Below, in pieces: positions 1 to 64,000 of a stretch of DNA of 64,000 nucleotides. The position numbers and the translations under genes are program-made. Numbering within the stretch: the first letter of the stretch is position 1; the number at the start of each line of letters is the position of its first letter. The notes beneath the pieces were generated by a model that was not told where the DNA came from, did not search any database, and worked only from the letters and a program-made list of their open reading frames with translations. The stretch covers positions 124,001 through 188,000 of the IMG/VR virus record IMGVR_UViG_3300028569_002417; one strand, 5' to 3'.

Positions 1-558
1 AACTTCCCTGATATGGTCCAGCTTTGGAGTCGCTGCAAGATTGATCTGGCGTAGTGCTTCACTGTTACCAACGCCAACCCTTCCAGTCGCCTGAAGATCT
101 TGCTGCGCTTGTCGATCTAGACGAAGCTTCCAATAGCTTTCCTGAGCATTATCAATTTCTTCTCGTGTATATTTCTTGGGAAAACTTTGATAAATCTTAT
201 AAAGAGCATCCAATTCTCTTAAAGCGCCTAGCACGGCATAATCTTGTTCTTGAAGGTCAATTCTTTTCAAGTCTGCATCAATCTGATCAATTTCAGTTCC
301 CTTGTCTTCAAGTTCTTTAATTTGAATTTCGATCCTTCTTTTTCCTAGTTTCGCTCTTTTCAAATTAGCAACTTTTATTTGTATCTCAAGGACACACTGG
401 CTAAATTGCATTTCAATTGTATCGTGCTGACCAACTACAAATTTTTCAATTACATATGATGTTCTTGGCTGTTGGATCTCAAGAAATGATTGTTCCAATT
501 CCTCAATAGCTTTTACTGCTTCATTTACTCTTTCATCAATCGTAGTCAATTCGTTCAT
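1..558 (-). CDS. hypothetical coiled-coil protein, partial (runs off window start)
   Basis: Manual translation from ATG 558: MNELTTIDERVNEAVKAIEELEQSFLEIQQPRTSYVIEKFVVGQHDTIEMQFSQCVLE...RQINLAATPKLDHIREV; frame open at both ends read; SD-like GAGG upstream. Absent from the ORF track because it has no stop in the window. Confidence 0.8.
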   Translation of the reverse strand, partial: MNELTTIDERVNEAVKAIEELEQSFLEIQQPRTSYVIEKFVVGQHDTIEMQFSQCVLEIQIKVANLKRAKLGKRRIEIQIKELEDKGTEIDQIDADLKRIDLQEQDYAVLGALRELDALYKIYQSFPKKYTREEIDNAQESYWKLRLDRQAQQDLQATGRVGVGNSEALRQINLAATPKLDHIREV

Positions 559-571
559 TTTTAAGCCTCAT

Positions 572-600
572 TTGAAAAAATAAATCTATTACATTATAAT
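572..600 (+). promoter_or_regulatory. sigma70-type promoter for the glycosyl/methyltransferase operon
   Basis: TTGAAA (572-577), 17 nt, TATAAT (595-600). Confidence 0.6.
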
Positions 601-620
601 GTCAATGACACCATTGTCAA
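593..620 (-). promoter_or_regulatory. sigma70-type promoter for the leftward gene
   Basis: Minus strand TTGACA (620-615), 16 nt, TATAAT (598-593). Confidence 0.6.
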
Positions 621-638
621 AATAAATGAGATTCAATT

Positions 639-1292
639 ATGCCGGGATCATGGGAACTTATCAATCAAAATCGTGTCCTATGTTGCATTTTAACGAGAGA
701 ATATGCACCAGTTGCATGGGCTTTCGGACTCAGAAACCTGCAAATTCCCGGTGCAGTCACAGCACTCCAAGGAATGCCATATGACCATGCACGAAATACA
801 GGATGCTTAAAACTACTCGAACTCGGCTGGGAATGGCTATTCTTTCTCGATGACGATGTCATTCCTCCTCCTGATGCAATCATAAAACTAATGTCTCACA
901 AGAAACCAATCGTAAGTGGCTTGTACTACAGAAGATACGAACCACTTGCCCCTGTAATGTTGAGAGAATCAGAAAATGGTCCTCAATGGATTCAAGAATT
1001 TAATGCTCCTGACCTTCTGGAAGTCGATTATGTAGGAGCAGGATGCCTTCTCATACATCGTGATGTTATCAAACAATTACCTCCACTCAGCAATCGTTGC
1101 CAATGGTTTGAATGGCGATGCGATAGAACTGATCTTCCTCATCTTGAAAAAACAAGCGAAGACTTTACTTTCTGCAAACATGCCAGAAATCATGGATTCA
1201 AAATTTATGTTGATACCAGTGTGCAATGCCGACATGCAGGATTGGGACAAAGTGAAATTGGCGGATTCAAACCATTGGAGATCAGAGCCTGA
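639..1292 (+). CDS. GT-A fold glycosyltransferase (GT2-like)
   Basis: LFFLDDDV DxD motif, VGAGCLLIHRDV, SEDFTFC, IYVDTSVQCRH. Confidence 0.8.
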   Translation: MPGSWELINQNRVLCCILTREYAPVAWAFGLRNLQIPGAVTALQGMPYDHARNTGCLKLLELGWEWLFFLDDDVIPPPDAIIKLMSHKKPIVSGLYYRRYEPLAPVMLRESENGPQWIQEFNAPDLLEVDYVGAGCLLIHRDVIKQLPPLSNRCQWFEWRCDRTDLPHLEKTSEDFTFCKHARNHGFKIYVDTSVQCRHAGLGQSEIGGFKPLEIRA

Positions 1293-2350
1293 TGAAACTT
1301 ACATACTTGCCAACAACTCCAATGAAAAAGTTAAAAATCTGTGTCATATCCAGCACAGTCCTACATTGCCCCCCAAAGGGCTATTCTGGACTAGAAATGC
1401 TGGCTTGGCAAATAGCTGAAGGGCTTACAGCCAAAGGTCATGAAGTAATGCTTGTTGCACCAAGAGGATCAACAAGTAGTTGTGAAATTCATGAAACAAC
1501 ACAATATGAACCAGAAGGACAAGCCTACAGCGGTTATTGGCACAAACTACCAAGCTTTGATGTGATCATCGATCATAGTTGGGAAAAATGGAGCTACATC
1601 CTGAAAATGGAAGGTAAGCTTCCACAACCAATCCTTGGCGTTCTACACGCTCCTGTAGACACTATGTACAGCACAGCACCATCAGTCCCATTCCCATGCT
1701 TTGTTTGCATCAGCAAAGACCAATCAGATGGTTGCTCCGCACACCTGAAAGTCGCTTCCCGTGTCGCTTATAACGGAGTTGATGTTAATTTTTATAAAAA
1801 CACAGGATTAACAAGAAACGACCGTTATCTCTTCCTCGCCAGAATAAGCACAATCAAGGGTCCACATATTGCTGTTGATGTGGCCAATACTTGTAAAATT
1901 GGACTTGATCTCGTAGGAGATGACAGAATCACAGGAGAACCAGAACTTCTCAACAGTATTAAATCTAAATGCTCTGTATCGCCCAATCTTAGGTATGTAG
2001 GGCATCAAAACCGTGATGAGTGCAGTGTATGGTTTAATACAAATAAAGCCCTCCTACACCCCAACAAACACTTCCGTGAGCCATTCGGACTTGCACCAGT
2101 CGAAGCTCAACTATGTGGAATGCCTGTTATTGCATGGAATCATGGTGCCTGCAAAGAAACAATCAAGCATGGCGAGACAGGATTCCTTGTCAATAGTCAA
2201 GAAGAAATGGAAAAACTTATCAAAGACGATGCTGTTTCAACAATTAAATCAGAAAACTGCATTGAATGGGCAAATCAGTTTTCTTATGACAACATGATTA
2301 AAAGATATGAAGATCTTTGTTTTGAAGCAATAGACACAGGTGGCTGGTGA
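1292..2350 (+). CDS. GT4 (GT-B) glycosyltransferase
   Basis: PPKGYSGLE N-terminus; EPFGLAPVEAQLCGMPVIA (EX7E motif). Confidence 0.9.
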   Translation: MKLTYLPTTPMKKLKICVISSTVLHCPPKGYSGLEMLAWQIAEGLTAKGHEVMLVAPRGSTSSCEIHETTQYEPEGQAYSGYWHKLPSFDVIIDHSWEKWSYILKMEGKLPQPILGVLHAPVDTMYSTAPSVPFPCFVCISKDQSDGCSAHLKVASRVAYNGVDVNFYKNTGLTRNDRYLFLARISTIKGPHIAVDVANTCKIGLDLVGDDRITGEPELLNSIKSKCSVSPNLRYVGHQNRDECSVWFNTNKALLHPNKHFREPFGLAPVEAQLCGMPVIAWNHGACKETIKHGETGFLVNSQEEMEKLIKDDAVSTIKSENCIEWANQFSYDNMIKRYEDLCFEAIDTGGW

Positions 2351-3051
2351 AAATACATATTTCTTATACTTATGGCTGTCCTGATGAAACAATTCTTCGT
2401 GAATTGATGAGCTATGACATTCAATGCCCAGAATGCACAATTTTAGAGCCACATGAAAATGCTCCACTAAACTTTGAGGTTCCAACTAGCTTTACAAGTT
2501 TGCACTGGAGCAGACAATACGAATATCCTTGGGCAATTATGCATAGTAATTTGAAGCCAAGCGATGTTTGTCTTGATGCTGGTGGAGCATATGCTGTTTT
2601 CAAGTATGCAGTTGCCAAAAGATGCGCCAAAGTAGTCACGATTGATATGAATCAAGACTATCTTGACAAATCTATAAGGTCAGCAAAAAGACTTGGTTTC
2701 AAAAACATTGAGTTTTATAATTCTAAAATTCAAGATTATAGAAGTGAAGAAAAATTTGATAAAGTCTATTGTATATCTGTTCTAGAACACATACAGAGTA
2801 GTAGTGAAAGAATTGAATGTATTGAAAACATGATAGGAATGCTAAAGAAGGATGGAGAGCTTTATTTAACTTTCGATTTTATCATAGAAGAAGGTGAAAA
2901 TCAGTTTGATTTTTACATGGGAAAAAATGAAGCAGCAGAAATATTAAATTATTTTGGCGTATCTGAATTTAATGATGAAAAATATTATTCTGCGAGTTTC
3001 CCCGGTGGTTGCGTTCTTGCAACAATATGTTTGAAAGTGTGGGAAATATGA
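2347..3051 (+). CDS. class I SAM-dependent methyltransferase
   Basis: CLDAGG motif I, VVTID, FDKVYCISVLEHI, LKKDGELYLTFD. Confidence 0.85.
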   Translation: MKIHISYTYGCPDETILRELMSYDIQCPECTILEPHENAPLNFEVPTSFTSLHWSRQYEYPWAIMHSNLKPSDVCLDAGGAYAVFKYAVAKRCAKVVTIDMNQDYLDKSIRSAKRLGFKNIEFYNSKIQDYRSEEKFDKVYCISVLEHIQSSSERIECIENMIGMLKKDGELYLTFDFIIEEGENQFDFYMGKNEAAEILNYFGVSEFNDEKYYSASFPGGCVLATICLKVWEI

Positions 3052-3707
3052 GGATACCTGACCATATTATTCAAGAATATAAAACCTTTGATCCAGAATC
3101 AAGATTATTTTTTGCTGATTTTGATGAGCCACAAGGTTCAAAAATACTTGAAGTTGGATCTCAACATAGTCCTATAGCCAGCATGATGGCTAAGTGTGGA
3201 TTTCATGTTACAGGTGTTGATTTAAGAGATTCTGATCAAGAATTAAACTATAATCACATTACTGCTGATTTCTGCCGATTACCATCTTACTTCCTTCGTG
3301 AAAACATAGGAACTTTTGATGCTGCTGTTATTGTCTCTGCCATTGAACATTTTGGTTTGAATACTTATGGAGAAGGCAAGATACATGAATATTATGATGT
3401 TATTGCCATGCGATATATTTATGATTTATTGAAACCGGGAGGAACATGTTATTTGACAACACCTTTCGGTGGTAAATTTGTTGTACACAAGCCTCATTGG
3501 CGTGTTTATGATTGGGCTAATCTACTTGAACGAATTGTTCAAGACTTTAGAACAGAAGTGTTTAATCTTGGTGTTTGTGAAGAAATAACAATCAACGGTA
3601 AGGTTTTTCCTGTTGGAAGCCCAATATCAATGAACGAGGCTATACTGAATACAATTGGATTACCTCATGTTTCTTGCTATGTAAGATTAAGAAAACCATT
3701 GGATTAA
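3048..3707 (+). CDS. class I SAM-dependent methyltransferase (DUF268-like)
   Basis: ILEVGS, VTGVDL, SAIEHFGLNTYG, LLKPGG; start moved to ATG 3048 (ATGA overlap with upstream stop). Confidence 0.85.
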   Translation: MRIPDHIIQEYKTFDPESRLFFADFDEPQGSKILEVGSQHSPIASMMAKCGFHVTGVDLRDSDQELNYNHITADFCRLPSYFLRENIGTFDAAVIVSAIEHFGLNTYGEGKIHEYYDVIAMRYIYDLLKPGGTCYLTTPFGGKFVVHKPHWRVYDWANLLERIVQDFRTEVFNLGVCEEITINGKVFPVGSPISMNEAILNTIGLPHVSCYVRLRKPLD

Positions 3708-3710
3708 ATC

Positions 3711-4718
3711 ATGTTTTTATTTGTAACAAATGATAAAATCGGTTCAGAAACAGGAGGCGGTCAAGTAACCGCACATGAATTTGAAGCGTTAAATCAACTT
3801 GGTCCTGTTGATGTCATCAATCCCGCACCAACCAATAATCCTTTTGATTCAGAAAAGTCTATTCAAGAAATTGATTTCAGTAAGTATAAGCTTGCACACT
3901 TCTATGCTGGCACATTCCCAGAACTAACCACCAAATTAAAAGCAAATGGCGTAAAAATAACTTACACTGTTGCTGCTCATGATGTTGACATCAGCAGAGA
4001 AGAATTTTTAGGATTAGGTGCTTCCTTTGATTTTCCACACTTAAATGATCCAAATTTATTTCAAAAATATATAAGCTGCTACAAGAATGCTGATGTTGTA
4101 ATATGTCCATCAATGGTTGCAGAAAAAACCAATAATAAATATGGAATAAACAATACAAAAATAATTCCACATGGTCATGTTCCCGTCAGGAACAAGAAGA
4201 TTCCAAATAAGTTTGCAGTTGGGTATCTTGGTCAGTGTGGACCTGATAAAGGATTGAGATATTTGTTAGAAGCTTGGTCTATTCTAAATTACAAAGATGC
4301 CATATTGAATCTTGCAGGAATTCAAACTCCCAGATTGTTGCCTTTAATTAGACATTTTGGAAAAGGCAATATCAATATTCAAGGCTGGGTTAAATCGACA
4401 GAAGATTTTTACAATAGTTGTTCTGTTTATGTTCAGCCAAGCGCAACAGAAGGATTTGGCATTGAAGTTCTTGAGGCTATGAGTTCTGGCAGACCTGTTG
4501 TTGTTTCTGATGGTGCTGGAGCATCCGATTGCATTGAAGGTTGCGGTTTTGTATTTGAGAAAAAGAATGCTAAGCAGCTTGCACAAATGATCGACACATT
4601 GAAAAACAATCAAAATCTTTGTGAAGAGTTTGGCAAAAATGCGGAAACAAAAGCGAAAAATTACACTTGGGACAAGGTCAAAGAACAATACATCCAATTG
4701 TGGCGGGGCATGATATGA
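3711..4718 (+). CDS. GT4 glycosyltransferase
   Basis: DKGLRYLLEAW; EGFGIEVLEAMSSGRPVVVS. Confidence 0.9.
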   Translation: MFLFVTNDKIGSETGGGQVTAHEFEALNQLGPVDVINPAPTNNPFDSEKSIQEIDFSKYKLAHFYAGTFPELTTKLKANGVKITYTVAAHDVDISREEFLGLGASFDFPHLNDPNLFQKYISCYKNADVVICPSMVAEKTNNKYGINNTKIIPHGHVPVRNKKIPNKFAVGYLGQCGPDKGLRYLLEAWSILNYKDAILNLAGIQTPRLLPLIRHFGKGNINIQGWVKSTEDFYNSCSVYVQPSATEGFGIEVLEAMSSGRPVVVSDGAGASDCIEGCGFVFEKKNAKQLAQMIDTLKNNQNLCEEFGKNAETKAKNYTWDKVKEQYIQLWRGMI

Positions 4719-6289
4719 GTTATTCATTTCCATTTAGTCAAAATGATAAAGTAATTGAATTGGGAGGAGGAGATAGACCATATTTCCGCCCAAATCTCGA
4801 TGTTCGTTCAGGAACAAGCATTGACATAGTTGCTGATTTTAATGAACCATTGCCAATACCAGAAAATGAATACAATGGTGTATTCAGTCAATTTTGCATT
4901 GAACATCTTTCTTGGCGTAAAGTAAAACTATTCATCAGTGAAGTTTATCGTATTCTCAAGAACAATGGTAAAGTTGTTTTTATTACAGCTAATACCGAAA
5001 AGCAAATGCAATATGTTCTTGATCACGATGAGTGGAACGACAACTGTTCTTGTATTATTTTCGGTGACCAAGATTATCCAGAAAACACTCATCGCAATAG
5101 CTTCAGTCCAAAATATGCAATTAAGTTAATGACTGATGCTGGATTCACCAATGTTATTGTATTGCCTTTTGGGGAATTACAAACAGATATGATTATTGAA
5201 GCAACCAAAAAAACCAATAAAATTGATTTTGATAGAGAGTATTTTGATAATCCTCATTTTTATGGTGAGAATACTGGATTCTATCGTGATCATCCAAGCA
5301 ATTGGATTGTTTTCAATAACATCATGAAGAAGAATCCAACTTCTGTTTTGGAAATTGGTTGTGGTAGAGGATATTTGCTTAAAAGACTTGAAGTAAATGG
5401 TGTTCCATCCAGAGGATTAGAAATATCCAAGCATTGTTTTCTAACAAGAGTGAGTGATTCTGTTGCTGAATTTGATGTGAGGCAAACACCTTGGCTATTT
5501 GAAGACAATCAATTTGATTTGTGTGTGTCACATGGTTTTTTTGATTTTATTGAAGCTGAATATATTCCTGTTATTCTTAAAGAAATAAATCGTGTTTGTT
5601 CAAGAGGAATGCATGGAGTAAACACAAATAGTCTAAATCTTTCTTGGAGCAATCAGGAATTTATCGACAACAAGCATTTAACAGAAGGATCTCTTGCTCT
5701 GAATATACCTGCTGGAGATGGTAGGCTTAAACTCAATATTGGTAGCTTCACGGTGATGTTACATAATGGCTGGATCAACACAGACATTGTAAATCTGAAT
5801 GATTATGCTGCTCAAAATCAATACAAATTCCTTCAGATGGATTGTAGGCATCCGCTTCCATTTGAAAAAAGTACTGTTGATTTAATTGTTTCCAGTCACA
5901 TGTTAGAGCATCTTGATTGGAATGAAGGATTGAATTTTCTTAAAGAGTGTAATCGCATTATGAAACCAAATGCGACCATAAGGATCGCTGTTCCAGATGC
6001 AGAAAAATTAGTTAGTTATTATAAGGATAACAATCTTGAATTTTTAGATCAGATGAATGTTACTGCTGCTCAAAATAAAGCGCAATCATTCAAGTTATGG
6101 TCATTCTTATTTGATGGTCACAAGATTGCATATGATTTTAGTAGTTTAGAGCAGATTGGAATGGAAGCTGGATTCCGTGTTGAGAGAAGGAATTTTAATG
6201 AAGGTAATTTACAGATAATCAGGGAGACGATGGATTATCTCCCTGAAATTAGCATATATGTTGAAATGACTAAGAATTCCAATGTCTGA
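4715..6289 (+). CDS. protein with three tandem class I methyltransferase domains
   Basis: VIELGGG...IEHL...LKNNG; VLEIGCGRG...FEDNQFDL; KLNIGS...SHMLEHL...MKPNATIRIAVPD. Start ATG 4715 overlaps upstream stop. Confidence 0.85.
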   Translation: MSYSFPFSQNDKVIELGGGDRPYFRPNLDVRSGTSIDIVADFNEPLPIPENEYNGVFSQFCIEHLSWRKVKLFISEVYRILKNNGKVVFITANTEKQMQYVLDHDEWNDNCSCIIFGDQDYPENTHRNSFSPKYAIKLMTDAGFTNVIVLPFGELQTDMIIEATKKTNKIDFDREYFDNPHFYGENTGFYRDHPSNWIVFNNIMKKNPTSVLEIGCGRGYLLKRLEVNGVPSRGLEISKHCFLTRVSDSVAEFDVRQTPWLFEDNQFDLCVSHGFFDFIEAEYIPVILKEINRVCSRGMHGVNTNSLNLSWSNQEFIDNKHLTEGSLALNIPAGDGRLKLNIGSFTVMLHNGWINTDIVNLNDYAAQNQYKFLQMDCRHPLPFEKSTVDLIVSSHMLEHLDWNEGLNFLKECNRIMKPNATIRIAVPDAEKLVSYYKDNNLEFLDQMNVTAAQNKAQSFKLWSFLFDGHKIAYDFSSLEQIGMEAGFRVERRNFNEGNLQIIRETMDYLPEISIYVEMTKNSNV

Positions 6290-6437
6290 TGCAATTTGCC
6301 ATGACGAAACCACATGTGATAATGTTTATTATCCAAAAGAATGTGCGAATGATGGCTCCTATGTGACATTCAATGTCATCATACATTAAGTCGTCACCCA
6401 TGGCTTTACGCCAAATTGACCAGAATTTTTTCAACAT
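6270..6437 (-). CDS. small membrane protein (55 aa), resembles a small hypothetical protein common in T4-like phages
   Basis: Manual translation MLKKFWSIWRKAMGDDLMYDDIECHIGAIIRTFFWIINIITCGFVMANCIRHWNS; TAATG coupling to upstream stop; family match is from memory. Confidence 0.7.
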   Translation of the reverse strand: MLKKFWSIWRKAMGDDLMYDDIECHIGAIIRTFFWIINIITCGFVMANCIRHWNS

Positions 6438-6751
6438 TAGTCAAGAACACCTTGAGTTTTTCCAATATTACCAAGAACATCAACTGCATTCCATACGGCG
6501 TTGTAGACAGTTTCGTCTGTAGCGGTGTAAGAAAAAAGATCTCTCATGTGAAGTCTTCTTCTTTCTGTTGGATGAAAGTTTGGTTTTCCATTTTCATCTA
6601 GGTAGCATAATCTGTAGTCAACAACCAGAATTGGTTCTGGGCTAGAGGTGAGTGTTGCATCAAGAGTAAGGTTTTCGACCCACCAAACATTATAGATTTT
6701 TTCAATTGTTGCAGGCTCTATGATTGGATTTTCTTTTGTGATTAAGGCCAT
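6437..6751 (-). CDS. hypothetical protein
   Basis: 104 aa; SD AGGAG upstream. Confidence 0.75.
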   Translation of the reverse strand: MALITKENPIIEPATIEKIYNVWWVENLTLDATLTSSPEPILVVDYRLCYLDENGKPNFHPTERRRLHMRDLFSYTATDETVYNAVWNAVDVLGNIGKTQGVLD

Positions 6752-6766
6752 TTTTTCTCCTATACG

Positions 6767-6916
6767 TTATTTAATAAATTCACTTGTTTCGACGCATTCT
6801 TTTTGAGCTTGATTATATCCATTATAGTAACCTATTAGATAACCACACGATAAATAAATCATACTTAAAATTAAAAGCATGATGAAATAAGGTATTTTTT
6901 TCAAGAATGACATCAT
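6767..6916 (-). CDS. small membrane protein (49 aa)
   Basis: Manual translation MMSFLKKIPYFIMLLILSMIYLSCGYLIGYYNGYNQAQKECVETSEFIK; one hydrophobic segment; fills the gap in the minus-strand operon. Confidence 0.6.
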   Translation of the reverse strand: MMSFLKKIPYFIMLLILSMIYLSCGYLIGYYNGYNQAQKECVETSEFIK

Positions 6917-6923
6917 GACCTAT

Positions 6924-7610
6924 TTAGAGGATTTTGCCACAAATTCTTTGATCTTCAGCGGATTTATTTCTCTTTATCACTGATTCACTATTCTTTTTGT
7001 CATATGCAAAAATGCCATTTTGAATTTGAGTGAATATATCTGACCTCATATAAACATCTACGCTTTTGTTTATTCCTGTTACGATAACGCTTGATAAAAG
7101 CCTTCTTGCGATGAAGGGATCAATACTATAAGCGTGTGCTCTGCACAAACAGCGTAGTCCTTGCCATTGCATCATGATTGGAACAGGATTACAGATGAAA
7201 TTATTTTCAACTTGCTCATGGCTTCCTAAGTATATGATTGCGTTTATTGCTGAGTGTTGTGTGATTTTTTGTAAAAGTATTGCATCATGTTCAAGAATAA
7301 CAATTGGCTTATCTTGTTCGGCACACTCTGCCCAAAGGCTTATGTGTGTTAAAAAAATTGAAATTTCTGTTTTATCTAAGGTTGGATTTGAGCATTTGAT
7401 CCACTTCAGCCAATCTTTTCTTTTCAAGTGTTCTGGTTCTTTTATTTCATCGCCTGTGCCATCAAAAGCTGGCCACATTTTGTAAGACATTCCTACATCT
7501 TCACATGATTTGGCGCATTCATTTGCGTACTGACATGATTTTTCATTGTCGGGCAAATAGATGATATAAGCTGAATCAACTCCAATTTCATATTTGTAAT
7601 GTAAATTCAC
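6924..7610 (-). CDS. GT25-like glycosyltransferase
   Basis: AFDG, EISIFLTHISLW, IVILEHDA, AHAYSI. Confidence 0.8.
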   Translation of the reverse strand: MNLHYKYEIGVDSAYIIYLPDNEKSCQYANECAKSCEDVGMSYKMWPAFDGTGDEIKEPEHLKRKDWLKWIKCSNPTLDKTEISIFLTHISLWAECAEQDKPIVILEHDAILLQKITQHSAINAIIYLGSHEQVENNFICNPVPIMMQWQGLRCLCRAHAYSIDPFIARRLLSSVIVTGINKSVDVYMRSDIFTQIQNGIFAYDKKNSESVIKRNKSAEDQRICGKIL

Positions 7611-8287
7611 TTTTCTTTTCCTTTCTCTGGAATTGTTGATTCACTGGGAACATCCATGGCATATATCCCGAAACACAACATTGAAAAACGATTTAGACTT
7701 ATTGTTACATCAGCAGAAGAAAATATTCCTTTTTCCAATATATGGCTAACTAAATTTTTTGCCATAAAAGGATCAATGCTATAAGCATGTGTTCTGAGTA
7801 TGTGTCTATAATCTGGATTAAGTTGTGCATGAGGAGGAATGATACTCCAAAAATTATTTCTTACTTGTTCATTACATCCCAAATAAATGATCGCATTTAC
7901 TGCTTGATGTTCTGTAAAAGGCTGAAGCATCACAGCGTCATGTTCTAATACAATTAAAGGTCTGTTTTGTTCTATGCACTTGCACCACAAAGAGAAATGA
8001 CTTAACAAGCAGCATACTTCTGGCTTTGTCAATTCGTGATTTACAAGACGAAGCCATTTAAGCCATGTGGCTTCTTGGCAATGTTCTGGGACTTTGATAC
8101 CTTCAACATGAGGGTCAGTTCCATCAAAAGCATCGTAGATTTCGGCTTTTTGACCTACTCTTTTGCAAGATTCAAGGCATCGAGATGCTAATCTCTCTGA
8201 TAATTCATGACCACGAATGGTGATGATATATGCTTTTCCCACTGCTAAATCATATTTTGGATGAAGGGTTTCATTTAATATTTGCAT
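7607..8287 (-). CDS. GT25-like glycosyltransferase (paralog of 6924-7610)
   Basis: AFDG, EVCCLLSHFSLW, LIVLEHDA, THAYSI. Confidence 0.8.
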   Translation of the reverse strand: MQILNETLHPKYDLAVGKAYIITIRGHELSERLASRCLESCKRVGQKAEIYDAFDGTDPHVEGIKVPEHCQEATWLKWLRLVNHELTKPEVCCLLSHFSLWCKCIEQNRPLIVLEHDAVMLQPFTEHQAVNAIIYLGCNEQVRNNFWSIIPPHAQLNPDYRHILRTHAYSIDPFMAKNLVSHILEKGIFSSADVTISLNRFSMLCFGIYAMDVPSESTIPEKGKEK

Positions 8288-9078
8288 TAGTACACCAGAT
8301 TAAATTGATTATAATGTTCAGTCAAATATGGCCCAAGTATCTCATCAGGAGGAGTGCTTGTCTTCTTCAAAATTGTTCTAATCAAATGTAAATTTTCTAA
8401 TCCCCAAGCAGCATCTTTTTCTTCAGCGCAAAAATTATGAATGTTTTCATAAAGATGACCCAAATGATGAGGCAATCCTAAAAAGTCATAAATTTCTTTC
8501 AACACAATATCAGGTTTGTTTACCAAGTTTTCATATTCAACAATATGCAAATTATCTCTATAATTTTTCAAACCAAACTTCATGCTTTCATATGGAGATA
8601 TGATGTATTCTTCCCACAAACATTTAGCACGATTGCCAATGTTAATTGGTATTTTTTTTGATTTCAAATGATTGTCAATAAAGTTATCAGATTGTTTGTT
8701 TTTTTCAATTAATTTAATATAAGAAGCAATTATTTCTGAAACTGGACGAACAGTGCAAATTATTTTAGGTTCATCTGTTACAAATCTTTTCAAAGGAATC
8801 AAATTTCGTGGATGACCACGATGTTTATCTAAAATGTATTTCTTGTCTATATGCTTGTAAAAGCTTTCGATAATACCTTTATAAACATTGGCAGAAACCA
8901 CATCTTTATCATAAGTGTATTTTTGGTCCAACAAGTTGAAATTTTGGTTGGTGAAACAAAGTAAATCTAAAAGAGGACTAGTTGGAGTGACATGAAAATC
9001 TGGGTTTTGACCTATGATCGAACCTAAAAGTGTAGATCCAGATCTTGGAAGACCAGACAAGAAAAATATCGTTTTCAA
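8287..9078 (-). CDS. PAPS-dependent sulfotransferase
   Basis: GLPRSGSTLL 5'-PSB loop, ILDKHR, VRPVSEIIASY 3'-PB, VEYENLV. Confidence 0.85.
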   Translation of the reverse strand: MKTIFFLSGLPRSGSTLLGSIIGQNPDFHVTPTSPLLDLLCFTNQNFNLLDQKYTYDKDVVSANVYKGIIESFYKHIDKKYILDKHRGHPRNLIPLKRFVTDEPKIICTVRPVSEIIASYIKLIEKNKQSDNFIDNHLKSKKIPINIGNRAKCLWEEYIISPYESMKFGLKNYRDNLHIVEYENLVNKPDIVLKEIYDFLGLPHHLGHLYENIHNFCAEEKDAAWGLENLHLIRTILKKTSTPPDEILGPYLTEHYNQFNLVY

Positions 9079-10475
9079 TTCAAATCCCCTAACAAATCTT
9101 TAAGCTTTGCCATGGGTTCATCCCAATTTCTTGGTTTTATTTGCCTTAGCAGTGTTACATTTTCACCATACCAAGGGGTTTTCTCTGTTGAGTGACACCA
9201 AGTGTAGTATGCTGAAATTGGAATGAAAATATAAACCTTTTTGCCTTGTGATGCAGCCATATGAGCAATACTTGTGCATGATGTAATGACAATGTCAAGA
9301 TTACTGATTAGGGCAAAAGTATCTTCAATTGTTTCTAGCTTATCATTATAATCAACAATATTAGGGAAATCAACAGTTTCTTCTACTCCATCATCTCTTT
9401 GCAGACTAATGAAATGAGCATCAATATGACCAATATTTGAATAAAGCTGAGAGACAGGATAGGATCGATGTAGATCTTGTTCGTAATTCTTACTTCCCTT
9501 CCAACGAATACCGATTTTCGGCTTATCTGTTTCAATTTTCCATTTGTTCTGGAATTCTGGACAAGGTTTTAGATATGGTTCTTTCCATAAATCTGCATAT
9601 CCAAGATTCAAATAAATTGGTAATTGCATTGAATATGTCCACATGACATCAGGCATATGCAATGCTTCTTCCAAATCTTGAATGACAGGATAACCATTTT
9701 TTACAAAAAGGTCAGTTATTCCTTGTCTATCATTTTTTTTATTTTTCTGTGTAGCTTCATACCAATAGGCATTAATGCCACGTTCTTTCAAATGATTCAT
9801 AAATCGAATATTGATGATCTCATCGCCGATTCCTGCTTCGGCATAAACAACAAGGTTTTTTACATCTGGAGAACCTTGCCAAAATGGCAGATTCAAAGCA
9901 TTATTTTTTGCAAATATTGTTTGTGTATTCCAAAGTTTCATCTTGGCTCCACCCAAGAGAAATTGTCTCATTCCTTTTTGGAATTTATCTTCATAAAGAT
10001 AATATGTCCCCAAGTTGAATTCAATCTTATCACGAATTTCTTCAGGAATATCATCGCTCAACAATGCTTTTTCAAGTATTTTTTGAGCTTCAGGTTTTCT
10101 GTTTAGCAAATAAAGAGCATAAGACTTATGAAGTTCGATTTCACCAGATGATCCTGCTCCTTCATTGAAGCCAATGTATATCATTGCCTCTTCTGGCATA
10201 TTGGCGCTGTTGTAAACATTTATAAGATTGCTTCTTGTTACAAATACATGTTGTGCTGTTGGAGCAACAATTAAAGATGCCTTACCATGCTTTATTGATT
10301 TCTTATATTCTTTTATCTTAAAATAACATTTAGATAAATTATCATGTTGACCAAATAGTGAAGCTGATTCGGCAAAAGCATCAAGACATTGAACTGCAAG
10401 GTCTTTATGCCCAATTTTTTCAAGAGCAATTATAAATGGCTCTAGATCGCTTATGCCTTGTGGTTCTTGGCTCAT
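9075..10475 (-). CDS. TPR repeat protein with C-terminal GT9-like glycosyltransferase
   Basis: Helical TPR-like N-terminus; AEAGIGDEI, IGIRWKGS, FISLQ, NLDIVITSCTSIAHMAA. Confidence 0.8.
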   Translation of the reverse strand: MSQEPQGISDLEPFIIALEKIGHKDLAVQCLDAFAESASLFGQHDNLSKCYFKIKEYKKSIKHGKASLIVAPTAQHVFVTRSNLINVYNSANMPEEAMIYIGFNEGAGSSGEIELHKSYALYLLNRKPEAQKILEKALLSDDIPEEIRDKIEFNLGTYYLYEDKFQKGMRQFLLGGAKMKLWNTQTIFAKNNALNLPFWQGSPDVKNLVVYAEAGIGDEIINIRFMNHLKERGINAYWYEATQKNKKNDRQGITDLFVKNGYPVIQDLEEALHMPDVMWTYSMQLPIYLNLGYADLWKEPYLKPCPEFQNKWKIETDKPKIGIRWKGSKNYEQDLHRSYPVSQLYSNIGHIDAHFISLQRDDGVEETVDFPNIVDYNDKLETIEDTFALISNLDIVITSCTSIAHMAASQGKKVYIFIPISAYYTWCHSTEKTPWYGENVTLLRQIKPRNWDEPMAKLKDLLGDLN

Positions 10476-10777
10476 AGGTTCCTGATATATTGTTCGACTT
10501 TGTAGAAGTCTCCTACAATTCTACTGATACGGGAGTCTTTATCTTTTTCAACTAGTTCTTTTGATGGAACATTTTCACCCATATCTTGAATGAACTTCTC
10601 CAATCCAACTAAGTAAGACCAAAACCAATATTTTCTATTCCTAAGCCTTTTTTGAACATCCTTAACATATGTCTTCCAAGGAATTTTCCATTTTTTGAAA
10701 ATAACTACATATCTTTCCATCATCATGCGATTCTGTTCATCATAAAATTCAGGTTCAAAATCAGGACTGTCAAGCAT
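10472..10777 (-). CDS. hypothetical protein
   Basis: 101 aa; ATGA overlap with downstream gene. Confidence 0.7.
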   Translation of the reverse strand: MLDSPDFEPEFYDEQNRMMMERYVVIFKKWKIPWKTYVKDVQKRLRNRKYWFWSYLVGLEKFIQDMGENVPSKELVEKDKDSRISRIVGDFYKVEQYIRNL

Positions 10778-10836
10778 AAAATCCTTATTGATAAATTTAA
10801 CCCATTGCTATCTCGACACCGATATGATTTTCAATT

Positions 10837-11520
10837 CTAGACTTGCCATTTTTTTTTGTAAACACCCTTCATGTCATGAGTCATCTCATTTAATCTGTCG
10901 CCCATAAGTCTATGTGAGGCACTAAACTCATGATAAACATGGCTACCATTTACAAGAAAATGTTTTATATTCAACTTTTTCAAGGAATTAGCATAATCGT
11001 TGTCTTGATACCAGAATAAAAAATTCTCATCTAAAATTTTATTTTCACATAACATTTTTCTTTCAGCACAAATACACCAACCAACTAAATATTTTTCTAC
11101 TTCATATCCTTCCAAAAATTGTGATTTATATTCATCTGGAGTTAGTATTACCTTATGACGATTTGGCTCAAGAGGAGAAGCACTCTTCATATTATGAAGA
11201 ATCATGGTCTGAAGAAGAATCTCTGCTGAATTAGGACCAAATATCAAATCATTATTGCACATTAAGACAAAATCAGACTCGCAATATTGTAAACCTATGT
11301 TAAGGAATTTATTGTAATTAAAATCCTCACAAGGATGAATAACTTTACATCCATTATAGAAAAAAGAATCATTGTCTGAAGAACTGTTTGTTTCAACAAT
11401 TATTACATTTAACGACAAATTAGTATTGTTGCGAAACAAAGATGAGACACATCTTTGTGTAAGACCATAAAAAGACAAGTCTTTCGTGTAAGAAAGAATT
11501 ATAACATCTAATTTTTGCAT
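10837..11520 (-). CDS. GT2 glycosyltransferase
   Basis: VIILSY, FNYNKFLNIG, CNNDL, WYQDND. Confidence 0.85.
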   Translation of the reverse strand: MQKLDVIILSYTKDLSFYGLTQRCVSSLFRNNTNLSLNVIIVETNSSSDNDSFFYNGCKVIHPCEDFNYNKFLNIGLQYCESDFVLMCNNDLIFGPNSAEILLQTMILHNMKSASPLEPNRHKVILTPDEYKSQFLEGYEVEKYLVGWCICAERKMLCENKILDENFLFWYQDNDYANSLKKLNIKHFLVNGSHVYHEFSASHRLMGDRLNEMTHDMKGVYKKKWQV

Positions 11521-11523
11521 GAA

Positions 11524-12975
11524 TCAACCACCTAATTCCAACTCCTTAATTTCAACATTATGGCCTTCTTTCTTCAAAATATCAATTCTTTTGTTGCTAT
11601 GATCTTCCAGATAATCATTAATTTCAAAAACAAAGTCAAAATAATTCAATCTTTCTTTGTCATCTGCCGTTCTTAGTCCACGACCCATACGCTGAATAAT
11701 CATGTGATCAGCCTGACCACCAGCAGCGTTAATTAAATTGTTTGGATGGACGTTGATTCCAGTATTGAAAATTTGCTGAGTCGCAATTGCAATTAAATCG
11801 CCTTTAGCCTTCTGCAATTCTTTAATTACCGACTTTCTGGTAACGGCATTATCCTTGCCTTGAACCCAAAGACTATTGGGAAGAAGCTTATTTAGAGCAT
11901 CTCCATGGGCAATCCTATCAACTAGAATAAGAGTTCTTCCTCTTAGACTCTTAGCAAGACGAGTCACGACATCATGAAAATGAAAGCTTTCGGCAATTCC
12001 ACGAGTTACTGCATCGATATAAATATCATGTGGAATTTTTGGTTCACGGATTGGATAAAATATACACTTGCTCTTTGCCAAAATTCCACGGTCTTGCAAT
12101 TCAGAAGTAGTTAGAACTCCACCTTCTGCTGACTTAATCTTCAATATTGGCCCAAAGAAACCACGAACATAAAATTTTTGAACTTGATCTTTGCCACCAA
12201 ATTTGAAAGGTGTAGCACTTACTGCAACACGAATATCAGCAGACTTGAGACGACGATAAACAGCTTTTGGTAAAGCACTCATCATATCATGAATTTCATC
12301 GACAATAAGAACTTTTATTTTGGGTAATACTTTTTCCATTTTGGCAATAGATTGAACAGTTGCGACTGTGATCATACTGGGATTAACACTTCCTCCCCAT
12401 AATGAACCAACATTCGGCAATCCCCATTTAACAAACTCATCATAATTTTGCTGAGCCAAACTAGCTCTGTTCTGTAAAACCAATGTAGGTGTATTAGGAG
12501 CAATAGTTTTAAGGATACCGAGCATTACCAATGATTTTCCAGCAGAAGTAGGAGCATAAATCACACCTCTTCTGTGCTTAACAACTTGATTTATCATTTC
12601 AACTTGATAATCATAAAGTTCAAGAGACTTGATCTTGTCGCCAATACTGTTCGTTTCTGGAAGCCATTGATTAAGAAAAAGTTTGTCAACTTCTTGATAG
12701 GCGAAAAGGCTCTTAGTTCTTAAGTCTTCAACTGTATATTCTGTCTTGAAATGATTCAAAACAGCACTGACTTCAGGAAGCAAGCCAGTCAAAAATTTAC
12801 CTGTTTCTAATGCGAAAAAATTGATGAAGCCATCCCATTTCTTCATCTTATAAGCACGGTTGTGAAAATAATTTTTATCACGAAAACGCAATCTGTCCCA
12901 TAACTCTGTTCTAATTTTCATATCATCAGACAAGAAAAAAGAATAATCATTGTTGATTCGGAGGATGTTGGTCAT
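11524..12975 (-). CDS. uvsW: UvsW-like SF2 DNA helicase
   Basis: LYDYQ, APTSAGKS, VDEIH, SATP, QRMGRGLR; size and layout typical of T4 UvsW. Confidence 0.85.
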   Translation of the reverse strand: MTNILRINNDYSFFLSDDMKIRTELWDRLRFRDKNYFHNRAYKMKKWDGFINFFALETGKFLTGLLPEVSAVLNHFKTEYTVEDLRTKSLFAYQEVDKLFLNQWLPETNSIGDKIKSLELYDYQVEMINQVVKHRRGVIYAPTSAGKSLVMLGILKTIAPNTPTLVLQNRASLAQQNYDEFVKWGLPNVGSLWGGSVNPSMITVATVQSIAKMEKVLPKIKVLIVDEIHDMMSALPKAVYRRLKSADIRVAVSATPFKFGGKDQVQKFYVRGFFGPILKIKSAEGGVLTTSELQDRGILAKSKCIFYPIREPKIPHDIYIDAVTRGIAESFHFHDVVTRLAKSLRGRTLILVDRIAHGDALNKLLPNSLWVQGKDNAVTRKSVIKELQKAKGDLIAIATQQIFNTGINVHPNNLINAAGGQADHMIIQRMGRGLRTADDKERLNYFDFVFEINDYLEDHSNKRIDILKKEGHNVEIKELELGG

Positions 12976-13056
12976 CTTTTTTTAACTTCTCCTGAGATTG
13001 CTCTTTTGCACGAGACTTAATTAACCCAGATCTTGGGCCTGTAGTCTTCCTCTTTT

Positions 13057-13686
13057 TCACCTTTTTTCTTCCGCAACACATTCTTTATTTATCAACTTGT
13101 GTCTCAATAATTTAACCACTACTAAAGCATCTTCGATTGCTGTATGAGCAACTTCTCCTGCGATGCCTGCTCTTTCCATACACTTTTTCATGTCAGGAAG
13201 AGAATCATCATTTTCCAAATCAAAATACAATATAGCAGGATCTATAGAACGATTTAGAAAATAAATGCTTCCCCAATCCTTAATTTTTGATTTAAGGAAA
13301 GGAATGTCGAAAGAAGATAAATTCTTACCTGCTGGATTTATATAAATATTGCCATTTTTATCATTTTGATTATAACCATTTTTGAGAAAAAAGGCGGTAA
13401 GAGCAGTTGGTAAATGGTCTATCGCTATAAAATGAATGTCTTGATTTGGACAATATTCCATATTTTTCTTTTTAGCCATATCAATTTTTTTGAATATTTC
13501 CGAATGCATGCTTAAGGCAAATGGATTGCCCTTGTAGTTGTCCTGCATAAATATAGCTTGGAATCGAGGAAGTTCTTCAAGTGGCTTTGGGTTTTTCAAA
13601 TCATCTAAAACAACAGCAAACTGTAATATATCGCTGTTTTCCTGAGAAAGACCTGTTGTTTCAATGTCAATGCTAGCAAATTTCAT
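13057..13686 (-). CDS. DEDDh 3'-5' exonuclease (DnaQ/oligoribonuclease-like)
   Basis: IDIETTGL (ExoI), GKNLSSFD (ExoII), HTAIEDA (ExoIII). Confidence 0.85.
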   Translation of the reverse strand: MKFASIDIETTGLSQENSDILQFAVVLDDLKNPKPLEELPRFQAIFMQDNYKGNPFALSMHSEIFKKIDMAKKKNMEYCPNQDIHFIAIDHLPTALTAFFLKNGYNQNDKNGNIYINPAGKNLSSFDIPFLKSKIKDWGSIYFLNRSIDPAILYFDLENDDSLPDMKKCMERAGIAGEVAHTAIEDALVVVKLLRHKLINKECVAEEKR

Positions 13687-13721
13687 GATTTTGACCTCAT
13701 CAGAACGGTCTCCAAGTGCTT

Positions 13722-13750
13722 ATTGTACAGGAGTTTTTGGGAAAATTCAA
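13722..13750 (-). promoter_or_regulatory. sigma70-type promoter for exonuclease-uvsW
   Basis: Minus strand TTGAAT, 17 nt, TACAAT. Confidence 0.55.
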
Positions 13751-13772
13751 GAAGAATAAGTTTTGTGGCATG

Positions 13773-13784
13773 AAGTGCTAAATA
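13773..13784 (+). promoter_or_regulatory. candidate late promoter AAGTGCTAAATA
   Basis: Identical 12-mer at 20882-20893 (minus); TAAATA core like the T4 late promoter; followed by AAGGAG. Confidence 0.55.
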
Positions 13785-13804
13785 TATAAGGAGAAAAGTC
13801 AAAT

Positions 13805-14344
13805 ATGGCTGATGATTACACAATACTTAATCCCGGCGTTGGCGGGGATGTCATGGATGAATCACTTGTGGTTTATCCATCGTCTCCCACTAATCGCAAA
13901 AGACCCCGTGTTGTCATTACAGGGGAAGGTATTGATGATATAGTCCCAGCGCAAGTGACGAACCCTGTTGGAGATGAGTTCGGTTTAGTAACTAGACCAA
14001 TAGTTCCTAGCTACCCCGGAACTGAAGCAAATACGTTTGGAGATGTAGCTCTTGTTTTAACATCAACCGAAACAACAGTTGTCACTTATACTGTTCCAGC
14101 AAACAAAACATTTTATTTTATTGGATTTGTTGTTAGCGGAAATGCCAATGCTCTTTTTAAGCTTTATGTTGATGGAGTTGCAGTATTAGCTGGTCGTAGT
14201 TCAGTAGCAAATTTAACACTCAATTTGACTTACAGCTATTCTCCAATCAAAGTCCCAGAAGGAGTTACAATCGTTTTGAAAGTAACTCATGAGGTTTCTG
14301 TTGGTTGTGACTTTGAAGGAACAATACTAGGCTATATTCTGTAA
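13805..14344 (+). CDS. hypothetical beta-rich protein, probably virion structural
   Basis: V/T/G-rich 179 aa; late-type motif plus SD; adjacent to fibre genes. Confidence 0.7.
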   Translation: MADDYTILNPGVGGDVMDESLVVYPSSPTNRKRPRVVITGEGIDDIVPAQVTNPVGDEFGLVTRPIVPSYPGTEANTFGDVALVLTSTETTVVTYTVPANKTFYFIGFVVSGNANALFKLYVDGVAVLAGRSSVANLTLNLTYSYSPIKVPEGVTIVLKVTHEVSVGCDFEGTILGYIL

Positions 14345-14347
14345 AAT

Positions 14348-17300
14348 TTAGCCTTCTCTCCATCTACTCCAGAATGTATTATTCCTAACCATTTCTTCGT
14401 AGGTATGGGTTGCAAATCTCTTATGTGCAGCGCCAGCCCTTATTCCAGAAAGTCTTACTACGACTTCAATTTCATTGTCGATAATCTTATCACTTTCCAC
14501 ATCAATGATAATAAGATTGTCTCTCACATAAGCTCCGACACTAACTGGCATAGATGGAACAACACTTACAGGTTTTATTGTGTTAAAGGCACAAACTTGT
14601 AACAACCGATCATCAATAAATTTTGAAACATTTTCTGTTTTATGTCCTAATCCACCAACCTTGAATATGACGATATCCTCAAATCTAACTTCTGGCATTT
14701 CTACACAGATAAGTTCAACATATTCAGTTCCTTGTGAAGTAACAACAGGAAGAATCGCATACTTATCACCTTGTGGACCTTGAGGGCCTTGAGATCCTTG
14801 TAATCCATCTGCCCCAGCAGAACCTTGGAATCCTGCTCCTTGAGATCCTTGAGCTCCAGTTGGACCTGTAGGTCCAGTAGCGCCATTTGATCCTGCGGGT
14901 CCCGTAAATCCTATATCCCCTTGATATCCTTTTGTTCCACTTGGAACAAAAATTATGCTCAAAGATTCTTCGTTAAAAGGTGTTATTCCAGAAAGAGGTT
15001 GGACAACAATTTCATAAAAAACTCCATGATCTATTAAATAACCATTAACCGCCATTGTACAAATAGTTGATCCTGCGTTGTTGCCATTGATATAAATCAA
15101 ACCTGTAAAATTAGATCCATCATATAGATCATCAAAATAACTAATCCATAAACTTTGGTCAATACTATTAGCGTCAAATGCAGAAATATAAATTCTAGTA
15201 ACAGAACCTATCGAAAAATCGTTAAAACGAATTTTTCCACTACCGGGAGGAGTAGTTGGCGCATTAGTTACATCAGGATTAAATATATACTTTACACCAC
15301 CTTTATCTCCAATTCCTTGATTTCCTTGTAACCCTTGAAATCCGTCTGCTGGTCCTTGAAGACCTTGATTTCCTTGATTTCCTTGATATCCAAATCCTTG
15401 CAATCCTTGAAAACCTTGAAGACCTTGAAGACCTTGAAGACCTTGAAGACCTTGAAATCCTTGAAATCCTTGATGTCCTTGATTTCCTTGATTTCCTTGG
15501 TAACCTTGATTTCCTTGTTCTCCTTGAAATCCATCTGCTGGTCCTTGAAGTCCTTGATTTCCTTGATTTCCTTGGTAACCTAGACCTTGATAACCTTGAT
15601 TTCCTTGATAACCTTGATAACCTTGATAGCCTTGATTTCCTTGGAATCCGTCTGCTGGCCCTTGGAACCCTTGTCTTCCTTGATTACCTTGGAATCCTTG
15701 GAATCCTTGGAACCCTTGATTGCCTTGATTACCTTGATTTCCTTGGAATCCTGCACCTTGATTTCCTTGATTTCCTTGATTTCCTTGCTCTCCAACATCT
15801 CCTTGATAGCCTTGTTCTCCTATTCCTTGCCATCCTTGATGACCCTGTTCTCCCTGATGACCTTGTGGTCCTAATTCTCCTTGACTTCCTTGAACTCCTG
15901 TAGGTCCAGTATTGCCAGTATCTCCTTGGACTCCCTTAAATCCTTGTTCTCCTACACGTCCTTGACTTCCTTGATGTCCTTGTTCTCCTTGAGGCCCAAT
16001 CTCTCCTTGACGGCCTTGATGGCCTTGATAACCTTGATATCCACGATCTCCTTGATAACCTGCTCCTTGTCTTCCTTGATATCCTTGTTGACCTTGATAT
16101 CCTTGAAATCCTCTTGTTCCTTGAATTGGTCCTACGTTTTCCCATTGCGATCCGTCCCATATAATTCCATCTCCAACTTGTGCTGGGCTGGTATCTGCCC
16201 TAATTGGGGCAGGTACTGGACCAGATCCACAATCAGCATTTGCAGTATCAATCAAAATATACATGTCGCCAAAGCTTGGCGCTAAAATAACACAATTAAT
16301 ATATTGCCATGATTCAGAACCTCTTATTGCTATAGAAGGTCCAATTTCACCTTGATTTCCTTGATTTCCTTGATAACCAATATCTCCTTGATTTCCTTGA
16401 TAACCTTGTTCTCCTTGATATCCAGAACCTTGATATCCTTGATAACCTTGGTTTCCCTGATTTCCTTGATATCCTTGTTCTCCCTGATATCCCTGATCTC
16501 CTTTAGATCCTACTACTCCTTGATGTCCTTGTCTTCCTTGAAGTCCTATTGGCCCTGTATCTCCTAATTCACCTTGTGGTCCTTGTAAACCCGTTCTTCC
16601 TGTTGGTCCTTGTAGACCATCTCTCCCTTGTTGTCCAACACCTCTTTCTCCTTGACGACCCTGAGAACCCTGAGGTCCAGTATCGCCAATATCTCCTTGA
16701 CTTCCTTGACTTCCAATATCTCCTTGGCTTCCTTGGCTTCCAATATTTCCTTGATTTCCTTGATAACCAATATCCCCTTGATTTCCTTGGAATCCTTGAT
16801 TACCTTGTTCTCCCTGATTTCCTTGATTTCCTTGATAGCCAATATCTCCTTGATTTCCTTGGAATCCTTGATCTCCTTGATTCCCCTGATTACCTTGTTC
16901 TCCCTGATTTCCTTGATTTCCCTGATAACCATATCCTTGATATCCTTGATTACCTTGAGATCCTTGATCTCCTTGATCTCCTTGAGCGCCAATAACTCCT
17001 TGGGAACCTTGAGATCCTTGATTGCCTTGATAACCACGTTCTCCTTGATTTCCTTTTTCTCCTTGAGCACCAATTTCTCCTTGGCGACCTTGACGACCTT
17101 GATTTCCTTGTAATCCTATATCGCCCTTTTCTCCTTGAACTCCAATTTCTCCTTGGCGACCTTGACGGCCTTGATTTCCTTGATATCCTTCGCCTTTTTC
17201 TCCTTGTGATCCTTGCGCTCCTGTCAGTCCAAGATCACCTTGATTTCCTTGCAGGCCAATAATGCCTTGCAATCCTTGATATCCTGCTCCTTGTGTTCCT

Positions 17301-18094
17301 TGTGCTCCTGTTAGTCCAAGATCACCTTGATTTCCTTGATTACCTTGATTTCCTTGATATCCTGCTCCTTGTGTTCCTTGTGCTCCTGTCAGTCCAGCAT
17401 CACCTTGATTTCCTTGCAGGCCAATAATGCCTTGCAATCCTTGATATCCTGCTCCTTGTAGTCCTTGCAGTCCTTGTAATCCTTGTTCACCTTGAACTGT
17501 ACTTGGAGAACCTTGAGATCCTTGTGCCCCACGACCTCCTTGGCGACCTTGAAAACCTTGTAGTCCTTGTAATCCTTGAGTTCCATCAATTCCTTGATAA
17601 CCTATAACGCCTTGATATCCAGCACCTTGAAGACCTTGATATCCCTGAAGGCCAATAACGCCTTGATTTCCTATGATTCCTTGATATCCAGCACCTTGAA
17701 GACCTTGATATCCAGCACCTTGATTGCCTTGAAGTCCTTGATCTCCTTGATAGCCTGCTGGTGTTCCTTGATATCCTACAATTCCTTGTAAACCCTGATT
17801 GCCTTGAACTCCTACAATTCCTTGTAAACCTTGATTTCCTTGTGGACCCTGAACTGTACTTGGAGAACCTTGAGCTCCTTGCGAGCCTGCTCTTCCCTGC
17901 GGACCTTGAAGTCCTGTTGTTCCCGGAGTTCCTTGGCTACCTTGTGGACCTTGTTTTGATGCGTCAACTTGTGCGGAAACGACAAAGTCACGAATGTCTT
18001 GTGCGGTAATGCCACCTTCACTATTGTCGGCAAATATGCACAACAATTCTTCTTCTGTTCTTAGTGTTCCCGACTGGTTACATTGATTTGCCAT
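14348..18094 (-). CDS. collagen-like fibre protein 1 (Gly-X-Gln repeats with globular inserts)
   Basis: 1248 aa; hundreds of G-X-Q triplets; shares N-terminal cap and C-terminal EMPEVRFED domain with fibre 2. Confidence 0.9.
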   Translation of the reverse strand: MANQCNQSGTLRTEEELLCIFADNSEGGITAQDIRDFVVSAQVDASKQGPQGSQGTPGTTGLQGPQGRAGSQGAQGSPSTVQGPQGNQGLQGIVGVQGNQGLQGIVGYQGTPAGYQGDQGLQGNQGAGYQGLQGAGYQGIIGNQGVIGLQGYQGLQGAGYQGVIGYQGIDGTQGLQGLQGFQGRQGGRGAQGSQGSPSTVQGEQGLQGLQGLQGAGYQGLQGIIGLQGNQGDAGLTGAQGTQGAGYQGNQGNQGNQGDLGLTGAQGTQGAGYQGLQGIIGLQGNQGDLGLTGAQGSQGEKGEGYQGNQGRQGRQGEIGVQGEKGDIGLQGNQGRQGRQGEIGAQGEKGNQGERGYQGNQGSQGSQGVIGAQGDQGDQGSQGNQGYQGYGYQGNQGNQGEQGNQGNQGDQGFQGNQGDIGYQGNQGNQGEQGNQGFQGNQGDIGYQGNQGNIGSQGSQGDIGSQGSQGDIGDTGPQGSQGRQGERGVGQQGRDGLQGPTGRTGLQGPQGELGDTGPIGLQGRQGHQGVVGSKGDQGYQGEQGYQGNQGNQGYQGYQGSGYQGEQGYQGNQGDIGYQGNQGNQGEIGPSIAIRGSESWQYINCVILAPSFGDMYILIDTANADCGSGPVPAPIRADTSPAQVGDGIIWDGSQWENVGPIQGTRGFQGYQGQQGYQGRQGAGYQGDRGYQGYQGHQGRQGEIGPQGEQGHQGSQGRVGEQGFKGVQGDTGNTGPTGVQGSQGELGPQGHQGEQGHQGWQGIGEQGYQGDVGEQGNQGNQGNQGAGFQGNQGNQGNQGFQGFQGFQGNQGRQGFQGPADGFQGNQGYQGYQGYQGNQGYQGLGYQGNQGNQGLQGPADGFQGEQGNQGYQGNQGNQGHQGFQGFQGLQGLQGLQGLQGFQGLQGFGYQGNQGNQGLQGPADGFQGLQGNQGIGDKGGVKYIFNPDVTNAPTTPPGSGKIRFNDFSIGSVTRIYISAFDANSIDQSLWISYFDDLYDGSNFTGLIYINGNNAGSTICTMAVNGYLIDHGVFYEIVVQPLSGITPFNEESLSIIFVPSGTKGYQGDIGFTGPAGSNGATGPTGPTGAQGSQGAGFQGSAGADGLQGSQGPQGPQGDKYAILPVVTSQGTEYVELICVEMPEVRFEDIVIFKVGGLGHKTENVSKFIDDRLLQVCAFNTIKPVSVVPSMPVSVGAYVRDNLIIIDVESDKIIDNEIEVVVRLSGIRAGAAHKRFATHTYEEMVRNNTFWSRWREG
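17006..17182. repeat. 177-bp near-identical block, copy 1 (copy 2 at 19412-19588)
   Basis: By-eye alignment shows 2 mismatches. Confidence 0.85.
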
Positions 18095-18118
18095 TTTTTA
18101 TTCTCGCTCTTTATTAAG

Positions 18119-20509
18119 TCAGCTTTTTTTCCAACTATCCCAGAATGTATTGTTCTTTATCATGTTTTCATATGTGTGTTGTGCGAACCTTCTACCAGCA
18201 TTGCCTATTCTAATGCCAGAAAGTCGAATATTTACAGAAACAAATTCATCAATTAAACAATCATCTTTTGCCCTTACATATATTTTATTATTTGAAACTT
18301 CAGCGCCGATCAATATTGGTCTGGAAGGCATTGCGCTAACAACTTGTATTGAATCATATTCACAAACCTTGATAAAATTTTCATCTATGTTGAAAACAGA
18401 AAGTACATTATTTTTACCTTCTCTACCAATATTAACAACAATTAAATCTTCAAATCTTACTTCTGGCATTTCCATACATGCCAATTCAATATATTTTTCA
18501 GAAGATCCATCATAAACAGGCAAAATAGCATTTTTAGAACCCGGCTGACCAGTTTCCCCTCTTTCGCCCTGATCTCCTTTTCGACCTTGTTGCCCTTGTT
18601 GGCCTGTAGAACCTTGATTCCCTCTATCACCTTTATCGCCTTTTACTCCTTGACGACCTTGTTCACCTTTTGGTCCTTGCAGTCCTTGATTTCCTTGACT
18701 TCCTTGATTTCCTTGTTCGCCTTGTTGACCTTGCTCACCTTGATCGCCTTGTTCGCCTTTTTCTCCTTGATGTCCTTGGTTTCCTTGATTTCCTTGATGT
18801 CCTTGATGTCCTTGATGTCCTTGGCGACCTTGATGTCCTTGATGTCCTTGGCGACCTTGGTGTCCTTGATGTCCTTGATGTCCTTGGTGTCCTTGGCGAC
18901 CTTGGTGGCCTTGATTGCCTTGGTGGCCTTGATTGCCTTGGTGGCCTTGATTGCCTTGGTGTCCTTGATTGCCTTGGTGTCCTTGATTTCCTTGATTTCC
19001 TTGATTGCCTTGATTTCCTTGATGGCCTTGATTTCCTTGGTGTCCCTGATTGCCTTGGTGTCCTTGATTTCCTTGATTTCCTTGGTGTCCTTGAAAACCT
19101 TGAAAACCTTGAAATCCTTGATTTCCTTGAAAACCTTGAAATCCTTGGTTTCCTTGAAAACCTTGAAATCCTTGGTTTCCTTGAAAACCTTGAAATCCTT
19201 GTCTACCTTGAAAACCTTGTCTTCCTTGAAATCCTTGATATCCTTGAAATCCTCTTTCTCCTTGAAAACCTTGTCTTCCTTGATATCCTTGATATCCTTG
19301 ATGACCTTGAAATCCTCTTTCTCCTTGAAAACCTTGTCTTCCTTGAAATCCTTGATTACCTTGATTGCCTCTTTCTCCTTGATATCCTTGCCTTCCTTGA
19401 AATCCTTGGCGACCTTGAGATCCTTGATTGCCTTGATAACCACGTTCTCCTTGATTTCCTTTTTCTCCTTGAGCACCAATTTCTCCTTGACGGCCTTGAC
19501 GACCTTGATTTCCTTGTAATCCTATATCGCCCTTTTCTCCTTGAACTCCAATTTCTCCTTGGCGACCTTGACGGCCTTGATTTCCTTGTAGTCCTTGATC
19601 GCCTTTTTCTCCTTGTGGACCAGTAGTTCCTATTACTCCTTGTCGTCCTTGATTGCCTTGATTTCCTTGAAAACCCTGACTACCTTTTTCACCTTGATAT
19701 CCTGATCCTTGATTTCCTTGATTTCCTTGATTTCCTTGATTTCCTTGAAAACCTTGACGGCCTTGATTGCCTTGAAATCCTGATCCCTGATTACCTTGAA
19801 ATCCTATTGATCCTTGACGACCTTGAGATCCTTGTGTTCCAAAAGCGCCTTGAAGTCCTTGAAAACCCGCTCCTTGAGAACCCGAAGATCCTTGTCGTCC
19901 TTGTTGACCTTGAACTCCAGTTGTTCCTTGCTGTCCTTGAACTCCTTTTCCTCCCTGTAATCCTTGTAGTCCTTGAACTCCTTGTAATCCTTGAGAACCA
20001 TCAAGACCTTGCAAACCTTGATATCCAGCACCTTGTAAACCTTGTAAGCCTAGATTTCCCTGAAGTCCTTGATATCCAGCACCTTGTAATCCCTGTAAAC
20101 CTTGTAGGCCAAAGCCTTGTTCGCCTTGTTCACCTTGTTCTCCCTGATCTCCTTGCGATCCTTGATAACCTGCTGGAGTCCCTTGATAACCAATAATTCC
20201 TTGATTACCTTGAACTCCAATAATTCCTTGTAAGCCTTGATTGCCTTGTGGACCTTGAACAGTACTTGCTGATCCTTGAGAACCTTGAGCTCCTTGTGAA
20301 CCTGCTCTTCCCTGTGGACCTTGAAGTCCTGTTCCCCCAGATGAACCTTGGCTACCTTGTGGACCTTGTTTTGATGCATCAACTTGTGCTGAAACAACTA
20401 AATCACGAATATCTTGTGCGGTAATACCACCTTCGCTATTGTCGGCAAATATGCACAACAATTCCTCTTCTGTCCTTAGTGTTCCCGACTGGTTACATTG
20501 ATTCGCCAT
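18119..20509 (-). CDS. collagen-like fibre protein 2 (Gly-X-Gln repeats)
   Basis: Long G-X-Q tract; start placed at MANQCNQSG (20509) to match the paralog. Confidence 0.9.
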   Translation of the reverse strand: MANQCNQSGTLRTEEELLCIFADNSEGGITAQDIRDLVVSAQVDASKQGPQGSQGSSGGTGLQGPQGRAGSQGAQGSQGSASTVQGPQGNQGLQGIIGVQGNQGIIGYQGTPAGYQGSQGDQGEQGEQGEQGFGLQGLQGLQGAGYQGLQGNLGLQGLQGAGYQGLQGLDGSQGLQGVQGLQGLQGGKGVQGQQGTTGVQGQQGRQGSSGSQGAGFQGLQGAFGTQGSQGRQGSIGFQGNQGSGFQGNQGRQGFQGNQGNQGNQGNQGSGYQGEKGSQGFQGNQGNQGRQGVIGTTGPQGEKGDQGLQGNQGRQGRQGEIGVQGEKGDIGLQGNQGRQGRQGEIGAQGEKGNQGERGYQGNQGSQGRQGFQGRQGYQGERGNQGNQGFQGRQGFQGERGFQGHQGYQGYQGRQGFQGERGFQGYQGFQGRQGFQGRQGFQGFQGNQGFQGFQGNQGFQGFQGNQGFQGFQGFQGHQGNQGNQGHQGNQGHQGNQGHQGNQGNQGNQGNQGHQGNQGHQGNQGHQGNQGHQGNQGHQGRQGHQGHQGHQGHQGRQGHQGHQGRQGHQGHQGHQGNQGNQGHQGEKGEQGDQGEQGQQGEQGNQGSQGNQGLQGPKGEQGRQGVKGDKGDRGNQGSTGQQGQQGRKGDQGERGETGQPGSKNAILPVYDGSSEKYIELACMEMPEVRFEDLIVVNIGREGKNNVLSVFNIDENFIKVCEYDSIQVVSAMPSRPILIGAEVSNNKIYVRAKDDCLIDEFVSVNIRLSGIRIGNAGRRFAQHTYENMIKNNTFWDSWKKS
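19412..19588. repeat. 177-bp near-identical block, copy 2
   Basis: Matches 17006-17182. Confidence 0.85.
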
Positions 20510-20519
20510 TTTAGCCTTG

Positions 20520-20861
20520 TTATTTGAAACTACTTGCAAATGATACGTTGAACTGTTTGTTTGTTCCGCCTATAGAATCTTGCTTTGCATTTTGACATTT
20601 TCGATAAGCCTTTAGATAAGGAATTGGATATGAAACAAATGCTCCATCACTTCTATTGGCTACGCAAATCTCAATATTTTTATAAGGAGGACACGAAAAA
20701 TAAGACTCTGGCTTGAGACAACAATCAACCAAGCCTGCTGGAATTTGACAAAAATTAGTATTTATGTTTGCCATATTGTTTACTTGAGTTAAATCCTGAC
20801 CTTTTTCAATTTGTTTAAGAGCAACATCTGGTACTAAAGCACCTTTCAAATAAGTATCCAC
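20520..20861 (-). CDS. Cys-containing hypothetical protein heading the fibre operon
   Basis: GTG 20861 follows SD AAGGAGG; CTAAATA motif upstream. Confidence 0.65.
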   Translation of the reverse strand: MDTYLKGALVPDVALKQIEKGQDLTQVNNMANINTNFCQIPAGLVDCCLKPESYFSCPPYKNIEICVANRSDGAFVSYPIPYLKAYRKCQNAKQDSIGGTNKQFNVSFASSFK

Positions 20862-20881
20862 AACAACCTCCTTGATATAGG

Positions 20882-20893
20882 TATTTAGCACTT
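20882..20893 (-). promoter_or_regulatory. candidate late promoter AAGTGCTAAATA
   Basis: Identical to 13773-13784; upstream of the collagen fibre operon. Confidence 0.55.
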
Positions 20894-20901
20894 AAAGTCA
20901 T

Positions 20902-21195
20902 CTATTTTTTAGCCTCTTTTGCCATAAGCCTTATAATGTCTTCCAAAGTACCATCTCCACTCGATATTTTATCTTTCACTTGCATCTGAACATCATCATT
21001 CAAATCCCTAAACTCGCCCAAAACTTCAAGAGAACTAATTAAATTTTCTGGAGGTTTCCACATATTCAAAGACGTTGATATATCATATTTTTCAGATTTA
21101 TCATTAGAATTAAGCTTTCCAATCACTAAATCCTTATAAAACTCATAATCTTTCTGATCATCTTCGAGCCAAATTCTAAAAGATAATTTATTCAT
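20902..21195 (-). CDS. hypothetical protein with capsid-targeting-like N-terminus
   Basis: MNKLSFRIWLED. Confidence 0.75.
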   Translation of the reverse strand: MNKLSFRIWLEDDQKDYEFYKDLVIGKLNSNDKSEKYDISTSLNMWKPPENLISSLEVLGEFRDLNDDVQMQVKDKISSGDGTLEDIIRLMAKEAKK

Positions 21196-21243
21196 AATCG
21201 ACTTCCGGTAAATAGTATTGATGCTTGTTCATATATAGATTTA

Positions 21244-22056
21244 ATGAACAGATTGTCATTCTCTTACTGGCTAGTCAATGAAATGGCTGATTATGGATTT
21301 GAAGGCGTATCCAGTCAAATCATGGGCGGAACTGATATCATGAAAGGTGACGAACTTTTCAAAATAATCAAACCAAGCGTTATAATTAGTGAACTTTTGC
21401 AAATGCCTTCCTTAGGACAACTTGAAGGTGTTCAACTTTATAATGATGAAATTCAATGGGGAACTGAACCCGGAGCACTAAAAATACAAATGTCTCCTTT
21501 AGGTTCCATGAGAGTGGTAACTAGAAGATTAACCAAAGACCTAGAAGGCAATAATGCTTGGGTTTGCAAAAAAGTTCATCCAATTAACGATTATAAAGAC
21601 CAAGACCATGAATTAAAAATAGCAAATCATGTCTATGAGAACTTAACAAAAATTAATGAAGAAGATATTGATTCACCAGATAAAGATTACAACGAAATTG
21701 AACGACTTGCACAAAAATTGTGGTATACAACTAAAAAGCAACATCCTTCTTACATTATGTTTCCAACACAGTTAAGGAAACAGGATGAAAATTATTACAA
21801 GCTTGTCTATGAATTCAGAGGCCAAGGTGTTGGATCTCCATATAACGGAAAAACTGGAAGGGCTGAACAGTTCGACATTGATTTGATCTACTATCCGAAA
21901 AAAGGCATGATTAGATGCTTTGGCTACGATATTGACAGTAGCTCTAGAGAAAGAAAGTTTTATGTTCAGCCTTCTGAGTGGGATGAAATGTTTTCCCCAA
22001 AGCAAGAAGACAACGATATAGTTGAAAATATTGTTAAACTTTTCTTGCAGTACTAA
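21244..22056 (+). CDS. hypothetical protein with capsid-targeting-like N-terminus
   Basis: MNRLSFSYWLVNE; ATATATAGA 4 nt before ATG. Confidence 0.8.
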   Translation: MNRLSFSYWLVNEMADYGFEGVSSQIMGGTDIMKGDELFKIIKPSVIISELLQMPSLGQLEGVQLYNDEIQWGTEPGALKIQMSPLGSMRVVTRRLTKDLEGNNAWVCKKVHPINDYKDQDHELKIANHVYENLTKINEEDIDSPDKDYNEIERLAQKLWYTTKKQHPSYIMFPTQLRKQDENYYKLVYEFRGQGVGSPYNGKTGRAEQFDIDLIYYPKKGMIRCFGYDIDSSSRERKFYVQPSEWDEMFSPKQEDNDIVENIVKLFLQY

Positions 22057-22072
22057 ATTCTCAGCATATAAT
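22045..22072 (+). promoter_or_regulatory. sigma70-type promoter for pyrB
   Basis: TTGCAG, 16 nt, TATAAT. Confidence 0.45.
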
Positions 22073-22107
22073 TAATTGTCAAGCAAAAAAAATTACGAGA
22101 TGAACAA

Positions 22108-23040
22108 ATGCGTCATTTCCTGTCTATTTCCGACTTCACTAAAGATCAAATTGAAACTGTTTTAGAAATTGCGACAGACATTGAAAAGAATTGGGAATTT
22201 TGTCGCCAAATGAACAACAAATGTATTTCTTCGTTTTTTGCAGAACCTTCTACTAGAACCAGATTTTCATTCGAGAGAGCAATGCATTGGCTTGGAGGAA
22301 GATGTGTCACAGCTGCTGATGCATCTTCAAGTAGCAGTTTAATCAAAGGCGAAAGTCTCAAGGACACATTTCGCACTCTTGGTCAGTATTCTGACGCTAT
22401 CATTATGCGTCATGGTGATTCAAGCTGGCCAGAAATAGCAAGAGCATATTCTCGTGTTCCAGTAATTAATGCAGGAAGTGGATCTGGAGAACATCCAACA
22501 CAAGCACTTCTTGACCTTCATACAATTAAACAAAAATGGAAAGATGTCAGTAATCTCAAGGTTATGTTGTGTGGAGATCTTAAAAACGGAAGAACAATAC
22601 ACAGTCTTATTGAACTTCTTCACATTTATGGTTGCAAAATATATTATTGCGCTGCCACTGATCATGCAGATTGTGATTTGAGCATACCTGAAAAATACCT
22701 TGCAAATATTCCTTGTAAAAATGTTGAAATATGTGACGCAAATGACATTCTTCCAGAAATCGATGTCATTTATATGACCAGAATCCAAAAAGAAAGATTC
22801 AAAGGTGTCAGTGGTTCTCTAGATTTCTTTAAGATTGACAAAACCAATATCAATAAAATCAAAGAAAACGCTGCTATTCTTCATCCTCTTCCTAGAAACG
22901 AAGAAATTAGTGAAGATATAGATGATGATTCTCGTGCTGACTATCACGAAAGACAAGTCAGAAATGGTCTTTATATAAGAACTGCTCTTTTAGATTATAT
23001 TCTTTACACAAGTCCTTTACACAGATACTACAGATCATAA
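22108..23040 (+). CDS. pyrB: aspartate carbamoyltransferase catalytic subunit
   Basis: FFAEPSTRTRFSFE, HPTQALLD, GDLKNGRTIHS, YMTRIQKER, HPLPR. Confidence 0.95.
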   Translation: MRHFLSISDFTKDQIETVLEIATDIEKNWEFCRQMNNKCISSFFAEPSTRTRFSFERAMHWLGGRCVTAADASSSSSLIKGESLKDTFRTLGQYSDAIIMRHGDSSWPEIARAYSRVPVINAGSGSGEHPTQALLDLHTIKQKWKDVSNLKVMLCGDLKNGRTIHSLIELLHIYGCKIYYCAATDHADCDLSIPEKYLANIPCKNVEICDANDILPEIDVIYMTRIQKERFKGVSGSLDFFKIDKTNINKIKENAAILHPLPRNEEISEDIDDDSRADYHERQVRNGLYIRTALLDYILYTSPLHRYYRS

Positions 23041-23052
23041 TCATAAAAACAA

Positions 23053-23799
23053 TTAATTGTTTTCTAAAGGGAATAACTGACGGAATTTTTGCTCAACATC
23101 TTTGTTGATGCATGGCAAATAAACTTTGATGTCGAAATTAATTTTTTTATAATCATCTTCAGTGAAGATTGATTTCATGAATGGTGAAATAGCAATGTAA
23201 TATGGAGATATTTTAGCAAGGTTTATCCAACGGAAAATATTATTGTTGATATAACATTCTCGATATTTTTCAATTGTCAGTTCGGAACCGAATGTTTTAA
23301 CTAAAAATTCTTTTGTCTTTTCAATTCCATCAATTGCTTTTTGGAATCCGATTCCACTTGCAACAGATTCTGCTGGTTTATTTTTGACTGAATCGTATCT
23401 TTTCTTCCAAAGCTTCCATCTTTTCCAAGCTTTTTCACCAACTAGACAATTTGGGTCAATAAGAGGATGATCTTTGCCAGAATTGATATATTTGAGAACT
23501 TCTAACTGAGCACGGATATAAAGTGGATATTCATTATTCTCAAGAATTCCCTGAGTTTCTCTTGCAAGCTTATATGCTATTTTGAATATAAGAGACTTTC
23601 TAGGGTCACCCTTTCTCATTGTTGAGTGACGATAATCAGGAAATGTTTTTCTGCTTTGTTCAAGCCACATTGCAGAAAGATTGCAAGCTTTTGCCTCAAG
23701 ATCGTCCATATTGTACTTTTCAACTGCATCTAAAAGCCACATGTAGTCATCCTCTTTTTTTTCAGACTTCATGATACTCCTTTGAATTTGTGAAAGCAA
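23053..23799 (-). CDS. hypothetical protein
   Basis: 248 aa ORF filling the interval; no motif recognised. Confidence 0.8.
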   Translation of the reverse strand: MLSQIQRSIMKSEKKEDDYMWLLDAVEKYNMDDLEAKACNLSAMWLEQSRKTFPDYRHSTMRKGDPRKSLIFKIAYKLARETQGILENNEYPLYIRAQLEVLKYINSGKDHPLIDPNCLVGEKAWKRWKLWKKRYDSVKNKPAESVASGIGFQKAIDGIEKTKEFLVKTFGSELTIEKYRECYINNNIFRWINLAKISPYYIAISPFMKSIFTEDDYKKINFDIKVYLPCINKDVEQKFRQLFPLENN

Positions 23800-23811
23800 G
23801 GTATGTATTAA

Positions 23812-24699
23812 ATGAAAATAGCATTTTGCCCATTAGTTAGTCGTGATATGGACAAGGCAATTCGTGCCACAAATTCTTGTCGTAATCAATTTCCAACCGA
23901 ATCCATTGAAATAGAAACAGTTGCAATTATCAATTCTCAGAATCAAGAATTTGTTTCTCAGTTTTCAGAATGGTGTGAAAAAGAGAATGTCAAATATAAA
24001 ATTACTCAGTCAAATGGTACTCCGAGTAAGGGAAAAAATTCTGTATTAAATTTTTTACAAAACTCAAATTATGATGGTCTGAGTCTTACTGATGGAGACG
24101 ACCTATTTTACCCAACAGGTGCAATTCAAATTGAAAAACATATGAAACATCACCCCGGAACTGATGTTTTGATTGTTAAACCTGCCGATCATGTTTCAAA
24201 TGAAAAAACAAATACTTCTAAGGAAGTTGGAGAAAATAAATATGCAGTATGCTGGGGTATGAATGTTGTTAATCTTGGATATAAATATGGACCCGGAAAG
24301 CACGATATATTTACATCTGGACACAAAGCAGCAAGAAATTTAGGTGGACATGTCTTTTATAGCAAAAAATTAAGCAATATGATAAGATATGACGAAGAAC
24401 AGGTTTTAGGAGAAGATTTACTTCTTGAATTTAATCTTCTTAAACTTCATCAACAAAATAAAATATCATTTTGGTTAAGTTTTGCTAGTGATGTTCAGAT
24501 GTTAGACAGAACAAAGCAAGAAAGCATACAAAATCTTAAGAATGAAAGTTTAGGTAAAATTTGTTTTGAAAGATTGATTAAAAAAGTAAAAGAAATATTA
24601 CCTGAAGATAGAAGTTCATTTAATGAATTGCCAGTAGAGTTTCCCGAAATTATTTTTAATCATGATCGAAAAATTGAATGGTTGAAACAAGTCTTTTGA
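23812..24699 (+). CDS. GT-A fold glycosyltransferase-like protein
   Basis: SNGTPSKGKNSVL, TDGDD DxD-like motif, GEDLL. Confidence 0.7.
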   Translation: MKIAFCPLVSRDMDKAIRATNSCRNQFPTESIEIETVAIINSQNQEFVSQFSEWCEKENVKYKITQSNGTPSKGKNSVLNFLQNSNYDGLSLTDGDDLFYPTGAIQIEKHMKHHPGTDVLIVKPADHVSNEKTNTSKEVGENKYAVCWGMNVVNLGYKYGPGKHDIFTSGHKAARNLGGHVFYSKKLSNMIRYDEEQVLGEDLLLEFNLLKLHQQNKISFWLSFASDVQMLDRTKQESIQNLKNESLGKICFERLIKKVKEILPEDRSSFNELPVEFPEIIFNHDRKIEWLKQVF

Positions 24700-24723
24700 C
24701 ATTCCCATAAAAGATGGTATAAT
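24696..24723 (+). promoter_or_regulatory. consensus sigma70 promoter with extended -10
   Basis: TTGACA (24696-24701), 16 nt, TATAAT (24718-24723), TG at 24715-24716. Confidence 0.8.
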
Positions 24724-24729
24724 AGATAT

Positions 24730-25150
24730 GGCAGTCCCAAGCTTTGGCGTGAAAGGTCTCGTACTACCTTGAATGTTGAAGTTGCTAAACCTGTGAGGCT
24801 CTCACCAAGAGCGGGTCTTTGTAGTTGTTTCTACAACAAATGCTGTAACGGGCAGCATTGTTCTCACAAGCAACATAGGTCAAGCCAGATAGCATCGATG
24901 CTGACTTCTATGACTATAGTGTATCCCACTAGCAAACACTCATGTCATAGACTATCTGGTTTTAAGATTGTTGCAAAAGAAAGTACGCTACTCTTCATCA
25001 CCACTAATCTTTTTGCTGGAGTAAGTAAGATTAAAGAACAAAAACAAAGCTTAAACGCTAAATTTTTGCTCTACTAATCTTGTTTACTCAATAAGTCATT
25101 ATTCTTAATGATTTATACAGTAATAACCATTAGGGTCAGCATCCCGTTCT
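24730..25150 (+). ncRNA. candidate large structured non-coding RNA, class unknown
   Basis: Starts just after a consensus promoter; at least 9 nested helices plus long-range complementarities; no credible ORF; 3' end uncertain. Confidence 0.6.
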
Positions 25151-25296
25151 GGAATTTGATTGTAAATAAAAGTTTCTCAAAAATATTTTCATGTTGTTAA
25201 TGAAGAATTTGTTTAGTATGACATTTGTAAATCCGTTCATCAATGAATGAAGGGATAAGGCTAGAAGGCTCAAAATTGACTTAGGAGTGATTATCT

Positions 25297-26631
25297 ATGA
25301 ACTTTGAGTCTCTGGCCAAGTTGCTTACAGAAATCGACCACAAGACCCTATTCTTGCGATTTAATCCTGAGGTTCTTGATTTCACAGACAAGGAATCGTC
25401 TTGTGAGCTTCAGTTCTTTATTCCTGATGGTCGAATCTTCAAGATTGAGTTGAAAGATGAGACTATGCCTTTGATTCTAAGCTTCTTGGGTATATCTTTG
25501 TTTGAAAAAGATTGCAAAATATTTACTTGGAATTGGAAGTGTTTTGCTTCTTATGTTTTTGCTAAGAAGAACAAGTTTTATGACATAAAGGCTTCTATTG
25601 TTGATATCAAGATAATTGAGTCATTTAGCGGTATAAAGAAGAATGCTCCTGAAAGTTATGTTGAGGCTTTCAATAGAATAAAGAATTTAGTTTCTTCTGG
25701 TTTGTGGAAGGAAAGTGAGAATATTTACAAGAACATTCATCTTCCTTTGATGACAACAGTTATACCAGCATTGGAGAAGATAGGTATTGTTGATTCTTCT
25801 TTGCATTCTAAGGTTCATGCTTATTACGAGATTGATGGGCAGGACAATGGTCGATTGAAGTGTTTCGGTGCCTTCAAGAATTCTTATGTTCCTCACACAA
25901 TGGGATCTGAACTGAAAGAAGTTTTGAGGCCTGTTGGTTACGATAATTTTTTTATGAGTTTTGACTTTAAGGGGATGGAAGTATTTGTTTTGGCGCATTT
26001 GAGTAAGGATCGAAATTTATTGAGACTTTGCGATCAGGAAGACATATATCTTTCCTTGTATAGGGTTTTAATTGGACAGGAGAAGGAAAAAAATGATAGG
26101 GAATTGGCAAAAAAATGTTTTTTGCCGGTTATATATGGACAGTCAGCCCGATCACTTTCTTTGAGATGTGGTTTGGCGGCTGATGTGGCCGAAAAAGTGG
26201 TGGAACGAATTAGTTCTTTGTTTCCTGCTGCTATTTCATTTGTTGCCGATTGCGAAAGCAAAGTTAAAAAAGATGGATATGCAAAGGATTTCTTCGGTAA
26301 GAGAAGAACAAACTTTGAGGTTGGGAAGGAATACCTTGCCAGAAATTTTGCAGTGCAGTCTCCTGCTGCGACGATATGCCTAGAGAAACTTATCAGTTTA
26401 TATTTTTGTTTGCAAAAACTCAATGAGTCATTGAAAGATAAAGCTGAAATTGCTTATACTGTTCATGACGGATATGTTGTTTATGCCACAAAGGAAAACT
26501 GGAAGCAAGTTTACAAAAAATGTATGGATGCTTTGACTAGTGAATCTGAGTTGTGTCCCGGCCTTAAGCTGAAAGTTTCATGCAAAGGAGGACGCAATCT
26601 AAATGATCTAAAGGTTATAAAAAACGGCTAG
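25297..26631 (+). CDS. polA: divergent family A DNA polymerase, thumb deleted, exonuclease degenerate
   Basis: DNGRL, motif A SFDFKGMEVFVLAHLSKD, motif B RELAKKCFLPVIYG, NFAVQSPAA, motif C TVHDGY. Confidence 0.85.
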   Translation: MNFESLAKLLTEIDHKTLFLRFNPEVLDFTDKESSCELQFFIPDGRIFKIELKDETMPLILSFLGISLFEKDCKIFTWNWKCFASYVFAKKNKFYDIKASIVDIKIIESFSGIKKNAPESYVEAFNRIKNLVSSGLWKESENIYKNIHLPLMTTVIPALEKIGIVDSSLHSKVHAYYEIDGQDNGRLKCFGAFKNSYVPHTMGSELKEVLRPVGYDNFFMSFDFKGMEVFVLAHLSKDRNLLRLCDQEDIYLSLYRVLIGQEKEKNDRELAKKCFLPVIYGQSARSLSLRCGLAADVAEKVVERISSLFPAAISFVADCESKVKKDGYAKDFFGKRRTNFEVGKEYLARNFAVQSPAATICLEKLISLYFCLQKLNESLKDKAEIAYTVHDGYVVYATKENWKQVYKKCMDALTSESELCPGLKLKVSCKGGRNLNDLKVIKNG

Positions 26632-26642
26632 AGGATTAAGAA

Positions 26643-27194
26643 ATGCTTGATATTGTACACAATTTCCCCATTACTGAAGCTGAATTTTTTGATTTGGATA
26701 AGAAGTTTTCAAAGCTTTGCTGGCATGCTGCTCATGAATTGAAGAAAAAGAATACAAACAATAATTTTCTTGATGATGCAGAAGACATCAAACAAGAATT
26801 ACAAATGAGTATGCTTCGTGCTGGAAGTTATTATAAGCGTCAGGTTTATATCGAGAAATGCTTTGAAATTGCCAAGAATTATGTGAGTGATCAATTCATC
26901 ATGAAGGTTCTTAAAGAGCTTGAGAATCTTTGGAGCAATAGAACCAGACATGGTGCAAATAGGCAGAAGTATGGTCATTTCCAAGAAAAGATACTTGACA
27001 GAATAATTAACAAGTTTGTGCCTAAAGAACATAGGCCTAAGAAGGATGCTCCTTTGAAGATTGACAGTAAGTTTACAACATATTGCAAGGCAATTGTGTG
27101 GAACGGTCAGAAGAGCATGGGCAAAAAGATTACCCGTGAAAAATCGATTCGTAGCGGTATGGTTTCACTAAGCGAGTTTGATTTCTTACATTGA
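26643..27194 (+). CDS. sigma70 region-2-like protein, possible phage sigma factor
   Basis: DAEDIKQELQMSMLRA (2.1/2.2-like), SKFTTYCKAIVWN (2.3/2.4-like); no region 4 HTH. Confidence 0.5.
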   Translation: MLDIVHNFPITEAEFFDLDKKFSKLCWHAAHELKKKNTNNNFLDDAEDIKQELQMSMLRAGSYYKRQVYIEKCFEIAKNYVSDQFIMKVLKELENLWSNRTRHGANRQKYGHFQEKILDRIINKFVPKEHRPKKDAPLKIDSKFTTYCKAIVWNGQKSMGKKITREKSIRSGMVSLSEFDFLH

Positions 27195-27210
27195 GATTAA
27201 TATAATATCT

Positions 27211-27309
27211 TGAGCAGCATAGTTCGCCGTCCTGACCATATTTTATAAAATACATTTAATTAATTTACATAGTCCGATCTAATGGCTGAGTTTAACGGCG
27301 TGCTGCTCA
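27211..27309 (+). ncRNA. candidate ~100-nt hairpin RNA or origin-like inverted repeat
   Basis: TATAAT at 27201-27206; TGAGCAGCA/TGCTGCTCA and GCCGT/ACGGC arms; T-run after 27309. Confidence 0.45.
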
Positions 27310-27378
27310 TTTTTTTCAAATCAATCTGGATCATTCCATATTTTGTGCTATTCTGGTGTGAGCCTATAGGAATCATAG

Positions 27379-28908
27379 ATGCGTGAACTCACACCAGAAG
27401 AACAAGCCCAACTTGAGTCAATGACTGACCCAGAGGTGGTCAAATCAAAGTTTGCATGGGACGATACTTTTCAGCGCAGACTCTTAGCAATGCTTTTAAC
27501 TGATGATTACATGCTTATTCAGTCGATGGATAAAATAAAGCCAGAATATTTCAGCAATGAATCTCATATTCTTATTTGTCGAATTCTTTTGACTTATTTT
27601 ACCAAAGAAAAATTTAGACCTAAAGATTGGATCATATCTCAAGAACTTACCAATCTTCTAAAGGATCGTGATCGCACAATTCAGTTGCATTATCAGGCCG
27701 AACTCAAAAGCATATATGACTATTACGTTCCGGGAGTTGATTCCCGTGAATACTTGATCGACAAAGTAACATATTTCGCTAAAGTTCAAGCTGTAAAGCT
27801 TGCTTTCCATTCTAGTTTGGAAAAAATGCAAGAAGCTCCTGAGGATGAAAAGACATGGAGTTTTGTTTACGAAAAAATGCGTGAAGCAATGCTTATCGAC
27901 AGGAGCTACGAACCCGGTCTTGAATACTTCATGAACATTGATGAAATGTTTCGTCGTATGGACGATGTATTTGTCGGTAAAGACAGATTCACATCAGGTT
28001 TCCCAGCAATTGATAATGCTTTAACTGGTGGTGGATTATTTGCTGGTCAGATAGCAAGTTGGATTGGTTTGCCGGGAACTGGTAAATCATTAGCCTTAGT
28101 AAAGGCGGCTGTTGAAAATGTACTCTTGGGCCATAAGGTTCTTTATATCACGTTGGAAATGGATGAACTTGGCATTGTGCAGCGTTTTACAAGTCAGTTC
28201 GCAAAGAAGGACATCAATAATCTTCGTGACATGAAAGATGAAATCAAAGCAACTATCGAAGAATTCAAGAAGGACAAGGCAGATCCTAACCTTTTGCATG
28301 TCAAGCAGTTTCCCGGTGGTCAGATTGATGTTAACGGCATAAGAGCCTACATGGCTCAGTTGGAGCTAAGAGGATGGAAACCTAATGTTTTAATTGTTGA
28401 CTATGTTGGTGAAATGAAAGACGATCCATCAGTTAAAAAATATGAAAGTGCCTATCGTATTTTGCGTGATCTTCGTGGTTATGGAGTTGAAAAAGGTCAC
28501 TGCACTTTCACATGCGTTCAGCCAAATCAAACAGCCGCAAAGCTTGAAATTGGACAATTTATTGATGAGTCTAATATCGGCACAAGCTTTGATCAGTTCA
28601 AGCCTCTTGATGCTTTTTGGTCAATTAATCAGCAGGTTTTGGAGAAGGATGCTGAAGTTGGAAGGGTTTTTGTCATTAAGCATAGGAATGGTAGATCAAG
28701 GTTCGCATTCAAGATTGGCTTTGATTATAAGATTGGTACTCTTGATATGTTTGAAATATCGAAGGATACATATCGTGAAAGAATGAACTTGGTTCAAGAA
28801 AAGAAAGCTGAAGAAGTTACTATGGACAATGTAGGCGATGCTCCTTCGGGTAAGAGGCAGCGCAGTAAAAAGGGATTTGTTCCAGAAGAAGACACCTACG
28901 AGGCATAA
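27379..28908 (+). CDS. dnaB: replicative DnaB/gp41-like helicase
   Basis: GLPGTGKS Walker A, VLYITLEM, LIVDY, VIKHRNG. Confidence 0.9.
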   Translation: MRELTPEEQAQLESMTDPEVVKSKFAWDDTFQRRLLAMLLTDDYMLIQSMDKIKPEYFSNESHILICRILLTYFTKEKFRPKDWIISQELTNLLKDRDRTIQLHYQAELKSIYDYYVPGVDSREYLIDKVTYFAKVQAVKLAFHSSLEKMQEAPEDEKTWSFVYEKMREAMLIDRSYEPGLEYFMNIDEMFRRMDDVFVGKDRFTSGFPAIDNALTGGGLFAGQIASWIGLPGTGKSLALVKAAVENVLLGHKVLYITLEMDELGIVQRFTSQFAKKDINNLRDMKDEIKATIEEFKKDKADPNLLHVKQFPGGQIDVNGIRAYMAQLELRGWKPNVLIVDYVGEMKDDPSVKKYESAYRILRDLRGYGVEKGHCTFTCVQPNQTAAKLEIGQFIDESNIGTSFDQFKPLDAFWSINQQVLEKDAEVGRVFVIKHRNGRSRFAFKIGFDYKIGTLDMFEISKDTYRERMNLVQEKKAEEVTMDNVGDAPSGKRQRSKKGFVPEEDTYEA

Positions 28909-28910
28909 AA

Positions 28911-29084
28911 ATGGCTAAATATAAAGTTTTTGAAAATGTTCTGAATGAATATGTCAATCATCCAACTCAAGTTTTGGTTGACGAAGTTGAGGCTAATTCC
29001 CCAGAAGAAGCGGCTAATATTATCCGTATGATCCACCCAAATAAAGGTTCACTGACAATCAATGGTCAGCAATTCGAGGGATAA
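28911..29084 (+). CDS. small hypothetical protein (57 aa)
   Basis: Manual translation MAKYKVFENVLNEYVNHPTQVLVDEVEANSPEEAANIIRMIHPNKGSLTINGQQFEG; fits exactly between neighbours. Confidence 0.7.
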   Translation: MAKYKVFENVLNEYVNHPTQVLVDEVEANSPEEAANIIRMIHPNKGSLTINGQQFEG

Positions 29085-29086
29085 TC

Positions 29087-29821
29087 GTGAGAAATTTTGA
29101 AAAATCCATTTTCTCGCAAAGAGGACAAGATGGAATCAATGAGATCTTGGTTCATAGAATTTACAGTGACCCAAGATCTCATTTTTTTGTCGAAATAGGA
29201 ACTCAGGATGGAGGAGAATGCAATACACGATATTTTCGTGAAGCATATGGATGGAATGGATTGTTGATTGATGGAGAATATGAAAATCCTAAAATTAATT
29301 TACATAAACATTTTATAACTGTAGAAAACATCGTTGGTATATTGCAGAAATACAATGTTCAACGTGATTTTCAGTTGTTGTCTTTAGACATTGATCAAAA
29401 CACATTTTATATTCTTAAAAAAATCATGACATCTTTCAGGCCTGATATAATTGATGTTGAATACAATTCAACTCATAGTCCAGATGAAGACAAAGTTGTT
29501 TTTTATTATGATCATTCTAAGTGGGATAAAACAAATTATTTTGGTGGATCACTTTTAAGTTTTTATAATATGTTGAAACCATTAGGTTATTCGTTGGTTT
29601 ACACAGAAGTGACTGGAACAGATGCTTTTTTCGTCAAGAACGAAATAATCAGTAAGAAAAATTTATATTTTGAAAATATAAACGATGTTGCTAAAATCTA
29701 TAATAGTCCAAAATATGGACTTGGTCCTGATGGAGGTCATCCTCCAGATCAATTTGATCGTAGTTATTTTACCGCTGATCAGGCTTGTTTTTTTATTGGA
29801 GAATCATTATATGGCCAGTGA
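29087..29821 (+). CDS. FkbM-like methyltransferase-fold protein
   Basis: FSQRGQDG, FVEIG, GWNGLLIDG, LLSLDID. Confidence 0.75.
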   Translation: MRNFEKSIFSQRGQDGINEILVHRIYSDPRSHFFVEIGTQDGGECNTRYFREAYGWNGLLIDGEYENPKINLHKHFITVENIVGILQKYNVQRDFQLLSLDIDQNTFYILKKIMTSFRPDIIDVEYNSTHSPDEDKVVFYYDHSKWDKTNYFGGSLLSFYNMLKPLGYSLVYTEVTGTDAFFVKNEIISKKNLYFENINDVAKIYNSPKYGLGPDGGHPPDQFDRSYFTADQACFFIGESLYGQ

Positions 29822-30299
29822 TGCACCTTTGGAAAAAGTTCGAGTAACAGTTCAGGGTAAAGAGATCATTCTCGACCCTGATAACATGAAATATAATGAA
29901 AATAATCTCCCAGAATATATGAGTAAAGAATATGGATGGGTTGATTATTTGGGCAAACAACTGGAATATGCTCAGAAAGAATTATTGATTGCAGAAGTTG
30001 ATTCGGAAGCGATTTATAGTTTGAGATTCATTGAGTCAAAAGACGCTGGAAATTCAGATAATTATGCCAAGGCTTATTCAACAGCAAATGTTGATGTTGT
30101 TGCTGCAAAAAGACATGTTATCGATAGGAAAGAAGTTGTCGGGCATATTAAGGCTCATTTGAAAGCATGGGATAAGAATCATGAAAATGTACAAAATAGA
30201 GGTCATTCTTTAAGACAAGAAATGAAAGTTCTTAATCGTGATATTTATGATACTGATTCATCTAAAAATTCTTGTACATTTGAGGATTATCTGAAATAA
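29811..30299 (+). CDS. UvsY-like recombination mediator
   Basis: Helical 162 aa from ATG 29811; same window as SSB, UvsX and UvsW; LKAWDKNHENVQNRG segment. Confidence 0.5.
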   Translation: MASDAPLEKVRVTVQGKEIILDPDNMKYNENNLPEYMSKEYGWVDYLGKQLEYAQKELLIAEVDSEAIYSLRFIESKDAGNSDNYAKAYSTANVDVVAAKRHVIDRKEVVGHIKAHLKAWDKNHENVQNRGHSLRQEMKVLNRDIYDTDSSKNSCTFEDYLK

Positions 30300-30301
30300 G
30301 A

Positions 30302-30330
30302 TTGACATTTATTATTTTTTTTTGTAAAAT
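30302..30330 (+). promoter_or_regulatory. sigma70-type promoter
   Basis: TTGACA, 17 nt, TAAAAT. Confidence 0.7.
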
Positions 30331-30355
30331 AACTTCAGGCAAAAGGAGACAAGGA

Positions 30356-30880
30356 ATGTCAGAGTCGATTATGCGCTGGATGCGTCAAAGTGATATGCCT
30401 GAAATTGTTAAAATTGAAAACCAGTGTTTCCCCCATCCTTGGGATCGTGATGATTTTGATATTTGTCTTAAAAAGAAAGATCACATTGGAGTGGTCTTAA
30501 CCATAGACAAGAAAATTGTCGGCTATATGATTTTTAACTTTAATAAGAGTTCTTATAACATATTAAGCATAGCTGTTGACCCAAATCATTATAAAAATGG
30601 ATTTGGACGAAGAATGATAGAATACTTGAAGACAAAGATAAGGTCTTCAGCAGAAGGTCCAAAAGATAAGATTCATTTAATTGTTAGTGATCAGAATCTT
30701 AATTGTCACAATTTTTTGAAAGCTTTGAAATTTAAGGCCATTAGAATTCATAAGAGATATTTTGGACCAGAACATGATGCTTATGAATTTTTCCTTGACA
30801 TGAATGAGAATAAAGTCGAAGTCAAGAAAGTAAAAAATAGGAAACCAAGGAAAATAAAAGATGGCGACAGATTGGAATAA
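30356..30880 (+). CDS. rimI: RimI-like GNAT N-acetyltransferase
   Basis: MRWMRQSDMPEIVKIENQCFPHPW, IAVDP...GFGRRM, V..QN..C..F, DAY; SD AAGGA before ATG 30356. Confidence 0.8.
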   Translation: MSESIMRWMRQSDMPEIVKIENQCFPHPWDRDDFDICLKKKDHIGVVLTIDKKIVGYMIFNFNKSSYNILSIAVDPNHYKNGFGRRMIEYLKTKIRSSAEGPKDKIHLIVSDQNLNCHNFLKALKFKAIRIHKRYFGPEHDAYEFFLDMNENKVEVKKVKNRKPRKIKDGDRLE

Positions 30881-31289
30881 ATGGTTTCTTGGTCTTGCTG
30901 AATATGTTTCAACTGCATCAAAAGACCCTTCAACAAAAGTCGGTGCTGTGATAGTTGACGATGAACGCCGTGTGGTATCACTTGGATACAACGGTCTTCC
31001 TCGTGGAGTAGACGACACAGAAGAAAGACTTAACAATCGTGACCTTAAATATCGCATCATTGTTCATGCTGAGAGGAACAGCTTGTTGTTTGCAAGAGGT
31101 TCCGTTAAAGGATGTACAATTTACACATATCCCATGATGCCATGTGCTGTGTGTGCTTCTATGATTATTCAATCTGGAATTAAAAGGGTTGTTGCTCCAA
31201 GAAGCGATAACCCTCGTTGGCAGTCTGACATAGAACTTTCAATGCAGTTGTTTGGAGAGGCAGGAGTGGAAGTTGAATTTGTTGATTAA
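30861..31289 (+). CDS. dCMP deaminase (ComEB-like)
   Basis: SKDPSTKVGA, GYNG, HAE, PCAVC. Confidence 0.95.
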   Translation: MATDWNKWFLGLAEYVSTASKDPSTKVGAVIVDDERRVVSLGYNGLPRGVDDTEERLNNRDLKYRIIVHAERNSLLFARGSVKGCTIYTYPMMPCAVCASMIIQSGIKRVVAPRSDNPRWQSDIELSMQLFGEAGVEVEFVD

Positions 31290-31879
31290 GAAGACCAAAT
31301 ATTGATCTGTTTTTCAAATTTACATATTTGCTTTTTATAAAATAAATCAACTCTTTTTTTCAGTTGAGATTCCCAATCTTCTTGACATTCTGAAGTAAGA
31401 AGAAATTTCTTGTTTTTATCTTTTATTTGAAGTTGTCCATATCCAAGAGCTCCAATTGTGAGATTATTCCAGTCTAATTCACAAATATTAAAAACCTTTA
31501 CATCTAAAATTTCCACTAAATCTTTATTTCTTTTGTAATCAACAAAAATATAATTTAAGCTTTGGTTTTTGTTTTGGAAAAACTTTTTGAGTCTTTTTAC
31601 CGATATAAGGTTTGGCATCGAAAATCCAGCTTTTTCTTGGACATGATGTGTCTTGACATCGTAGAAAACATATTTTTTTTCAAATGGAATTATAAAGTCT
31701 TCTATTGATCTTTTGCTTTTGGCGGGGGAGAATCGTTCTTTGAATTGATATTCAACTATTTTAGAGCAAAGATTTTCTATCTTATCTCCTACAGCACGAT
31801 GAGAAAAAGTCTCGTCAATTGTGAAATTTTTGAGATTTTCAGCGATTATATTTTTTATTTCTAAATTCAAAATCATCAA
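31286..31879 (-). CDS. PD-(D/E)XK restriction endonuclease-like protein (HincII/EcoRV-like)
   Basis: RAVGDKIE, IEDF...YDVKT, PNLISVKRL, GQLQ. Confidence 0.55.
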   Translation of the reverse strand: MMILNLEIKNIIAENLKNFTIDETFSHRAVGDKIENLCSKIVEYQFKERFSPAKSKRSIEDFIIPFEKKYVFYDVKTHHVQEKAGFSMPNLISVKRLKKFFQNKNQSLNYIFVDYKRNKDLVEILDVKVFNICELDWNNLTIGALGYGQLQIKDKNKKFLLTSECQEDWESQLKKRVDLFYKKQICKFEKQINIWSS

Positions 31880-32883
31880 ATGATCTCTTCTTTTATCAAT
31901 TCTAAATTTGTAGATGAAATAAGTCCAGCGATAGGATATTTTCTTATGAGATTTTCAAAACCTTGAATAATTTGATCAGATTTAAGTTCTGTGATGCAAG
32001 GTTTTTGCATCTCTTTGCTTTTTGGGCAAACAATGCAAAGATAACATGGTCCGCATTCCCAATCGCCGTTATCACGATGTTTTTGCACAAGCTCAAAATC
32101 GTAATGTCTACCGTAAACCTTTCCATCAGTGAAAGAAAAAACACCAACTAGAGGTTTTTTTAACGCACCAGCAAGATGAAATGTTCCAGTATCAATTGAT
32201 ATTACATAATCTGCCGCTGCAACTAGCCCTTTCCAAGATTCAGGTTCAATTTTTATAAATTGTGGAATATTTATGCTTGTAAAAATTTCAAGAGGTTCAT
32301 TGTGAATGGTATAAACAAAAAATCCTTTATCACATAGTTTTTTGCATACTTCATATATTTGTGTGTCTGTTAAGCTTTTTGATTGTCCAAACATACATTT
32401 GGTTGATTTGGCCGCAACTAAAACCATTGGAAGCTTTTTAGTGTTTATTTCATATAATTTTTCAATATAAAATTCTTTTTCTTTGCATTCCATGAAGCAG
32501 TTATGGTTTGAAAGCTTAACACCACAATGATTGGCCCAGATATCGCTACGGTGAATGGTGTTTTTACCTCCCATTTTACTTTCATGCACACGACACACTG
32601 TCGTTATGTCATATGATGCTCCATATGTTCTTTCATTGATTTCTTCTATTGCCACTGTTTTTGCATAAGGATGATCTTTAGCAAATTCTAAATATGTTCT
32701 AGGACAGGCATATGTTAAATTAATTTCAGGCATTACCTTATGAAAATCTTCAAACATCATTCTTTGCATAATGATGTCGCCATATCCACCTGCTTTTCTC
32801 TTGATGAGGACTTTATTCCTTCTGAGAAAATGTTCTTTTATCGTGATTGGACAAATAGTTTTTTTCTTAACGTAAGGAAACAT
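31876..32883 (-). CDS. GT9 (heptosyltransferase-like) glycosyltransferase
   Basis: GGYGDIIM, ADYVISIDTGTFHLAGALKKPLVGVF. Confidence 0.85.
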   Translation of the reverse strand: MFPYVKKKTICPITIKEHFLRRNKVLIKRKAGGYGDIIMQRMMFEDFHKVMPEINLTYACPRTYLEFAKDHPYAKTVAIEEINERTYGASYDITTVCRVHESKMGGKNTIHRSDIWANHCGVKLSNHNCFMECKEKEFYIEKLYEINTKKLPMVLVAAKSTKCMFGQSKSLTDTQIYEVCKKLCDKGFFVYTIHNEPLEIFTSINIPQFIKIEPESWKGLVAAADYVISIDTGTFHLAGALKKPLVGVFSFTDGKVYGRHYDFELVQKHRDNGDWECGPCYLCIVCPKSKEMQKPCITELKSDQIIQGFENLIRKYPIAGLISSTNLELIKEEII

Positions 32884-33057
32884 ATATATCTTGTCTCTTT
32901 TTTACTACCTCAGTATTACAATTATACAAGTTCCAGCTGTCTGCATGGATGTTTGATCTTTATGTAATGCTTGAAACCCTAATGCAGGAAAAGGATGCTT
33001 CAAGGCACTTTTCAAAGGTAATTCAACTAAGTTTAATTGAAAACTTGAAATTGAGAC

Positions 33058-33089
33058 AGAGAGGTTAACCTTGTTGGTTCAACCTCTCT
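33058..33089 (-). terminator. hairpin immediately after the glf stop
   Basis: AGAGAGGTT/AACCTCTCT plus AACC/GGTT; no clear U-tract. Confidence 0.45.
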
Positions 33090-34212
33090 ATACAAATGTT
33101 CTAAACTTAGTTAATGCCGAAGCAATTGTCTGGTCGATGTCCAGATATTTATATTCACCAAGCCTTCCTCCAAAAGTAATTTCTTTGTGATTTGTTTTAA
33201 GATTGGCATATCTGTTGTATAAGTCACTGTTTTTATCATCTCTGATTGGGTAGTAAGGCTCAGGATGATCTTTGAATGCAACTGGGATGTCATAGGAAAC
33301 AACAGTTTCTTCTTTTGAATGTGGTTTTACTTCATAGTGTTTTGGAGCATTTTTGTAAAAATGCTTGTGTTCTATTGTTCTTATGTGTGGCACAGACATA
33401 TCTGTGTGGTTAAAAACAGCATTTCCTTGATAGTCACCATATATTGTTTTGTGTTCAAATCTTAAAGTGTTGTATTCCAAAGATCCAAACTCATAGTCGT
33501 AAAATTTATCTATCGGTCCTGTGTAAACCAGATGTTTGGCATAATCACGCCATTTGTTTCTAATTGTGAAAAAATCAGTGTTGAGTTCTGTTTTAATTCC
33601 ATCAAGCATATTTTTTATTGTTGCTGAGTATCCTTCATTTGGAATGCCTTGATATTTTGTTGTAAAATAATTTTCTTCATAAGTGAGTCTGATTGGCAGT
33701 CTCTGAATTATTGAGGATGGAAGATCTCTAGGTTCTTTCATCCATTGTTTTTTAGTGTATCCATAAAAGAATAATTCATAGATTTCCTTGCCAACTCTGT
33801 CTAAAGCCCATTCTTCAAAGTTTCTAGGATTTTCGCATGGTATTCGCACATCTTGTAGTTTGCGGTATGCTTCTTCTGGAGTGACAACTCCCCATAGTTG
33901 ATGAAGAGTCATCATGTTAATTGGAAATGAATAAACATTTCCTTGAGACAAAACTTTTGGTTTATTGATGAAAGGGTTGATTTTCGTGAATTTATTGATG
34001 AAATCCCATACTTCTTCGCTTTGAGTGTGGAATATGTGTGCTCCATATTCGCTTACAATGATGCCATTGTCCCATTTTCGGTCATATGTCGCACCAGCAA
34101 TGTGATTATTTTTATCAATTACAAGGCACTTTTTACCAGCATCTGCTGCTTTTCTTGCAAAGGTAGCGCCAAAGAATCCTGATCCCACAATCATGAAGTC
34201 AAATTCAGGCAT
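33088..34212 (-). CDS. glf: UDP-galactopyranose mutase
   Basis: IVGSGFFGA, HIAG, YGAHIFHT, YFTTKYQGIP, EPYYP, GRLGEYKYLD. Confidence 0.95.
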   Translation of the reverse strand: MPEFDFMIVGSGFFGATFARKAADAGKKCLVIDKNNHIAGATYDRKWDNGIIVSEYGAHIFHTQSEEVWDFINKFTKINPFINKPKVLSQGNVYSFPINMMTLHQLWGVVTPEEAYRKLQDVRIPCENPRNFEEWALDRVGKEIYELFFYGYTKKQWMKEPRDLPSSIIQRLPIRLTYEENYFTTKYQGIPNEGYSATIKNMLDGIKTELNTDFFTIRNKWRDYAKHLVYTGPIDKFYDYEFGSLEYNTLRFEHKTIYGDYQGNAVFNHTDMSVPHIRTIEHKHFYKNAPKHYEVKPHSKEETVVSYDIPVAFKDHPEPYYPIRDDKNSDLYNRYANLKTNHKEITFGGRLGEYKYLDIDQTIASALTKFRTFV

Positions 34213-35038
34213 TTTTACTCCCAGCTAGATGATCACTCAAACATCCTGCTAAGTATGCGTCACAGTATTCTTTTTGTGAACTCCAACCGTATTTGTAATA
34301 ATTCCTATTTCCAAGAAATCCAGTAACCCAAAAATCGATGTTATTTTCCATCCTATAGCCCCATGCTGTAAATGTTGGTATTTTTGCAGCAGGACCCCAT
34401 ATAGCACTCCAACTGTCACAAGCAAGAACAATATCAGCACGATAAATTGTAAAGGCTAATGCTTCTAATATCGACCAAGATCCAATTTTATTGATTGTTT
34501 TTTTAATGCTCTCTTTCTTCATTGTTCTTTCTATTGGATCATTTGGACCACCAACCATGTAAATGCTATAACCCTTTTCGTGCAATAAGTTTATACATCT
34601 GTCCCATATTGGTATATACCAATCTATAAATTGTTGTGGTTTTAGATCGATGCTTACTGGTTGAAGAACTGCTATTTTTTCAGTTTTTTCAGTTAAAGGA
34701 ATGTATTTTTTAAGGTCAACCCATGATTTCATGTCATTGTTTTCACGCAAAATCATTGGTTGAAGTATAGAGCAGTTGTGTTTTTTACTAAAATAGAAAG
34801 ATTCTCTGATGTCATAGTCAATGTCGTATTCTACGGATTTTATAAAATTACAAGATTTTATGATTTCTACGACATTTGGACATGATTGCTTTATCTTCCC
34901 GTGAGATTTGAAAATAGGAGATGTGTGAACAATAGCCGCATCATGTCCTAAAGCTTGCATTGCTATGTTTGCACGGCAAATATTTAGGCCAGTATCGCCT
35001 ATTGCTCCGGTTTCAAAATAAATATGTAAGTCTGACAT
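34205..35038 (-). CDS. GT9-like glycosyltransferase
   Basis: GAIGD, IYMVGG, ADIVLACDSWSA. Confidence 0.65.
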   Translation of the reverse strand: MSDLHIYFETGAIGDTGLNICRANIAMQALGHDAAIVHTSPIFKSHGKIKQSCPNVVEIIKSCNFIKSVEYDIDYDIRESFYFSKKHNCSILQPMILRENNDMKSWVDLKKYIPLTEKTEKIAVLQPVSIDLKPQQFIDWYIPIWDRCINLLHEKGYSIYMVGGPNDPIERTMKKESIKKTINKIGSWSILEALAFTIYRADIVLACDSWSAIWGPAAKIPTFTAWGYRMENNIDFWVTGFLGNRNYYKYGWSSQKEYCDAYLAGCLSDHLAGSKNA

Positions 35039-35052
35039 TACTCTTATTCAGT

Positions 35053-35685
35053 GTGAATATAAAAAATTATAATCTTATTGATTTGAAATGCAAGATTGAT
35101 TCTGATTTGCAAAAGCAAACCATAAGTGGTAGAGTTTTGCTTGATCGATTTTGCATGATTGATGAAACATCAAGAAAATCACCTTCATATACAGATCCAA
35201 ATTACGCTGGATTTTACTACCATTTTGGCAAATACATAGAACCAAATTCAATATTTGAATTCGGATTCGACCTTGGACTTTTTCCAGCAAGTTTCATGAT
35301 TTCATGTAAAACAGTTCAAAGATTTCTTGGTTTTAGAGAAAAAGATGGAGATTTTTTCTCTGAAAGAATAGGAGCGAGAAATATAAAAAAATCATTCAAA
35401 GGAAAATCTGATTATTACCATGGGACAATTTATGACAAAAAATTTGATAAATTTTTGATGAATTCTTGGGATATGATTATATTTGCCACTGAATATAAAT
35501 ATGATAAACAACTTGAATATCTTGATTTTATATGGCCTCATGTAAGTGATTACGGTATAATTGTTTGCGACAACTTAAACAGGCATTCTCCAACAAAAGA
35601 AGCTTTTAATGCATTCGCACAGAGTAAGAACAGGGAGCCTATTCTCTTTTCAACTCGTCACGGAACAGGATTGCTGCAAAAATAA
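35053..35685 (+). CDS. class I methyltransferase-fold protein
   Basis: IFEFGFDLG, WDMIIF, YGIIVCDN; start uncertain (GTG 35053). Confidence 0.6.
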   Translation: MNIKNYNLIDLKCKIDSDLQKQTISGRVLLDRFCMIDETSRKSPSYTDPNYAGFYYHFGKYIEPNSIFEFGFDLGLFPASFMISCKTVQRFLGFREKDGDFFSERIGARNIKKSFKGKSDYYHGTIYDKKFDKFLMNSWDMIIFATEYKYDKQLEYLDFIWPHVSDYGIIVCDNLNRHSPTKEAFNAFAQSKNREPILFSTRHGTGLLQK

Positions 35686-35728
35686 ATAAAAGGCAAGACT
35701 AATTTAAGTTGATGAACAGGAGGCTGTT

Positions 35729-36496
35729 GTGGGATTTGAATGTTGCTATTATTATCACGAAAAAGTAGATGGTGAATATAACAAAGAGGAGACAAAAACT
35801 TTCAAGAAGAAAGTTGGAGATCCTTTTGATGATGTTCCTCTTGAAAAAATAGCCGCATCAATCATGGCTCAGATGGCAAGAAGAGACATTTGGATCATTG
35901 ATGTTGAGATATTTGAGTTGAGTAAAAAACAAGTTAGTTTCAAAGAATCAAAGGGCGGAATTATAATCAAGAACAAGAAATTTTCCTTTGATGGTGGGGA
36001 AGATGTTTTTGTTGCCGTTGAAGAATTACCTCAGATATGTCAAGCCACTCCTTCCACGAACTCTCAATACACTGTTACGGAATTTCAGCAGACCAATTCT
36101 GTCAGTATGCCAGCACAACAGCTTTCTGCCGCTGCTCATCCCCACAATGTAAGTAAAACAGCTACTCGCAGGGTAGTTGATCAGATGGTTTTTTTGCCTG
36201 AACCTTTACATCTTCATCAAGCTAGACAGAAAAACATGAAGTTTACTGTTAATAAAAAGTATTTAATTTTTGAAAAGAGACTTGCTGCAAATGGAGTTGG
36301 TCAGGTTTTTGTAACACAAGATGATACAGGAAGAGATCAGATTGTGTCTGACATTTATTTTGTGCCAGCAAGTATAAATTTGGTTGCTGATAAAGAATTG
36401 AATTTTAGTGAAACCCCTGAAGAAAAAGATGGCGGTAATCTTTACTGGGGTAAAGCATCTAGTGAACCGGGAATGCCTGATCTTAGAAGGAGATGA
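35729..36496 (+). CDS. hypothetical protein
   Basis: 255 aa; SD AGGAGG before GTG. Confidence 0.8.
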   Translation: MGFECCYYYHEKVDGEYNKEETKTFKKKVGDPFDDVPLEKIAASIMAQMARRDIWIIDVEIFELSKKQVSFKESKGGIIIKNKKFSFDGGEDVFVAVEELPQICQATPSTNSQYTVTEFQQTNSVSMPAQQLSAAAHPHNVSKTATRRVVDQMVFLPEPLHLHQARQKNMKFTVNKKYLIFEKRLAANGVGQVFVTQDDTGRDQIVSDIYFVPASINLVADKELNFSETPEEKDGGNLYWGKASSEPGMPDLRRR

Positions 36497-36963
36497 CGAA
36501 AATGTCTTTATCTAGAAAAGAAATTCAAAAGCGTAAACAACGTCAAGAATCTGTGAGAAAAAAACTCACAGAACAAAGGGATGAAATACGCAAAGAACGC
36601 AAGTTAGTAGAAGTAGAAAGAAATAGGGAAAGAGAAATGTGGAAACTTGAACATGGAAGAACTCCTCCAGCTTTGCCCGGAAATCCTGAATTAGCAGCGA
36701 TTAGGCAGGCTGAAAGAGACAAGAGGATTTCAGAAAAATTAAATCATAACTTAGAAATTTTGAGAAATCTTGAGCAGGAATACGAGCGTGAACAAGCATC
36801 TCGTAAAGAAATCAATGATCGTCTTGAGTCAGAAGGCTATATGACAATGAAAGATAAGATGGATGCTCTTCACGAAAAAGCACTCAAAATGCAAAGAGTC
36901 GCAGACGATCTTGAAGAAGCAGCAAATATGAGTGATGTAAATAAAAATTGTGATGTAAAGTAA
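36493..36963 (+). CDS. charged coiled-coil hypothetical protein
   Basis: E/K/R-rich helical ORF; ATGA overlap. Confidence 0.8.
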   Translation: MTKMSLSRKEIQKRKQRQESVRKKLTEQRDEIRKERKLVEVERNREREMWKLEHGRTPPALPGNPELAAIRQAERDKRISEKLNHNLEILRNLEQEYEREQASRKEINDRLESEGYMTMKDKMDALHEKALKMQRVADDLEEAANMSDVNKNCDVK

Positions 36964-37020
36964 AAATAAAATATTTTTGTATTTGGGCTAAAGTTTTTTG
37001 TAGTTTCATGTGATAATAAT

Positions 37021-37048
37021 ACGGCGATGCCAACAAAGACATCGTCGT
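37021..37048 (+). promoter_or_regulatory. hairpin in the SSB leader
   Basis: ACGGCGATG/CATCGTCGT stem with a 10-nt loop, about 25 nt before the ATG. Confidence 0.5.
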
Positions 37049-37072
37049 ATTACTTTTTACTATGAGGCCACT

Positions 37073-38071
37073 ATGTCACTTGACTTTGAACCACTTGATC
37101 TGTCTGAGATTAACAAAGAGGCTAAAAGAGTCTCTGAAGAAGGCGCAGCCGCTGGAAACAGTGGTGATTATCTTGATAAATTCGTCAAGATGCCTGACCG
37201 TGATGGGTTTGTAATCATGCGTGTTCTTCCCCGCAAAAAGGGTGGAAGCGTATGGTGTGCAACTCGTGTACACACTCTCACTAATCCTGATACACGCAGC
37301 AAAAAGACCTACCATTGCCCACGCAAGTTGGTTGAAACCGACAAGGGTGAAAGATGGATGGGCGATTGCATTATTTGCAAGTATTACAGTGATTTGTGGC
37401 AGAAGTCTGAAAGTCTTTCTGGTAAAGCCCAAGAGGATCTTCAGAATCAAGCCAGAGCAATCAAGCCTGTAGAACGATATTACTACAATGTAATTGTTCG
37501 TTCTGAAAAGGACAAAGAAGGCAACATTAAAAAGAATGTCGGACCCAAGATATTCTCTTGCGGTAAGACAACCCACGCCAAGATCATGCTTGCCATGCGT
37601 GGAGACGAAGCAGCTGGTGAAAAGCCACTTGGAGACATCACTCATCCAAAGGATGGACGTGACTTCAGAGTCGTTAAGAAAGTTATCAAGGGTGGTGGAG
37701 GGATGGAATATCCCAACTACGATAACAGCAAGTTTGAAGAACCAACACCTGCTGGAAACCTTGATGAATTGAAATCATGGATGGAAAGCATTCATGATCT
37801 TCAGGCTCTTCGTGTGATCAAGACTTCAGATGAATTGAAGCAAGCACTTCGTGTTCATCTTGGCATGGTCAAAGAAGGACCAGCTGCCAATGATACAGAA
37901 CTCGATGAATTCAGGAAAGCAGGATCTGCTACTCCTTCCAAACCTAAAGCAGTTGAGACAATTCGTGAAGAATTAGTCGTCAGCAGCACTCCTCCTGTTG
38001 CTAAAGAAGAGTCAAAACCAAGCGATGATCTCGCCGATGACGACTTCCTGAAAGAACTTTCAGGCATGTAA
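37073..38071 (+). CDS. gp32-like single-stranded DNA-binding protein
   Basis: MRVLP, H...CP...C.IC Zn site, RYYYNV, GPKIFSCG, GRDF, YPNYDNSKF, acidic C-tail DDLADDDFLKEL; ATG 37073 after SD GAGG. Confidence 0.85.
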   Translation: MSLDFEPLDLSEINKEAKRVSEEGAAAGNSGDYLDKFVKMPDRDGFVIMRVLPRKKGGSVWCATRVHTLTNPDTRSKKTYHCPRKLVETDKGERWMGDCIICKYYSDLWQKSESLSGKAQEDLQNQARAIKPVERYYYNVIVRSEKDKEGNIKKNVGPKIFSCGKTTHAKIMLAMRGDEAAGEKPLGDITHPKDGRDFRVVKKVIKGGGGMEYPNYDNSKFEEPTPAGNLDELKSWMESIHDLQALRVIKTSDELKQALRVHLGMVKEGPAANDTELDEFRKAGSATPSKPKAVETIREELVVSSTPPVAKEESKPSDDLADDDFLKELSGM

Positions 38072-38079
38072 TCAAAACA

Positions 38080-38119
38080 GAATGGGTGTCCAGAGCATAA
38101 TCTGGACACCCATTCTTTT
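38080..38119 (+). terminator. rho-independent terminator
   Basis: Perfect 15-bp stem GAATGGGTGTCCAGA/TCTGGACACCCATTC plus TTTT. Confidence 0.8.
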
Positions 38120-38146
38120 CATTCTCTCAACATAAGGTGGTGTACT

Positions 38147-39364
38147 ATGGCAAAGAAAAAGATAAGCGAAGGCGTGGATGATAATTTTTTTGAAAATCTC
38201 GCAGAAGAAACCGGAGGCGATGTTCTTGATGCAATCGACTCAGTCAAGTATTTTGTTGACACAGGAAGCTTAGCACTTAATTATATTTGCTCAGGTCAGT
38301 TCATCACTGGAGGAATTCCCGGTGGTAAGTTGACTGAAATATATGGTCCAAACAGTTCATCCAAGTCTCTTCTTGGTGCCAATATTTTGTTTGGCACACA
38401 GAAAGTCAAAGGCATTCCTGTCCTCATGGATTGTGAAAATAGCGCCAACAAAGAATTCATTCAGATTGCAAGCCATTGTAATTTGAAGCGAATAGTAAGA
38501 CATACTCCAGAAACACTGGAAGCAGTTTTTTCAACAATGTACAGGGTTATTGAAAAAGCCCGTGAAAAAACAAGCAATGAAGTTCCTATCGTCATTGTTT
38601 ATGACTCGATTGGAGTAAGCCCCTCTGCCCGTGAACTTCGTGAAGTTGCTCTTCCAGAAAACTACACGAAAGAACAGTTCAAAAAGATTGTAGGGGGAAA
38701 TGAACAACCCGGTGAAAGAGCTAAAATTTGCTCAAGAGAATTAAGAAAACTCAACACGGTTATGGAGAAACATAACGCAACAGTTGTGATTCTTAACCAG
38801 ACTCGTGATAAAATTGGAACTTACATCCCCACCAAAACAACTGCTGGTGGTGGAAATGCCCTTCCTTTCTACGCATCTTGTCGTCTTGAAACCAAGACAA
38901 TGCAGAAAATAGAAAAGAAGATAAGCGCCAAAAAGAAGAAGATTCTTGGGATTAATGTGAAGCTCAAGAATGTTAAAAATAAGACTCACAGACCTTTTGT
39001 TGAGTCTGAGAATGTTCAGCTTCTTTTTGATAAGGGAATCAATCCAATTAGTGGACTTCTCTCTTGTTTATTAGATGCTGATAGGATTGAAATATCAGGA
39101 ACAGGATCATTTAAGGTTAAGCCTGCTTTTTCTAATGGTGAAGAAGTTAAATTCCGTGCAAGCATGGATCGCAATGATGTTCCTATGGACATTTTGCTAA
39201 AATGCCCAGCACTCATTGATGCCAGCACATCTGAACAGGTTGAGACTTATCTCGAACCTTATAAGCTGGCAATTGCTAGTAGAGCAGAAGATGATTCTGA
39301 TGTTGAATTGAGTGAAACTGATTCTTACGACGATGAAAACATCGACGAAGAATTAGAAGGATAA
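38147..39364 (+). CDS. recA: RecA/UvsX-like recombinase
   Basis: DTGSLALN, GGIPGGKLTEIYGP, IVYDSIG, ILNQTRDKIG, GGNALPFYAS. Confidence 0.9.
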   Translation: MAKKKISEGVDDNFFENLAEETGGDVLDAIDSVKYFVDTGSLALNYICSGQFITGGIPGGKLTEIYGPNSSSKSLLGANILFGTQKVKGIPVLMDCENSANKEFIQIASHCNLKRIVRHTPETLEAVFSTMYRVIEKAREKTSNEVPIVIVYDSIGVSPSARELREVALPENYTKEQFKKIVGGNEQPGERAKICSRELRKLNTVMEKHNATVVILNQTRDKIGTYIPTKTTAGGGNALPFYASCRLETKTMQKIEKKISAKKKKILGINVKLKNVKNKTHRPFVESENVQLLFDKGINPISGLLSCLLDADRIEISGTGSFKVKPAFSNGEEVKFRASMDRNDVPMDILLKCPALIDASTSEQVETYLEPYKLAIASRAEDDSDVELSETDSYDDENIDEELEG

Positions 39365-39372
39365 TCAAAAAA

Positions 39373-39404
39373 GTTTGAGGGGCATGAAAAAATGCCCCTC
39401 AAAC
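39373..39404. terminator. hairpin/terminator between convergent genes
   Basis: 13-bp stem GTTTGAGGGGCAT/ATGCCCCTCAAAC. Confidence 0.75.
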
Positions 39405-40430
39405 CTCTATCATGCTATATTCTTCATGTGTGAATTTGTCTTTTTGAAAAACAATAAGATTGTTGTGTACTTCATGTATGATTACGATCTTATTGTTTCT
39501 CACACACCAAAGACCAATTGTACGAATAAACTCTTCATCTTTTGAATTATCATCAAAAACTTTGATTCTATGATCGTCGCAAAATTCAACCAATTCTTTG
39601 TTTTCGTTGCTTCCAAATAAGAAAGTTTTATTTTTTAGTTCTTCGCATGGACTATCATTGTAAATTTCCATCCAGTCCATGAATTGTGGATTTTTATCTC
39701 TTCCAACCCAGTGAATGTGATTGAGATGACCACTGAAAATGCTATGATGACAAATGCTAGACTCATGTGTCAGGAATGGCACTTTAGTACCATAAATTTT
39801 ACACATGCGAAGACCATATGAAAGACCATGATCTCCATATCCTTCTGCAAATTCTTTTCTTATGTTAAAGTATTTCTTTGCATCGGTATTTTCAACGAGT
39901 CTGTTGATTGCAGCAAGGCTTGTTATCCCTACTTCTTGCTCATGTGCTGGAGCTTCCATGAACTCCGTTGATTTGCTTGTTCTGTACCACCATCCATATC
40001 CCATTTTTGTCAATATTCTTTGATCAGTGGCAAAGATGTCATATAAGAATCTTGATCCTAAATGGTATTCACGATTGTGATCGAAGTCTCTTTCAAGATT
40101 AGCCATCAATCCGCCAAGATCAGTGATGCTGTCCTCGTCCATTCTGATGTACCATTTGGCAAAATCCTTTTGTATATGCTTGCTGTAATAGTTGTAAATT
40201 CTTTGTGCTGTAAATGAATAAGGACATATTATGACATCAACATCAATATTTGATGGCCAATCATTTTTTAGAAAATCAGCACTTTCACCGCAATTTTTTG
40301 TGCCAAGAAATGATATGTGAATCCGCAAATCCTTAGTGTTCAAAAGACCATATTTTTTGAAGTCTTCTAATCTCATCTTGATTTGCGGACGTGTTGTGTC
40401 TGATGGTACTGCTATTTCAAAATCATACAT
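39399..40430 (-). CDS. possible GT-A glycosyltransferase (Fringe/GT31-like)
   Basis: WYIRMDEDS motif, GYGD, HIHW. Confidence 0.5.
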   Translation of the reverse strand: MYDFEIAVPSDTTRPQIKMRLEDFKKYGLLNTKDLRIHISFLGTKNCGESADFLKNDWPSNIDVDVIICPYSFTAQRIYNYYSKHIQKDFAKWYIRMDEDSITDLGGLMANLERDFDHNREYHLGSRFLYDIFATDQRILTKMGYGWWYRTSKSTEFMEAPAHEQEVGITSLAAINRLVENTDAKKYFNIRKEFAEGYGDHGLSYGLRMCKIYGTKVPFLTHESSICHHSIFSGHLNHIHWVGRDKNPQFMDWMEIYNDSPCEELKNKTFLFGSNENKELVEFCDDHRIKVFDDNSKDEEFIRTIGLWCVRNNKIVIIHEVHNNLIVFQKDKFTHEEYSMIEV

Positions 40431-40888
40431 TAGGCAATCCTATATGAATCTTTATCGACTTTGGCAAAACTAAAGCCTCTGGCTGATAGTTCAGCTTTAA
40501 TTTCTTTCATGTAACTGCAAAGATTCGATGAATTAATTCCATATTTTGAGTATTTTTCCTCAAGCTGCTTGATGTTTACAACTTTTTTGGACAAAAAGGC
40601 TCGACGTATTGAATTTTTAATTTTATTGGGAACGGTTTGTTTTAACTTTTTACTTGGCTTGGAAATTATTTTATTTTCAATAACGACATAATCATAATCT
40701 TGCTTTTTTTGTTTCTGATTACAAAGGACAGGCGCAAGTTCGTCTAGATCCAACAATTCGCCATTTTTAAGCTTTACTGTTGATAAATTTGCTTTGAAAC
40801 TGTTACAAAATTCAATCAACTGGTCAAAATTTTTCTCATCCGTGAAGAATTTTCTTTTATCCTTAAGTTCGATTAAAAGGCACTTCAT
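40430..40888 (-). CDS. hypothetical basic protein
   Basis: ATG 40888 after SD AAGGAG. Confidence 0.75.
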   Translation of the reverse strand: MKCLLIELKDKRKFFTDEKNFDQLIEFCNSFKANLSTVKLKNGELLDLDELAPVLCNQKQKKQDYDYVVIENKIISKPSKKLKQTVPNKIKNSIRRAFLSKKVVNIKQLEEKYSKYGINSSNLCSYMKEIKAELSARGFSFAKVDKDSYRIA

Positions 40889-40948
40889 TGATTGCTCCTT
40901 GTGTCTTGATGACACTTGTCTAAATAATTATAGGGAAATGCAAATAAA

Positions 40949-40977
40949 TTGCCACTCATCTTGGCTATTCTTATAAT
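40949..40977 (+). promoter_or_regulatory. sigma70-type promoter
   Basis: TTGCCA, 17 nt, TATAAT. Confidence 0.65.
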
Positions 40978-40996
40978 GTAATATGGAGGCATTTCG

Positions 40997-42019
40997 ATGG
41001 ATTCTTACAAAGAACATATCAACTTAAACTGCCTCCGCAGGTTTGGTTCAGAAATTGAAATCAATGCTTTTGATTTTCGCAATAGACCAGTAGGTCATAA
41101 TGAGGGCAGAATGCCCGAAGGCACACACTATATAGCAAACTTAGTGCAAAAGTCATCTGGTAAAATTGTAAAAATACACAAGTGGTCTTATGATCATAAC
41201 AACAGTAATTGGATTATAAAGCCAGATAGCAGTTGCGGAATTGAAATATGCACACCAGTACTTAAGGGCTGGGTAGGTCTTATGGAGACTTGTAGGGTAA
41301 TTGATGCCCTTGGGAACGATAATAAAGTTCATGCCGATGATAGATGCAGTTTTCATGTTCATGTCGATGTGAGCGATCTTAGCGAGCAAGAATTGGCAAC
41401 GGTTATCACATGGTGGATTAAATGTGAACCTGTTTTTATGGATTCAGTTCCAATCAACAGGAAGAGAAATCAGTATTGCCAGCTTTTGGGACAGTCTGAA
41501 ATATTTGAAAATGTTGAGGACGGATTCCATCCAAATGATTATCTGATCAGAAGACTTGGCTCTTGTAAGTATTACACGATTAATACTTATCATTATCACA
41601 ACAATAAGCGTAAAACAATTGAATTCAGAATAATGGATGGAGATTGCTGTCTTGATCCTTGGATAGCTAAAAATTACATCAGACTTCTTCTCCATTTTAT
41701 TGATAGATCATTGAAGTATGGAATGCCTAGTTCATATTATCCGGGTGATAAGTGGTCTGGTTATTGTTGGCTTGATCCAAGAGATGTGTTAGATTTTCTT
41801 GGATTTAATGAAAAACATGTTCTTTCACCTGCATGCAAACAGGTTCATGAATGGTTTTTAGATCGTTTGCATATGAATTGTAATTACTCTAATAATCATG
41901 GGATTATGGGAAATAATGCAAGAAGATATGCTTATAAGGAAATAGAAGATCTTTGCGCTGAATATGGTGATATAAACATAAATCATGATGATATATTCAG
42001 CGATAAGTTTCGCACATAA
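40997..42019 (+). CDS. putative amidoligase (COOH.NH2 ligase type 2)
   Basis: FGSEIE, KPDSS, GIEICTPVL, FHVHV, KYYTIN, TIEFR. Confidence 0.85.
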   Translation: MDSYKEHINLNCLRRFGSEIEINAFDFRNRPVGHNEGRMPEGTHYIANLVQKSSGKIVKIHKWSYDHNNSNWIIKPDSSCGIEICTPVLKGWVGLMETCRVIDALGNDNKVHADDRCSFHVHVDVSDLSEQELATVITWWIKCEPVFMDSVPINRKRNQYCQLLGQSEIFENVEDGFHPNDYLIRRLGSCKYYTINTYHYHNNKRKTIEFRIMDGDCCLDPWIAKNYIRLLLHFIDRSLKYGMPSSYYPGDKWSGYCWLDPRDVLDFLGFNEKHVLSPACKQVHEWFLDRLHMNCNYSNNHGIMGNNARRYAYKEIEDLCAEYGDININHDDIFSDKFRT

Positions 42020-42031
42020 ATTTAAGGTGTT

Positions 42032-42499
42032 ATGTATTTTTACATACAATCAAAACTAGATGATATTGTAAAAGAAATGAAATCTCTTGGTGAGGTTCTC
42101 GTTCCTTTTAACTATCCATTGAAACCGATTAGTAGTTGGGAAGACGACTTGGCAATTTTCAAAATGCGAGAAGTAACCATAGATGGTTATCAAATTTTCA
42201 TTCATTATCAAAAATCAGATTATACAGAATATTTGATTGAAACATTACAAATTCATAATATGAAACATCCATTTTTACCATTTTACATAGTTTCAAAGCT
42301 TGGTAAAAGGTTCTTTGGCAAAGATTATCTTTCGCTTATTGAAATTTACAAAGAACATCGAAAAATTTATATTTGGTCTGTTTGTTCAGATAGAAATGGC
42401 AATAAAGTGCCAATTCCTAATCAAACTGACACTGAAATGTGTGAATTTGAGGGACTTCAGTATCTTTATATGCAACCCAAAAATATAGATTTTTTCTAA
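42032..42499 (+). CDS. hypothetical protein
   Basis: 155 aa; SD AAGGTG. Confidence 0.75.
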   Translation: MYFYIQSKLDDIVKEMKSLGEVLVPFNYPLKPISSWEDDLAIFKMREVTIDGYQIFIHYQKSDYTEYLIETLQIHNMKHPFLPFYIVSKLGKRFFGKDYLSLIEIYKEHRKIYIWSVCSDRNGNKVPIPNQTDTEMCEFEGLQYLYMQPKNIDFF

Positions 42500-42565
42500 T
42501 TCGCATGGTGAATATATACCTCGTAGCGTCACTCTTGGCGCTTTCCTTTAACGAGGTGTCCAAAC

Positions 42566-42865
42566 ATGAAAAAACGAAAAATTCAGGCTCTCATCGTAGA
42601 GCATCTTCTGAAACATGGACAATTGGAAATTCTTCTCCCTGATGGAGTTAAGCTGGAAATAGGCACTACTCAGGAAAATCAGAATGGTAAACTTGTAAGG
42701 AAAGATGATTATTGTTGGGTTATTGCATCAAGAGACGATAGGTCAACAAGTCTAGACGCTTATAACATGGGTCTTAGATTTTCTGATGACGATAAGATAT
42801 TGGTTTTTGAAGATAAATTCATTGATCAGGATGGCGAAAACATTAGAAGACTTGATGTTGTCTAA
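42566..42865 (+). CDS. hypothetical protein
   Basis: 99 aa; SD GAGGTG inside a hairpin arm. Confidence 0.75.
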   Translation: MKKRKIQALIVEHLLKHGQLEILLPDGVKLEIGTTQENQNGKLVRKDDYCWVIASRDDRSTSLDAYNMGLRFSDDDKILVFEDKFIDQDGENIRRLDVV

Positions 42866-43188
42866 ATGATATTACCATTCATTGACATGAAATTAAATTG
42901 TCCTTGTAAATCCAAAAGAAGCTCCATAGTTCCCTCAACATAGTTGTTGGGAACTAGAGGAGCATTGAATTCAACCCATATAATAAAACCATGAGGATTA
43001 AGGCTAAACCTTGATAAGGTCATCTTTACACCTTTGTTTTTTATTTTTTCTGGGGATATAATATCAAGGCTGCTGGCATTTTCTTGTATTTTTTGTAATA
43101 CATAGGCCATCAGTTTTGAACTGTCCAGAAAGTGTGTCCAGTTGGCAACAAGGATTTTTTCCAATTTGTCAGCATCAAAAATATTCAC
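42862..43188 (-). CDS. hypothetical protein
   Basis: 108 aa; GTG start. Confidence 0.65.
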   Translation of the reverse strand: MNIFDADKLEKILVANWTHFLDSSKLMAYVLQKIQENASSLDIISPEKIKNKGVKMTLSRFSLNPHGFIIWVEFNAPLVPNNYVEGTMELLLDLQGQFNFMSMNGNII

Positions 43189-43212
43189 ACTCGTGTCTCT
43201 GTGAGGATTAAA

Positions 43213-43467
43213 ATGAAGAAACCTGAAGTATATCTAAGAGAGTTCTGTCTTAAGCTTTCCGACGACAATCTCCGTTCAATTCACGGAAGATTAAGTCAAC
43301 GTCTTGGTGGCGATATGGCAGAAGCTGTTGACTTTTTGAGCGGAACTCGTGAAATTGACAAGTGGCTATCGTCAGCTTCTGACTGCAATGAATTTTATGA
43401 CATGATTGACCTGATTTATTTTGCAGTCAATAAGGAGCACGAAAAGAGGTCTGGAGTTGTTGTTTGA
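43213..43467 (+). CDS. hypothetical helical protein
   Basis: ATG 43213 after SD GAGGA. Confidence 0.7.
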   Translation: MKKPEVYLREFCLKLSDDNLRSIHGRLSQRLGGDMAEAVDFLSGTREIDKWLSSASDCNEFYDMIDLIYFAVNKEHEKRSGVVV

Positions 43468-43685
43468 TTAAGTACGCATTACATTTAATTCCAATGAGCC
43501 TTGCTGGTATTACCTGCTTGGCTCTTGGATTTTGTTGGGGAAGATCTCACGGTTATCGTGAAGGCGCAGCAGACGCCATCATTATGTTTGATAGCTTTGA
43601 TCGATCAACAAATAGAAACGATGGACAACGATTCAAAGAGAACAAAAAAATCCTTGATATGTTCAATGATAAAATTCCATATTGA
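43464..43685 (+). CDS. small membrane protein
   Basis: N-terminal hydrophobic segment then GYREG; TTGA overlap. Confidence 0.55.
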   Translation: MIKYALHLIPMSLAGITCLALGFCWGRSHGYREGAADAIIMFDSFDRSTNRNDGQRFKENKKILDMFNDKIPY

Positions 43686-43709
43686 AAACCTTGATTGATT
43701 TGCTATAAT
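43682..43709 (+). promoter_or_regulatory. sigma70-type promoter with extended -10
   Basis: TTGAAA, 16 nt, TATAAT, preceded by TGc. Confidence 0.6.
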
Positions 43710-43731
43710 CAAAAAAAATCAAGAGGTCTTC

Positions 43732-45756
43732 ATGCCGCCCATCATCAAAGTATCAGATCAAGATGTTTGCGTAGCCACATCAGAATTTCCATTCGCCAAA
43801 TGGAAATTTGAAAAATTCAATCCTGTCCAAAGCAGGATCATGGACTTCTACAATCAAGACTGCAATACACTTGTCGCAGCAAGGACAAGTGCTGGGAAAA
43901 CCGTAATTGCAGAGCAGTTCCTCTCTCAAGAAATTCGTGAAAGAGGAGGAAAAGGAATGTTCCTTGCCCCTCTCAGAGCTTTAGCCCGTGAAAAGGTAAC
44001 TGATTGGACAAATCCAGAATATCACCTCTCTGACCTAAAAATAAGCATCTGCACAGGTGACTACAGGTTAACCAAAGAAAGAACTCAAGAACTTGATGAT
44101 GCTGATATTATCATCATGACAAGTGAAATGCTTAGTCATCGAAGCAGGTCACACAATTCAGAACAAAGTCAATTTCTTAAGAAAATTGGTACTCTTGTCA
44201 TTGATGAATTCCACACAATTGGAGTTCATAATCGTGGAGATCACCTTGAAGTTGGATTGATGAAATTCACTCAAATCAATCCAACAGCAAGACTTGTTCT
44301 TCTTTCCGCAACAATGCCGAATGTAGAACAACTTGCAGAATGGGTTAGTTATAGCCTTAATCAAAAGCAAACATTTGTTCTAAGGTCAGAATATAGACCT
44401 GTTCCTCTTACAATCCATTATGAAACATATGATGACAGTATAAGAAGATATGATCTTTTAGAACAAGAAAAAATCAATAAGGCAATGGATATTGTTGAAT
44501 GGTATAAAGATGATAAGTTTATCGTCTTTACTCATACCAAAAGAACTGGCGAAATGATGAAGAAAGAACTTCAATCAGCAGGGATTGATTGCCAATTTCA
44601 TAGCTCTGACCTTGAATCAGCAGAAAGAGCAAAGGTAGAAGATAAGTTCCGTAACGATCCAAAATTCAAAGTAGTTGTTGCAACAAGTACTTTGGCGGCA
44701 GGTCTTAATATGCCTGCTAGAAGAGTAATTATTTTAGGTGTCAATCGTGGTGTTGACGAAGTAGAATCTCATGAAATTATTCAGATGTGTGGGAGATCAG
44801 GAAGATATGGCATTGATCCTATGGGAGATGCTTACATTCTTGTCCCAGAAAGCCAAGTAAATTTATATAAGCAAAAATTCAATAAGCCTAACAGGATTGA
44901 GTCTCAGCTTCTTGAAAAATCTGGGAATAATCATAAAACATTAGCATTTCATTTAGTTAGTGAAATTTATTTTGGTGGGATCGAAACAACAGATGATGTT
45001 CGCAAGTGGTTTAAGAGATCATTGGCTTATTTTCAGAACAAGGTATTTGATGATAGTGTTGTTGATTCTACTCTTGAGTTATTGAGGAAGTGTGGGGCTA
45101 TTGGTTTAGATGATGATAAGTGGAATGCCAGAACAATTGGCAAAGTTTCCAGTATGTTTTACATGAGTCCTTTTGATGTAAGCGATTTGTATTTTAACTT
45201 TAAGTCTTTGTTTGATTCTGGAAAAGAGAATGATGATCACATTCTTTCTTTGGCATTAGGCAATATTGACAGTCAAAGGTGTAATATTGTCAATAAGGCA
45301 GAGAAAGATGAAATGAGTTTGTATGCGAATCAGGCTAGATTGAAGTTTACTGGTAAGTTTTTGGCTGATGGAGCTATTAAGGCTGGATACTGTTATTATT
45401 CACTTTTGAATGGTACTAATTCACAAGCTTTGGCTAGTTTTCAAAGAAATTTACAGTTTGATTTCAATAGATTATCTCAGATTTTGATGGCTTTGGATAG
45501 CATAGGAGGTTCTTGGAATCGTTCTGGTTGGTTAAAAACTCTTGAGGGAAGAATCGCTTATGGTGTTCCTGTACACTTGATTGATTTGTGTCGAATTCCT
45601 AATGTTGGAAAAGTTAGAGCAAATAAGCTTTATGATGCAGGAATAAAAAGCATGAAACAGTTTCAATCTTGTGAAATTGGAAAACTTAAATCTCTTTTGA
45701 ATATGAAAGAAGATGCAGTTAAAAAAATGTTAGAAAAATCCTCTGATTTGAAGTAA
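43732..45756 (+). CDS. Ski2/Hel308-like SF2 helicase
   Basis: FNPVQ, RTSAGKT, VIDEFH, LSAT, RPVPL, ATSTLAAGLNMPA, QMCGRSGR, C-terminal HhH IPNVGKVRANKLYDAG. Confidence 0.9.
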   Translation: MPPIIKVSDQDVCVATSEFPFAKWKFEKFNPVQSRIMDFYNQDCNTLVAARTSAGKTVIAEQFLSQEIRERGGKGMFLAPLRALAREKVTDWTNPEYHLSDLKISICTGDYRLTKERTQELDDADIIIMTSEMLSHRSRSHNSEQSQFLKKIGTLVIDEFHTIGVHNRGDHLEVGLMKFTQINPTARLVLLSATMPNVEQLAEWVSYSLNQKQTFVLRSEYRPVPLTIHYETYDDSIRRYDLLEQEKINKAMDIVEWYKDDKFIVFTHTKRTGEMMKKELQSAGIDCQFHSSDLESAERAKVEDKFRNDPKFKVVVATSTLAAGLNMPARRVIILGVNRGVDEVESHEIIQMCGRSGRYGIDPMGDAYILVPESQVNLYKQKFNKPNRIESQLLEKSGNNHKTLAFHLVSEIYFGGIETTDDVRKWFKRSLAYFQNKVFDDSVVDSTLELLRKCGAIGLDDDKWNARTIGKVSSMFYMSPFDVSDLYFNFKSLFDSGKENDDHILSLALGNIDSQRCNIVNKAEKDEMSLYANQARLKFTGKFLADGAIKAGYCYYSLLNGTNSQALASFQRNLQFDFNRLSQILMALDSIGGSWNRSGWLKTLEGRIAYGVPVHLIDLCRIPNVGKVRANKLYDAGIKSMKQFQSCEIGKLKSLLNMKEDAVKKMLEKSSDLK

Positions 45757-45763
45757 ATAAATT

Positions 45764-46768
45764 ATGAAAGAATATAAGATTAAGCTTCCAAGAAATTGTT
45801 GTAGAGGAAGTAAAATTTTGGAAAACAATCCTGTATTAAAATTGCAGAATGATCTTTTCGCTAAATTAAATAAAAATAAAGATTCAATAGAAAATAAAGA
45901 TTCAATAGAAAATAAAGATTCAATAGAAAATAAAGATTCAATAGAAAATAAAGATTCAATAGAAAATAATAGTAAGGTTCAAATTCTTACATCGTCTGGA
46001 CCAAGATATCCAATTGCTTGCTATACTGATGCGATACCTCCATTGCCGCCGGGTCAGTGTCAATATCAAAATACTTGCGATCAAGCTGTACCATATTTTT
46101 GTATTCAAAGTTGTTGTCAAAAATTCAAAACTAGAATTTATTATGACTGGCGTGGAACAGGTAGGCGAGATGTAGATACTGCGACTAAGGCATATTACGC
46201 ATTCCGTATAGAGGATGACGGTGGAGCAGATTATTTTCCAGAAGTAGTGGGTTATTCTTGTGGGGCAACGCCAAACAACGAGGGTCAGGCTCAATATTTG
46301 CAATGGTATGGAGACAATACAGGTACTGATGGTTATGAAATTGTTGATATTTATCAAAGTAAAGTTTACAGAGATGGTTTTTCTTGTAGATACAATCAAG
46401 GCTTGGGTGGTCATGTCTCTGTCGAATTGCATGCAGGGTTTTATCCTAGAGGAGTGTCATCAGGAACAATCAAATTAATAATTTACGCTAATGTTCCTGA
46501 AGATTATGGGAATGTTAGTGATATCGATACAACACCGCCGGGTGCAAGAAAAAAAACTTTTAATGATTTTTATATTAATTCTACATCTAGATGTTATGTA
46601 GAATCCCCTGTTTATGAGGGATTGCAAAATAACGGAAGCTATTTTACTTTATCAATTCCAACTAATATTTTTGGTGATAGGAGGGGTAAATTGATGGTGT
46701 ATAGAAATTTCGGAACTTTTGGCCCAAGTAGTCCTTATCCTTATGATTATGGACCTTGGCTTGTTTGA
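45764..46768 (+). CDS. hypothetical Cys/Gly/Tyr-rich protein with (NKDSIE)5 linker
   Basis: 334 aa; composition suggests an extracellular or virion protein. Confidence 0.75.
   Translation: MKEYKIKLPRNCCRGSKILENNPVLKLQNDLFAKLNKNKDSIENKDSIENKDSIENKDSIENKDSIENNSKVQILTSSGPRYPIACYTDAIPPLPPGQCQYQNTCDQAVPYFCIQSCCQKFKTRIYYDWRGTGRRDVDTATKAYYAFRIEDDGGADYFPEVVGYSCGATPNNEGQAQYLQWYGDNTGTDGYEIVDIYQSKVYRDGFSCRYNQGLGGHVSVELHAGFYPRGVSSGTIKLIIYANVPEDYGNVSDIDTTPPGARKKTFNDFYINSTSRCYVESPVYEGLQNNGSYFTLSIPTNIFGDRRGKLMVYRNFGTFGPSSPYPYDYGPWLV
45875..45964 (+). repeat. in-frame 18-bp tandem repeat x5 (AATAAAGATTCAATAGAA)
   Basis: Read directly; encodes NKDSIE. Confidence 0.95.
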
Positions 46769-46880
46769 ATACCACGACCTTAAAAATCGGTGTTTTTTGA
46801 CAAGTTAATTTATGAAAAACAATAAGCATGATCAATATTGATAGATGAAACTAATTGCATGTAAATAGCAAACAATTATT

Positions 46881-47144
46881 TCACTTTTCGCCGAAGAAAT
46901 CTTTTGGGTATTCTATTTTTACGACACCAGAACCTTCTACTTTATTTCCTTTTTCGTCTTCGACCCACCAGCGAACTTGTTGGACTGGAATATTTAGTTC
47001 ATCCATATGACATTTGTCACGAGGAAAAACAGGAAGGTGATATTCTTTTCCTTCTACTAGAACTGCAATTTTGCATTCTTTTTTTTCATTATTGTATAGA
47101 AGGCAGTTGCCACAGATTTTTTCTATTTCTTTTTTCTTAGTCAT
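46881..47144 (-). CDS. small Cys-containing hypothetical protein
   Basis: CGNCLLY...C...C.M; SD AGGAG. Confidence 0.75.
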   Translation of the reverse strand: MTKKKEIEKICGNCLLYNNEKKECKIAVLVEGKEYHLPVFPRDKCHMDELNIPVQQVRWWVEDEKGNKVEGSGVVKIEYPKDFFGEK

Positions 47145-47152
47145 GGTCTAGA

Positions 47153-47174
47153 CTCCTATAATCTATTATAGGAG
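47153..47174. promoter_or_regulatory. palindrome giving TATAAT and AGGAG on both strands between divergent genes
   Basis: CTCCTATAAT-CT-ATTATAGGAG. Confidence 0.6.
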
Positions 47175-47183
47175 TAAGGATTT

Positions 47184-47828
47184 ATGAAGGTAATTGCAGC
47201 ACTCTCGCAAATGGCTCATGGAAAAGATGTTTTCTGTGATTATCTTTGCGAATGTCTTAATGATATTTCTTCTAAAAAAGAATGGACAAGAAGCGCATTT
47301 GCGAATGCAGTTAAAGATACTTTCTGCAACGCTTTTAATGTAGATCGTAATTTTATTGAGAATTGGAAAAGAAATTCTGAGGCTCCTGATGGATTTCTCA
47401 TGCCTATTCGTCAGTGTCTTCAGTTTATTGGAGATGGATATCGCAAAATCCGTGAAAATATTTGGATTGAAATTGCACTTAAAGATAATGGCAAAAACAT
47501 TATCATAAGCGATGGAAGATATTTCAATGAAGCAGAAGCAGTCAGAGAAAAGAATGGATTGATGTTTTTAATTTACAGACCCGGATTTATCAATGATGAT
47601 CCTAATCCAAGTGAATCACAAGTAAAACCATTGCTTCAATGGGCTTCTGGAAATTTGAAAGAAGGTCCTGTTGATTATTCAAGCAACATAATGAGATATG
47701 GAATAACTGTCCCACATGAATTGAGATATTTTGATTATTTCATCAAGAATGATGGAAGCATTGAGGATTTGCACAAGAAGATAAGGGAAGATGTTGTTCC
47801 TTTTGTGCTGAAAAAAATTAAAGGATGA
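47184..47828 (+). CDS. deoxynucleoside monophosphate kinase (T4 gp1/T5 dnk-like)
   Basis: GKDVF, RQCLQFIGD..R...NIWI, IISDGRYFNE, IYRPG...PSE. Confidence 0.8.
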   Translation: MKVIAALSQMAHGKDVFCDYLCECLNDISSKKEWTRSAFANAVKDTFCNAFNVDRNFIENWKRNSEAPDGFLMPIRQCLQFIGDGYRKIRENIWIEIALKDNGKNIIISDGRYFNEAEAVREKNGLMFLIYRPGFINDDPNPSESQVKPLLQWASGNLKEGPVDYSSNIMRYGITVPHELRYFDYFIKNDGSIEDLHKKIREDVVPFVLKKIKG

Positions 47829-48313
47829 TTATTTTTGAAGAAAAAGATGATAGGTTTTATATTGCAGAATCCAAGATAAAGGGTGCTGGTAGGGGAGTTT
47901 TTGCTTCTAGGAATATTAAAAAAGACGAATTTATTTTTATAAGTGGAGTATTAGTTGAAATAGGAAGCGAGTCTGATTCGACTACTTGTTTTATGAATAA
48001 CTATAAATTTGCTGCTGATCCAAAGTGGAATGGAAATTCTGTTGATATAGGCAAGTATGTGATATGTCCTTTGGGTTATGCTGCTTTGGTTAATCATAGT
48101 AATAGTCGTGAGGAGCAGAATGTTGAGATTAGGTATTTGGGTGAGAATTCTAAAAAGAATCATCATGGCAAGGCTGTTTATTGGTTCTTGAGGGATGTTG
48201 AAAAGGACGAGGAGATACTTGGAAACTATGGACCTATATGGTCAGGTTTCAAGAAGAAGATAAGATGTTATCGTCCTTTTTTCAGGATTGTGGGCAAGAA
48301 TGGTTCCTTGTGA
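47825..48313 (+). CDS. SET domain protein
   Basis: SKIKGAGRGVFASRNI, LVNHS, RDVEKDEEILGNYG. Confidence 0.85.
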   Translation: MIIFEEKDDRFYIAESKIKGAGRGVFASRNIKKDEFIFISGVLVEIGSESDSTTCFMNNYKFAADPKWNGNSVDIGKYVICPLGYAALVNHSNSREEQNVEIRYLGENSKKNHHGKAVYWFLRDVEKDEEILGNYGPIWSGFKKKIRCYRPFFRIVGKNGSL

Positions 48314-48442
48314 ACTTTTGAACAGTTTCGTAGCCATTTTTGCCTTCGATTATTGTTCCCATTTCGGGATGTGCTCCTTGAAGCCAGCGTATTCCGCTTT
48401 CTCGAATTGAGCATTTGTATGTGACTATTTCGTCGAGGATTT

Positions 48443-49114
48443 TTATCGATGAAGATTTTTGATTCTTTGTTTCAGTTTGCCCATACCCACTTCCGTCAAA
48501 ACCATAAATCCTAATCCTCTCTGCTGGCAATACTGGTTGCATGCTGTCCATTTCGCATTATTCCTTGGCAATGTTGTTTGGTTTGCCGGTTTGATTTCCC
48601 AAATTTCAATTCTTCCGTCATCGAACATAACTTTTAGATCAGGGTTATATTCATGAATATTCCCTTCAAATGTATATTGGACTTTAAGTGGTTCCACTTC
48701 ATATCCAATAACTTCTGGCATTGCTTCCAAGCATTCGTAGACATCGCATTCCATCCCTGATCGATAATGCATTTCCTTGCCGCCGTTCTTGTTGGACATC
48801 ATGTATCCTTCTCTGAACTTCGGCTTGCGTTGTTTAAGTTTACCAGTTTTTGCGGACTGGTCTTTCCATATAATAGCCTTCATCTGTCCGTTTTTCGGTA
48901 TATTTTTTTCATGCGGGTGTTTCGCTCTGTAATGAGTTCGTACACAACGAACGGGACAACCACAACGAGCAAGAGGACATAAAATGTATTCTCTGCCTTC
49001 TTCATGAGATTCAATGATATGTGTTTTATAGTCTTCAAAATTTTCATGAACAACTCCACACACAAAGCATGTGTATTTTCTTAGGCCATTATCTTTCGGG
49101 AATGGTAGCGTCAT
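48443..49114 (-). CDS. TnsA/gp4-like endonuclease with two N-terminal C2H2 zinc fingers
   Basis: CFVC...H...H; CPLARC...H...H; YRSGME, YNPDL, WEIKP; start ATG 49114 (ATGA overlap). Confidence 0.75.
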   Translation of the reverse strand: MTLPFPKDNGLRKYTCFVCGVVHENFEDYKTHIIESHEEGREYILCPLARCGCPVRCVRTHYRAKHPHEKNIPKNGQMKAIIWKDQSAKTGKLKQRKPKFREGYMMSNKNGGKEMHYRSGMECDVYECLEAMPEVIGYEVEPLKVQYTFEGNIHEYNPDLKVMFDDGRIEIWEIKPANQTTLPRNNAKWTACNQYCQQRGLGFMVLTEVGMGKLKQRIKNLHR

Positions 49115-49779
49115 AATAATTTCTTTCTTCCTTCTTTCCATCTTTCAAAATCATGTGGATAATCGAAGTCTTCAGTCCAATCGTCGATATGTGCTACATT
49201 TGGATGATATTTTACTTCTTCTATATCAGTGCATCCTGCCAAGTCAATGATTTCTTTATTTGTGAGCTTGGCCATGAGGTGATAATTCGACAGTCTCATG
49301 ATCTTTTTTTCAATAATTTCATCGATATAATTTGATATTATTTTATTCATATCTTTTTTGAAAGACAGGGCGAATGTTTCTTTATATTCGCATCCTGTGA
49401 AGCTTGATGGTGACAATCTGGCAACCCATCTCCAATCTAGTTCGTGATTAAAAATAAGATCAATTGCATTATCGGTGTAGTAGGCATCACCAGCCATGAG
49501 AACAGTTTCGCTGTCATTTGACCAAAGGAATTCTGAAGATTTGAAAATTGAACAATCTTCCCAATTTGGGTCTTGATGTGGTATTAGTAAATTGCATCCT
49601 TCAATTTTATATTTTTCATCAGATCCTACGATGTGAATGTCGTTGGTGTATTTTTTAACTTGTCGAACAATTCTTTCGATTAAAATTTCGCCTTCTATTT
49701 CAATGAAATGTTTTTTAACACAGAGATAATTATCCCATCTCTTTCCGTCTCCTCCAGCTTGTATTATGATTCTTTTCAT
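49111..49779 (-). CDS. NTP transferase (sugar/choline-phosphate nucleotidyltransferase-like)
   Basis: IIQAGGDGKRW, KHFIEIEGE.LIER, GDAYYT. Confidence 0.8.
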   Translation of the reverse strand: MKRIIIQAGGDGKRWDNYLCVKKHFIEIEGEILIERIVRQVKKYTNDIHIVGSDEKYKIEGCNLLIPHQDPNWEDCSIFKSSEFLWSNDSETVLMAGDAYYTDNAIDLIFNHELDWRWVARLSPSSFTGCEYKETFALSFKKDMNKIISNYIDEIIEKKIMRLSNYHLMAKLTNKEIIDLAGCTDIEEVKYHPNVAHIDDWTEDFDYPHDFERWKEGRKKLL

Positions 49780-50168
49780 TTTTTCTTTGATTTCTTTTTG
49801 GAGAATTTTATCATATTATCAACAGCTTCTTCACGGGTGCAGACACTGATTTTCGGTAGATCTTTGATTCCGAATACACTTTCTGTTGATCTTTCTGGAT
49901 CATTACTTAAAAATTTAATTAAATTAAATGCAGGAAATCGTGCTTCTTGACGAAATCCGGGCATCATTGGGTCATCTTCAGTGTCCGTTTTTAGTTTCGC
50001 AAATACAACCCTGCTGTCTTCAGGAGCTCCGAAGTAGTCATCTCCTTTTTTGAAGAAAAGTATCAATTCGTGTTTGTCTAGAAGGTCGTTCATTGAATCA
50101 ATATTTTCAAGATGGATATCCCAGCGATCCATTAAGTCACGAAATGATGAAAAAGCAGGATATTTCAT
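49776..50168 (-). CDS. hypothetical protein
   Basis: 130 aa; SD GAGGA. Confidence 0.75.
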   Translation of the reverse strand: MKYPAFSSFRDLMDRWDIHLENIDSMNDLLDKHELILFFKKGDDYFGAPEDSRVVFAKLKTDTEDDPMMPGFRQEARFPAFNLIKFLSNDPERSTESVFGIKDLPKISVCTREEAVDNMIKFSKKKSKKK

Positions 50169-50211
50169 TTTTTTTATTCCTCATATGGTCTTTCAATACA
50201 TATATAGAATT

Positions 50212-50667
50212 ATGCGGTACAGTTTGAGTGGATTTAAGAAATTCTTTGAAGAGATGGACCCATCTCAAGAGAAAGATATTTCATCTAGCGGAGGCGGTAA
50301 AAAGCAAGATTATTGGGATTCATTGGAAGACGAAGAAAAGCTGACATGGGATGATATTAAGAATACATTCCAGTCAGAGCCATGGGTTTCATCTCACTTC
50401 CCTCTTGGTCAGGGAAAGAAAGAAATTAAATATAAGTTGCAACCATGGAAGATTGTGAAGGGTTCAATGGGGCCATCAGGAGCAGATATAGAACTTATTC
50501 ATAACCAAAACGATAAGAGTTATTTGAAGGGAAATAAATTAAATAAAGGTTATAGAGACACAAAGCGATATTTTGTAAAGAGAAAAGATTTACAGGATTT
50601 CCAGACAGGTGGTTGGCAACCAGCAGTTCAGGGAGCAGCAGGAGGCGGTGGCGCTCCACCGATGTAG
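50212..50667 (+). CDS. hypothetical protein with capsid-targeting-like N-terminus
   Basis: MRYSLSGFKKFFEE; ATATATAGA 3 nt before ATG 50212. Confidence 0.75.
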   Translation: MRYSLSGFKKFFEEMDPSQEKDISSSGGGKKQDYWDSLEDEEKLTWDDIKNTFQSEPWVSSHFPLGQGKKEIKYKLQPWKIVKGSMGPSGADIELIHNQNDKSYLKGNKLNKGYRDTKRYFVKRKDLQDFQTGGWQPAVQGAAGGGGAPPM

Positions 50668-50668
50668 T

Positions 50669-50842
50669 ATGAAATTTAGTGAATGGATTAAATTAAGAGA
50701 AGTTGGAACAAGCACAGCTAGTGTTGCGAATGTTCCCATGAGACTCTTTGGTGGTGCTGTGCAAAGGATGTACCCAGAGCCAGTCATTATCGGTGGAAGA
50801 GAAGTTAAACATAAGAAAAAGAAGAAAGATCATAATTCTTAA
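50669..50842 (+). CDS. small basic protein with capsid-targeting-like N-terminus
   Basis: MKFSEWIKLRE from ATG 50669; Lys-rich tail. Confidence 0.65.
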   Translation: MKFSEWIKLREVGTSTASVANVPMRLFGGAVQRMYPEPVIIGGREVKHKKKKKDHNS

Positions 50843-50855
50843 TGAAAGGTAAATC

Positions 50856-51275
50856 ATGAATTACACAATGCGCTACACACAATATTTATCTGGCATCTTG
50901 TCAGAAGCTGATTTTCATGAAATGAGCCCTGATCAAATGTCCAATGCGGCTGCACCAATGGCTCCTCAAATGGGTGGTCCTTCTCCAGTTGTTGATGATC
51001 AGGGTCTTGGTGATGATCAGGGTCTTGGTGATGATCAGGGTCTTGGTGATGCACAAGGTGGTTCAGAACCAATTGCGGGGCTTTCTAATACTACTAAAGG
51101 TCTTTTGGATAGATTGATTGCTCAGTTGTCAGCAGCTAAGAATTTACAACCAGTTGCTTCTCAAGAAATTCTTAATCGATTTATGAAAGCGTTGCCAAAT
51201 CTTAAACGTGATAAATCACTTGCAACAGTTCAAAATCGTTTCAAACCACTCAAACCATTCAAACCACTACAGTAA
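50856..51275 (+). CDS. low-complexity hypothetical protein, possible prohead core/internal protein
   Basis: YLSGILSE; acidic (DDQGLG)3 linker. Confidence 0.7.
   Translation: MNYTMRYTQYLSGILSEADFHEMSPDQMSNAAAPMAPQMGGPSPVVDDQGLGDDQGLGDDQGLGDAQGGSEPIAGLSNTTKGLLDRLIAQLSAAKNLQPVASQEILNRFMKALPNLKRDKSLATVQNRFKPLKPFKPLQ
50994..51047 (+). repeat. in-frame 18-bp tandem repeat x3 (GATGATCAGGGTCTTGGT)
   Basis: Read directly. Confidence 0.95.
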
Positions 51276-51294
51276 TCATTTAGAGATTACCGTC

Positions 51295-51323
51295 TTTACA
51301 GTTGAAATCAATTAGTTTATAAT
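51295..51323 (+). promoter_or_regulatory. sigma70-type promoter for thyX-hldE
   Basis: TTTACA, 17 nt, TATAAT. Confidence 0.65.
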
Positions 51324-51354
51324 TTGACAGGATCACATTTCAAGAGGTTCTGTC

Positions 51355-52263
51355 ATGTCTGACATTATGGATTCTGTTGTCAATAAGACAATTAATTGCC
51401 TTGATAAAGGGCATGTGACTCTAGTCGATGTAATGCCAAGGAATGTTCCTGAAGGTAAAACTGCTGATTATGCCATTGTTCAGGCTGCGAGAGTAAGCTA
51501 TGGAGATGGAACTAAAACTGTCAATGAAGACCGTGGACTTATTCGTTACCTTCTCAGGCACCAACATACCACTCCATTAGAAATGGTAACCCTGAAATTT
51601 CATTGCAAGATGCCTATCTTTGTTTGCCGTCAATGGGCAAGGCACCGTATGAGTTCAACAAATGAAATTTCAGGTCGTTATTCGGTTATGAAAGACGAAT
51701 TTTATTTTCCTCAGGCCACTGATCTAAGATCCCAGTCTCAAATAAATAAACAAGGTGGAGAAGGCACTGTTGAGGAAATAACAGCTAACTATTCAGCAGG
51801 TAAAATTGCCGATAATTGCAATTCAGCTTATGATTTTTATGAATATATGATTCATGCAGGTGTTTCAAGAGAACAGGCAAGAATGGTTCTCCCTCTCAAC
51901 TTATACACAGAATTTTATTGGAAAATTGATCTTCACAATCTTTTTCACTTTTTGGCGCTAAGAGCAGATAGCCATGCCCAAAAGGAAATCAGAGTTTATG
52001 CAGAAGCAATTATTGAGATTTTACGCCAAATTGTTCCAGTAGCACTTGAAGCATGGGAAGATTATCATCCTATGCGTGGAGCAATAAAACTCACAAGACT
52101 CGAAACAGAAGCACTAAAAAGCTACATCCAGAAATTTCAATCTTTTGCTCATGCCGAATTCCAACATGTTGTCAGCGACAACAAGCGTGAACAGTCTGAA
52201 TGGATTGAGAAAGCCAAGATTCTTGGAATCAATGTTCCTCCGATAAAACAGAATGAGGCTTAG
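51355..52263 (+). CDS. thyX: flavin-dependent thymidylate synthase
   Basis: AARVSY, HTTPLE, RQWARHR...NEISGRY, EQARMVLP, LRADSHAQKEIR. Confidence 0.95.
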   Translation: MSDIMDSVVNKTINCLDKGHVTLVDVMPRNVPEGKTADYAIVQAARVSYGDGTKTVNEDRGLIRYLLRHQHTTPLEMVTLKFHCKMPIFVCRQWARHRMSSTNEISGRYSVMKDEFYFPQATDLRSQSQINKQGGEGTVEEITANYSAGKIADNCNSAYDFYEYMIHAGVSREQARMVLPLNLYTEFYWKIDLHNLFHFLALRADSHAQKEIRVYAEAIIEILRQIVPVALEAWEDYHPMRGAIKLTRLETEALKSYIQKFQSFAHAEFQHVVSDNKREQSEWIEKAKILGINVPPIKQNEA

Positions 52264-52356
52264 GATCAACTAATTGAAAGCCATGACTGGCTATGATTTG
52301 TAATGTTAGAACAATCATTGTGATCATGGCTTTCTCCCTTGTGGACATTATAACAG

Positions 52357-53748
52357 ATGAAAAGCATTTTGCAATTTCTCGAAAGTGATAAAAAAGGCCA
52401 AACTCTTAATATTGGAGTAATTGGCGATGCAATGATTGATGAATACTATGATGTTAAAATTAAAAGAATAAGTCCTGAATGCCCAATTCCCATCATGCAT
52501 AGCAAAGAACATGAACCAAAAATTCTTCCCGGCGGAGCCGCAAATGTCGTTCATCAATTCAAGAATTTTAATGCTAAAGTCAATCTTGGTTGCTTGTTAG
52601 ATTATAAAGCGAAAAGTATATTTGAAGATGCAAGAATCAATACTGATTATTCAGTAAATATTGCTCATGATATTTCTAGAAAGAGAAGATATTACAGCGA
52701 ACATATTCAGGTTGCAAGAATTGATATAGAAAAAAATAATTATGGTTTTAATGATGATGATTTGTTCTTAAAAACCGAATCTTTGTTTGATAAATTTGTT
52801 TTGAATGATTTTCAGGCTGTTATATTTTCAGATTATGGCAAAGGAATATTTAATTTTTTCAAAAATGAATATCTTAAAAAATTCCCAATCACAGTTGTTG
52901 ATCCAAAAAATGGTGATTTGACTCGTTGGCGTGGATGTACTGTTCTGAAACCAAATCAAGAAGAAGCATTGAAATTAAGTGGTAAAGATAATGTTCGTGA
53001 TGCTGGTCTTTATTTATCAGAATTATTGGAATGTTCTGTTGTCATTACTCAGGCAGCACAAGGAATTAGTGTTTTTGAAAAAGGTGGAATAACTGAGATA
53101 AGACCAACAGTAAGTCCTGCTGTTGCCGAATCTGTAATTGGCGCTGGAGATGCCTTTATAACATTCTTGACAATGGCAATGTGTAGGGGATTTTCTCTTC
53201 AAGAATCTGCTGATATTGCATTTAAGGCTGGAACATTATACGTTTTGAATAAGCATAACAAACCTTTAGATAGATTTTCCATTATTCACTCTATTGATTC
53301 AATTGGTGCAAAGGTTATACCTTATGATGAAACTAATATGTTTTGCAATAGAGATTATAAATTGGTTTTTACTAATGGCTGTTTTGATATCATGCATATG
53401 GGGCATATTGATTGCTTGAAATTTGCCAAATTACAAGGCGACAAACTTATGGTTGGATTGAATTCAGACGAGAGTGTCTCAAGATTAAAGCCCGGAAGAC
53501 CGATCATGTCGGTTAAGGATCGTGCCTCTGTTCTTGCAGCATGTGAATATGTTGATTATATTGTTGTTTTTGATGATGACACACCATTAGAACTTATCAA
53601 AAAGATCAGTCCTGATGTTTTAGTAAAGGGTGCAGATTATAAGGAAGAAGATGTTGTTGGTTATGGAATTGTCCCAGAAATAAAAAGATGTCCTCTTGTG
53701 GAAGGCATCAGCACAACAAACATTATTGAAAAAATTAAAAAACTTTAG
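52357..53748 (+). CDS. hldE: bifunctional heptose-7-phosphate kinase / heptose-1-phosphate adenylyltransferase
   Basis: GDAMIDEY, GGAANV, SDYGKG, PNQEE, GAGD; FTNGCFDIMHMGH, GLNSDESV, KGADY, STTNII. Confidence 0.9.
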   Translation: MKSILQFLESDKKGQTLNIGVIGDAMIDEYYDVKIKRISPECPIPIMHSKEHEPKILPGGAANVVHQFKNFNAKVNLGCLLDYKAKSIFEDARINTDYSVNIAHDISRKRRYYSEHIQVARIDIEKNNYGFNDDDLFLKTESLFDKFVLNDFQAVIFSDYGKGIFNFFKNEYLKKFPITVVDPKNGDLTRWRGCTVLKPNQEEALKLSGKDNVRDAGLYLSELLECSVVITQAAQGISVFEKGGITEIRPTVSPAVAESVIGAGDAFITFLTMAMCRGFSLQESADIAFKAGTLYVLNKHNKPLDRFSIIHSIDSIGAKVIPYDETNMFCNRDYKLVFTNGCFDIMHMGHIDCLKFAKLQGDKLMVGLNSDESVSRLKPGRPIMSVKDRASVLAACEYVDYIVVFDDDTPLELIKKISPDVLVKGADYKEEDVVGYGIVPEIKRCPLVEGISTTNIIEKIKKL

Positions 53749-55004
53749 CGTCTCCTTCTTCTTTTCAGATTATCTTCTGCTTGTTCAATTGTCAAAACAC
53801 CAGAAAGAACTAGAAGCTGCTCACTCATGTTCAAGCCGGGATGGAATCTTCTTTCTAATTTGGAGCCTTGAGTAAGGCCTGTGCTAATTGACGTTGCGTC
53901 ATCAGGATTGACATTTACAATACCTCCTGACAACATAGTATCAAATTTGGTGTCACCAGTTTGAGGCATCGTTGTTCTTGTATTTGCTTGATCCGCTCCT
54001 GCTTTTAATTCTTTCACAATCATGGCATTTTTTGCAATATAATTTGCAACATCTTGTGGGCTTGCGGTTTTTGCATTAGGTAGTTTTTCTTCAGGAATGT
54101 TGTCTCTAAACATCTTCAAAATTGGTTGTTGATTTTTTGCAAGTGAACCTTTGACAGGTTTATTTTTTTCATCTCTTTCCATGGTTGCTGTTTGAGTGTT
54201 TTCATTGCCCAATAGTCTCAAAACATGTTGTGAAACTTGTTCTTCACTTAAATCAAATAGATTGCTTTTTGCATCGCCACCTTCTGATGGAACTGACCCT
54301 TTTTCTGCGGCAATAGCTAAATGTACTGCTTTCAATGACTTTAGGGCGCTTGGCAAACCACTTATTATTTTTGCGCTAATTTGTTGATCTGGATTAAAAC
54401 AACAGAATTGTGACCATCTATGATGTCCATCAATGATATGATATTTGTCTCCGACTTTTGAAACTATTATAGCTCCAGCAGCATTAGGGTTTGTTCCCTT
54501 GAGCATATCTGGCGTGCTTCCGTATTGGTCTTTTATTCCGGCATCAACTGAATTTTCTAGAAAAACTTCTGCTTGGGTTGGAACAACTGATCTAATACTA
54601 ACATTTGCACTTGTTACTGATAGCTTATCATTTTCGGAACCATCTTTAATTGTGGCTTGAAATTTTGGATTTGATATATACTTGTTAAGCTGTGACCAAA
54701 AGTTTCCTAAGTCGGTGCCATCATTCATCATATTCTTGAGAATTTCTAAATATTTTGGGTCAGCAGGTGCTTTTCCATAACCGCTGACAGAAGAACCGGC
54801 AGGTTGATTATTTGGTTGATTAATTGTTAGTGGGTTTGCATTAGCGGTAGAGGCTTTATTGGAAGTATTAGTGCCTGTAAAACTATATCCACTTGGAACA
54901 GAGCCGCTATTGTTTGGAATTTGGGTTATTGGCCCCTGCATAGATTGATTGTTTATTTCCTCTTCTTCTTTCATTTGCTGATAAAACTCAAAAAATGTCT
55001 TCAT
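53745..55004 (-). CDS. ParB/Srx-like domain protein with capsid-targeting-like N-terminus
   Basis: MKTFFEFYQQMKEEEE; VVPTQ, IIVS, IIDGHHRW. Confidence 0.8.
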   Translation of the reverse strand: MKTFFEFYQQMKEEEEINNQSMQGPITQIPNNSGSVPSGYSFTGTNTSNKASTANANPLTINQPNNQPAGSSVSGYGKAPADPKYLEILKNMMNDGTDLGNFWSQLNKYISNPKFQATIKDGSENDKLSVTSANVSIRSVVPTQAEVFLENSVDAGIKDQYGSTPDMLKGTNPNAAGAIIVSKVGDKYHIIDGHHRWSQFCCFNPDQQISAKIISGLPSALKSLKAVHLAIAAEKGSVPSEGGDAKSNLFDLSEEQVSQHVLRLLGNENTQTATMERDEKNKPVKGSLAKNQQPILKMFRDNIPEEKLPNAKTASPQDVANYIAKNAMIVKELKAGADQANTRTTMPQTGDTKFDTMLSGGIVNVNPDDATSISTGLTQGSKLERRFHPGLNMSEQLLVLSGVLTIEQAEDNLKRRRRR

Positions 55005-55016
55005 ATTATTTTCCTT

Positions 55017-55247
55017 TTATTTGCAAAAACAGTCTGTTTTTCCACATGATTCGCAGCAAGTGCAAAGATCGCAGCAAGAACCTTTTAATTCACAGCAACC
55101 TTCAACAGCACAACAGGAACAACCACATTGGCAAATGCATTTTTCGCACAAGCATTTTGTAGATGATTTTACAAAACCAGCGCAAATAAAACCTGTAATT
55201 ATAATTACAGCAATTGCTCCAAGTAACGAATCAATCCAATTAGACAT
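55017..55247 (-). CDS. membrane-anchored Cys-rich (metallothionein-like) protein
   Basis: 19 Cys in 76 aa by my count; SD AAGGAG; CTAAATA upstream at 55270-55276. Confidence 0.7.
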   Translation of the reverse strand: MSNWIDSLLGAIAVIIITGFICAGFVKSSTKCLCEKCICQCGCSCCAVEGCCELKGSCCDLCTCCESCGKTDCFCK

Positions 55248-55299
55248 GTTTGCTCCTTTAATATATAATTATTTAGGCTATTACAGTTATAATTACATT

Positions 55300-55551
55300 A
55301 TGAGTAAGAAAAAAATTAACAAAAAATATGTTAAGTTGTCTTATGGAAAATGCCCTTCTTGACTGCCACAAAATAATCGAAGGAAACAAGAAGGAAGGAC
55401 CGGGTTATGTGAAAGAAAATGTAGTTGTTTGCTGCGCTCTTTGTCACAGAAAATACATGCAAATATAATTAAAATCGATAGATATTACACAACAACTTTA
55501 GGAAAACAGATTTTGCACTATTGGCTCGATGGAGTTGAACATTGGGATTGA
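55300..55551 (+). pseudogene. disrupted small HNH endonuclease
   Basis: Three frames join as MSKKKINKKYVKLSYGKC / ALLDCHKIIEG...YVKENVVVCCALCHRK / IHANIIKIDRYY...HYWLDGVEHWD*. Confidence 0.7.
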
Positions 55552-55561
55552 TATATAGATC

Positions 55562-55750
55562 ATGCTTACTTTTCAACAATTTCTAGAATCTAGAAAAAGT
55601 GCCACAGGAACTTTTGGAATGGGTACTGGACAGAGTCCAGCAAAAATCATGGCCAGAGGAGCAGTTAGTCCTGCAAGTCCTACTCGTCCAAAATATCATG
55701 GATTAAGTGTTGCAAAATCTTATCCTGTTGCTAAAATTGGTAAGGTTTGA
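55562..55750 (+). CDS. small basic protein with capsid-targeting-like N-terminus
   Basis: MLTFQQFLES; ATATATAGA 2 nt before ATG. Confidence 0.75.
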   Translation: MLTFQQFLESRKSATGTFGMGTGQSPAKIMARGAVSPASPTRPKYHGLSVAKSYPVAKIGKV

Positions 55751-55780
55751 TCGGTAATGGCTAAAGATAGAGGGTTTTTT

Positions 55781-56191
55781 ATGCGTACATTTCATGAGTT
55801 TTGCGAGATTAAGAAAAATATTTTGAATGAATCTGATCTGGATCATTATGCACAAATTAGTGATGAAGCATTAGATAATGCTTACCATTATGGGCGTTCA
55901 AAGCCGGGCACTTTTGGCTACGAAGCCAACAAGGGAAGTGCTAAGTTTGCTTTAGATCTAATGAAAACAGGCGAGACAGATATAGAAATGATTGCAGATG
56001 CTATCCACAAAGGCTGGGCAAGTGTCGCAACTACATACGATGATCCAATTTACGCTGTCAAGCCTGAGAAAAAAGCCAATAGATTAAATTTGGCTGATAC
56101 ACATTATAGTCAGCTTTCTGAAGAAGAAAAAGAAAAGGATAGAGTTGTCGCAAGAGCGTTGTTACAGGCCTATCAAGCAGAAAATGAATGA
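55781..56191 (+). CDS. RyR-domain protein with capsid-targeting-like N-terminus
   Basis: MRTFHEFCE; AIHKGWA...YSQLSEEEKEKDRVVAR. Confidence 0.75.
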   Translation: MRTFHEFCEIKKNILNESDLDHYAQISDEALDNAYHYGRSKPGTFGYEANKGSAKFALDLMKTGETDIEMIADAIHKGWASVATTYDDPIYAVKPEKKANRLNLADTHYSQLSEEEKEKDRVVARALLQAYQAENE

Positions 56192-56222
56192 TGGAATTAA
56201 TATACAGGCACTATGTTAAGGC

Positions 56223-56816
56223 ATGGCTGTATCAAGTATTGGAAACGGACTTACTGTTGTAATTGAATGTGATTTTTTACCACATCATGAGTGGATGTCC
56301 TTTCTGGCATATTGGTCACTTAAAAATAACTTGCCAGAAGCAAAAGTGATAGTTACATGTGTCAGAAGGGACATGAATATTGATATATTAAATTGGCCAA
56401 GGAAGTGTAACGTCCCAATTCTCTTCCACAAGCCAATGGATCAAGATAATCTTAGTCATTTTGTTGCAACTCATCCAAAAATAAAGGTAACACAAGATTT
56501 TGTCTTTATAAAACCTACAATTGTTTTTCTTCGTGATTTTGAAGAATCTTCTACAAATCCTGATGTTTTTGAAAGAGGAAAAAATATTTCTGAAATACAA
56601 GGAATTGTCTCAAAAATAAATTCTGAAAATCCTACCATTTGCTGTGATTATTCTGAAGGATGGGGTAAGTTTGTGACTTCAGATTGGATAAATAAAAAAA
56701 GCATACCCTTCTCGTCAGTTAATTTTGTCGATGCAGATATGAGCTTAAACGAGAATAGGCTTGCTAGGCTTTGGAAGTCAGCTACGAAAATATACCCAAG
56801 TGTATCAAGGGGATAA
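56223..56816 (+). CDS. hypothetical protein
   Basis: 197 aa. Confidence 0.75.
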   Translation: MAVSSIGNGLTVVIECDFLPHHEWMSFLAYWSLKNNLPEAKVIVTCVRRDMNIDILNWPRKCNVPILFHKPMDQDNLSHFVATHPKIKVTQDFVFIKPTIVFLRDFEESSTNPDVFERGKNISEIQGIVSKINSENPTICCDYSEGWGKFVTSDWINKKSIPFSSVNFVDADMSLNENRLARLWKSATKIYPSVSRG

Positions 56817-56817
56817 A

Positions 56818-57096
56818 ATGAGACATTTCAATTACGACGACAATGATGAATTTCACGAAGACATTGATAAGTTTTTCGATAATGAAGATTCAGGCGGCTA
56901 TGACGATCTCATTAAAGAAGAATTTGCTCTTCAAGAAGCAAGACTTGATGTTCAACATCGTGAAATCAACTATAAGATGATGAGAACAGCAATCAGGTTT
57001 TGTGAAAAAACTTTTCTTTGGTCTTTTTATTCAATACCTACTCGTTTGAAGATGATCTCTGAAACTTATAAAAGACTTCGCAAATTAGAGGAATGA
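56818..57096 (+). CDS. acidic hypothetical protein
   Basis: ATG 56818 after SD AGGGG. Confidence 0.7.
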   Translation: MRHFNYDDNDEFHEDIDKFFDNEDSGGYDDLIKEEFALQEARLDVQHREINYKMMRTAIRFCEKTFLWSFYSIPTRLKMISETYKRLRKLEE

Positions 57097-57097
57097 A

Positions 57098-57433
57098 ATG
57101 CCAACTTATCAGTTTTCCTGTAAACAATGCAATACCGTTTATGAGGAACTTTGTTCACATGATCCTAAGGGCAAATATAAAGGCGTTATTTGCCCAAAAT
57201 GTAAAAGTAAATCAAAAACAAAATTGATGTCAGCTTGTAGTTATCAATTTTCAAACCCAGAAGGTACTGATCGCTGGAATAACGAATCCAGCGGTCATGA
57301 TTATAGATTCAATCATAATTTGCCCAAGGTTCTGTCAGAAAGACAACGTGCCGAAGAAGCTGGTAAAAATCCAAATCCCTATAATAATATCAATGATATT
57401 GCTAATAATGACGCTTGGGGCGATGTTAAGTAA
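57098..57433 (+). CDS. FmdB-family zinc ribbon protein
   Basis: MPTYQFSCKQC...CPKC. Confidence 0.85.
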   Translation: MPTYQFSCKQCNTVYEELCSHDPKGKYKGVICPKCKSKSKTKLMSACSYQFSNPEGTDRWNNESSGHDYRFNHNLPKVLSERQRAEEAGKNPNPYNNINDIANNDAWGDVK

Positions 57434-57437
57434 TTAT

Positions 57438-58526
57438 TTATTTTCTTTTCAGCAAGCGACTTTCCTGATAAAACCATTCTTTGAAATTTAACTTTTGTTC
57501 TGCCATTTTGCCTAAATTTCTCTGACCGACTAACGATCTTATTGATTTAGCATATCCTTCAGGATCTCTATTGTAACTGGGATTTGAGAATGGTAAATTT
57601 TCTTTTCTTGGCTCATTACTCATTGGAACGCCTTGAGTAGGATGATATCGTACTTGTTTAACTAAAGAAGCAGCACCACTCATTACGTCTTTTATTGGAA
57701 CAGTTCCTAAATCAGGTGTTGAAACATATACTTCTAACGATCTTTTTGTTTCTAAAAGTTTTCTTCTCTCTGCTTGCAGATTGTCTATGCTCTGATTGAT
57801 TTTTTCGTCAATGTTTAGACCTCTTGGGTCTTTTTTTCCTAATTGTTTCTCAAGATCAAGTACCCACTTGTCCAATTCACTAATTCTATCAAATTTGGTT
57901 CTGTCTAAACTTATAATTTGATCATATTCATTTTGTAAATTTTTTATACTTGATCTGATGTGTTCTTCGCTGTCGTATTTGAATTCTTTATTTTTTAATT
58001 TCTCTTCTTGAGAAGATATCCATTTTAGTAATTCTTGTGTTCTTATATATTTTTCTTCATCCAAACCTGATTTAATCTTATGATTATCTAAGCTTATAAG
58101 CTTTTCATTTATCAATGCGTTTAAGCAAGGAATTAGTTCTTTTTTCAACATGTTGCCAGAAGCAGATTTTTCGTCCCAAAAACTTACAATAATTTTATTT
58201 ATACTTCTATTACCATAGCCAATTCTTCCCATCACCATATGATCATATATGTCTTTATTGTTTCGATAGCTTGCTGCTAAATCTTTTTTTCTATCTTTTA
58301 CAGAAGCTAATCCTTTTTTTCTTAAATCTTTTTCAAGCTCATCTTCAGATAGTTCTCCATATATCTTTTTAAGTTCGTTAAGAATAAATTCATTATCTTT
58401 AATAATATGGACGTGAGTGTCGGAGGATATTTTACTGTAAAATAACCTATTCTTAAACCATATAAAAGTAATCATGTTGTCATAATCATTATGGTAATCA
58501 TACATTTCATCAGGACTTTTGTACAT
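57438..58526 (-). CDS. hypothetical protein, paralog of 58613-60007
   Basis: MGRIG...IIVSFW...LIPCLN; coiled-coil insert; C-terminal LNFKEWFYQES. Confidence 0.8.
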   Translation of the reverse strand: MYKSPDEMYDYHNDYDNMITFIWFKNRLFYSKISSDTHVHIIKDNEFILNELKKIYGELSEDELEKDLRKKGLASVKDRKKDLAASYRNNKDIYDHMVMGRIGYGNRSINKIIVSFWDEKSASGNMLKKELIPCLNALINEKLISLDNHKIKSGLDEEKYIRTQELLKWISSQEEKLKNKEFKYDSEEHIRSSIKNLQNEYDQIISLDRTKFDRISELDKWVLDLEKQLGKKDPRGLNIDEKINQSIDNLQAERRKLLETKRSLEVYVSTPDLGTVPIKDVMSGAASLVKQVRYHPTQGVPMSNEPRKENLPFSNPSYNRDPEGYAKSIRSLVGQRNLGKMAEQKLNFKEWFYQESRLLKRK

Positions 58527-58612
58527 AATTTTTTCCTTAAATTTCTCTTATACGATCTGGCGTTATAGCATAAATAACGGGTCCCAAATTTCTTCCTAAT
58601 TTATCTTTTCTT

Positions 58613-60007
58613 TCACATTAATGCTATCTTTTCTGGAGTAGTAATATGACCCTGAGCTCCTAGCAGATCGTTTGTGATAATTATTTGTTTTCCGTTAAAA
58701 ATGCCGCCGGATAATGTCCCATTCCTTTTCATTTCATAGAATGCTTTGAATTTTTCTTGAGAATAATTTCCGTAAAATGTGGCTAATGGCCTATTTTTAA
58801 GTTCTTTTGCGAGTTGTTCTTTATCACATTTTTTTGCAAAATCAGAATTTTCAATTACTTTTTCAACAGATAAGCCATCAGGAACAATTCTGCCAACAAT
58901 ATCTTCATTGCCCCCTCTTGATAGCGCATACCAAGCTTGCTGCGCTCTTTTTGCAGCACCATATGAAATTTTGTCAAGATAGGTGATGTAGTCGGAATGA
59001 CTCATATTATATCTGGGTGCTATTCCTAAACCATCAGTAGTTTTTTCACCGTTTATTTCCTTGTCGCCATTAAAGTAAAAAAATGATTTGTGAGAATTTG
59101 CCATCTTGCCATCAGATATTGCTGATGGATTAAGTAGTTGTTTTTTGAACAACTCTACAATAATTTTTTTCATATATGAGCTTATTTCCCAATCTTCCAT
59201 TTTTTCAAAATTTACTTTTTCCGTTTGAATATTATTGTCAGATGCAGGAATTGCACTAGGTGCGTAGCCAAGTTTTTTACCTAGTTCTTCTTTTTCAGAT
59301 GGCGTCATAACTTTTCCATTTGGCCATCTACCTTGATGAAAAGCAAGCATTTCTGCCGTTTTATCTTTTTCATCTTCTTTGTTATAAGTCATTGATCCGC
59401 CACCAATGTAATAAGTGATCGGACGCAATGGTTCATTTGGTATTGCAACAAATATATTTTCAATTTTACTAAAAAATACCTTGCCACCTTGATTAACCAT
59501 ATCGTTCAGGCAAGGTATAAGAAGAGTATCATATAGTTTTTTGCCCGTATTTCTCAATCCTTTTTTATGTAAATAGCCACTTTCTTTTTGCTGTTCATCA
59601 GAATTACTATTCCAAAAAGAAACAATTGTTGCATATTCTTTATTGTCTGCTCCTAATTTTGAAAGAGCTTTTAATATTGGTTCATTTTTTTGATAAGGAT
59701 TATCTTTTATATGCTTTTTATAATTTTCTAAAGGAAGATAAGAATATCTTCCAATTAAGCAAAATTGCATCAAATCATCATTAAAGTCAGCCCACAAATC
59801 ATCGCCATATTCTTTTTTTAATGATTCGTAATTGTAAGCCATGATATCTTGGTGCGTTCCTCCTTCATAGTATTTATTTCCTATGGTGTAAACAAATCCT
59901 TTTTTTCTCATTCCTTCTATATCAAAAGACAATGCTTCGAGTGTGTGAGGGCTTATATTGCTGCTTTCCTCACTTAACAACCATTTTCTAAAACTTAAAT
60001 TAATCAT
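58613..60007 (-). CDS. hypothetical protein with capsid-targeting-like N-terminus
   Basis: MINLSFRKWLLSEE; IGRY...IVSFW...LIPCLN. Confidence 0.8.
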   Translation of the reverse strand: MINLSFRKWLLSEESSNISPHTLEALSFDIEGMRKKGFVYTIGNKYYEGGTHQDIMAYNYESLKKEYGDDLWADFNDDLMQFCLIGRYSYLPLENYKKHIKDNPYQKNEPILKALSKLGADNKEYATIVSFWNSNSDEQQKESGYLHKKGLRNTGKKLYDTLLIPCLNDMVNQGGKVFFSKIENIFVAIPNEPLRPITYYIGGGSMTYNKEDEKDKTAEMLAFHQGRWPNGKVMTPSEKEELGKKLGYAPSAIPASDNNIQTEKVNFEKMEDWEISSYMKKIIVELFKKQLLNPSAISDGKMANSHKSFFYFNGDKEINGEKTTDGLGIAPRYNMSHSDYITYLDKISYGAAKRAQQAWYALSRGGNEDIVGRIVPDGLSVEKVIENSDFAKKCDKEQLAKELKNRPLATFYGNYSQEKFKAFYEMKRNGTLSGGIFNGKQIIITNDLLGAQGHITTPEKIALM

Positions 60008-60122
60008 GAATTTATGTATAGGTTTTCAAAAAAATATTCTCAGATTTGTTCTTGATTTGTTGTTATCTTATAATTAATCTGGGAAGCCGTGGAAACCCAA
60101 AAAGCCGACAATCGGAGTAATC

Positions 60123-62201
60123 ATGACAAGCAAACTTAAAAAAGCAATTGTAAATTTCAATCGGGATCAATTCCGTGCAATTAACACAGAAATGTCATTT
60201 GGCGAATATCTTGACTTGTGTTATGAAAATCCAAAACTTCTTCGTAACTCATGGCAAACCATTTATGACATGATTATGGATAAGGGCAGCTACACAATCG
60301 AAGAGTATCGCAAGACTTATGTGAATTATAAGTTTTTCGATGATCCAGATTGTCCAATCGTTGGCTTGGCTCCAATGAAAGATGCACTCGTTAAGTTCAT
60401 CAAGGGTGCAGCTGGAGGATATGGCACAGAACGAAGAATCCTTCTTCTCCACGGTCCTGTTGGCTCAAGTAAGTCCACAATTCTTCGTCTTTTTAAGCGC
60501 AGTATGGAGAAATATAGCCATACAGAAGAAGGATCTTGGTACAGCTTCAAATGGGTAAACCTACCTACAGGACCAGATGGCATTTATAATGATCCTGAAT
60601 GCGAATGCCCAATGCATGAACAACCTCTTAAACTTTTGCCTGTTGATATTCGTGGACCAATTCTTTTTGAACTAAATAAAATTCACGAACAACAGACATC
60701 AGAAGAACAAAGATCTGATATTTATACACTCAAGTGCGCTGATGAACTTGATCCTCTTTGCAAAAAGTTCATGACTGTTCTTCTCAAGAAGTATGACGGC
60801 GATATTGAGAAGGTCCTAGAAAATCACATCAGAGTTATCCGCAAAGTCTACTCAGAAGCTGATCGTTGCGGAATTGCAACATTCCAGCCAAAAGATGAGA
60901 AAAATCAAGATAGCACCGAACTTACAGGAGATATAAATTTCCGTAATATTGGTAATTTCGGTAGCGATTCTGATCCAAGAGCATTCAACTTTGATGGTGA
61001 ATTTTGTGTCGGCAACAGAGGAATCATCGAGTTTATTGAAGCTCTAAAGCTTGATACTGCTTTCCTTTATGATCTTCTTGGTGCTTCTCAAGAACAAAGC
61101 ATCAAGCCTAAGAAGTTTGCTCAGGTAAGTATCGATGAGGCAATCTGGTGCCATACCAATGATCCAGAATTCCAGAAGTTGAAATCAAATCAATACATGG
61201 AAGCTTTCCGTGATCGCACGACAAAGATTGATGTTCCTTACACTCTGAGGTGGAGCGAAGAGCTTAGAATCCTTGAGAAGGATTACGGTCCCGGTAAGGT
61301 TCGTCAGCACATCGCCCCTCACACTCTTGAGATTGCCGCTCTTTGGAGCATTCTCACTCGTCTTGCTGATGACAAAGATGGCAAACTCAGCTTGGTCGAG
61401 AAGGCAGAACTTTATGACGGCAAGCTTCTTCCCGGTTGGACAGAAGACAGTGTTAAAGAACTAAAGGACAAGTATCCTGATGAAGGTATGAACAGTGGAG
61501 TATCAGTTCGATACCTTCAGGATAAGATATCCAACTGTCTTGCGAATAATCATGATTATGTGAATATGTTCATGGTTTTGAACGAACTTCGTGATGGACT
61601 TGAAAATAGTAGTCTTCTTACCAATAAGGAACAGGTGAGTCGATACATTACATGTGTTGATTTGGCGGTGAAAAAGTTGACAGAAATACTTAAAAATGAG
61701 GTTCAAAAAGCTCTTGTCGGCGACAAGGAAGCTGTTAAGCGTCTTTGCACAAATTATATTGACAACGTGATGGCTTATATCAATAAGAATAAAATTAAGG
61801 ACCAAATCACTGGTCAAGATCGCAAGCCAGATGAAAGGCTTATGCGTCAAATCGAAGAAAAGATTCAAATCCCAGATACTGGATGCGATGACTTCCGCCG
61901 CCAAATCGCAGCTTTCATTGGTCATCTTGCTCATGAAGGCAAGACATTCGCTTGGGACAGTAATCCAAAGCTAAGGAAGGCTCTTGAGGCAAAGCTCTTT
62001 GAAGATGTCCGTGATACTATCAAGCTTTCTGCCTTGACAATGAGTGGAGCAGCAGTCGTTGATAAGGACTTGCAGGAAAAGATCGATGCAGTCAAGACAA
62101 GACTTGTTAAGGATTTTGGATATAACGACAGGTCTGCCACAGACGTTTTGGACTTTGTTTCCGGTATATTCTCCAGAGGCGACTTAGCCGAAGACGAATA
62201 A
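60123..62201 (+). CDS. prkA: PrkA/YeaG AAA+ serine protein kinase
   Basis: LLLHGPVGSSKST, CPMHEQPL, FQPKDEKNQDSTEL, DPRAFNFDGE, NRGIIEFIE, EAFRDR. Confidence 0.95.
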   Translation: MTSKLKKAIVNFNRDQFRAINTEMSFGEYLDLCYENPKLLRNSWQTIYDMIMDKGSYTIEEYRKTYVNYKFFDDPDCPIVGLAPMKDALVKFIKGAAGGYGTERRILLLHGPVGSSKSTILRLFKRSMEKYSHTEEGSWYSFKWVNLPTGPDGIYNDPECECPMHEQPLKLLPVDIRGPILFELNKIHEQQTSEEQRSDIYTLKCADELDPLCKKFMTVLLKKYDGDIEKVLENHIRVIRKVYSEADRCGIATFQPKDEKNQDSTELTGDINFRNIGNFGSDSDPRAFNFDGEFCVGNRGIIEFIEALKLDTAFLYDLLGASQEQSIKPKKFAQVSIDEAIWCHTNDPEFQKLKSNQYMEAFRDRTTKIDVPYTLRWSEELRILEKDYGPGKVRQHIAPHTLEIAALWSILTRLADDKDGKLSLVEKAELYDGKLLPGWTEDSVKELKDKYPDEGMNSGVSVRYLQDKISNCLANNHDYVNMFMVLNELRDGLENSSLLTNKEQVSRYITCVDLAVKKLTEILKNEVQKALVGDKEAVKRLCTNYIDNVMAYINKNKIKDQITGQDRKPDERLMRQIEEKIQIPDTGCDDFRRQIAAFIGHLAHEGKTFAWDSNPKLRKALEAKLFEDVRDTIKLSALTMSGAAVVDKDLQEKIDAVKTRLVKDFGYNDRSATDVLDFVSGIFSRGDLAEDE

Positions 62202-62217
62202 TAAAATAACTAATATT

Positions 62218-62261
62218 AAAAATAATTGACGGTAATGTTAAAGTTACCGTCAATTATTTTT
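62218..62261 (+). terminator. rho-independent terminator after prkA
   Basis: AATAATTGACGGTAA/TTACCGTCAATTATT stem with A- and T-runs. Confidence 0.75.
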
Positions 62262-62269
62262 AGCTAGGT

Positions 62270-62298
62270 TTGCTTTATCGAAATCAATGGTTTATAAT
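62270..62298 (+). promoter_or_regulatory. sigma70-type promoter
   Basis: TTGCTT, 17 nt, TATAAT. Confidence 0.6.
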
Positions 62299-62342
62299 TT
62301 GATAAAGGCCAATCTTTGGCTTATCCGCTAAGAGGAATTATC

Positions 62343-62558
62343 ATGCAAAACCATTGGTTAGGTACTGCCCAAAGCAGGCAACTCATGAAAGAAATTGATG
62401 ATGTTGCTTTGGATATTTGGGCTCAAGATGGCACTCTTGGCGATCTTTTAGCAGCACTTACTGATGATCATACTGACCTTTTATTCGCAATGAAAATTAA
62501 AGATTTTACAAGTGATTCAAATAATGTTACTTGTGGAATCGAACTTATTTCTCCTTGA
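62343..62558 (+). CDS. small hypothetical protein
   Basis: ATG 62343 after SD GAGG; 71 aa. Confidence 0.6.
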   Translation: MQNHWLGTAQSRQLMKEIDDVALDIWAQDGTLGDLLAALTDDHTDLLFAMKIKDFTSDSNNVTCGIELISP

Positions 62559-62599
62559 ACATTAACAAGTACTGAGAGCTAAAAAAATAGAGGTGATTC

Positions 62600-63826
62600 A
62601 TGCCAAGAAGAATAGAGGAGGATTGGTCACATTTTCGTGATGTTGTTTCTGGACGAATCCGTAAGGCTCTCAAGAAATTTATAAAAAGTGGACAAATTGT
62701 AAAAAATCGTGGGAAAAATGGCAAAATTTCCATCACAATCCCAAAGATTGATATCCCTCATATTGTCTACGGAAGCAACGGTGAAGGTGTTGGACGTGGA
62801 CAAGGCAAAGAAGGCGATGTTATCGGTAAAGATCCAAAGAACGGAAAAGGAAAAGGAAATAGCGCAGGACAAGGTGAATCAGAAGGAATCACCATCAACC
62901 TCGATCTTGATGAAGTCCTAAAATTCATGCAGTATGAGCTTCAACTTCCTAATCTGAAGAAGAAGCCTAATGAAATTTATGATGAAATAAAAATTAAATA
63001 TAACAATATTTCTTTGATTGGTCCTGAGTCCCTCAGACACAATCGTCGTACTCTTATGCAAACACTTAAGCGTCAGGCTGCTGAAGGAACTCTTGATAAG
63101 ATGAAGTATGTGGCAGGAGTCAAAGATCCTGTTCGTGTTCTTCAGCCAATCAATGAAGATAAGCGTTACAGACAGTTCAACGAAATAAAGATTCCAAGCA
63201 GCAATGCACTTATTGTTTTCGCCCGTGATGGATCTGGATCTATGGATCAAGCTAAATGTGAAATCGTAAGCGATATGGCTTGGTGGATTGATGTCTGGAT
63301 TCGTCGATTCTATGACAGAGTTGATCGCCTCTACGTCTGGCATGACAGCGAAGCAATGGAAGTAGATGAGCAAAAGTTTTATAAGTATCGATTCGGAGGA
63401 GGAACAACTTGTTCTTCAGCATTAAAATTTGTCACTAAACAATTTGAAAACAGATATCCTCCAAATAAATGGAACATTTATGTTTTCTATTTCACAGATG
63501 GCGAAAATTGGGGTGAAGATAATCAAATATTCATCAATTCTTTAGCTGAAGATTTCAAACCTCATGTAGTTAATTTTACAGGAATCACTCAGATTCTTGC
63601 TTCAAGTTATAATGATTCAGTCAAATTTCATGTTGATGAAGCAATCAAATCAGGAAAATTAGATAAAGAATGCGTTCGCACAGTTGCAATTGGAGGAAGC
63701 CCCGATGGAAAATCGATGTGGTCTGCCCCAGCTTTGAGCGAAGAAAATAGAAACGAACAAGTAATTGAGGCTATTCAACAATTATTGGGCAATTCAAATA
63801 AAATAGTTCAGGATTACAAGGATTGA
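62600..63826 (+). CDS. yeaH: DUF444 / YeaH-YhbH family protein (vWA-like)
   Basis: IPKIDIP...YG, GVGRGQG, RDGSGSM, WHDSEA, GGTTCSS, WNIYVFYFTDGENW. Confidence 0.92.
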   Translation: MPRRIEEDWSHFRDVVSGRIRKALKKFIKSGQIVKNRGKNGKISITIPKIDIPHIVYGSNGEGVGRGQGKEGDVIGKDPKNGKGKGNSAGQGESEGITINLDLDEVLKFMQYELQLPNLKKKPNEIYDEIKIKYNNISLIGPESLRHNRRTLMQTLKRQAAEGTLDKMKYVAGVKDPVRVLQPINEDKRYRQFNEIKIPSSNALIVFARDGSGSMDQAKCEIVSDMAWWIDVWIRRFYDRVDRLYVWHDSEAMEVDEQKFYKYRFGGGTTCSSALKFVTKQFENRYPPNKWNIYVFYFTDGENWGEDNQIFINSLAEDFKPHVVNFTGITQILASSYNDSVKFHVDEAIKSGKLDKECVRTVAIGGSPDGKSMWSAPALSEENRNEQVIEAIQQLLGNSNKIVQDYKD

Positions 63827-63835
63827 GGACTCATC

Positions 63836-64000
63836 ATGTCAAGTAAATTCTTTCACGGCTCAAGTCTTCTACTTGGTGATAACACCGTTCCCGGTGTTCA
63901 ATTATCAAAAGAACTTAAAGAGTATATCCCTGTAATTCTTAAAGCCTGCCGTGATTGGGGACTCGATTTCTATCCAACCGTTGTTCAACTTCTGACATAT
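63836..64000 (+). CDS. spoVR: SpoVR/YcgB family protein, 5' part (runs off window)
   Basis: MSSKFF...ILKACRDWGLDFYPTVVQLLTY; directly after yeaH. Confidence 0.75.
   Translation, partial: MSSKFFHGSSLLLGDNTVPGVQLSKELKEYIPVILKACRDWGLDFYPTVVQLLTY

What the first reader, a model, noticed from the sequence alone, without database searches (positions are those of the whole stretch)
639..11520. 11-kb glycan-tailoring cluster near the collagen fibre genes
Two convergent operons encode 7 glycosyltransferases (GT2 x2, GT4 x2, GT25 x2, TPR-GT9), 5 methyltransferase domains and a sulfotransferase, enough to build a methylated and sulfated oligosaccharide. Inference: virion/fibre glycosylation (as in chloroviruses and mimiviruses), host-surface remodelling, or DNA hypermodification. 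The left operon has a sigma70 promoter, which argues for early/middle rather than purely late expression.
Basis: partly seen in the sequence, partly recalled or inferred. Interest (0 to 1): 0.7.

Follow-up and report, generated by a model that had tools for sequence, protein, structure and literature searches.

The report
Phage glycan-building cluster beside fibre genes
A large uncultured lake phage carries a real 11-kb set of sugar-adding, methylating and sulfating enzymes whose conserved core (a flagellin-glycosyltransferase-like enzyme, a sulfotransferase and two GT25 enzymes, linked to ADP-heptose genes) recurs in many aquatic phages and most likely decorates a protein, probably the phage's own fibres, though host-surface remodelling is not excluded.

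Summary
Window 639-11520 encodes seven glycosyltransferase-type proteins, five methyltransferase domains and one PAPS-type sulfotransferase in two convergent gene strings. All are soluble.

The window is part of a 225-kb IMG/VR contig (CheckV 52%). It comes from an uncultured lake phage that is not T4-like.

- **TPR protein.** Its model (pLDDT 88.7) best matches Caulobacter FlmG, a cytoplasmic flagellin O-glycosyltransferase. Next come the GT41 enzymes OGT/SPY and the GT9 heptosyltransferases.
- **Heptose genes.** The genome holds three such paralogs plus HldE-like and HldD-like genes.
- **Conserved neighbourhood.** In 38 diverged viral loci the TPR-GT keeps the same neighbours: methyltransferase, sulfotransferase, GT25, HldE/HldD, and fibre-like or RCC1 proteins. 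Cultured Synechococcus phage S-SRM01 has a version of the module.
- **Link between the strings.** The third methyltransferase domain of the left string is the homolog of the methyltransferase that sits beside the TPR-GT in relatives.
- **Promoter.** The sigma70-type promoter claim is supported.

My best reading (0.4) is cytoplasmic glycosylation of a protein, probably virion fibres, with a heptose-started, methylated and sulfated oligosaccharide. The main rival (0.3) is LPS-core-like remodelling of the host envelope. DNA modification is unlikely.

Glycan islands beside phage fibre genes are already known, so this is a new variant of a known kind. No glycan has been observed.

The parts
572..620 (.). 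Divergent promoter region: + strand TTGAAA-17-TATAAT (572-600) before the left string, and - strand TTGACA-16-TATAAT (620-593) before the 389-aa gene to the left
   Evidence: Genome-wide, near-consensus sites are enriched in intergenic DNA (9 of 14 in 6.3% of the genome)
639..1292 (+). GT-A fold glycosyltransferase-like protein (GT2/Anp1-like), DDD motif at residue 71
   Evidence: Pfam Anp1 below cut-off; phrog_1574 and phage GT PHROGs; Atlas look-alikes carry GT2/Anp1; motif
1292..2350 (+). GT4 (GT-B) glycosyltransferase
   Evidence: Glycos_transf_1 at 69 bits, Glyco_transf_4 at 28.7 bits
2347..3051 (+). Class I SAM methyltransferase (weak NodS/UbiG-like)
   Evidence: Methyltransf_31/25/11; NCBIfam
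3009..3707 (+). Class I SAM methyltransferase. True start is probably the ATG at 3048, which overlaps the upstream stop
   Evidence: Methyltransf_23, DUF268; translation
3711..4718 (+). GT4 (GT-B) glycosyltransferase
   Evidence: Glycos_transf_1 at 97 bits
4667..6289 (+). Protein with three methyltransferase domains (true start probably the ATG at 4715). The third domain (residues ~353-480) is homologous to the ~188-aa methyltransferase that sits just upstream of the TPR-GT in relatives
6270..6437 (-). 55-aa ORF with a hydrophobic C-terminal segment; last gene of the right string
   Evidence: 93% conserved in close relatives, more than the overlapping + frame
6437..6751 (-). 104-aa protein with no family match
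6767..6916 (-). 49-aa ORF with an N-terminal hydrophobic signal-like segment followed by Cys (lipoprotein-like)
6924..7610 (-). GT25 glycosyltransferase (paralog a); invariant E-H-D where bacterial GT25 has E-D-D
7607..8287 (-). GT25 glycosyltransferase (paralog b)
8287..9078 (-). PAPS-type sulfotransferase (Sulfotransfer_3). PRSGST loop, K105, R111 and S119 are conserved
9075..10475 (-). TPR (residues ~12-190) plus GT-B (~205-466) glycosyltransferase; FlmG-like, GT9/GT41-like
10472..10777 (-). 101-aa protein with no family match. Its stop overlaps the TPR-GT start
10837..11520 (-). GT2 glycosyltransferase; a strain-variable cassette absent from the ~95% relatives
   Evidence: joint 10765->11578
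11524..13686 (-). Helicase (ResIII/DEAD, 11524-12975) and RNase_T-type exonuclease (13057-13686) on the same strand, directly upstream of the right string; probably co-transcribed
14348..20539 (-). Two collagen-like (G-X-Q) tail-fibre proteins that share N- and C-terminal domains; candidate acceptors
52357..53748 (+). HldE-like bifunctional heptose-7-P kinase / heptose-1-P adenylyltransferase; probable donor supply. It lies beside the TPR-GT in 10 of 38 related loci

Best explanation
The cluster is the local form of a glycosylation module that is widespread in aquatic phages and works in the infected cell's cytoplasm.

Proposed steps (all inferred):
1. The TPR-GT binds a protein acceptor through its TPR domain. 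Its GT9-like GT-B domain then attaches the first sugar to that acceptor. The sugar is probably a heptose from ADP-heptose, made with the phage's own HldE-like and HldD-like enzymes.
2. The two GT25 enzymes extend the chain, as GT25 enzymes extend heptose in lipo-oligosaccharide cores.
3. The GT4, GT2 and GT-A enzymes of the left string elongate or branch it.
4. The five methyltransferase domains and the PAPS-dependent sulfotransferase cap it, using host SAM and PAPS.

The most likely acceptors are virion fibre proteins, because the cluster lies inside a ~45-kb fibre region.

What is shown: the domain identities, the predicted folds, the conserved gene neighbourhood and the promoter class. What is inferred: the donor, the acceptor, the order of steps and the existence of the glycan.
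For: **1. The TPR-GT resembles a proven protein glycosyltransferase.**
- The model (pLDDT 88.7) best matches Caulobacter FlbA/FlmG over both domains (TM 0.72, E 8e-17).
- FlmG is a soluble cytoplasmic flagellin O-glycosyltransferase whose TPR domain binds the acceptor (PMC7591256).
- The next matches are OGT/SPY and GT9 heptosyltransferases.
- GT9 is the only GT family recurring in the family's Pfam hits (16 of 29 members).

**2. Donor genes are present.**
- The HldE-like protein matches NF008454 at 8e-82 (window 52357-53748).
- The HldD-like protein matches TIGR02197 at 9e-60 (G000 43891-44814).
- In relatives these genes sit beside the TPR-GT (10 of 38 loci each; also L110).
- One paralog in this genome lies 2.5 kb from the HldD-like gene.

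**3. The neighbourhood is conserved in 38 diverged loci.**
- methyltransferase: 34
- sulfotransferase: 22
- GT25: 15
- RCC1-repeat proteins: 29
- DUF4376: 20
- The gene order TPR-GT, sulfotransferase, GT25, GT25 is repeated in L027 and L110.

**4. The two strings are linked.** The third methyltransferase domain of the left string is the homolog of the TPR-GT-adjacent methyltransferase in relatives.

**5. The cluster has no membrane steps.** No cluster protein has a membrane-spanning segment.

**6. The setting is a fibre region.**
- G000 100-122 kb encodes tail-fibre-like giants.
- Collagen-like fibres lie at window 14-20.5 kb.
- S-SRM01's module also abuts its tail-fibre gene.
- A TPR-GT paralog at the head of the fibre region sits behind the CTAAATA motif that is enriched upstream of genes.

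**7. The sulfotransferase is intact and resembles a glycan sulfotransferase.** The PAPS-binding residues are invariant. Its best full-length structural match is NoeE, which sulfates a methylated fucose on Nod factors.
Against: - No glycan, glycoprotein or transcript has been shown.
- The nearby fibre type differs between phages (RCC1 in most, collagen-like in few, Ser-Gly-repeat fibres in two). Adjacency may therefore only reflect a shared hypervariable region.
- GT9, GT25, GT4, HldE and HldD are also the classic soluble or peripheral enzymes of LPS-core assembly, so the absence of membrane segments does not exclude a lipid acceptor.
- HldE-like, HldD-like and GT9 matches are all below the curated family cut-offs.
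- GmhA and GmhB were not found in the contig.
- Both strings look early or middle (sigma70-type promoter; co-oriented with helicase and exonuclease) rather than late.
- The complex prediction of TPR-GT with a fibre fragment gave no answer.
- The sulfotransferase's closest solved relatives by sequence are protein-tyrosine sulfotransferases, so even 'glycan sulfation' is not settled.
Confidence: 0.4

Rival explanations
1. Host-envelope remodelling. The enzymes act at the inner face of the host membrane on LPS core or lipo-oligosaccharide, or on another surface glycan. They add heptose, hexoses, methyl and sulfate groups. This changes the cell surface during infection, blocking superinfection or stopping progeny from re-adsorbing to lysed cells.
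For: - GT9-like, GT25, GT4, HldE and HldD are the standard LPS-core toolkit.
- Literature on cyano- and pelagimyophages reads such islands this way (PMC7029224; PMC12801897).
- The sigma70-type early/middle promoter class suits host takeover.
- LPS-core transferases also lack membrane segments.
Against: - The TPR domain and the whole-protein match to FlmG point to a protein acceptor.
- The cluster has no flippase, polymerase, ligase or polyprenyl-phosphate transferase.
- The module sits among fibre genes in two unrelated phage lineages.
- A paralog sits behind the late-type motif.
Confidence: 0.3
2. Collagen-type modification. The two GT25 enzymes, which belong to the family of the animal collagen hydroxylysine galactosyltransferase, glycosylate hydroxylated lysines in the neighbouring collagen-like fibres. 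A nearby 2OG-Fe(II) oxygenase hydroxylates the lysines first, as in mimivirus and animals.
For: - GT25 membership.
- G-X-K-G sites occur in both collagen-like proteins.
- A 2OG-FeII_Oxy_5 gene lies 1.6 kb left of the cluster, and one sits next to the TPR-GT in S-SRM01.
- Phage GT25 look-alikes include fusions with a PLOD-type GT domain and with a 2OG oxygenase.
- COLGALT1 and the mimivirus collagen enzymes give the precedent (PMC12003778, PMC9546862).
Against: - Collagen-like genes lie within 8 kb of the module in only 3 of 70 diverged loci, whereas GT25 accompanies the TPR-GT much more often.
- The oxygenase is not of the lysyl-hydroxylase family.
- The fibres are G-X-Q rich with few lysines.
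- This reading does not explain the other 5 glycosyltransferases, the methyltransferases or the sulfotransferase.
Confidence: 0.1
3. DNA hypermodification. The transferases glycosylate, methylate or otherwise decorate modified bases in phage DNA to evade restriction.
For: - Phage glycosyltransferases that build multi-sugar DNA modifications are known (cited in PMC12619734).
- The right string is co-oriented with a helicase and an exonuclease.
Against: - The 225-kb contig holds no thymidylate-synthase-type hydroxymethylase and does hold ThyX.
- The TPR-GT is FlmG/OGT-like.
- No sulfated DNA modification is known to me.
- Seven GTs plus five methyltransferase domains far exceed known DNA-glycosylation systems.
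- Caveat: only about half of the genome is in hand.
Confidence: 0.04
4. Another acceptor. The module modifies a host protein or a small molecule as part of takeover. One variant is that the sulfotransferase sulfates tyrosines rather than sugars.
For: - The sulfotransferase profile's best solved relatives are protein-tyrosine sulfotransferases (E 3e-13).
- The expression signals look early or middle.
- TPR domains can bind any protein.
Against: - The catalytic Glu of the tyrosine sulfotransferases is not aligned.
- The best full-length structural match is the glycan sulfotransferase NoeE.
- The conserved company of several GTs and sugar-nucleotide genes argues for an oligosaccharide product.
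Confidence: 0.12

Closest known systems
FlmG (FlbA) of Caulobacter crescentus, a cytoplasmic flagellin O-glycosyltransferase
   Same: - N-terminal TPR domain plus C-terminal GT-B domain.
- Soluble.
- Best whole-protein structural match (TM 0.72, 19% identity).
- TPR as the acceptor-binding module (PMC7591256).
   Different: - Shorter (466 vs 596 aa).
- No flagellin is at hand.
- No pseudaminic-acid genes were seen.
- The linked donor genes are HldE/HldD-like (ADP-heptose).
- The family is essentially viral.
LPS-core heptosyltransferases (GT9: WaaC/WaaF/RfaQ) and, by analogy, the autotransporter heptosyltransferases AAH/TibC (own knowledge)
   Same: - GT-B fold similar to GT9 structures 3tov and 1psw and to RfaQ/WaaF models.
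- Weak Pfam GT9 signature at residues 383-414.
- ADP-heptose pathway genes are linked.
   Different: - Below the Pfam GT9 threshold.
- Fused to a TPR domain.
- The acceptor is unknown.
- AAH/TibC have no TPR domain and were not compared here.
Glycan/'LPS' gene islands in the tail-fibre hypervariable region of large cyano- and pelagimyophages (P-SSM2, S-SCSM1, S-SCSM2R, S-SRM01)
   Same: - Many GTs, sugar-nucleotide enzymes (rfaE, epimerases) and methyltransferases lie next to fibre genes (PMC7029224, PMC12801897, PMC7378029).
- S-SRM01 shares the TPR-GT (34%) and the sulfotransferase (51%).
   Different: - This phage is not T4-like. Its recombinase is 29% identical to that of a Microcystis phage, and its PrkA is 66% identical to that of a 595-kb uncultured phage.
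- None of these islands has been characterised.
- The conserved TPR-GT/sulfotransferase/GT25 core was not described in the papers I could search.
Virion glycosylation of mycobacteriophages (Freeman et al. 2023, as cited in PMC12619734), chloroviruses and mimivirus fibrils
   Same: The virus encodes its own GTs (in the giant viruses also methyltransferases) that decorate structural proteins in the cytoplasm.
   Different: - Different GT families.
- No sulfation or heptose is reported there, to my knowledge.
- Here no glycan has been observed at all.
Nod-factor tailoring enzymes of rhizobia (NoeE sulfotransferase, NodS methyltransferase, NodZ fucosyltransferase)
   Same: - The sulfotransferase's best full-length structural match is NoeE (TM 0.60).
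- There are weak NodS-like and NoeE-like NCBIfam hits.
- S-SRM01's island has a NodZ-like gene.
   Different: - All matches are far below the family cut-offs.
- No chitin-oligomer synthase is present.
- The likeness concerns the chemistry (sulfating a methylated sugar), not the pathway.

Membership tests
FlmG-class cytoplasmic protein O-glycosyltransferase | N-terminal TPR domain joined to a C-terminal GT-B domain, soluble | tested here: met
   Model: helical TPR at 12-190, Rossmann GT-B at 205-466. TPR confirmed by profile vs PDB. No hydrophobic segment. Best Swiss-Prot fold match is FlbA/FlmG, TM 0.72.
FlmG-class cytoplasmic protein O-glycosyltransferase | Binds and glycosylates a protein acceptor (flagellin) with a nonulosonic acid | not testable with these tools
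   No flagellin is present in the phage. No pseudaminic-acid genes were noticed. The one complex prediction, with a fibre fragment, gave no answer.
GT9 heptosyltransferase | Match to Pfam PF01075 above the gathering score | tested here: not met
   E 0.18 and 11.5 bits for this protein. 16 of 29 homologs match at E<=1, best 6.7e-6. This is remote likeness only.
GT9 heptosyltransferase | GT-B fold like WaaC/WaaF, and an ADP-heptose supply | tested here: inconclusive
   Fold matches to 3tov, 1psw and RfaQ/WaaF have TM 0.4-0.5 over the GT domain. HldE-like (275 bits vs cut-off 521) and HldD-like (202 vs 274.6) genes are present and linked in relatives. GmhA and GmhB were not found.
GT25 (LOS beta-hexosyltransferases; collagen Hyl galactosyltransferase) | Match to Pfam PF01755 above the gathering score | tested here: met
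   52.7 and 39.3 bits against a cut-off of 24.
GT25 (LOS beta-hexosyltransferases; collagen Hyl galactosyltransferase) | Acidic metal-binding motif (E-D-D in the solved bacterial GT25) | tested here: inconclusive
   The phage pair and its relatives have an invariant E-H-D aligned to the E-D-D of 8xc8. It is conserved but changed.
PAPS-dependent sulfotransferase (Sulfotransfer_3) | Pfam match above cut-off, with conserved 5'-phosphosulfate and 3'-phosphate binding residues | tested here: met
   64.1 bits against a cut-off of 27. P11, R12, K105, R111 and S119 are invariant in 22 homologs and align to the TPST motifs. Model pLDDT 90.9 with the sulfotransferase fold.
Protein-tyrosine sulfotransferase | Catalytic glutamate after the PSB loop, and a peptide-binding groove | tested here: not met
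   The TPST 'GEETR' segment aligns to 'vtptsp' in the phage profile. Fold matches cover only residues 2-206.
Phage virion glycosylation system | Phage-encoded GTs beside structural genes | tested here: met
   The cluster lies between fibre-like giants (G000 100-122 kb) and collagen-like fibres. S-SRM01 and L110 show the same arrangement.
Phage virion glycosylation system | Glycan demonstrated on virion proteins | not testable with these tools
   This needs virions and mass spectrometry.
O-antigen / surface-polysaccharide assembly or Gtr-type serotype conversion | Membrane components (polyprenyl-P transferase, flippase, polymerase or ligase; GtrA/B/C) | tested here: not met
   No protein in 1-14 kb has a 19-residue window with Kyte-Doolittle mean hydropathy above 1.45, and none has such a Pfam family. 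The rest of the genome was not searched for these families.
DNA base hypermodification by glycosylation | Enzyme making a hydroxymethyl pyrimidine | tested here: not met
   PF00303 is absent from the 225-kb contig. ThyX is present. The contig is about half of the genome.

The most novel reading that the evidence does not exclude
Large aquatic phages carry a self-contained, horizontally mobile system for protein heptosylation. It consists of a viral family of TPR-fused GT9-like transferases (FlmG-like in architecture), fed by phage HldE/HldD. The system starts an LPS-core-like oligosaccharide (heptose, then GT25-added hexoses) on virion fibre proteins. That oligosaccharide is then O-methylated and sulfated. 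The phage would thus dress its fibres in a bacterial-surface-like, negatively charged glycan. Several paralogs in one genome would each serve a different fibre.
Probability: 0.2. Interest if true: 0.8.

Novelty: new variant of a known kind. Interest (0 to 1): 0.55.

Why it matters
Glycosyltransferase-rich islands beside the tail-fibre genes of big aquatic phages have been listed for twenty years. They are routinely labelled 'LPS genes' without any test.

This analysis singles out a conserved, testable core: a FlmG-like TPR-glycosyltransferase, a sulfotransferase, GT25 enzymes and a methyltransferase, linked to ADP-heptose genes. It also names a cultured phage that carries the core (Synechococcus phage S-SRM01).

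If the core glycosylates virion fibres, three things would follow:
- It would be the first sulfated, and the first heptose-based, virion glycan in a bacteriophage known to me.
- It would extend FlmG-type cytoplasmic protein glycosylation to viruses.
- It would bear on host recognition, grazing and particle stickiness of abundant lake phages.

If instead the core remodels the host envelope, it is a clear case of a lytic phage rewriting LPS core. Either outcome would replace a default annotation with a mechanism.

Tried and rejected
- **Near-identical DNA in cultured phages:** none.
- **T4-type late promoter TATAAATA:** not enriched (30 sites vs ~50 expected, one upstream of a gene). This and the distant recombinase led me to drop the idea that this is a T4-like cyanophage. 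There is also no psbA and no tRNA.
- **PAPS and heptose pathway completion in the contig:** no APS kinase, no GmhA (SIS_2, SIS), no GmhB-type phosphatase. The P-loop kinase that accompanies the module in 33 of 38 relatives has no homolog here.
- **Cellular relatives of the TPR-GT:** the genome-contig scan returned only a phage contig mis-binned in an Acidimicrobiaceae MAG. It gives no host clue.
- **The 595-kb relative LR756511:** it lacks the TPR-GT.
- **Complex prediction of TPR-GT with a Ser-Gly-repeat fibre fragment:** 'no answer'. This is evidence neither way.
- **One conserved neighbouring acceptor:** rejected. Ser-Gly fibres neighbour the module only in L045 and L110, and collagen-like genes in 3 of 70 loci.
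- **Tyrosine sulfation as the sulfotransferase's role:** considered because of the PDB profile hits and marked down.
- **Metatranscriptome:** one run holds scattered pieces over both strings. One piece bridges the divergent promoter gap, so DNA carry-over cannot be excluded. I do not count this as proof of expression.
- **The Freeman et al. 2023 paper:** it could not be read.

Full report
**What the window is.** The window is bases 124001-188000 of a 225,527-bp IMG/VR viral contig (36% GC, linear, CheckV completeness 52%).
- No cultured phage shares near-identical DNA.
- The phage is not a T4-like cyanophage. Its recombinase is at best 29% identical to that of Microcystis phage Mel-JY01.
- Its PrkA kinase is 66% identical to that of a 595-kb uncultured phage, LR756511.
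- It has no psbA and no tRNA genes in the contig.
- The T4 late promoter TATAAATA is not enriched.
- The same cluster occurs in lake-water metagenomes from at least ten studies. It also occurs at 92-100% protein identity in nine other IMG/VR contigs.
- The host is unknown.

**Check of the observation.** Pfam, PHROG and NCBIfam scans confirm the inventory.

The plus-strand string holds:

| Coordinates | Product |
|---|---|
| 639-1292 | GT-A fold protein (GT2/Anp1-like, below Pfam cut-offs; look-alikes) |
| 1292-2350 | GT4 |
| 2347-3051 | methyltransferase |
| 3009-3707 | methyltransferase |
| 3711-4718 | GT4 |
| 4667-6289 | 540-aa protein with three methyltransferase domains |

The minus-strand string holds:

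| Coordinates | Product |
|---|---|
| 10837-11520 | GT2 |
| 10472-10777 | 101-aa unknown |
| 9075-10475 | TPR protein |
| 8287-9078 | sulfotransferase |
| 7607-8287, 6924-7610 | two GT25 |
| 6767-6916, 6437-6751, 6270-6437 | three small ORFs |

- Several genes overlap by four bases at stop/start, typical of translational coupling.
- The minus string is directly preceded on the same strand by a helicase and an RNase_T-type exonuclease, so the transcription unit probably begins near 13.7 kb.
- ORF 54-320 is probably spurious, because a 389-aa minus-strand gene covers window 1-558.
- The collagen-like proteins at 14348-18094 and 18119-20539 are G-X-Q repeat proteins that hit many tail-fibre PHROGs.

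**The promoter claim.**
- The 80-bp gap 559-638 holds TTGAAA-17-TATAAT on the plus strand and a perfect TTGACA-16-TATAAT on the minus strand.
- The total count of promoter-like sites is at chance.
- However, of the 14 sites in the whole contig with at least 11 of 12 matches, nine lie in the 6.3% of DNA that is intergenic. All nine point at a gene within 150 nt. The genes include ThyX and a helicase.
- Near-consensus sigma70-type promoters are therefore a real class in this phage, and the left string belongs to it.
- A second motif, CTAAATA, is eight-fold enriched upstream of genes. It precedes a fibre-like gene, the 179-aa gene at 13805, and one paralog of the TPR protein.
- I read the sigma70 class as early/middle and the CTAAATA class as late. 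Both assignments are inference.

**The TPR protein.**
- It has more than 780 homologs in metagenomes, almost all on viral contigs.
- An AlphaFold model built on 29 of them has mean pLDDT 88.7. It shows a TPR solenoid (residues 12-190) joined to a two-Rossmann GT-B domain.
- Against Swiss-Prot models the best match by far is Caulobacter FlbA (TM 0.72, E 8e-17, both domains). FlbA is FlmG, the 596-residue soluble O-glycosyltransferase that binds flagellins through its TPR domain and glycosylates them in the cytoplasm (PMC7591256).
- The next matches are the TPR-bearing protein glycosyltransferases OGT and SPINDLY and the GT9 LPS heptosyltransferases.
- At sequence level GT9 is the only glycosyltransferase family that recurs in the homologs (16 of 29 at E<=1, best 6.7e-6). 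For this protein the match is weak (E 0.18, residues 383-414).
- The genome has two more full-length paralogs, at G000 47358-48923 and 98479-99909. Between paralogs the TPR halves are less alike than the GT halves (18-28% vs 28-39%).

**Donor genes.**
- Window 52357-53748 encodes a PfkB kinase fused to a nucleotidyltransferase. Its best NCBIfam match is HldE (8e-82). The two next-best matches are the separate rfaE domain models.
- G000 43891-44814 encodes an epimerase. Its best match is ADP-glyceromanno-heptose 6-epimerase (9e-60, far ahead of GalE). It lies 2.5 kb from a TPR-GT paralog.
- All these scores are below the curated equivalog cut-offs.
- GmhA and GmhB were not found in the contig. 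The pathway is either incomplete here or relies on the host.
- No APS kinase is present either, so PAPS would come from the host.

**The conserved module.** I fetched 79 viral loci around TPR-GT homologs. I then clustered the ORFs of the 38 that are 32-64% identical to the query and annotated the recurrent families.

| Neighbour of the TPR-GT | Loci (of 38) |
|---|---|
| ~188-aa methyltransferase immediately upstream | 34 |
| P-loop kinase (weakly adenylyl-sulfate-kinase-like) | 33 |
| RCC1-repeat proteins | 29 |
| sulfotransferase | 22 |
| DUF4376 | 20 |
| GT25 | 15 |
| HldE-like | 10 |
| HldD-like | 10 |
| GT4-methyltransferase-GT2 fusion | 7 |

- A 229-kb ENA contig repeats the order TPR-GT, sulfotransferase, GT25, GT25.
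- A 34%-GC phage contig binned in an Acidimicrobiaceae MAG reads: fibre, HldD, methyltransferase, TPR-GT, TPR-GT, sulfotransferase, GT25, GT25.
- Cultured Synechococcus phage S-SRM01 (Kyanoviridae) has, next to its tail-fibre gene: TPR-GT (34%), a 2OG-Fe(II) oxygenase, an RCC1 protein, the sulfotransferase (51%), a GT2-methyltransferase fusion and a sugar-nucleotide dehydratase/epimerase.
- The module therefore moves between unrelated phage lineages as a unit.
- In the present phage the conserved methyltransferase is not beside the TPR-GT. Its homolog is the third domain of the triple methyltransferase in the left string. This ties the two convergent strings into one pathway.

**The other enzymes.**
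- *Sulfotransferase.* The PAPS-binding residues are invariant in 22 homologs.
  - By sequence profile its nearest solved relatives are protein-tyrosine sulfotransferases (3e-13), ahead of CurM and the carbohydrate enzymes. Their catalytic glutamate is not aligned, however.
  - By structure (model pLDDT 90.9) the best full-length match is NoeE, which sulfates the methylated fucose of Nod factors. Tyrosine sulfotransferases, CurM and heparan 3-O-sulfotransferases follow.
  - I favour a sugar acceptor but cannot settle it.
- *GT25 pair.* It is well above the Pfam threshold. It carries an invariant E-H-D where a solved bacterial GT25 has E-D-D.
  - Look-alike phage proteins include fusions of GT25 with a PLOD-type GT domain and with 2OG oxygenases.
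  - This echoes animal and mimivirus collagen hydroxylysine glycosylation (PMC12003778, PMC9546862).
- No protein of the cluster has a membrane-spanning segment.

**Setting.**
- G000 100-122 kb, just left of the cluster, encodes four very large proteins that hit tail-fibre and virion PHROGs. Two of them are built of nine-residue Ser-Gly repeats with about 17% serine.
- The collagen-like fibres lie just right of the cluster.
- The cluster is thus embedded in a ~45-kb fibre region, like the hypervariable fibre regions with glycosyltransferases described for cyano- and pelagimyophages (PMC7029224).
- The neighbouring fibre type is not conserved across phages. Adjacency alone does not identify the acceptor.

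**How it most likely works.** I propose the following sequence.
1. The TPR-GT uses its TPR domain to hold a protein acceptor. It transfers the first sugar, probably heptose from phage-boosted ADP-heptose.
2. The GT25 enzymes extend it, as GT25 enzymes extend heptose in lipo-oligosaccharides (own knowledge).
3. The GT4, GT2 and GT-A enzymes elongate it.
4. The methyltransferases and the sulfotransferase cap it.

The acceptor is most likely a virion fibre. I give this reading 0.4. The main rival, at 0.3, is that the same enzymes act on host LPS core or another envelope glycan. LPS-core enzymes are also soluble, the families match, and the expression signals look early. A collagen-specific hydroxylysine reading (0.1), another acceptor (0.12) and DNA modification (0.04) follow.

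**Expression.** One metatranscriptome holds short pieces (150-365 nt, 90-100% identical) scattered over both strings. One piece bridges the divergent promoter gap, so DNA carry-over cannot be excluded. The same run shows the joint 10765->11578. This is the form without the GT2 gene, as in the ~95% relatives.

**Novelty.**
- Islands of glycosyltransferases, heptose genes and sugar-nucleotide enzymes beside phage fibre genes are already described and usually labelled LPS genes (PMC7029224, PMC12801897, PMC7378029).
- Virion glycosylation by phage enzymes is known in mycobacteriophages (cited in PMC12619734).
- I did not find the following in the searchable literature: the conserved core with a FlmG-like TPR-GT and a sulfotransferase, its link to ADP-heptose genes, and its spread across lineages.
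- I therefore rate it a new variant of a known kind, with function unproven.

Noticed in passing
window 60123-63826: PrkA-type serine kinase (AAA_PrkA + PrkA) followed by a DUF444 (YeaH-like) protein. The kinase is 66% identical to one in a 595-kb uncultured phage (LR756511) and 31% to 'serine kinases' of Thermus phages.
   Followed up: partly
window 10765-11578: The GT2 gene is a strain-variable cassette. It is absent from the eight ~95% relatives, and a metatranscriptome contig joins 10765 to 11578 directly.
   Followed up: partly
window 6270-6916 (minus strand): Three small ORFs end the right string: a 49-aa peptide with a signal-like segment and a Cys (lipoprotein-like), a 104-aa unknown, and a 55-aa peptide with a hydrophobic tail. 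They are conserved only in close relatives. They could be a membrane-acting trio (exclusion or lysis-related).
   Followed up: partly
G000 102410-122426 (left of the window; L023, L024): Four giant fibre-like proteins (726-1982 aa). Two that I read are made of nine-residue Ser-Gly repeats (SGxIxSGQIG..., ~17% Ser, 36-residue super-repeat). This is reminiscent of the Ser-rich beta-helix repeats that autotransporter heptosyltransferases modify.
   Followed up: partly
whole contig; e.g. window 13778-13784: The motif CTAAATA is eight-fold enriched upstream of genes (15 of 46 sites lie within 80 nt upstream of a start, many only 4 nt from it). It is a candidate late promoter, distinct from T4's TATAAATA, which is not enriched.
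   Followed up: partly
window 18119-20539: The second collagen-like protein has a long run of G-H-Q / G-N-Q triplets (histidine-rich collagen). Both collagen-like proteins share nearly identical 50-residue N-termini and related C-terminal globular domains.
   Followed up: no
G000 122423-123471 (just left of the window): A 2OG-FeII_Oxy_5 oxygenase and a thioredoxin-fold protein sit between the fibre giants and the glycan cluster. S-SRM01 has the same oxygenase family directly after its TPR-GT.
   Followed up: partly
L027 8642-9859: In a 229-kb relative, an IS605 OrfB / Cas12f-like TnpB gene lies immediately before the TPR-GT. This is a possible vehicle for moving the module.
   Followed up: no
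L110 (CAYVOK010000005.1): A 135-kb, 34%-GC contig deposited in an 'Acidimicrobiaceae' MAG carries fibre genes and the whole module. It looks like a phage contig binned with a bacterium.
   Followed up: partly
G000 41469-43766: A phiEco32-like COOH-NH2 ligase, a carboxylesterase and a primase-polymerase lie next to the HldD-like epimerase and a TPR-GT paralog.
   Followed up: no

Follow-up and report, generated by a model that had tools for sequence, protein, structure and literature searches.

Why would so many unrelated proteins of one virus begin with the same kind of short peptide? The question is raised by a window of 64,000 nucleotides (positions 124,001 to 188,000 of IMG/VR record IMGVR_UViG_3300028569_002417; coordinates below are those of the window unless given as contig positions), in which the initial annotation had described about nine such proteins. 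It had likened their starts to the N-terminal capsid targeting sequence (CTS) of T4 internal proteins (Mullaney & Black 1996). Translation of nine ORFs reproduced all eight claimed N-terminal peptides and the C-terminal copy. The tag was thus real and its number an undercount, since the curated list for the whole 225-kb contig holds 31 tagged genes plus one doubtful member. Both this contig-wide spread and the coupling of the tag to a promoter-like box directly before the start codon had been missed. Taken together, our analysis indicates that about 30 unrelated proteins share a start closely resembling the T4 head-loading signal and are probably injected with the DNA into the host.

The tag can be written as Met, 1–6 residues, F/Y-x-x-F/W-hydrophobic and then Glu, and is found in 25–31 of about 258 contig genes (about 12%) versus about 3 expected, with the caveat that gene calls (258 on the contig) were crude and that several starts were picked for yielding a tag. 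The motif given in the initial annotation, F-x-x-[FW]-x(1-5)-E, occurs within residues 1–15 of 19 of the 258 genes, compared with about 1.8 expected from internal 15-residue windows, 11 of 1148 internal Met-anchored windows (Fisher p = 4e-8), and a mean of 3.7 and maximum of 10 in 1000 shuffles of the N-termini. The pattern ^M.{1,6}[FY]..[FW][LIMFVYC].{0,5}[ED], which was untrained on the contig, matched candidate ATG starts of 25 genes versus 2.7 expected (Poisson P = 2e-16). It also matched 28 versus 3.5 expected in the relative G001, and 7 versus 1.8 expected in T4, with ipII and ipIII among the matches. No excess was found in a cyanophage with an S77 protease (4 versus 2.7 expected), so the tag is a lineage trait rather than a rule for all S77 phages. 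Contig genes 30374 and 212910, caught by the loosest patterns, were rejected as false members. The tagged proteins are indeed unrelated, as had been claimed: after removal of the tag, BLASTP gave E < 0.01 for only one pair (contig 49687/49908).

Within the tag, the first aromatic is residue 4 in 17 of 32 cases, and the second follows three residues later and precedes a hydrophobic residue. The first Glu lies at residue 8–15 in 29 of 30 tags (at residue 7 in the other, whose core was mis-anchored by the script), and P3 is hydrophobic in 27 of 30. Subfamilies exist, such as MN.LSF..WL and MK[ST]F.EFY.Q; in some tags the last residue is Asp (FMSKD, INIRD), and one, MISFIEYLAE-A, comes near the T4 form. 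Alignment with the T4 starts (MKTYQEFIAE in ipII and ipIII, MKTFKEF in ipI) places the aromatics and processing residues in register, in line with the proposed CTS likeness, although only about half of the tags contain the canonical cleavage site, be it written [L/I]-x-E or [LIVM]-x-E.

Within the window, the gene at 20902..21195 (minus strand) encodes 97 aa starting MNKLSFRIWLED (F6, W9; PWM score 19.9 bits), in which no Pfam domain was found. It is divergent from the tagged gene at 21244..22056 (plus strand; 270 aa, starting MNRLSFSYWLVNE), a member of a conserved metagenomic family. The latter protein has 63 homologues, with F6 invariant and M1, W9 and E13 kept in at least 90%; a family of 31 sequences likewise shows F6 without exception and W9 and E13 at that level. 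The orthologue of the protein in G001 starts MGNNMQFREWF. Its AlphaFold model comprises a tag helix (residues 6–14), low confidence up to about residue 40, and a confident domain (44–270) within a model for which no PDB fold match was found. Two tagged genes form a conserved tandem, which opens with 50212..50667 (plus strand; 151 aa, starting MRYSLSGFKKFFEE) and continues, 1 nt past its stop, with 50669..50842 (plus strand; 57 aa, starting MKFSEWIKLRE with an L-R-E site). The arrangement is the same in G001, where the first orthologue starts MKTTLAGFRRFLEDLE and the second reads MKLQFKEWLKLQE. Further along lie 55562..55750 (plus strand; 62 aa, starting MLTFQQFLES; PWM score 26.3 bits) and 55781..56191 (plus strand; 136 aa, starting MRTFHEFCE, with the Shine-Dalgarno sequence GAGG), the latter having an alternative ATG at 55757. 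The RyR domain ascribed to this 136-aa protein does correspond to a Pfam match, but a weak one (E 5e-4; 20.7 bits versus a cut-off of 27.4). The gene at 58613..60007 (minus strand; 464 aa, starting MINLSFRKWLLSEE) is lineage-restricted, with known homologues only 81–95% identical and neither Pfam nor PHROG matches found.

The tagged gene at 53745..55004 (minus strand; 419 aa, starting MKTFFEFYQQMKEE, with a Shine-Dalgarno sequence) had been called ParB-like, and this label proved right. As modelled, its layout is a tag, a long disordered linker and a ParB/sulfiredoxin-fold domain: AlphaFold predicts a helix at 4–17, disorder at 18–77 and a confident domain from about residue 80, and the Foldseek matches, including the top ones, are almost exclusively ParB/sulfiredoxin (Srx) folds. 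A PDB profile search returned free serine kinase (E 0.004), and the Pfam ParB match is sub-threshold (E 0.09). In homologues MK[ST]F.EF[YW].Q..E is kept and the P/A/Q/N-rich linker after it is hypervariable; Q144 and D192-G-H-H-R-W197 are invariant in the family.

Two further loci in the window stand apart. The 362-aa ORF at 57438-58526 (minus strand) ends in ...GKMAEQKLNFKEWFYQESRLLKRK-stop, and 21 nt of its tag-like C-terminal end (57438..57506, minus strand; MAEQKLNFKEWFYQESRLLKRK-stop) are identical to tag codons in contig gene 24044 (MNFKEWFYEIEE). From its sequence, this end looks like the in-frame fused, cut-short start of a tagged gene. The doubtful member, 52357..53748 (plus strand), encodes an HldE-like bifunctional enzyme (Pfam: PfkB kinase and cytidylyltransferase) starting MKSILQFLES. 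It was not counted as tagged, as Ile replaces the first aromatic and the strict pattern failed; its orthologue in G001 starts MIAEFLKRD, and neither a box nor a Shine-Dalgarno sequence was found at its start.

Codon usage and orthologues both indicate that the tag is selected as a peptide. The conserved Phe is encoded by TTT (15) and TTC (14) alike, Ser by both AGY and TCN, and Leu by five codons. Orthologues in G001 (56% GC versus 36% on the contig) keep F-x-x-[FW] while other residues differ, and orthologues diverged to 22–56% protein identity retain precisely both aromatics, which points to purifying selection on the peptide. Independently called metagenomic homologues begin with the same peptide as well. 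As a class, most tagged proteins are without a Pfam or PHROG match, and a homologue in G001 exists for 8 of 32 tagged versus 94 of 226 untagged genes. One inserted tagged gene distinguishes strains with 95% identity in their shared sequence, and in both G001 and the overlapping contig L138 tagged genes cluster around the head module. Among the tagged proteins are two very large ones, of 946 and 957 aa, as well as one that is FMN-reductase-like. In both AlphaFold models a short, low-confidence tag helix is followed by a linker modelled as disordered and by a confidently predicted domain, and across homologues the linker varies widely while the tag is kept.

The start codons of many tagged genes adjoin a T4-late-like box with the consensus C/A-TA-n-ATA. 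It lies 3–6 nt before the ATG, without a Shine-Dalgarno sequence, in 15 of 32 tagged genes (odds ratio 32, p = 3e-11), and the association also holds in G001, where the box is 4.3-fold enriched in intergenic DNA. Examples in the window, all without a Shine-Dalgarno sequence, are TATATA at 21232..21237 (plus strand; 6 nt before the ATG of 21244), at 50201..50206 (plus strand; 5 nt before that of 50212) and at 55552..55557 (plus strand; 4 nt before that of 55562), and TACATA at 60013..60018 (minus strand; 5 nt before that of the 60007 minus-strand gene). Because the box abuts the ATG and a Shine-Dalgarno sequence is absent, the sequence suggests that these tagged genes yield leaderless mRNAs. 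Twelve tagged genes without the box have an ordinary Shine-Dalgarno sequence and the same peptide, and about half of the box-preceded genes are untagged. In T4-family late promoters, gp55 reads an 8-bp TATA box at –13 to –6, with an Aeh1 variant carrying a/g-C at –13/–12. The exact T4 late consensus TATAAATA was not enriched on the contig, whereas the box matches the Aeh1-type variant xCTAAATA (PMC2988020), and the contig likewise encodes a gp55-like sigma factor (contig 72707-73252; phrog_234, E 4e-7). Unlike in T4-family late promoters, the spacing from box to ATG is fixed at about 4–5 nt, with leaderless mRNAs predicted; we found no description of such spacing for T4-type phages.

The contig represents about half of a huge uncultured, T4-related myovirus of roughly 430 kb or more, which has no cultured relative (the best sheath match among cultured phages is 37% identical) and of which only 15 of 258 contig genes have a T4 or cyanophage homologue. 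Head genes (protease, capsid) were not found on the contig itself, so the link to the head machinery depends on near-identical overlapping contigs. Contigs L137-L139 match its first 1.8 kb at 95% identity, and L138 carries a portal, a gp21-type (S77) protease, a scaffold-like gene and a gp23-type capsid gene 3–6 kb upstream of the match, which places these genes just outside the left end of the contig. In relatives, Peptidase_S77 (E 1e-26 to 1e-29) adjoins Gp23 (E 1e-88), and T4 gp21 positions H85, S140 and D168 are invariant in the protease alignment.

We consider it likely (a probability of roughly 0.68) that the tagged proteins start with a T4-type capsid targeting sequence, deployed at a much larger scale, and the comparison with the CTS was upheld in every sequence test run. 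The head of this myovirus is assembled from components of the T4 type: a portal, a serine protease of the gp21 family, a scaffold and a gp23-family capsid protein. During prohead assembly, the N-terminal amphipathic helix with its two aromatics three apart would dock each protein on the scaffolding core, with a flexible linker separating helix from folded cargo. The prohead protease would then cut after the Glu 8–15 residues from the start, freeing the mature protein inside the head to exit with the DNA at infection. About half of the tagged genes would be transcribed from the box abutting the ATG into mRNA without a leader. Packaging, cleavage after Glu and injection are steps that we infer for the tagged proteins. 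If true, the roughly 30 mostly lineage-specific proteins would form a large, fast-changing injected set, spanning ParB/sulfiredoxin-fold, FMN-reductase-like and possibly RyR-domain proteins, by analogy with T4 Ip1-3, which block restriction.

The tag might instead direct proteins to another virion compartment, such as the tail or baseplate, or bind a chaperone of the phage, a protein of the host or, as an amphipathic helix, the cell membrane, and never be removed by a prohead protease. A predicted short amphipathic helix on a flexible tether would suit many dockings, and the patchy occurrence of the canonical site and the very large or enzyme-like cargo fit such a role. We nevertheless regard it as unlikely, given that conservation falls on the positions of the T4 targeting (4, 7) and processing (8, 10) residues, that the lineage encodes the matching protease, scaffold and capsid set, that tagged genes are grouped around the head module, and that T4 ip genes score with the same pattern. 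The peptide could also be the functionless passenger of a mobile promoter-plus-5′-end module shuffled before many genes: box and tag often travel together, the remnant at the 3′ end of ORF 57438-58526 shares 21 identical nt with another tag, near-identical strains differ by a tagged-gene insertion, and subfamilies occur. This seems very improbable, as tags are without long DNA identity except for that 21-mer and short promoter overlaps, and diverged orthologues keep both aromatics; moreover, shuffling is compatible with function, as for T-even ip genes in the account of Repoila et al. 1994 that PMC12373910 gives.

The coupling to the box, repeated in G001, might alternatively mean that translation without a leader, or the region transcribed first at the abutting promoter, dictates the first codons. 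Such a nucleic-acid signal is largely refuted and most improbable: synonymous codons are free at conserved residues, the remaining tagged genes lack the box, many box-preceded genes lack the tag, the peptide persists in a genome with GC 20 percentage points higher, and Trp (TGG) with fixed i/i+3 spacing makes sense only at the protein level. Crude gene calls, tag-guided starts and the false members admitted by the loosest patterns could lastly hint at chance or annotation error in AT-rich N-termini. This reading, to which we give almost no weight, is refuted by the internal-window, shuffle and untrained-pattern controls. With patterns untrained on this genome, counts are about nine times those of three independent controls; the excess recurs in the GC-rich relative, is absent in the cyanophage control and modest in T4, and the independently called homologues share the same start.

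Among known systems, the Dar (defence against restriction) proteins of phage P1 are loaded in a hierarchical, protein-specific order. They are head-packaged anti-defence cargo (PMC9024508; PMC12810830), and their incorporation needs N-terminal regions and head morphogenesis; unlike the contig proteins, they have no single short peptide common to dozens of proteins and belong to another head lineage. The phiKZ-like giant phages (phiKZ, 201phi2-1, SPN3US) also package many proteins, among them propeptide-bearing ejection or inner-body proteins, and their gp21-related protease cuts after Glu (PMC5694885; PMC9026906). However, their propeptides are often >100 residues long and have no short peptide in common, and the cleavage motif is A/S/G-x-E, whereas the contig tag is short, extremely N-terminal and common to many proteins.

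The closest likeness is to T4. In its CTS, residues 4 and 7 serve targeting and residues 8 and 10 processing, Asp at position 10 leaves targeting intact while blocking processing, and large enzymes such as beta-galactosidase are packaged when fused to the signal (PMC9026906). The CTS is the only common feature of T-even internal proteins and was used to find them, and Ip1-3 are injected and inhibit restriction systems (PMC3012670; PMC12373910); the variable T-even ip genes are marked by the shared signal (Repoila et al. 1994, cited in PMC12373910). The contig likewise has a 10–19-residue N-terminal peptide common to otherwise unrelated proteins, in which aromatics occupy 4 and 7, position 8 is hydrophobic and Glu follows soon after, a lineage with gp21-family protease, scaffold and gp23, and tagged genes that behave as variable accessory genes, one differing between near-identical strains. 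In contrast to T4, from which this phage is very distant, the tag favours Trp at the second aromatic, and its distances from Met (residue 3–8) and to Glu (residue 8–15) vary. Another difference from the T4 ip genes is the promoter-like box directly before the ATG in about half of the tagged set. The cargo reaches 400–950 aa, with some enzyme-like domains, as opposed to the small internal proteins of T4. Tagged genes number about 30 here for half a genome; T4 has 3, and the T-evens together about 10 or more (PMC12373910).

The N-terminal tag (Met, one to six residues, F/Y-x-x-F/W-hydrophobic and then Glu) proved to be spread over the whole contig. On translation, the eight N-termini and the C-terminal copy that had been noted in the window read exactly as reported, and the pattern by which they had been described occurred at 19 of the 258 contig N-termini, compared to about 1.8 expected from internal windows, 11 of 1148 internal Met residues (p = 4e-8), and a mean of 3.7 (maximum 10) in a shuffled control for the N-termini. 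A PWM built initially gave too much weight to Met at –3 through over-fitting and missed the true member at 21244, and an untrained pattern (^M.{1,6}[FY]..[FW][LIMFVYC].{0,5}[ED]), scored at candidate ATG starts, was used instead. This pattern revealed 25 genes on the contig (2.7 expected; P = 2e-16), 28 in the 343-kb relative G001 (56% GC; 3.5 expected) and seven in T4 (1.8 expected), with ipII and ipIII among the T4 matches. The four matches in cyanophage S-SSM7 (2.7 expected) included no convincing one. Another T4 gene matched by the untrained pattern is 61.1 (NC_000866 18966–19130, minus strand, L097; 54 aa), the start of which (MKTFKEFIKEDM) resembles the MKTFKEF of ipI.

After curation, the contig list comprised 31 tagged members and one doubtful enzyme, corresponding to about 12% of the genes; because genes were called with a crude codon-usage caller and some starts were picked by tag or box, the range of 25–31 brackets the uncertainty. 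The initial annotation had counted about nine tagged proteins, and these are indeed present, but contig-wide that number is too low, since the nine represent those members of a larger set that lie in the window. Its description of the carriers as unrelated proteins was upheld by all-against-all BLASTP with the tag removed, which yielded one paralogous pair among the 32. Window gene 52357–53748 (plus strand) was set aside as a doubtful member, its start (MKSILQFLES) half resembling the tag; the gene specifies an HldE-like bifunctional sugar kinase/nucleotidyltransferase (PfkB plus cytidylyltransferase) and constitutes an auxiliary metabolic gene.

Inspection of the codons behind the tag revealed that the conserved Phe is specified by TTT 15 times and by TTC 14 times, that both AGY and TCN codons are used for the Ser preceding it, and that five different codons are used for the Leu that follows. 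In the orthologues from G001, a genome with a GC content of 56% versus 36% for the contig, the two aromatics were kept while neighbouring residues were altered, as in the pairs MNRLSFSYWLVNE (contig) versus MGNNMQFREWF (G001) and MMSFSQFIEIRE (contig) versus MKNFNEWRYERP (G001). Moreover, 31 members of the 21244–22056 family all have F6, and at least 90% of them retain M1, W9 and E13, which is the level of the fold core. The 53745–55004 family retains MK[ST]F.EF[YW].Q..E, followed by a linker that is hypervariable in length and composition. As judged from these comparisons, the tag is a peptide and not a nucleotide signal.

A signal residing in the nucleotides is refuted by the free choice of codons and by the difference in GC content, and we attach very little probability to it. 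The purifying selection on the aromatics in diverged orthologues argues against a functionless recombination cassette, which is only slightly less improbable. Chance or artefact is refuted by the controls and is the least credible of the explanations considered. It is unlikely, at a level that nevertheless merits attention, that this peptide directs proteins to a different destination or to another partner. The reading that we prefer, with a probability of about 0.68, is that of a CTS (capsid targeting sequence) as in T4. While the prohead assembles, the tag would dock the protein onto its scaffolding core, the linker would give a gp21-type protease access to the Glu located 8–15 residues from the start, and the trimmed cargo would remain in the head to be ejected together with the DNA.

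The T4 gp21 and gp23 families were not found on the contig by profile search or by tblastn with the proteins of relatives, and gp21 was not found on a near-identical 168-kb contig either. In relatives with a 62–75% identical sheath, a Peptidase_S77 gene (E 1e-26 to 1e-29) adjoins a Gp23 gene (E 1e-88), and in G001 the portal, maturation protease and major head protein were confirmed by PHROGs. The proteases of these relatives are 28–34% identical to T4 gp21, with T4 positions H85, S140 and D168 being invariant. Searching IMG/VR with the protease gene yielded contigs L137, L138 and L139, which match contig positions 5–1821 at 95% nucleotide identity and overlap its left end. On L138, the portal gene is followed by a short tagged gene that is read from the other strand (MDKIMKTFQQYLNLKE), a gene of 591 aa, the S77 protease gene (L138:9995–10681), a scaffold-like gene of 300 aa at the position expected for a scaffold (L138:10683–11585), a capsid gene with 84% identity to its G003 counterpart and, after ca. 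3 kb, the first genes of the contig, so that the head genes are located 3–6 kb past the contig's left end. This gene order and the 95% overlap place a T4-type head module just beyond that end, the connection running via 95%-identical overlapping metagenomic contigs and not via one continuous assembly. The gp23-type capsid proteins of the lineage (L138:11621–13057; G001 248780–250216; L069) start with MNAN..FLNE-A, which may be a propeptide of their own of about 10 residues, ending like many tags in F-L-x-E. The propeptide of T4 gp23 is much longer (65 residues).

The contig itself (225,527 bp, linear, 36% GC; an IMG/VR virus record), of which the window covers positions 124001–188000, has a CheckV completeness of about 52%, which indicates that the whole genome probably measures at least 430 kb. 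It encodes a contractile-tail sheath with distant relatedness to T4-like sheaths, collagen-like tail fibres, a DnaB-like helicase, a UvsX-like recombinase, helicases and a gp55-like late sigma factor. No GenBank phage matched 10 kb of the window by megablast, and among cultured phages the sheath has distant relatives only (at most 37% identity). Homologues in T4 or a T4-like cyanophage were found for 15 of the approximately 258 contig genes, and because so few genes had such homologues, setting the tagged genes against the T4/cyanophage core was uninformative. Two homologues of 21244–22056 (P0034 and P0037) are carried by metagenomic contigs with lengths of 602,679 and 462,616 bp, which suggests that complete genomes in the lineage may be megaphage-sized, and the GC content of protease-bearing loci in IMG/VR ranges from 33 to 58%. 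Large aquatic phages with T4-like core genes were described in 2025 as 'moraphages' (PMC12619734). The two collagen-like tail-fibre genes in the window, at 14348–18094 (1248 aa) and 18119–20539 (806 aa), both on the minus strand, are paralogues with a common N-terminus (MANQCNQSGTLRTEEELL) in a GC-rich (41–44%) and strongly skewed stretch.

Most tagged proteins had no Pfam or PHROG match, and a G001 homologue was found for 8 of the 32 tagged genes versus 94 of the 226 untagged ones. AlphaFold modelling of the 270-aa family (21244–22056) predicted a helix at residues 6–14, low confidence up to residue 40 or so and a confident domain at 44–270 (pLDDT 81.6); the model had no significant fold match in the PDB. 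For the 419-aa family (53745–55004), the prediction comprised a helix at 4–17, disorder at 18–77 and a confident domain from about residue 80. According to these models, the two families share a common plan of tag helix, disordered linker and folded domain. In composition, the linkers are only weakly more disorder-prone than untagged proteins (0.61 vs 0.55, p = 0.02), and the architecture was judged by the AlphaFold models instead.

The domain of 53745–55004 contains a DGxxR-type nucleotide-binding motif, D192-G-H-H-R-W197, that is invariant among 25 homologues. In Foldseek, ParB, Noc, Srx, Atu1540 and free serine kinase accounted for nearly all of the best ~45 among the 50 matches listed (probability up to 0.99, best E only 1.5e-3, about 90 residues aligned), and searching PDB sequences with a profile agreed with the ParB/Srx fold (E 0.004). 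ParB_N (PF02195) had no match anywhere on the contig. Judged by its fold and the invariant DGHHRW, the designation 'ParB-like' that this protein had received is nevertheless right, though its Pfam match to ParBc_2 is sub-threshold (E 0.09). The match to the RyR domain (PF02026) that had been assigned to 55781–56191 is weak, as its score of 20.7–20.8 bits (E 5e-4) lies below the Pfam cut-off of 27.4 and makes it a lead only. An enzyme that would be packaged is the FMN-reductase-like protein at contig positions 22250–23116 (L003:10250–11116; minus strand, outside the window), which carries the tag MISFIEYLAE-A and lies behind a start-abutting box. For a 464-aa tagged protein, all known homologues are 81–95% identical. 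Comparison of L138:16242–19666 with contig positions 5–2225, left of the window, revealed a 1.2-kb insertion in L138 with an unrelated tagged gene coding for 270 aa (MLKFNEFIKEKYE), a case of cargo varying between strains.

Some tagged genes of the window are arranged in a particular way. At 50212–50842, two of them stand in tandem, the second (57 aa) beginning 1 nt past the stop codon of the first; this arrangement is kept in G001 at about 46.1–46.6 kb, and the spacing suggests translational coupling. The genes at 20902–21195 (minus strand) and 21244–22056 (plus strand) diverge from points 48 bp apart, and both products start with MN[KR]LSF..WL and are otherwise unrelated, suggesting a local duplication or inversion of the tag-coding 5′ end. 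Finally, the 362-aa ORF at 57438–58526 (minus strand) ends, at 57438–57506, with what appear to be the 22 opening codons of a tagged gene, joined to it in frame (MAEQKLNFKEWFYQES...). Over 21 nucleotides this copy is identical to the tag-coding sequence of the contig gene at 24044, and a search of IMG/VR for diverged homologues of the ORF returned just a 100% identical copy. The fused segment may be either a scar left by recombination or a propeptide at the C-terminus, the latter being known from T4 Alt and gp21.

Many tagged genes are preceded by a promoter-like box (C/A-TAnATA) shortly upstream of the ATG, with CTAAATA, GTAAATA, CATAAATA or ATATATAG as the forms observed; in the window, boxes are located at 21232–21237, 50201–50206, 55552–55557 and 60013–60018. 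A box ending 3–6 nt before the ATG, without a Shine-Dalgarno sequence, was found for 15 of the 32 tagged genes versus 6 of the 226 others (odds ratio 32, p = 3e-11), and the association recurred in G001 (14/28 vs 17/381, p = 2e-10). The distance from TAnATA to ATG peaks at 4–5 nt (18 cases on the contig and 31 in G001, with 0–4 in every other bin), and C or A is the usual base before TAnATA. About 8% of genes have a box 4–5 nt before the ATG without a Shine-Dalgarno sequence, and in G001 intergenic DNA shows a 4.3-fold enrichment of the box. Given that 12 of the tagged genes lacking the box have an ordinary Shine-Dalgarno sequence and that about half of the box-preceded genes are untagged, the tag is not accounted for by the box.

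The T4 late promoter, read by a gp55-type sigma factor, consists of a TATA box of 8 bp spanning –13 to –6, of which phage Aeh1 has a variant with a/g-C at –13/–12 (PMC2988020), and the box seen in the contig resembles this variant. The exact T4 late consensus TATAAATA occurred 30 times, mostly within genes, versus about 50 times expected. Since TATAAATA is not enriched, canonical T4 late promoters were rejected and only the term 'T4-late-like' was retained. With a box ending at –6, +1 would coincide with the A of the ATG or adjoin it, and the resulting mRNAs would be leaderless. The position of the boxes thus suggests that the mRNAs they precede might be leaderless and of late type.

For T4, the CTS principle has been textbook knowledge since 1994–1996. 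What would be new here is its occurrence in a very distant, uncultured and huge lineage, its scale, the large or enzyme-like cargo, and its coupling to a start-abutting box. We found no literature description of an expanded CTS repertoire in huge T4-related phages, nor of leaderless late promoters in such phages, an absence that is no proof. With about 30 tagged genes on half a genome, each phage might perhaps carry 50 or more. We tentatively propose, at slightly less than even odds, that this lineage, a widespread one, turned the T4 CTS into a general loading signal on at least a tenth of its genes, many of them expressed as leaderless mRNAs. If so, the tag would define a very large and rapidly exchanged injected arsenal that can be read from sequence, as a phage counterpart of the effector repertoires that are defined by secretion signals.

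Proteins that are injected along with phage DNA act ahead of any phage gene expression, and each of the three internal proteins of T4 disarms a specific restriction system. Finding injected proteins normally requires virion proteomics on a cultured phage. If the tag works as in T4, it would allow injected proteins of uncultured huge phages to be listed from sequence alone, and the ca. 30 mostly unknown folds, together with the ParB/sulfiredoxin-like and FMN-reductase-like proteins, would form an unexpectedly long catalogue of anti-defence or host-takeover candidates. It would furthermore help to explain the non-DNA contents of giant capsids and provide a second, diverged targeting peptide for the packaging of foreign proteins.

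In T4 (NC_000866), ipII and ipIII start with MKTYQEFIAE and have A as the next residue, whereas the start of ipI reads MKTFKEF. A review of CTS mutations in T4 attributes targeting mainly to residues 4 and 7 and processing to residues 8 and 10, and Asp at position 10 blocks processing and not targeting (PMC9026906). The likeness to the T4 CTS noted in the initial annotation was confirmed by sequence comparison, as the aromatic pair of the contig tags matches the T4 targeting residues. The tags have F/Y and, three residues on, F/W, with the first aromatic at residue 4 in 17 of the 32 and at residues 3–8 in the others. The second aromatic is followed by a hydrophobic residue, 27 of 30 tags have a hydrophobic P3 (two before Glu), and the first Glu falls at residue 8–15 in 29 of 30, the remaining one being at 7 where the script mis-anchored the core; two tags end in Asp. 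Unlike the T4 CTS, the contig tags favour Trp at the second aromatic and are looser in their spacings, and whereas T4 has an [L/I]-x-E cut site, a canonical [LIVM]-x-E is present in only about half of them. The number of tagged genes is also some ten times higher than in T4. The most T4-like tag of all is the MISFIEYLAE-A of the FMN-reductase-like protein, which almost equals the T4 sequence. The ip genes of T-even phages share nothing except this signal and are identified by it (PMC3012670; PMC12373910), and the strain variation in unrelated tagged genes between L138 and the contig follows the same pattern.

Follow-up and report, generated by a model that had tools for sequence, protein, structure and literature searches.

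Large noncoding RNAs whose folds are conserved in the absence of a known function have been described in both bacteria and phages. Termed GOLLD, ROOL and OLE, these ornate RNAs are several hundred nucleotides long, contain many covarying helices and pseudoknots, and were recognized by comparative genomics before any function was known; GOLLD and ROOL are carried by phages. Other structured RNAs are encoded next to the polymerase or nuclease that they serve, including the retron msr/msd with its RT, telomerase RNA with TERT, and omega-RNA with TnpB. Structured RNAs are also linked to replication enzymes in other ways. In ColE1, a promoter-driven RNA of about 0.5 kb, RNA II, serves as a primer that is extended by DNA polymerase I, and the phage T4 replication proteins gp43 and gp32 appear to control their own mRNAs through RNA structures located upstream (gp32 leaders are noted in PMC10690425).

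The locus described here lies in a 64,000-nt stretch of IMG/VR virus record IMGVR_UViG_3300028569_002417 (positions 124,001 to 188,000), hereafter the window. Between a 295-aa ORF (23812-24699) and the gene for a family-A DNA polymerase is a 597-nt, ORF-poor gap (24700-25296), the largest gap between ORFs of at least 100 aa in the window once a 102-aa TTG ORF is set aside. An earlier note proposed that this gap may encode a new large structured phage RNA behind a consensus promoter, and this main reading is supported by homologue alignment, covariation, the absence of coding signal and the absence of any Rfam match. The gap is a gene for an intricately folded noncoding RNA of about 450 nt, conserved at this position across many uncultivated large phages, and belongs to a family without an Rfam counterpart. 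The RNA gene and the new family are close to certain, whereas the function is inferred only; the overall account is held with moderate confidence, and the role proposed below with less. The features of the locus are collected in the table.

Features of the polA-upstream RNA locus, in window coordinates
Feature	Position	Strand	Description
Sigma-70 promoter	24696-24723	+	-35 TTGACA (24696-701), 16-nt spacer, extended -10 TGgTATAAT (24715-23; TATAAT 24718-24723); stop codon TGA of the upstream ORF (24697-99) lies inside the -35
Conserved RNA core	24730-25176	+	About 447 nt; 5ʹ end inferred from the promoter (expected start near G24730), 3ʹ end inferred from where conservation stops
Hairpin P-a	24741-24782	+	Outer stem 24741-50/24773-82, inner stem 24753-57/24766-70, loop 24758-65
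PK1 5ʹ strand	24760-24765	+	CGUACU, in the P-a loop; pairs with 24982-24987
Domain I	24784-24884	+	Multi-helix junction: H1 24789-92/24877-80, H2 24793-97/24863-67, hairpin a 24798-802/24808-12, hairpin b 24824-27/24834-37, hairpin c 24839-44/24854-59; conserved joiners AAACCUG and GUCUUUGUAG
5-nt unit, copy 1	24813-24817	+	GGGUC
PK2 5ʹ strand	24848-24852	+	ACGGG, loop of hairpin c; pairs with 25143-25147
Pc 5ʹ strand	24870-24875	+	GCAACA, between H2 and H1; pairs with 24969-24974, forming a pseudoknot with H1
Domain II	24885-24959	+	Outer stem 24885-92/24952-59, asymmetric internal loop, inner hairpin 24907-14/24944-51 with a variable tip
PK3 5ʹ strand	24900-24905	+	GCUGAC, internal loop of domain II; pairs with 25135-25140 (GUCAGC)
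Joiner and Pc 3ʹ strand	24960-24974	+	Conserved joiner UUUUAAGAU (family consensus GAUUUAGGA), then UGUUGC (24969-74)
PK1 3ʹ strand	24982-24987	+	AGUACG
3ʹ domain	25013-25123	+	Three-way junction: closing stem S0 25013-18/25118-23; long arm S2 25019-33/25075-89 carrying the small hairpin AGC-UUAAAC-GCU (25048-59); arm S3 25091-101/25106-116
3ʹ zipper strand	25133-25147	+	5-nt unit copy 2 GGGUC (25133-37), PK3 3ʹ strand (25135-40), PK2 3ʹ strand CCCGU (25143-47)
Terminal hairpin	25151-25176	+	Stem 25151-57/25170-76, conserved loop GAUUGUAAAU; not followed by a terminator-like U run
Spacer	25177-25296	+	Poorly conserved, A+T-rich; polA Shine-Dalgarno AGGAG 25283-87
Family-A DNA polymerase	25297-26631	+	444 aa, no 3ʹ-5ʹ exonuclease domain

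The promoter matches the sigma-70 consensus at 12 of 12 positions, with TG upstream of the -10, and is the only 12/12 site in 23.5-26.5 kb. Homologous promoters sit at the same distance in close relatives, with 12/12, 11/12 and 10/12 matches. The gap folds far better than shuffled sequences, with an MFE of -160.2 kcal/mol against -124.6 +/- 6.0 (z = -5.9) and 0 of 100 shuffles as good. While a blastn search of the gap against 50,697 GenBank phage records found no match, the gap is conserved at the DNA level upstream of the same exonuclease-less polymerase in at least 30 distinct metagenomic phage sequences, always on the polA strand. DNA conservation of the gap is 92%, 78%, 76% and 74% in relatives whose PolA is 95%, 75%, 67% and 69% identical, respectively, and an nhmmer search returned 35 unique hits. 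The polymerase itself matches Pfam PF00476, gives profile hits to the Taq, Bst and Klenow polymerase domains, and has 232 homologues. The clade is broad: contigs reach 460 kb, and PolA identity to the window goes down to roughly 37-50% in the loci that the covariance models detect. The replication context includes a DnaB-like helicase and gp32-like and RecA-like genes. The upstream 295-aa ORF looks like a GT-A glycosyltransferase with a DGDD motif, and homology to a PolA-like 387-aa protein was rejected.

Covariation supports about 17 helices and four long-range pairings. For domain I, two covariance models (R1 and R2) were built; across 29 distinct sequences, 98.8% of cells are paired against 37-40% in slid controls, and 19 of 23 pairs show changes on both sides. 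These models find the domain only on the polA strand, about 370-570 nt before the ATG and once per locus. Positions 24784-24884 of the window score 89.1 bits (E = 3e-25), although they were part of the seed alignment. The G+C content of the domain is 0.47 against about 0.34 around it. In hairpin P-a, whose stems come from the MFE fold, the inner stem covaries by direct reading (AGG/CCU, UGGU/ACCA, GGC/GCC, GUUG/CAAC). In domain II, the outer stem is fully paired in 8 of 16 sequences against 14 of 234 cross pairings, and the inner stem is 85-87% paired. Independent MFE folds of 12 homologues with unlike sequences give the same 3ʹ domain architecture, with z from -2.7 to -7.9, and its small hairpin covaries. 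Support for the terminal hairpin is weaker: stem sequences differ but stay complementary in relatives, yet the count on the sequence-only alignment is only 58-67%. RNAalifold on sequence-only alignments of the variable parts returned nothing or almost nothing, and variable helices therefore score poorly by this count.

The long-range pairings tie these domains together, with a single 3ʹ strand zipping onto both the domain II internal loop and the loop of hairpin c. The core of PK1 changes together in both strands across 30 homologues (GUAC/GUAC, GCAC/GUGC, GUGC/GCAC, GCGC/GCGC, AUAC/GUAU, GUAU/AUAC, GCGU/ACGC, AUGC/GCAU) and is 93% paired against at most 61% slid in 14 sequences. Pc is represented by at least 19 different complementary sequence pairs at the fixed position; 12 of 16 are fully paired within the same sequence against 15 of 232 in cross comparisons. 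Broad-window duplex scans for PK1 and Pc had no statistical power and were replaced by the narrow self-against-cross tests and direct reading. PK2 occurs as CGGG/CCCG, CGAG/CUCG, CAGG/CCUG and CAAG/CUUG in 29 of 29 homologues, and the same holds in clades that the model does not detect. PK3 is 93-95% paired against at most 32% slid, with GCUG/CAGC changing to GCCG/CGGC.

Of the ten helices in the earlier note, seven are supported by covariation or by conserved folds in homologues (24753-57/24766-70, 24839-45/24853-59, 24870-75/24969-74, 24885-92/24952-59, 24908-14/24944-50, 25019-33/25075-89 and 25093-101/25106-14), and an eighth, the small tip helix 24917-21/24927-31, lies in a segment present only in the window's own clade. 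Two are wrong or mis-registered: 24793-97/24801-05 conflicts with the covarying H2 (24794-97/24863-66) and hairpin a, and 24819-24/24831-36 should be hairpin b, with UUUGUAG left single-stranded. Of its two possible pseudoknots, AACGGG/CCCGUU (PK2) is confirmed by compensatory changes at two positions, whereas 24739-46/25045-52 is not conserved, being 50-59% paired, close to slid controls whose best offset gives 46-48%.

An additional feature of the family is a 5-nt unit present in two distant copies, which is identical between copies in 29 of 29 homologues, with 7 variants. A scan of aligned columns and of each sequence for a complementary 5-mer found no consistent partner in cis, and one homologous locus, L020, has none inside the RNA. 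Antiparallel pairing of the two copies fits GAGUC and GUGAC but fails for GAGAC, GAACC and the A.C ends of AAGUC, while the joiner GAUUU fits many sequences but does not compensate the U-to-A change. Matches in the polA coding region are explained by conserved codons. A separate motif, ACTGAGAYGG, was rejected as a general phage promoter, as it occurs once per locus, at the RNA 5ʹ end.

No known RNA class in Rfam matches the locus. Searches of Rfam 15 at gathering score and at E up to 10, with the window and with three homologues, gave only noise, including for RNase P RNA, introns, GOLLD, ROOL, OLE, HEARO and raiA, and ARAGORN found no tRNA or tmRNA in the window. No description of this RNA was found in the literature, although overlap with an unnamed candidate in the supplements of a 10,006-candidate phage RNA survey cannot be excluded. 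Unlike the T4 operators, which are single hairpins or pseudoknots of tens of nucleotides that overlap the ribosome-binding site, this RNA is separated from the start codon by an unconserved spacer. The conserved tertiary pseudoknots are not a feature of ColE1 RNA II. As with the retron, telomerase and omega-RNA systems, a structured RNA gene with its own promoter is kept adjacent to one particular nucleic-acid enzyme across deep divergence; however, the partner here would be a family-A DNA polymerase, for which no RNA subunit is known, and no template-like or guide-like segment was identified.

Selection is inferred to act on a compact tertiary fold, so the molecule works as a folded RNA and not as a message or a simple hairpin operator. 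The RNA is strictly syntenic with polA and has its own strong promoter, and in some clades polA has a separate, even leaderless, promoter. From these observations, the favored but tentative reading is that the RNA is a dedicated partner of the replication module, most plausibly acting with the adjacent PolA as a cofactor, scaffold or structured initiator RNA. Nothing shows physical or functional contact with PolA, and synteny alone could reflect co-regulation. Moreover, all loci were fetched through PolA, so RNA copies away from polA would have been missed apart from one narrow exact-pattern scan; in viral contigs this returned only four already known family members among 19 hits, and in genome contigs all 80 of the 118 hits that were tested with the model were chance matches.

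A less likely but possible alternative is that the RNA is a cis-regulatory leader that tunes the transcription, stability or translation of polA, whether by binding PolA itself, by sensing a metabolite such as nucleotides, or by metabolite-dependent self-cleavage. Its position and orientation directly upstream of polA are invariant in every clade. Furthermore, no terminator is called after the RNA and no promoter above 7/12 lies between the RNA and polA in the window, where the RNA is probably also the 5ʹ part of the polA transcript. However, about 450 nt with four pseudoknots is far beyond any known leader, the unconserved spacer varies in length (the zipper lies 93-244 nt from the ATG), and no conserved pairing with the ribosome-binding site or a terminator was seen by eye. 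In L020 and a second homologous locus, L077, polA has its own promoter (such as TTGACT-17-CATAAT) 6-7 nt before a start codon that lacks a Shine-Dalgarno, so those mRNAs are unlikely to contain the RNA.

It is doubtful, though not excluded, that the transcript is an origin or primer RNA that forms a persistent hybrid near its 3ʹ end and, after processing, primes leading-strand synthesis as RNA II does for ColE1. The RNA lies at the head of the replication module beside a Pol I-family enzyme, sits between divergently transcribed genes in most relatives, and lies just downstream of the cumulative GC-skew minimum at about 21-24 kb. In addition, two relatives without the RNA carry a divergent PolA-like protein at the same place. 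However, primer RNAs are not known to need conserved tertiary pseudoknots, and the GC-skew turn coincides with a switch of gene orientation and so is ambiguous. No RNase H, iterons or unwinding element were identified, although iterons were not specifically tested, and from context alone there is no evidence of an origin, of RNase H processing or of an RNA-DNA hybrid. Equally doubtful is a more far-reaching possibility, in which the RNA is an integral subunit or cofactor of the polymerase, or a new ribozyme acting in replication initiation, and would occupy the place and role that the PolA-like accessory protein holds in RNA-less relatives. The duplicated unit would then be two docking sites for one common partner strand, such as a primer, a template end or a protein-bound oligonucleotide.

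A very divergent member of a known RNA class is highly unlikely. The size is similar, and the order H1(5ʹ), Pc(5ʹ), H1(3ʹ), domain II, joiner, Pc(3ʹ) seems to mirror P3-P7-P3ʹ-P8-J8/7-P7ʹ of group I introns, with a purine-rich joiner preceding the Pc 3ʹ strand. However, H2 encloses three hairpins, unlike P4-P6, there is no exon-binding helix, and the RNA does not interrupt a gene, since the upstream neighbors differ between clades and are often on the other strand, and polA is complete downstream. The loose resemblance to RNase P CR-V raised in the earlier note also fails: GCUUAAACGC is a covarying hairpin and not a P4 strand, and CR-I is absent. Finally, a coding role for the 102-aa TTG ORF (24769-25077), or for a read-through extension of the 295-aa ORF, whose frame stays open past its TGA as far as 25077, can be rejected because the TTG ORF is interrupted in the closest, 92%-identical relative (longest open stretch 54 aa), substitutions are spread evenly over codon positions (for example 26, 33 and 22), 1-nt indels are common, ORFs in relatives lie on different strands and frames, there are no Pfam or PHROG hits, and the paired columns covary as RNA.

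The covariance models allow this RNA to be annotated in many metagenomic phage genomes in which gene callers place spurious ORFs. The family also shows a kind of covariation that ordinary base pairing does not explain, in which two distant 5-mers always change to the same sequence, and this may point to an unrecognized interaction mode or a partner in trans. Large RNAs with several conserved pseudoknots are rare, and almost all of those understood so far are ribozymes or cores of ribonucleoproteins. This one is widespread in uncultivated large phages and is locked to the gene of a minimal Pol I-type polymerase, and it therefore offers a directly testable case of a possible RNA partner of DNA replication in phages.

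The window comes from a low-G+C (about 35%) contig of a large uncultivated phage, with identical copies in IMG/VR and JGI contigs of 168 and 225 kb. Its genes include those for two very large proteins (1248 and 806 aa) that are dominated by collagen triple-helix repeats and are probably fibres, in a region of raised G+C and strong strand skews. Dense clusters of glycosyltransferases (GT1/4, GT2, GT9, GT25), SAM methyltransferases, a sulfotransferase and UDP-galactopyranose mutase point to extensive glycan synthesis or modification by the phage. Additionally, the window carries a replication and recombination set consisting of a DnaB-like helicase, gp32-like, RecA/UvsX-like, ThyX, dCMP deaminase and a stand-alone DEDD (RNase T/DnaQ-type) exonuclease, the last a candidate separate proofreading subunit for the DNA polymerase described below. 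A full-length PrkA-type serine kinase and a TnsA-like endonuclease-domain protein are both unusual cargo for a phage.

A perfect TTGACA-16-TATAAT promoter with an upstream TG, the only 12/12 site in the 3 kb scanned, is followed by 597 nt leading up to the start of a 444-aa family-A DNA polymerase (PolA) that lacks an exonuclease domain. This is the longest stretch in the window without an ORF of 100 aa, apart from a 102-aa TTG ORF. As RNA, 24730-25296 folds to -160.2 kcal/mol, against -124.6 +/- 6.0 for dinucleotide shuffles (z = -5.9). The 295-aa ORF just upstream, which is present only in the window's clade and close relatives, looks like a GT-A glycosyltransferase with a conserved DGDD motif but no Pfam hit, and its TGA stop sits inside the -35 hexamer of the promoter. 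Further upstream, a 248-aa protein of unknown function lies next to an aspartate carbamoyltransferase (ATCase). The order ATCase, this gene, polA is kept even in the 595-kb phage LR756511, where the 248-aa protein is 40% identical. The cumulative GC-skew minimum also lies just upstream of the RNA; however, it coincides with the switch from minus-strand to plus-strand genes and is thus ambiguous as an origin signal.

The polymerase has hundreds of metagenomic relatives, and 113 loci (designated here by L numbers) were retrieved through it. The gap is alignable at the DNA level in relatives whose PolA is 95% to about 56% identical and is as well conserved as the protein, with nucleotide identities of 92%, 78%, 76% and 74%. 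Iterated nhmmer searches recovered 35 unique copies. Almost every locus has an ORF-poor gap of about 550-700 nt before polA, in which the chance ORFs differ in strand and frame. In the frame of the 102-aa ORF, substitutions are evenly spread over codon positions (26/33/22 against locus L004 and 29/26/21 against L017), single-nucleotide indels are common, and the ORF is cut to 54 codons in the 92%-identical L002. Furthermore, there are no Pfam or PHROG hits. Although the frame of the upstream 295-aa gene stays open through its TGA for 126 more codons, as far as 25077, the same arguments exclude read-through.

Positions of the RNA elements and of neighbouring or related features (window coordinates unless a locus is named)
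Feature	Position	Strand	Sequence or description
Promoter of the RNA	24696-24723		TTGACA-16-TATAAT, upstream TG
Segment folded as RNA	24730-25296		
Domain I	24784-24884		H1 (ACCU/AGGU), H2 and three hairpins
PK1	24760-65 with 24982-87		CGUACU (loop of hairpin P-a) with AGUACG
PK2	24848-52 with 25143-47		ACGGG (loop of hairpin c) with CCCGU
Pc	24870-75 with 24969-74		GCAACA (between H2 and the 3' strand of H1) with UGUUGC (following domain II)
PK3	24900-05 with 25135-40		GCUGAC (internal loop of domain II) with GUCAGC
3' domain	25013-25123		Three-way junction; includes helices 25019-33/25075-89 and 25093-101/25106-14
Terminal hairpin	ends the conserved block at about 25176		Conserved loop GAUUGUAAAU
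5-nt unit, two copies	24813-24817 and 25133-25137		GGGUC; 320 nt apart
295-aa ORF	23812-24699	+	GT-A glycosyltransferase-like
248-aa protein	23053-23799	-	Unknown function
Aspartate carbamoyltransferase	22108-23040	+	
Cumulative GC-skew minimum	about 21000-24000		
Collagen-repeat proteins	14348-18094 and 18119-20539	-	1248 and 806 aa
DEDD exonuclease	13057-13686	-	
Glycosyltransferase-rich clusters	639-12975 and 31286-35038		
PrkA-type serine kinase	60123-62201	+	
TnsA-like endonuclease-domain protein	48443-49141	-	
5' motif of the RNA in other clades	L077:2799-2808, L090:2359-2368, L026:3566-3575 and others		ACUGAGAYGG
polA promoters	L020:3960-4000, L077:3270-3308		TTGACT-16/17-CATAAT
PolA-like protein in RNA-less relatives	L001:2784-3947 (LR756511.1) and L060:2567-3682		371-387 aa

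Domain I was defined by RNAalifold and two covariance models. On 29 distinct sequences, 98.8% of cells are paired, against 37-40% when partners are slid by 1-3 columns; 19 of 23 pairs show changes on both sides, and 0 of 500 shuffles reach the observed covariation score. Four long-range pairings are also supported. Across 30 homologues, the core of PK1 changes together (GUAC/GUAC, GCAC/GUGC, GUGC/GCAC, GCGC/GCGC, AUAC/GUAU, GUAU/AUAC, GCGU/ACGC and AUGC/GCAU), and in 14 sequences it is 93% paired. At least 19 different complementary pairs occupy the fixed positions of Pc, and in a self-against-cross test, 12 of 16 sequences pair fully with their own partner, against 15 of 232 non-self combinations. 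Pc is therefore a pseudoknot with H1. PK3 is 93-95% paired against at most 32% slid, with GCUG/CAGC alternating with GCCG/CGGC. In PK2, which had been proposed in the earlier note as the second of two possible pseudoknots, the middle positions change together in 29 of 29 sequences (CGGG/CCCG, CGAG/CUCG, CAGG/CCUG and CAAG/CUUG), and the same rule holds in clades that the model does not detect.

The outer stem of domain II is fully paired in 8 of 16 sequences, against 14 of 234 cross combinations. The 3' domain, folded independently in 12 homologues with very different sequences, always gives the same three-way junction, made up of a closing stem, a long arm bearing a small hairpin with the conserved loop UUAAAC, and a second hairpin; the two helices of this domain listed in the table had already been read by eye in the earlier note. 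Helices in variable parts score poorly on the sequence-only MAFFT alignment, because that alignment mis-registers them by 1-2 columns. Other elements proposed in the note fail. The pseudoknot 24739-46/25045-52 is 50-59% paired, close to the slid controls, helix 24793-97/24801-05 conflicts with H2 and hairpin a, and helix 24819-24/24831-36 is in the wrong register. The loose resemblance to RNase P fails on CR-I, on P4 and on the models. Rfam 15 gives nothing at gathering score in the whole window and nothing meaningful at E up to 10 in the region or in three divergent homologues, and ARAGORN finds no tmRNA.

Model hits are always on the polA strand, once per locus, about 370-570 nt before the ATG, and occur in loci whose PolA is about 37-50% identical to the window's at the low end. 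Further clades (those of L031, L063 and L110) carry recognisably related versions with the same PK1, Pc and PK2 logic. An exact-pattern scan of viral contigs recovered only four already known members, and in bacterial and archaeal genomes none of the 80 loci that were tested, out of 118 hits, passed the model, although this pattern is too narrow to prove absence.

A sigma-70-like promoter of at least 10/12 precedes the RNA in 36% of loci, against 0.7% of control windows. In the window's own clade, this promoter sits about 60 nt before domain I, whereas elsewhere it sits about 100-115 nt before, because those RNAs have an extra 5' hairpin and a conserved ACUGAGAYGG motif that occurs once per locus. 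This motif, followed by a small hairpin with a CUCU-rich loop, forms the 5' end of the RNA in other clades and is replaced in the window's clade by a promoter moved about 45 nt closer. Between the RNA and polA, some clades have a clear promoter; those of L020 and L077 end 6-7 nt before a start codon without a Shine-Dalgarno, which suggests leaderless polymerase mRNAs in these phages. The window has none better than 7/12 and no terminator. The RNA therefore appears to be a transcription unit of its own in the family, but in this phage it probably also heads the polA transcript.

One feature of the family is unexplained. The 5-mer just after hairpin a recurs exactly once downstream, immediately before the PK3 and PK2 strands. 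In 29 of 29 model-aligned homologues, the two copies are identical while the unit itself varies (GGGUC, AGGUC, GAGUC, GUGAC, GAGAC, AAGUC and GAACC), and the L064 and L065 clades show the same with UAGACCC and UUGAACC. Identity of this kind, as opposed to complementarity, is what a shared partner or mutually exclusive pairing would produce. However, no covarying partner was found in cis, and pairing of the copies with each other is contradicted by three variants.

A second observation bears on function. The only two lineages with this PolA but without the RNA are LR756511 (L001), with its relatives, and L060. Directly upstream of polA, they have a 371-387-aa protein that has no Pfam hit, and the two versions are 34% identical to each other. 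Its invariant residues line up with family-A motifs A, B and C (D217, K280 and H352-D353-S354). A confident AlphaFold model (pLDDT 90.7) matches only family-A polymerases in the PDB, with a Foldseek probability of 1.0 and E about 1e-6, though TM-scores are low at 0.26-0.40; the motifs and predicted fold are those of a very divergent family-A polymerase. The protein was not found in the 64-kb window or in the flanks of RNA-bearing loci, and its wider family is common in large viral contigs but is adjacent to this PolA only in the LR756511 clade. An RNA and a polymerase-like protein thus alternate at one locus, which is suggestive but rests on few independent lineages.

Taken together, these data show a promoter-driven, conserved, non-coding, multiply pseudoknotted RNA family with no Rfam counterpart. 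Among alternatives to the role favored here, a polA leader is possible but less likely, and an origin or primer RNA is more doubtful still; both remain live, and they are not fully exclusive. Coding and membership of a known RNA class are essentially excluded. From selection on a compact fold, it is inferred that the RNA acts as a structured molecule. Strict linkage to polA, a promoter of its own and the replication context make a role with the replication module, most plausibly with PolA, the best guess, although this inference is tentative.
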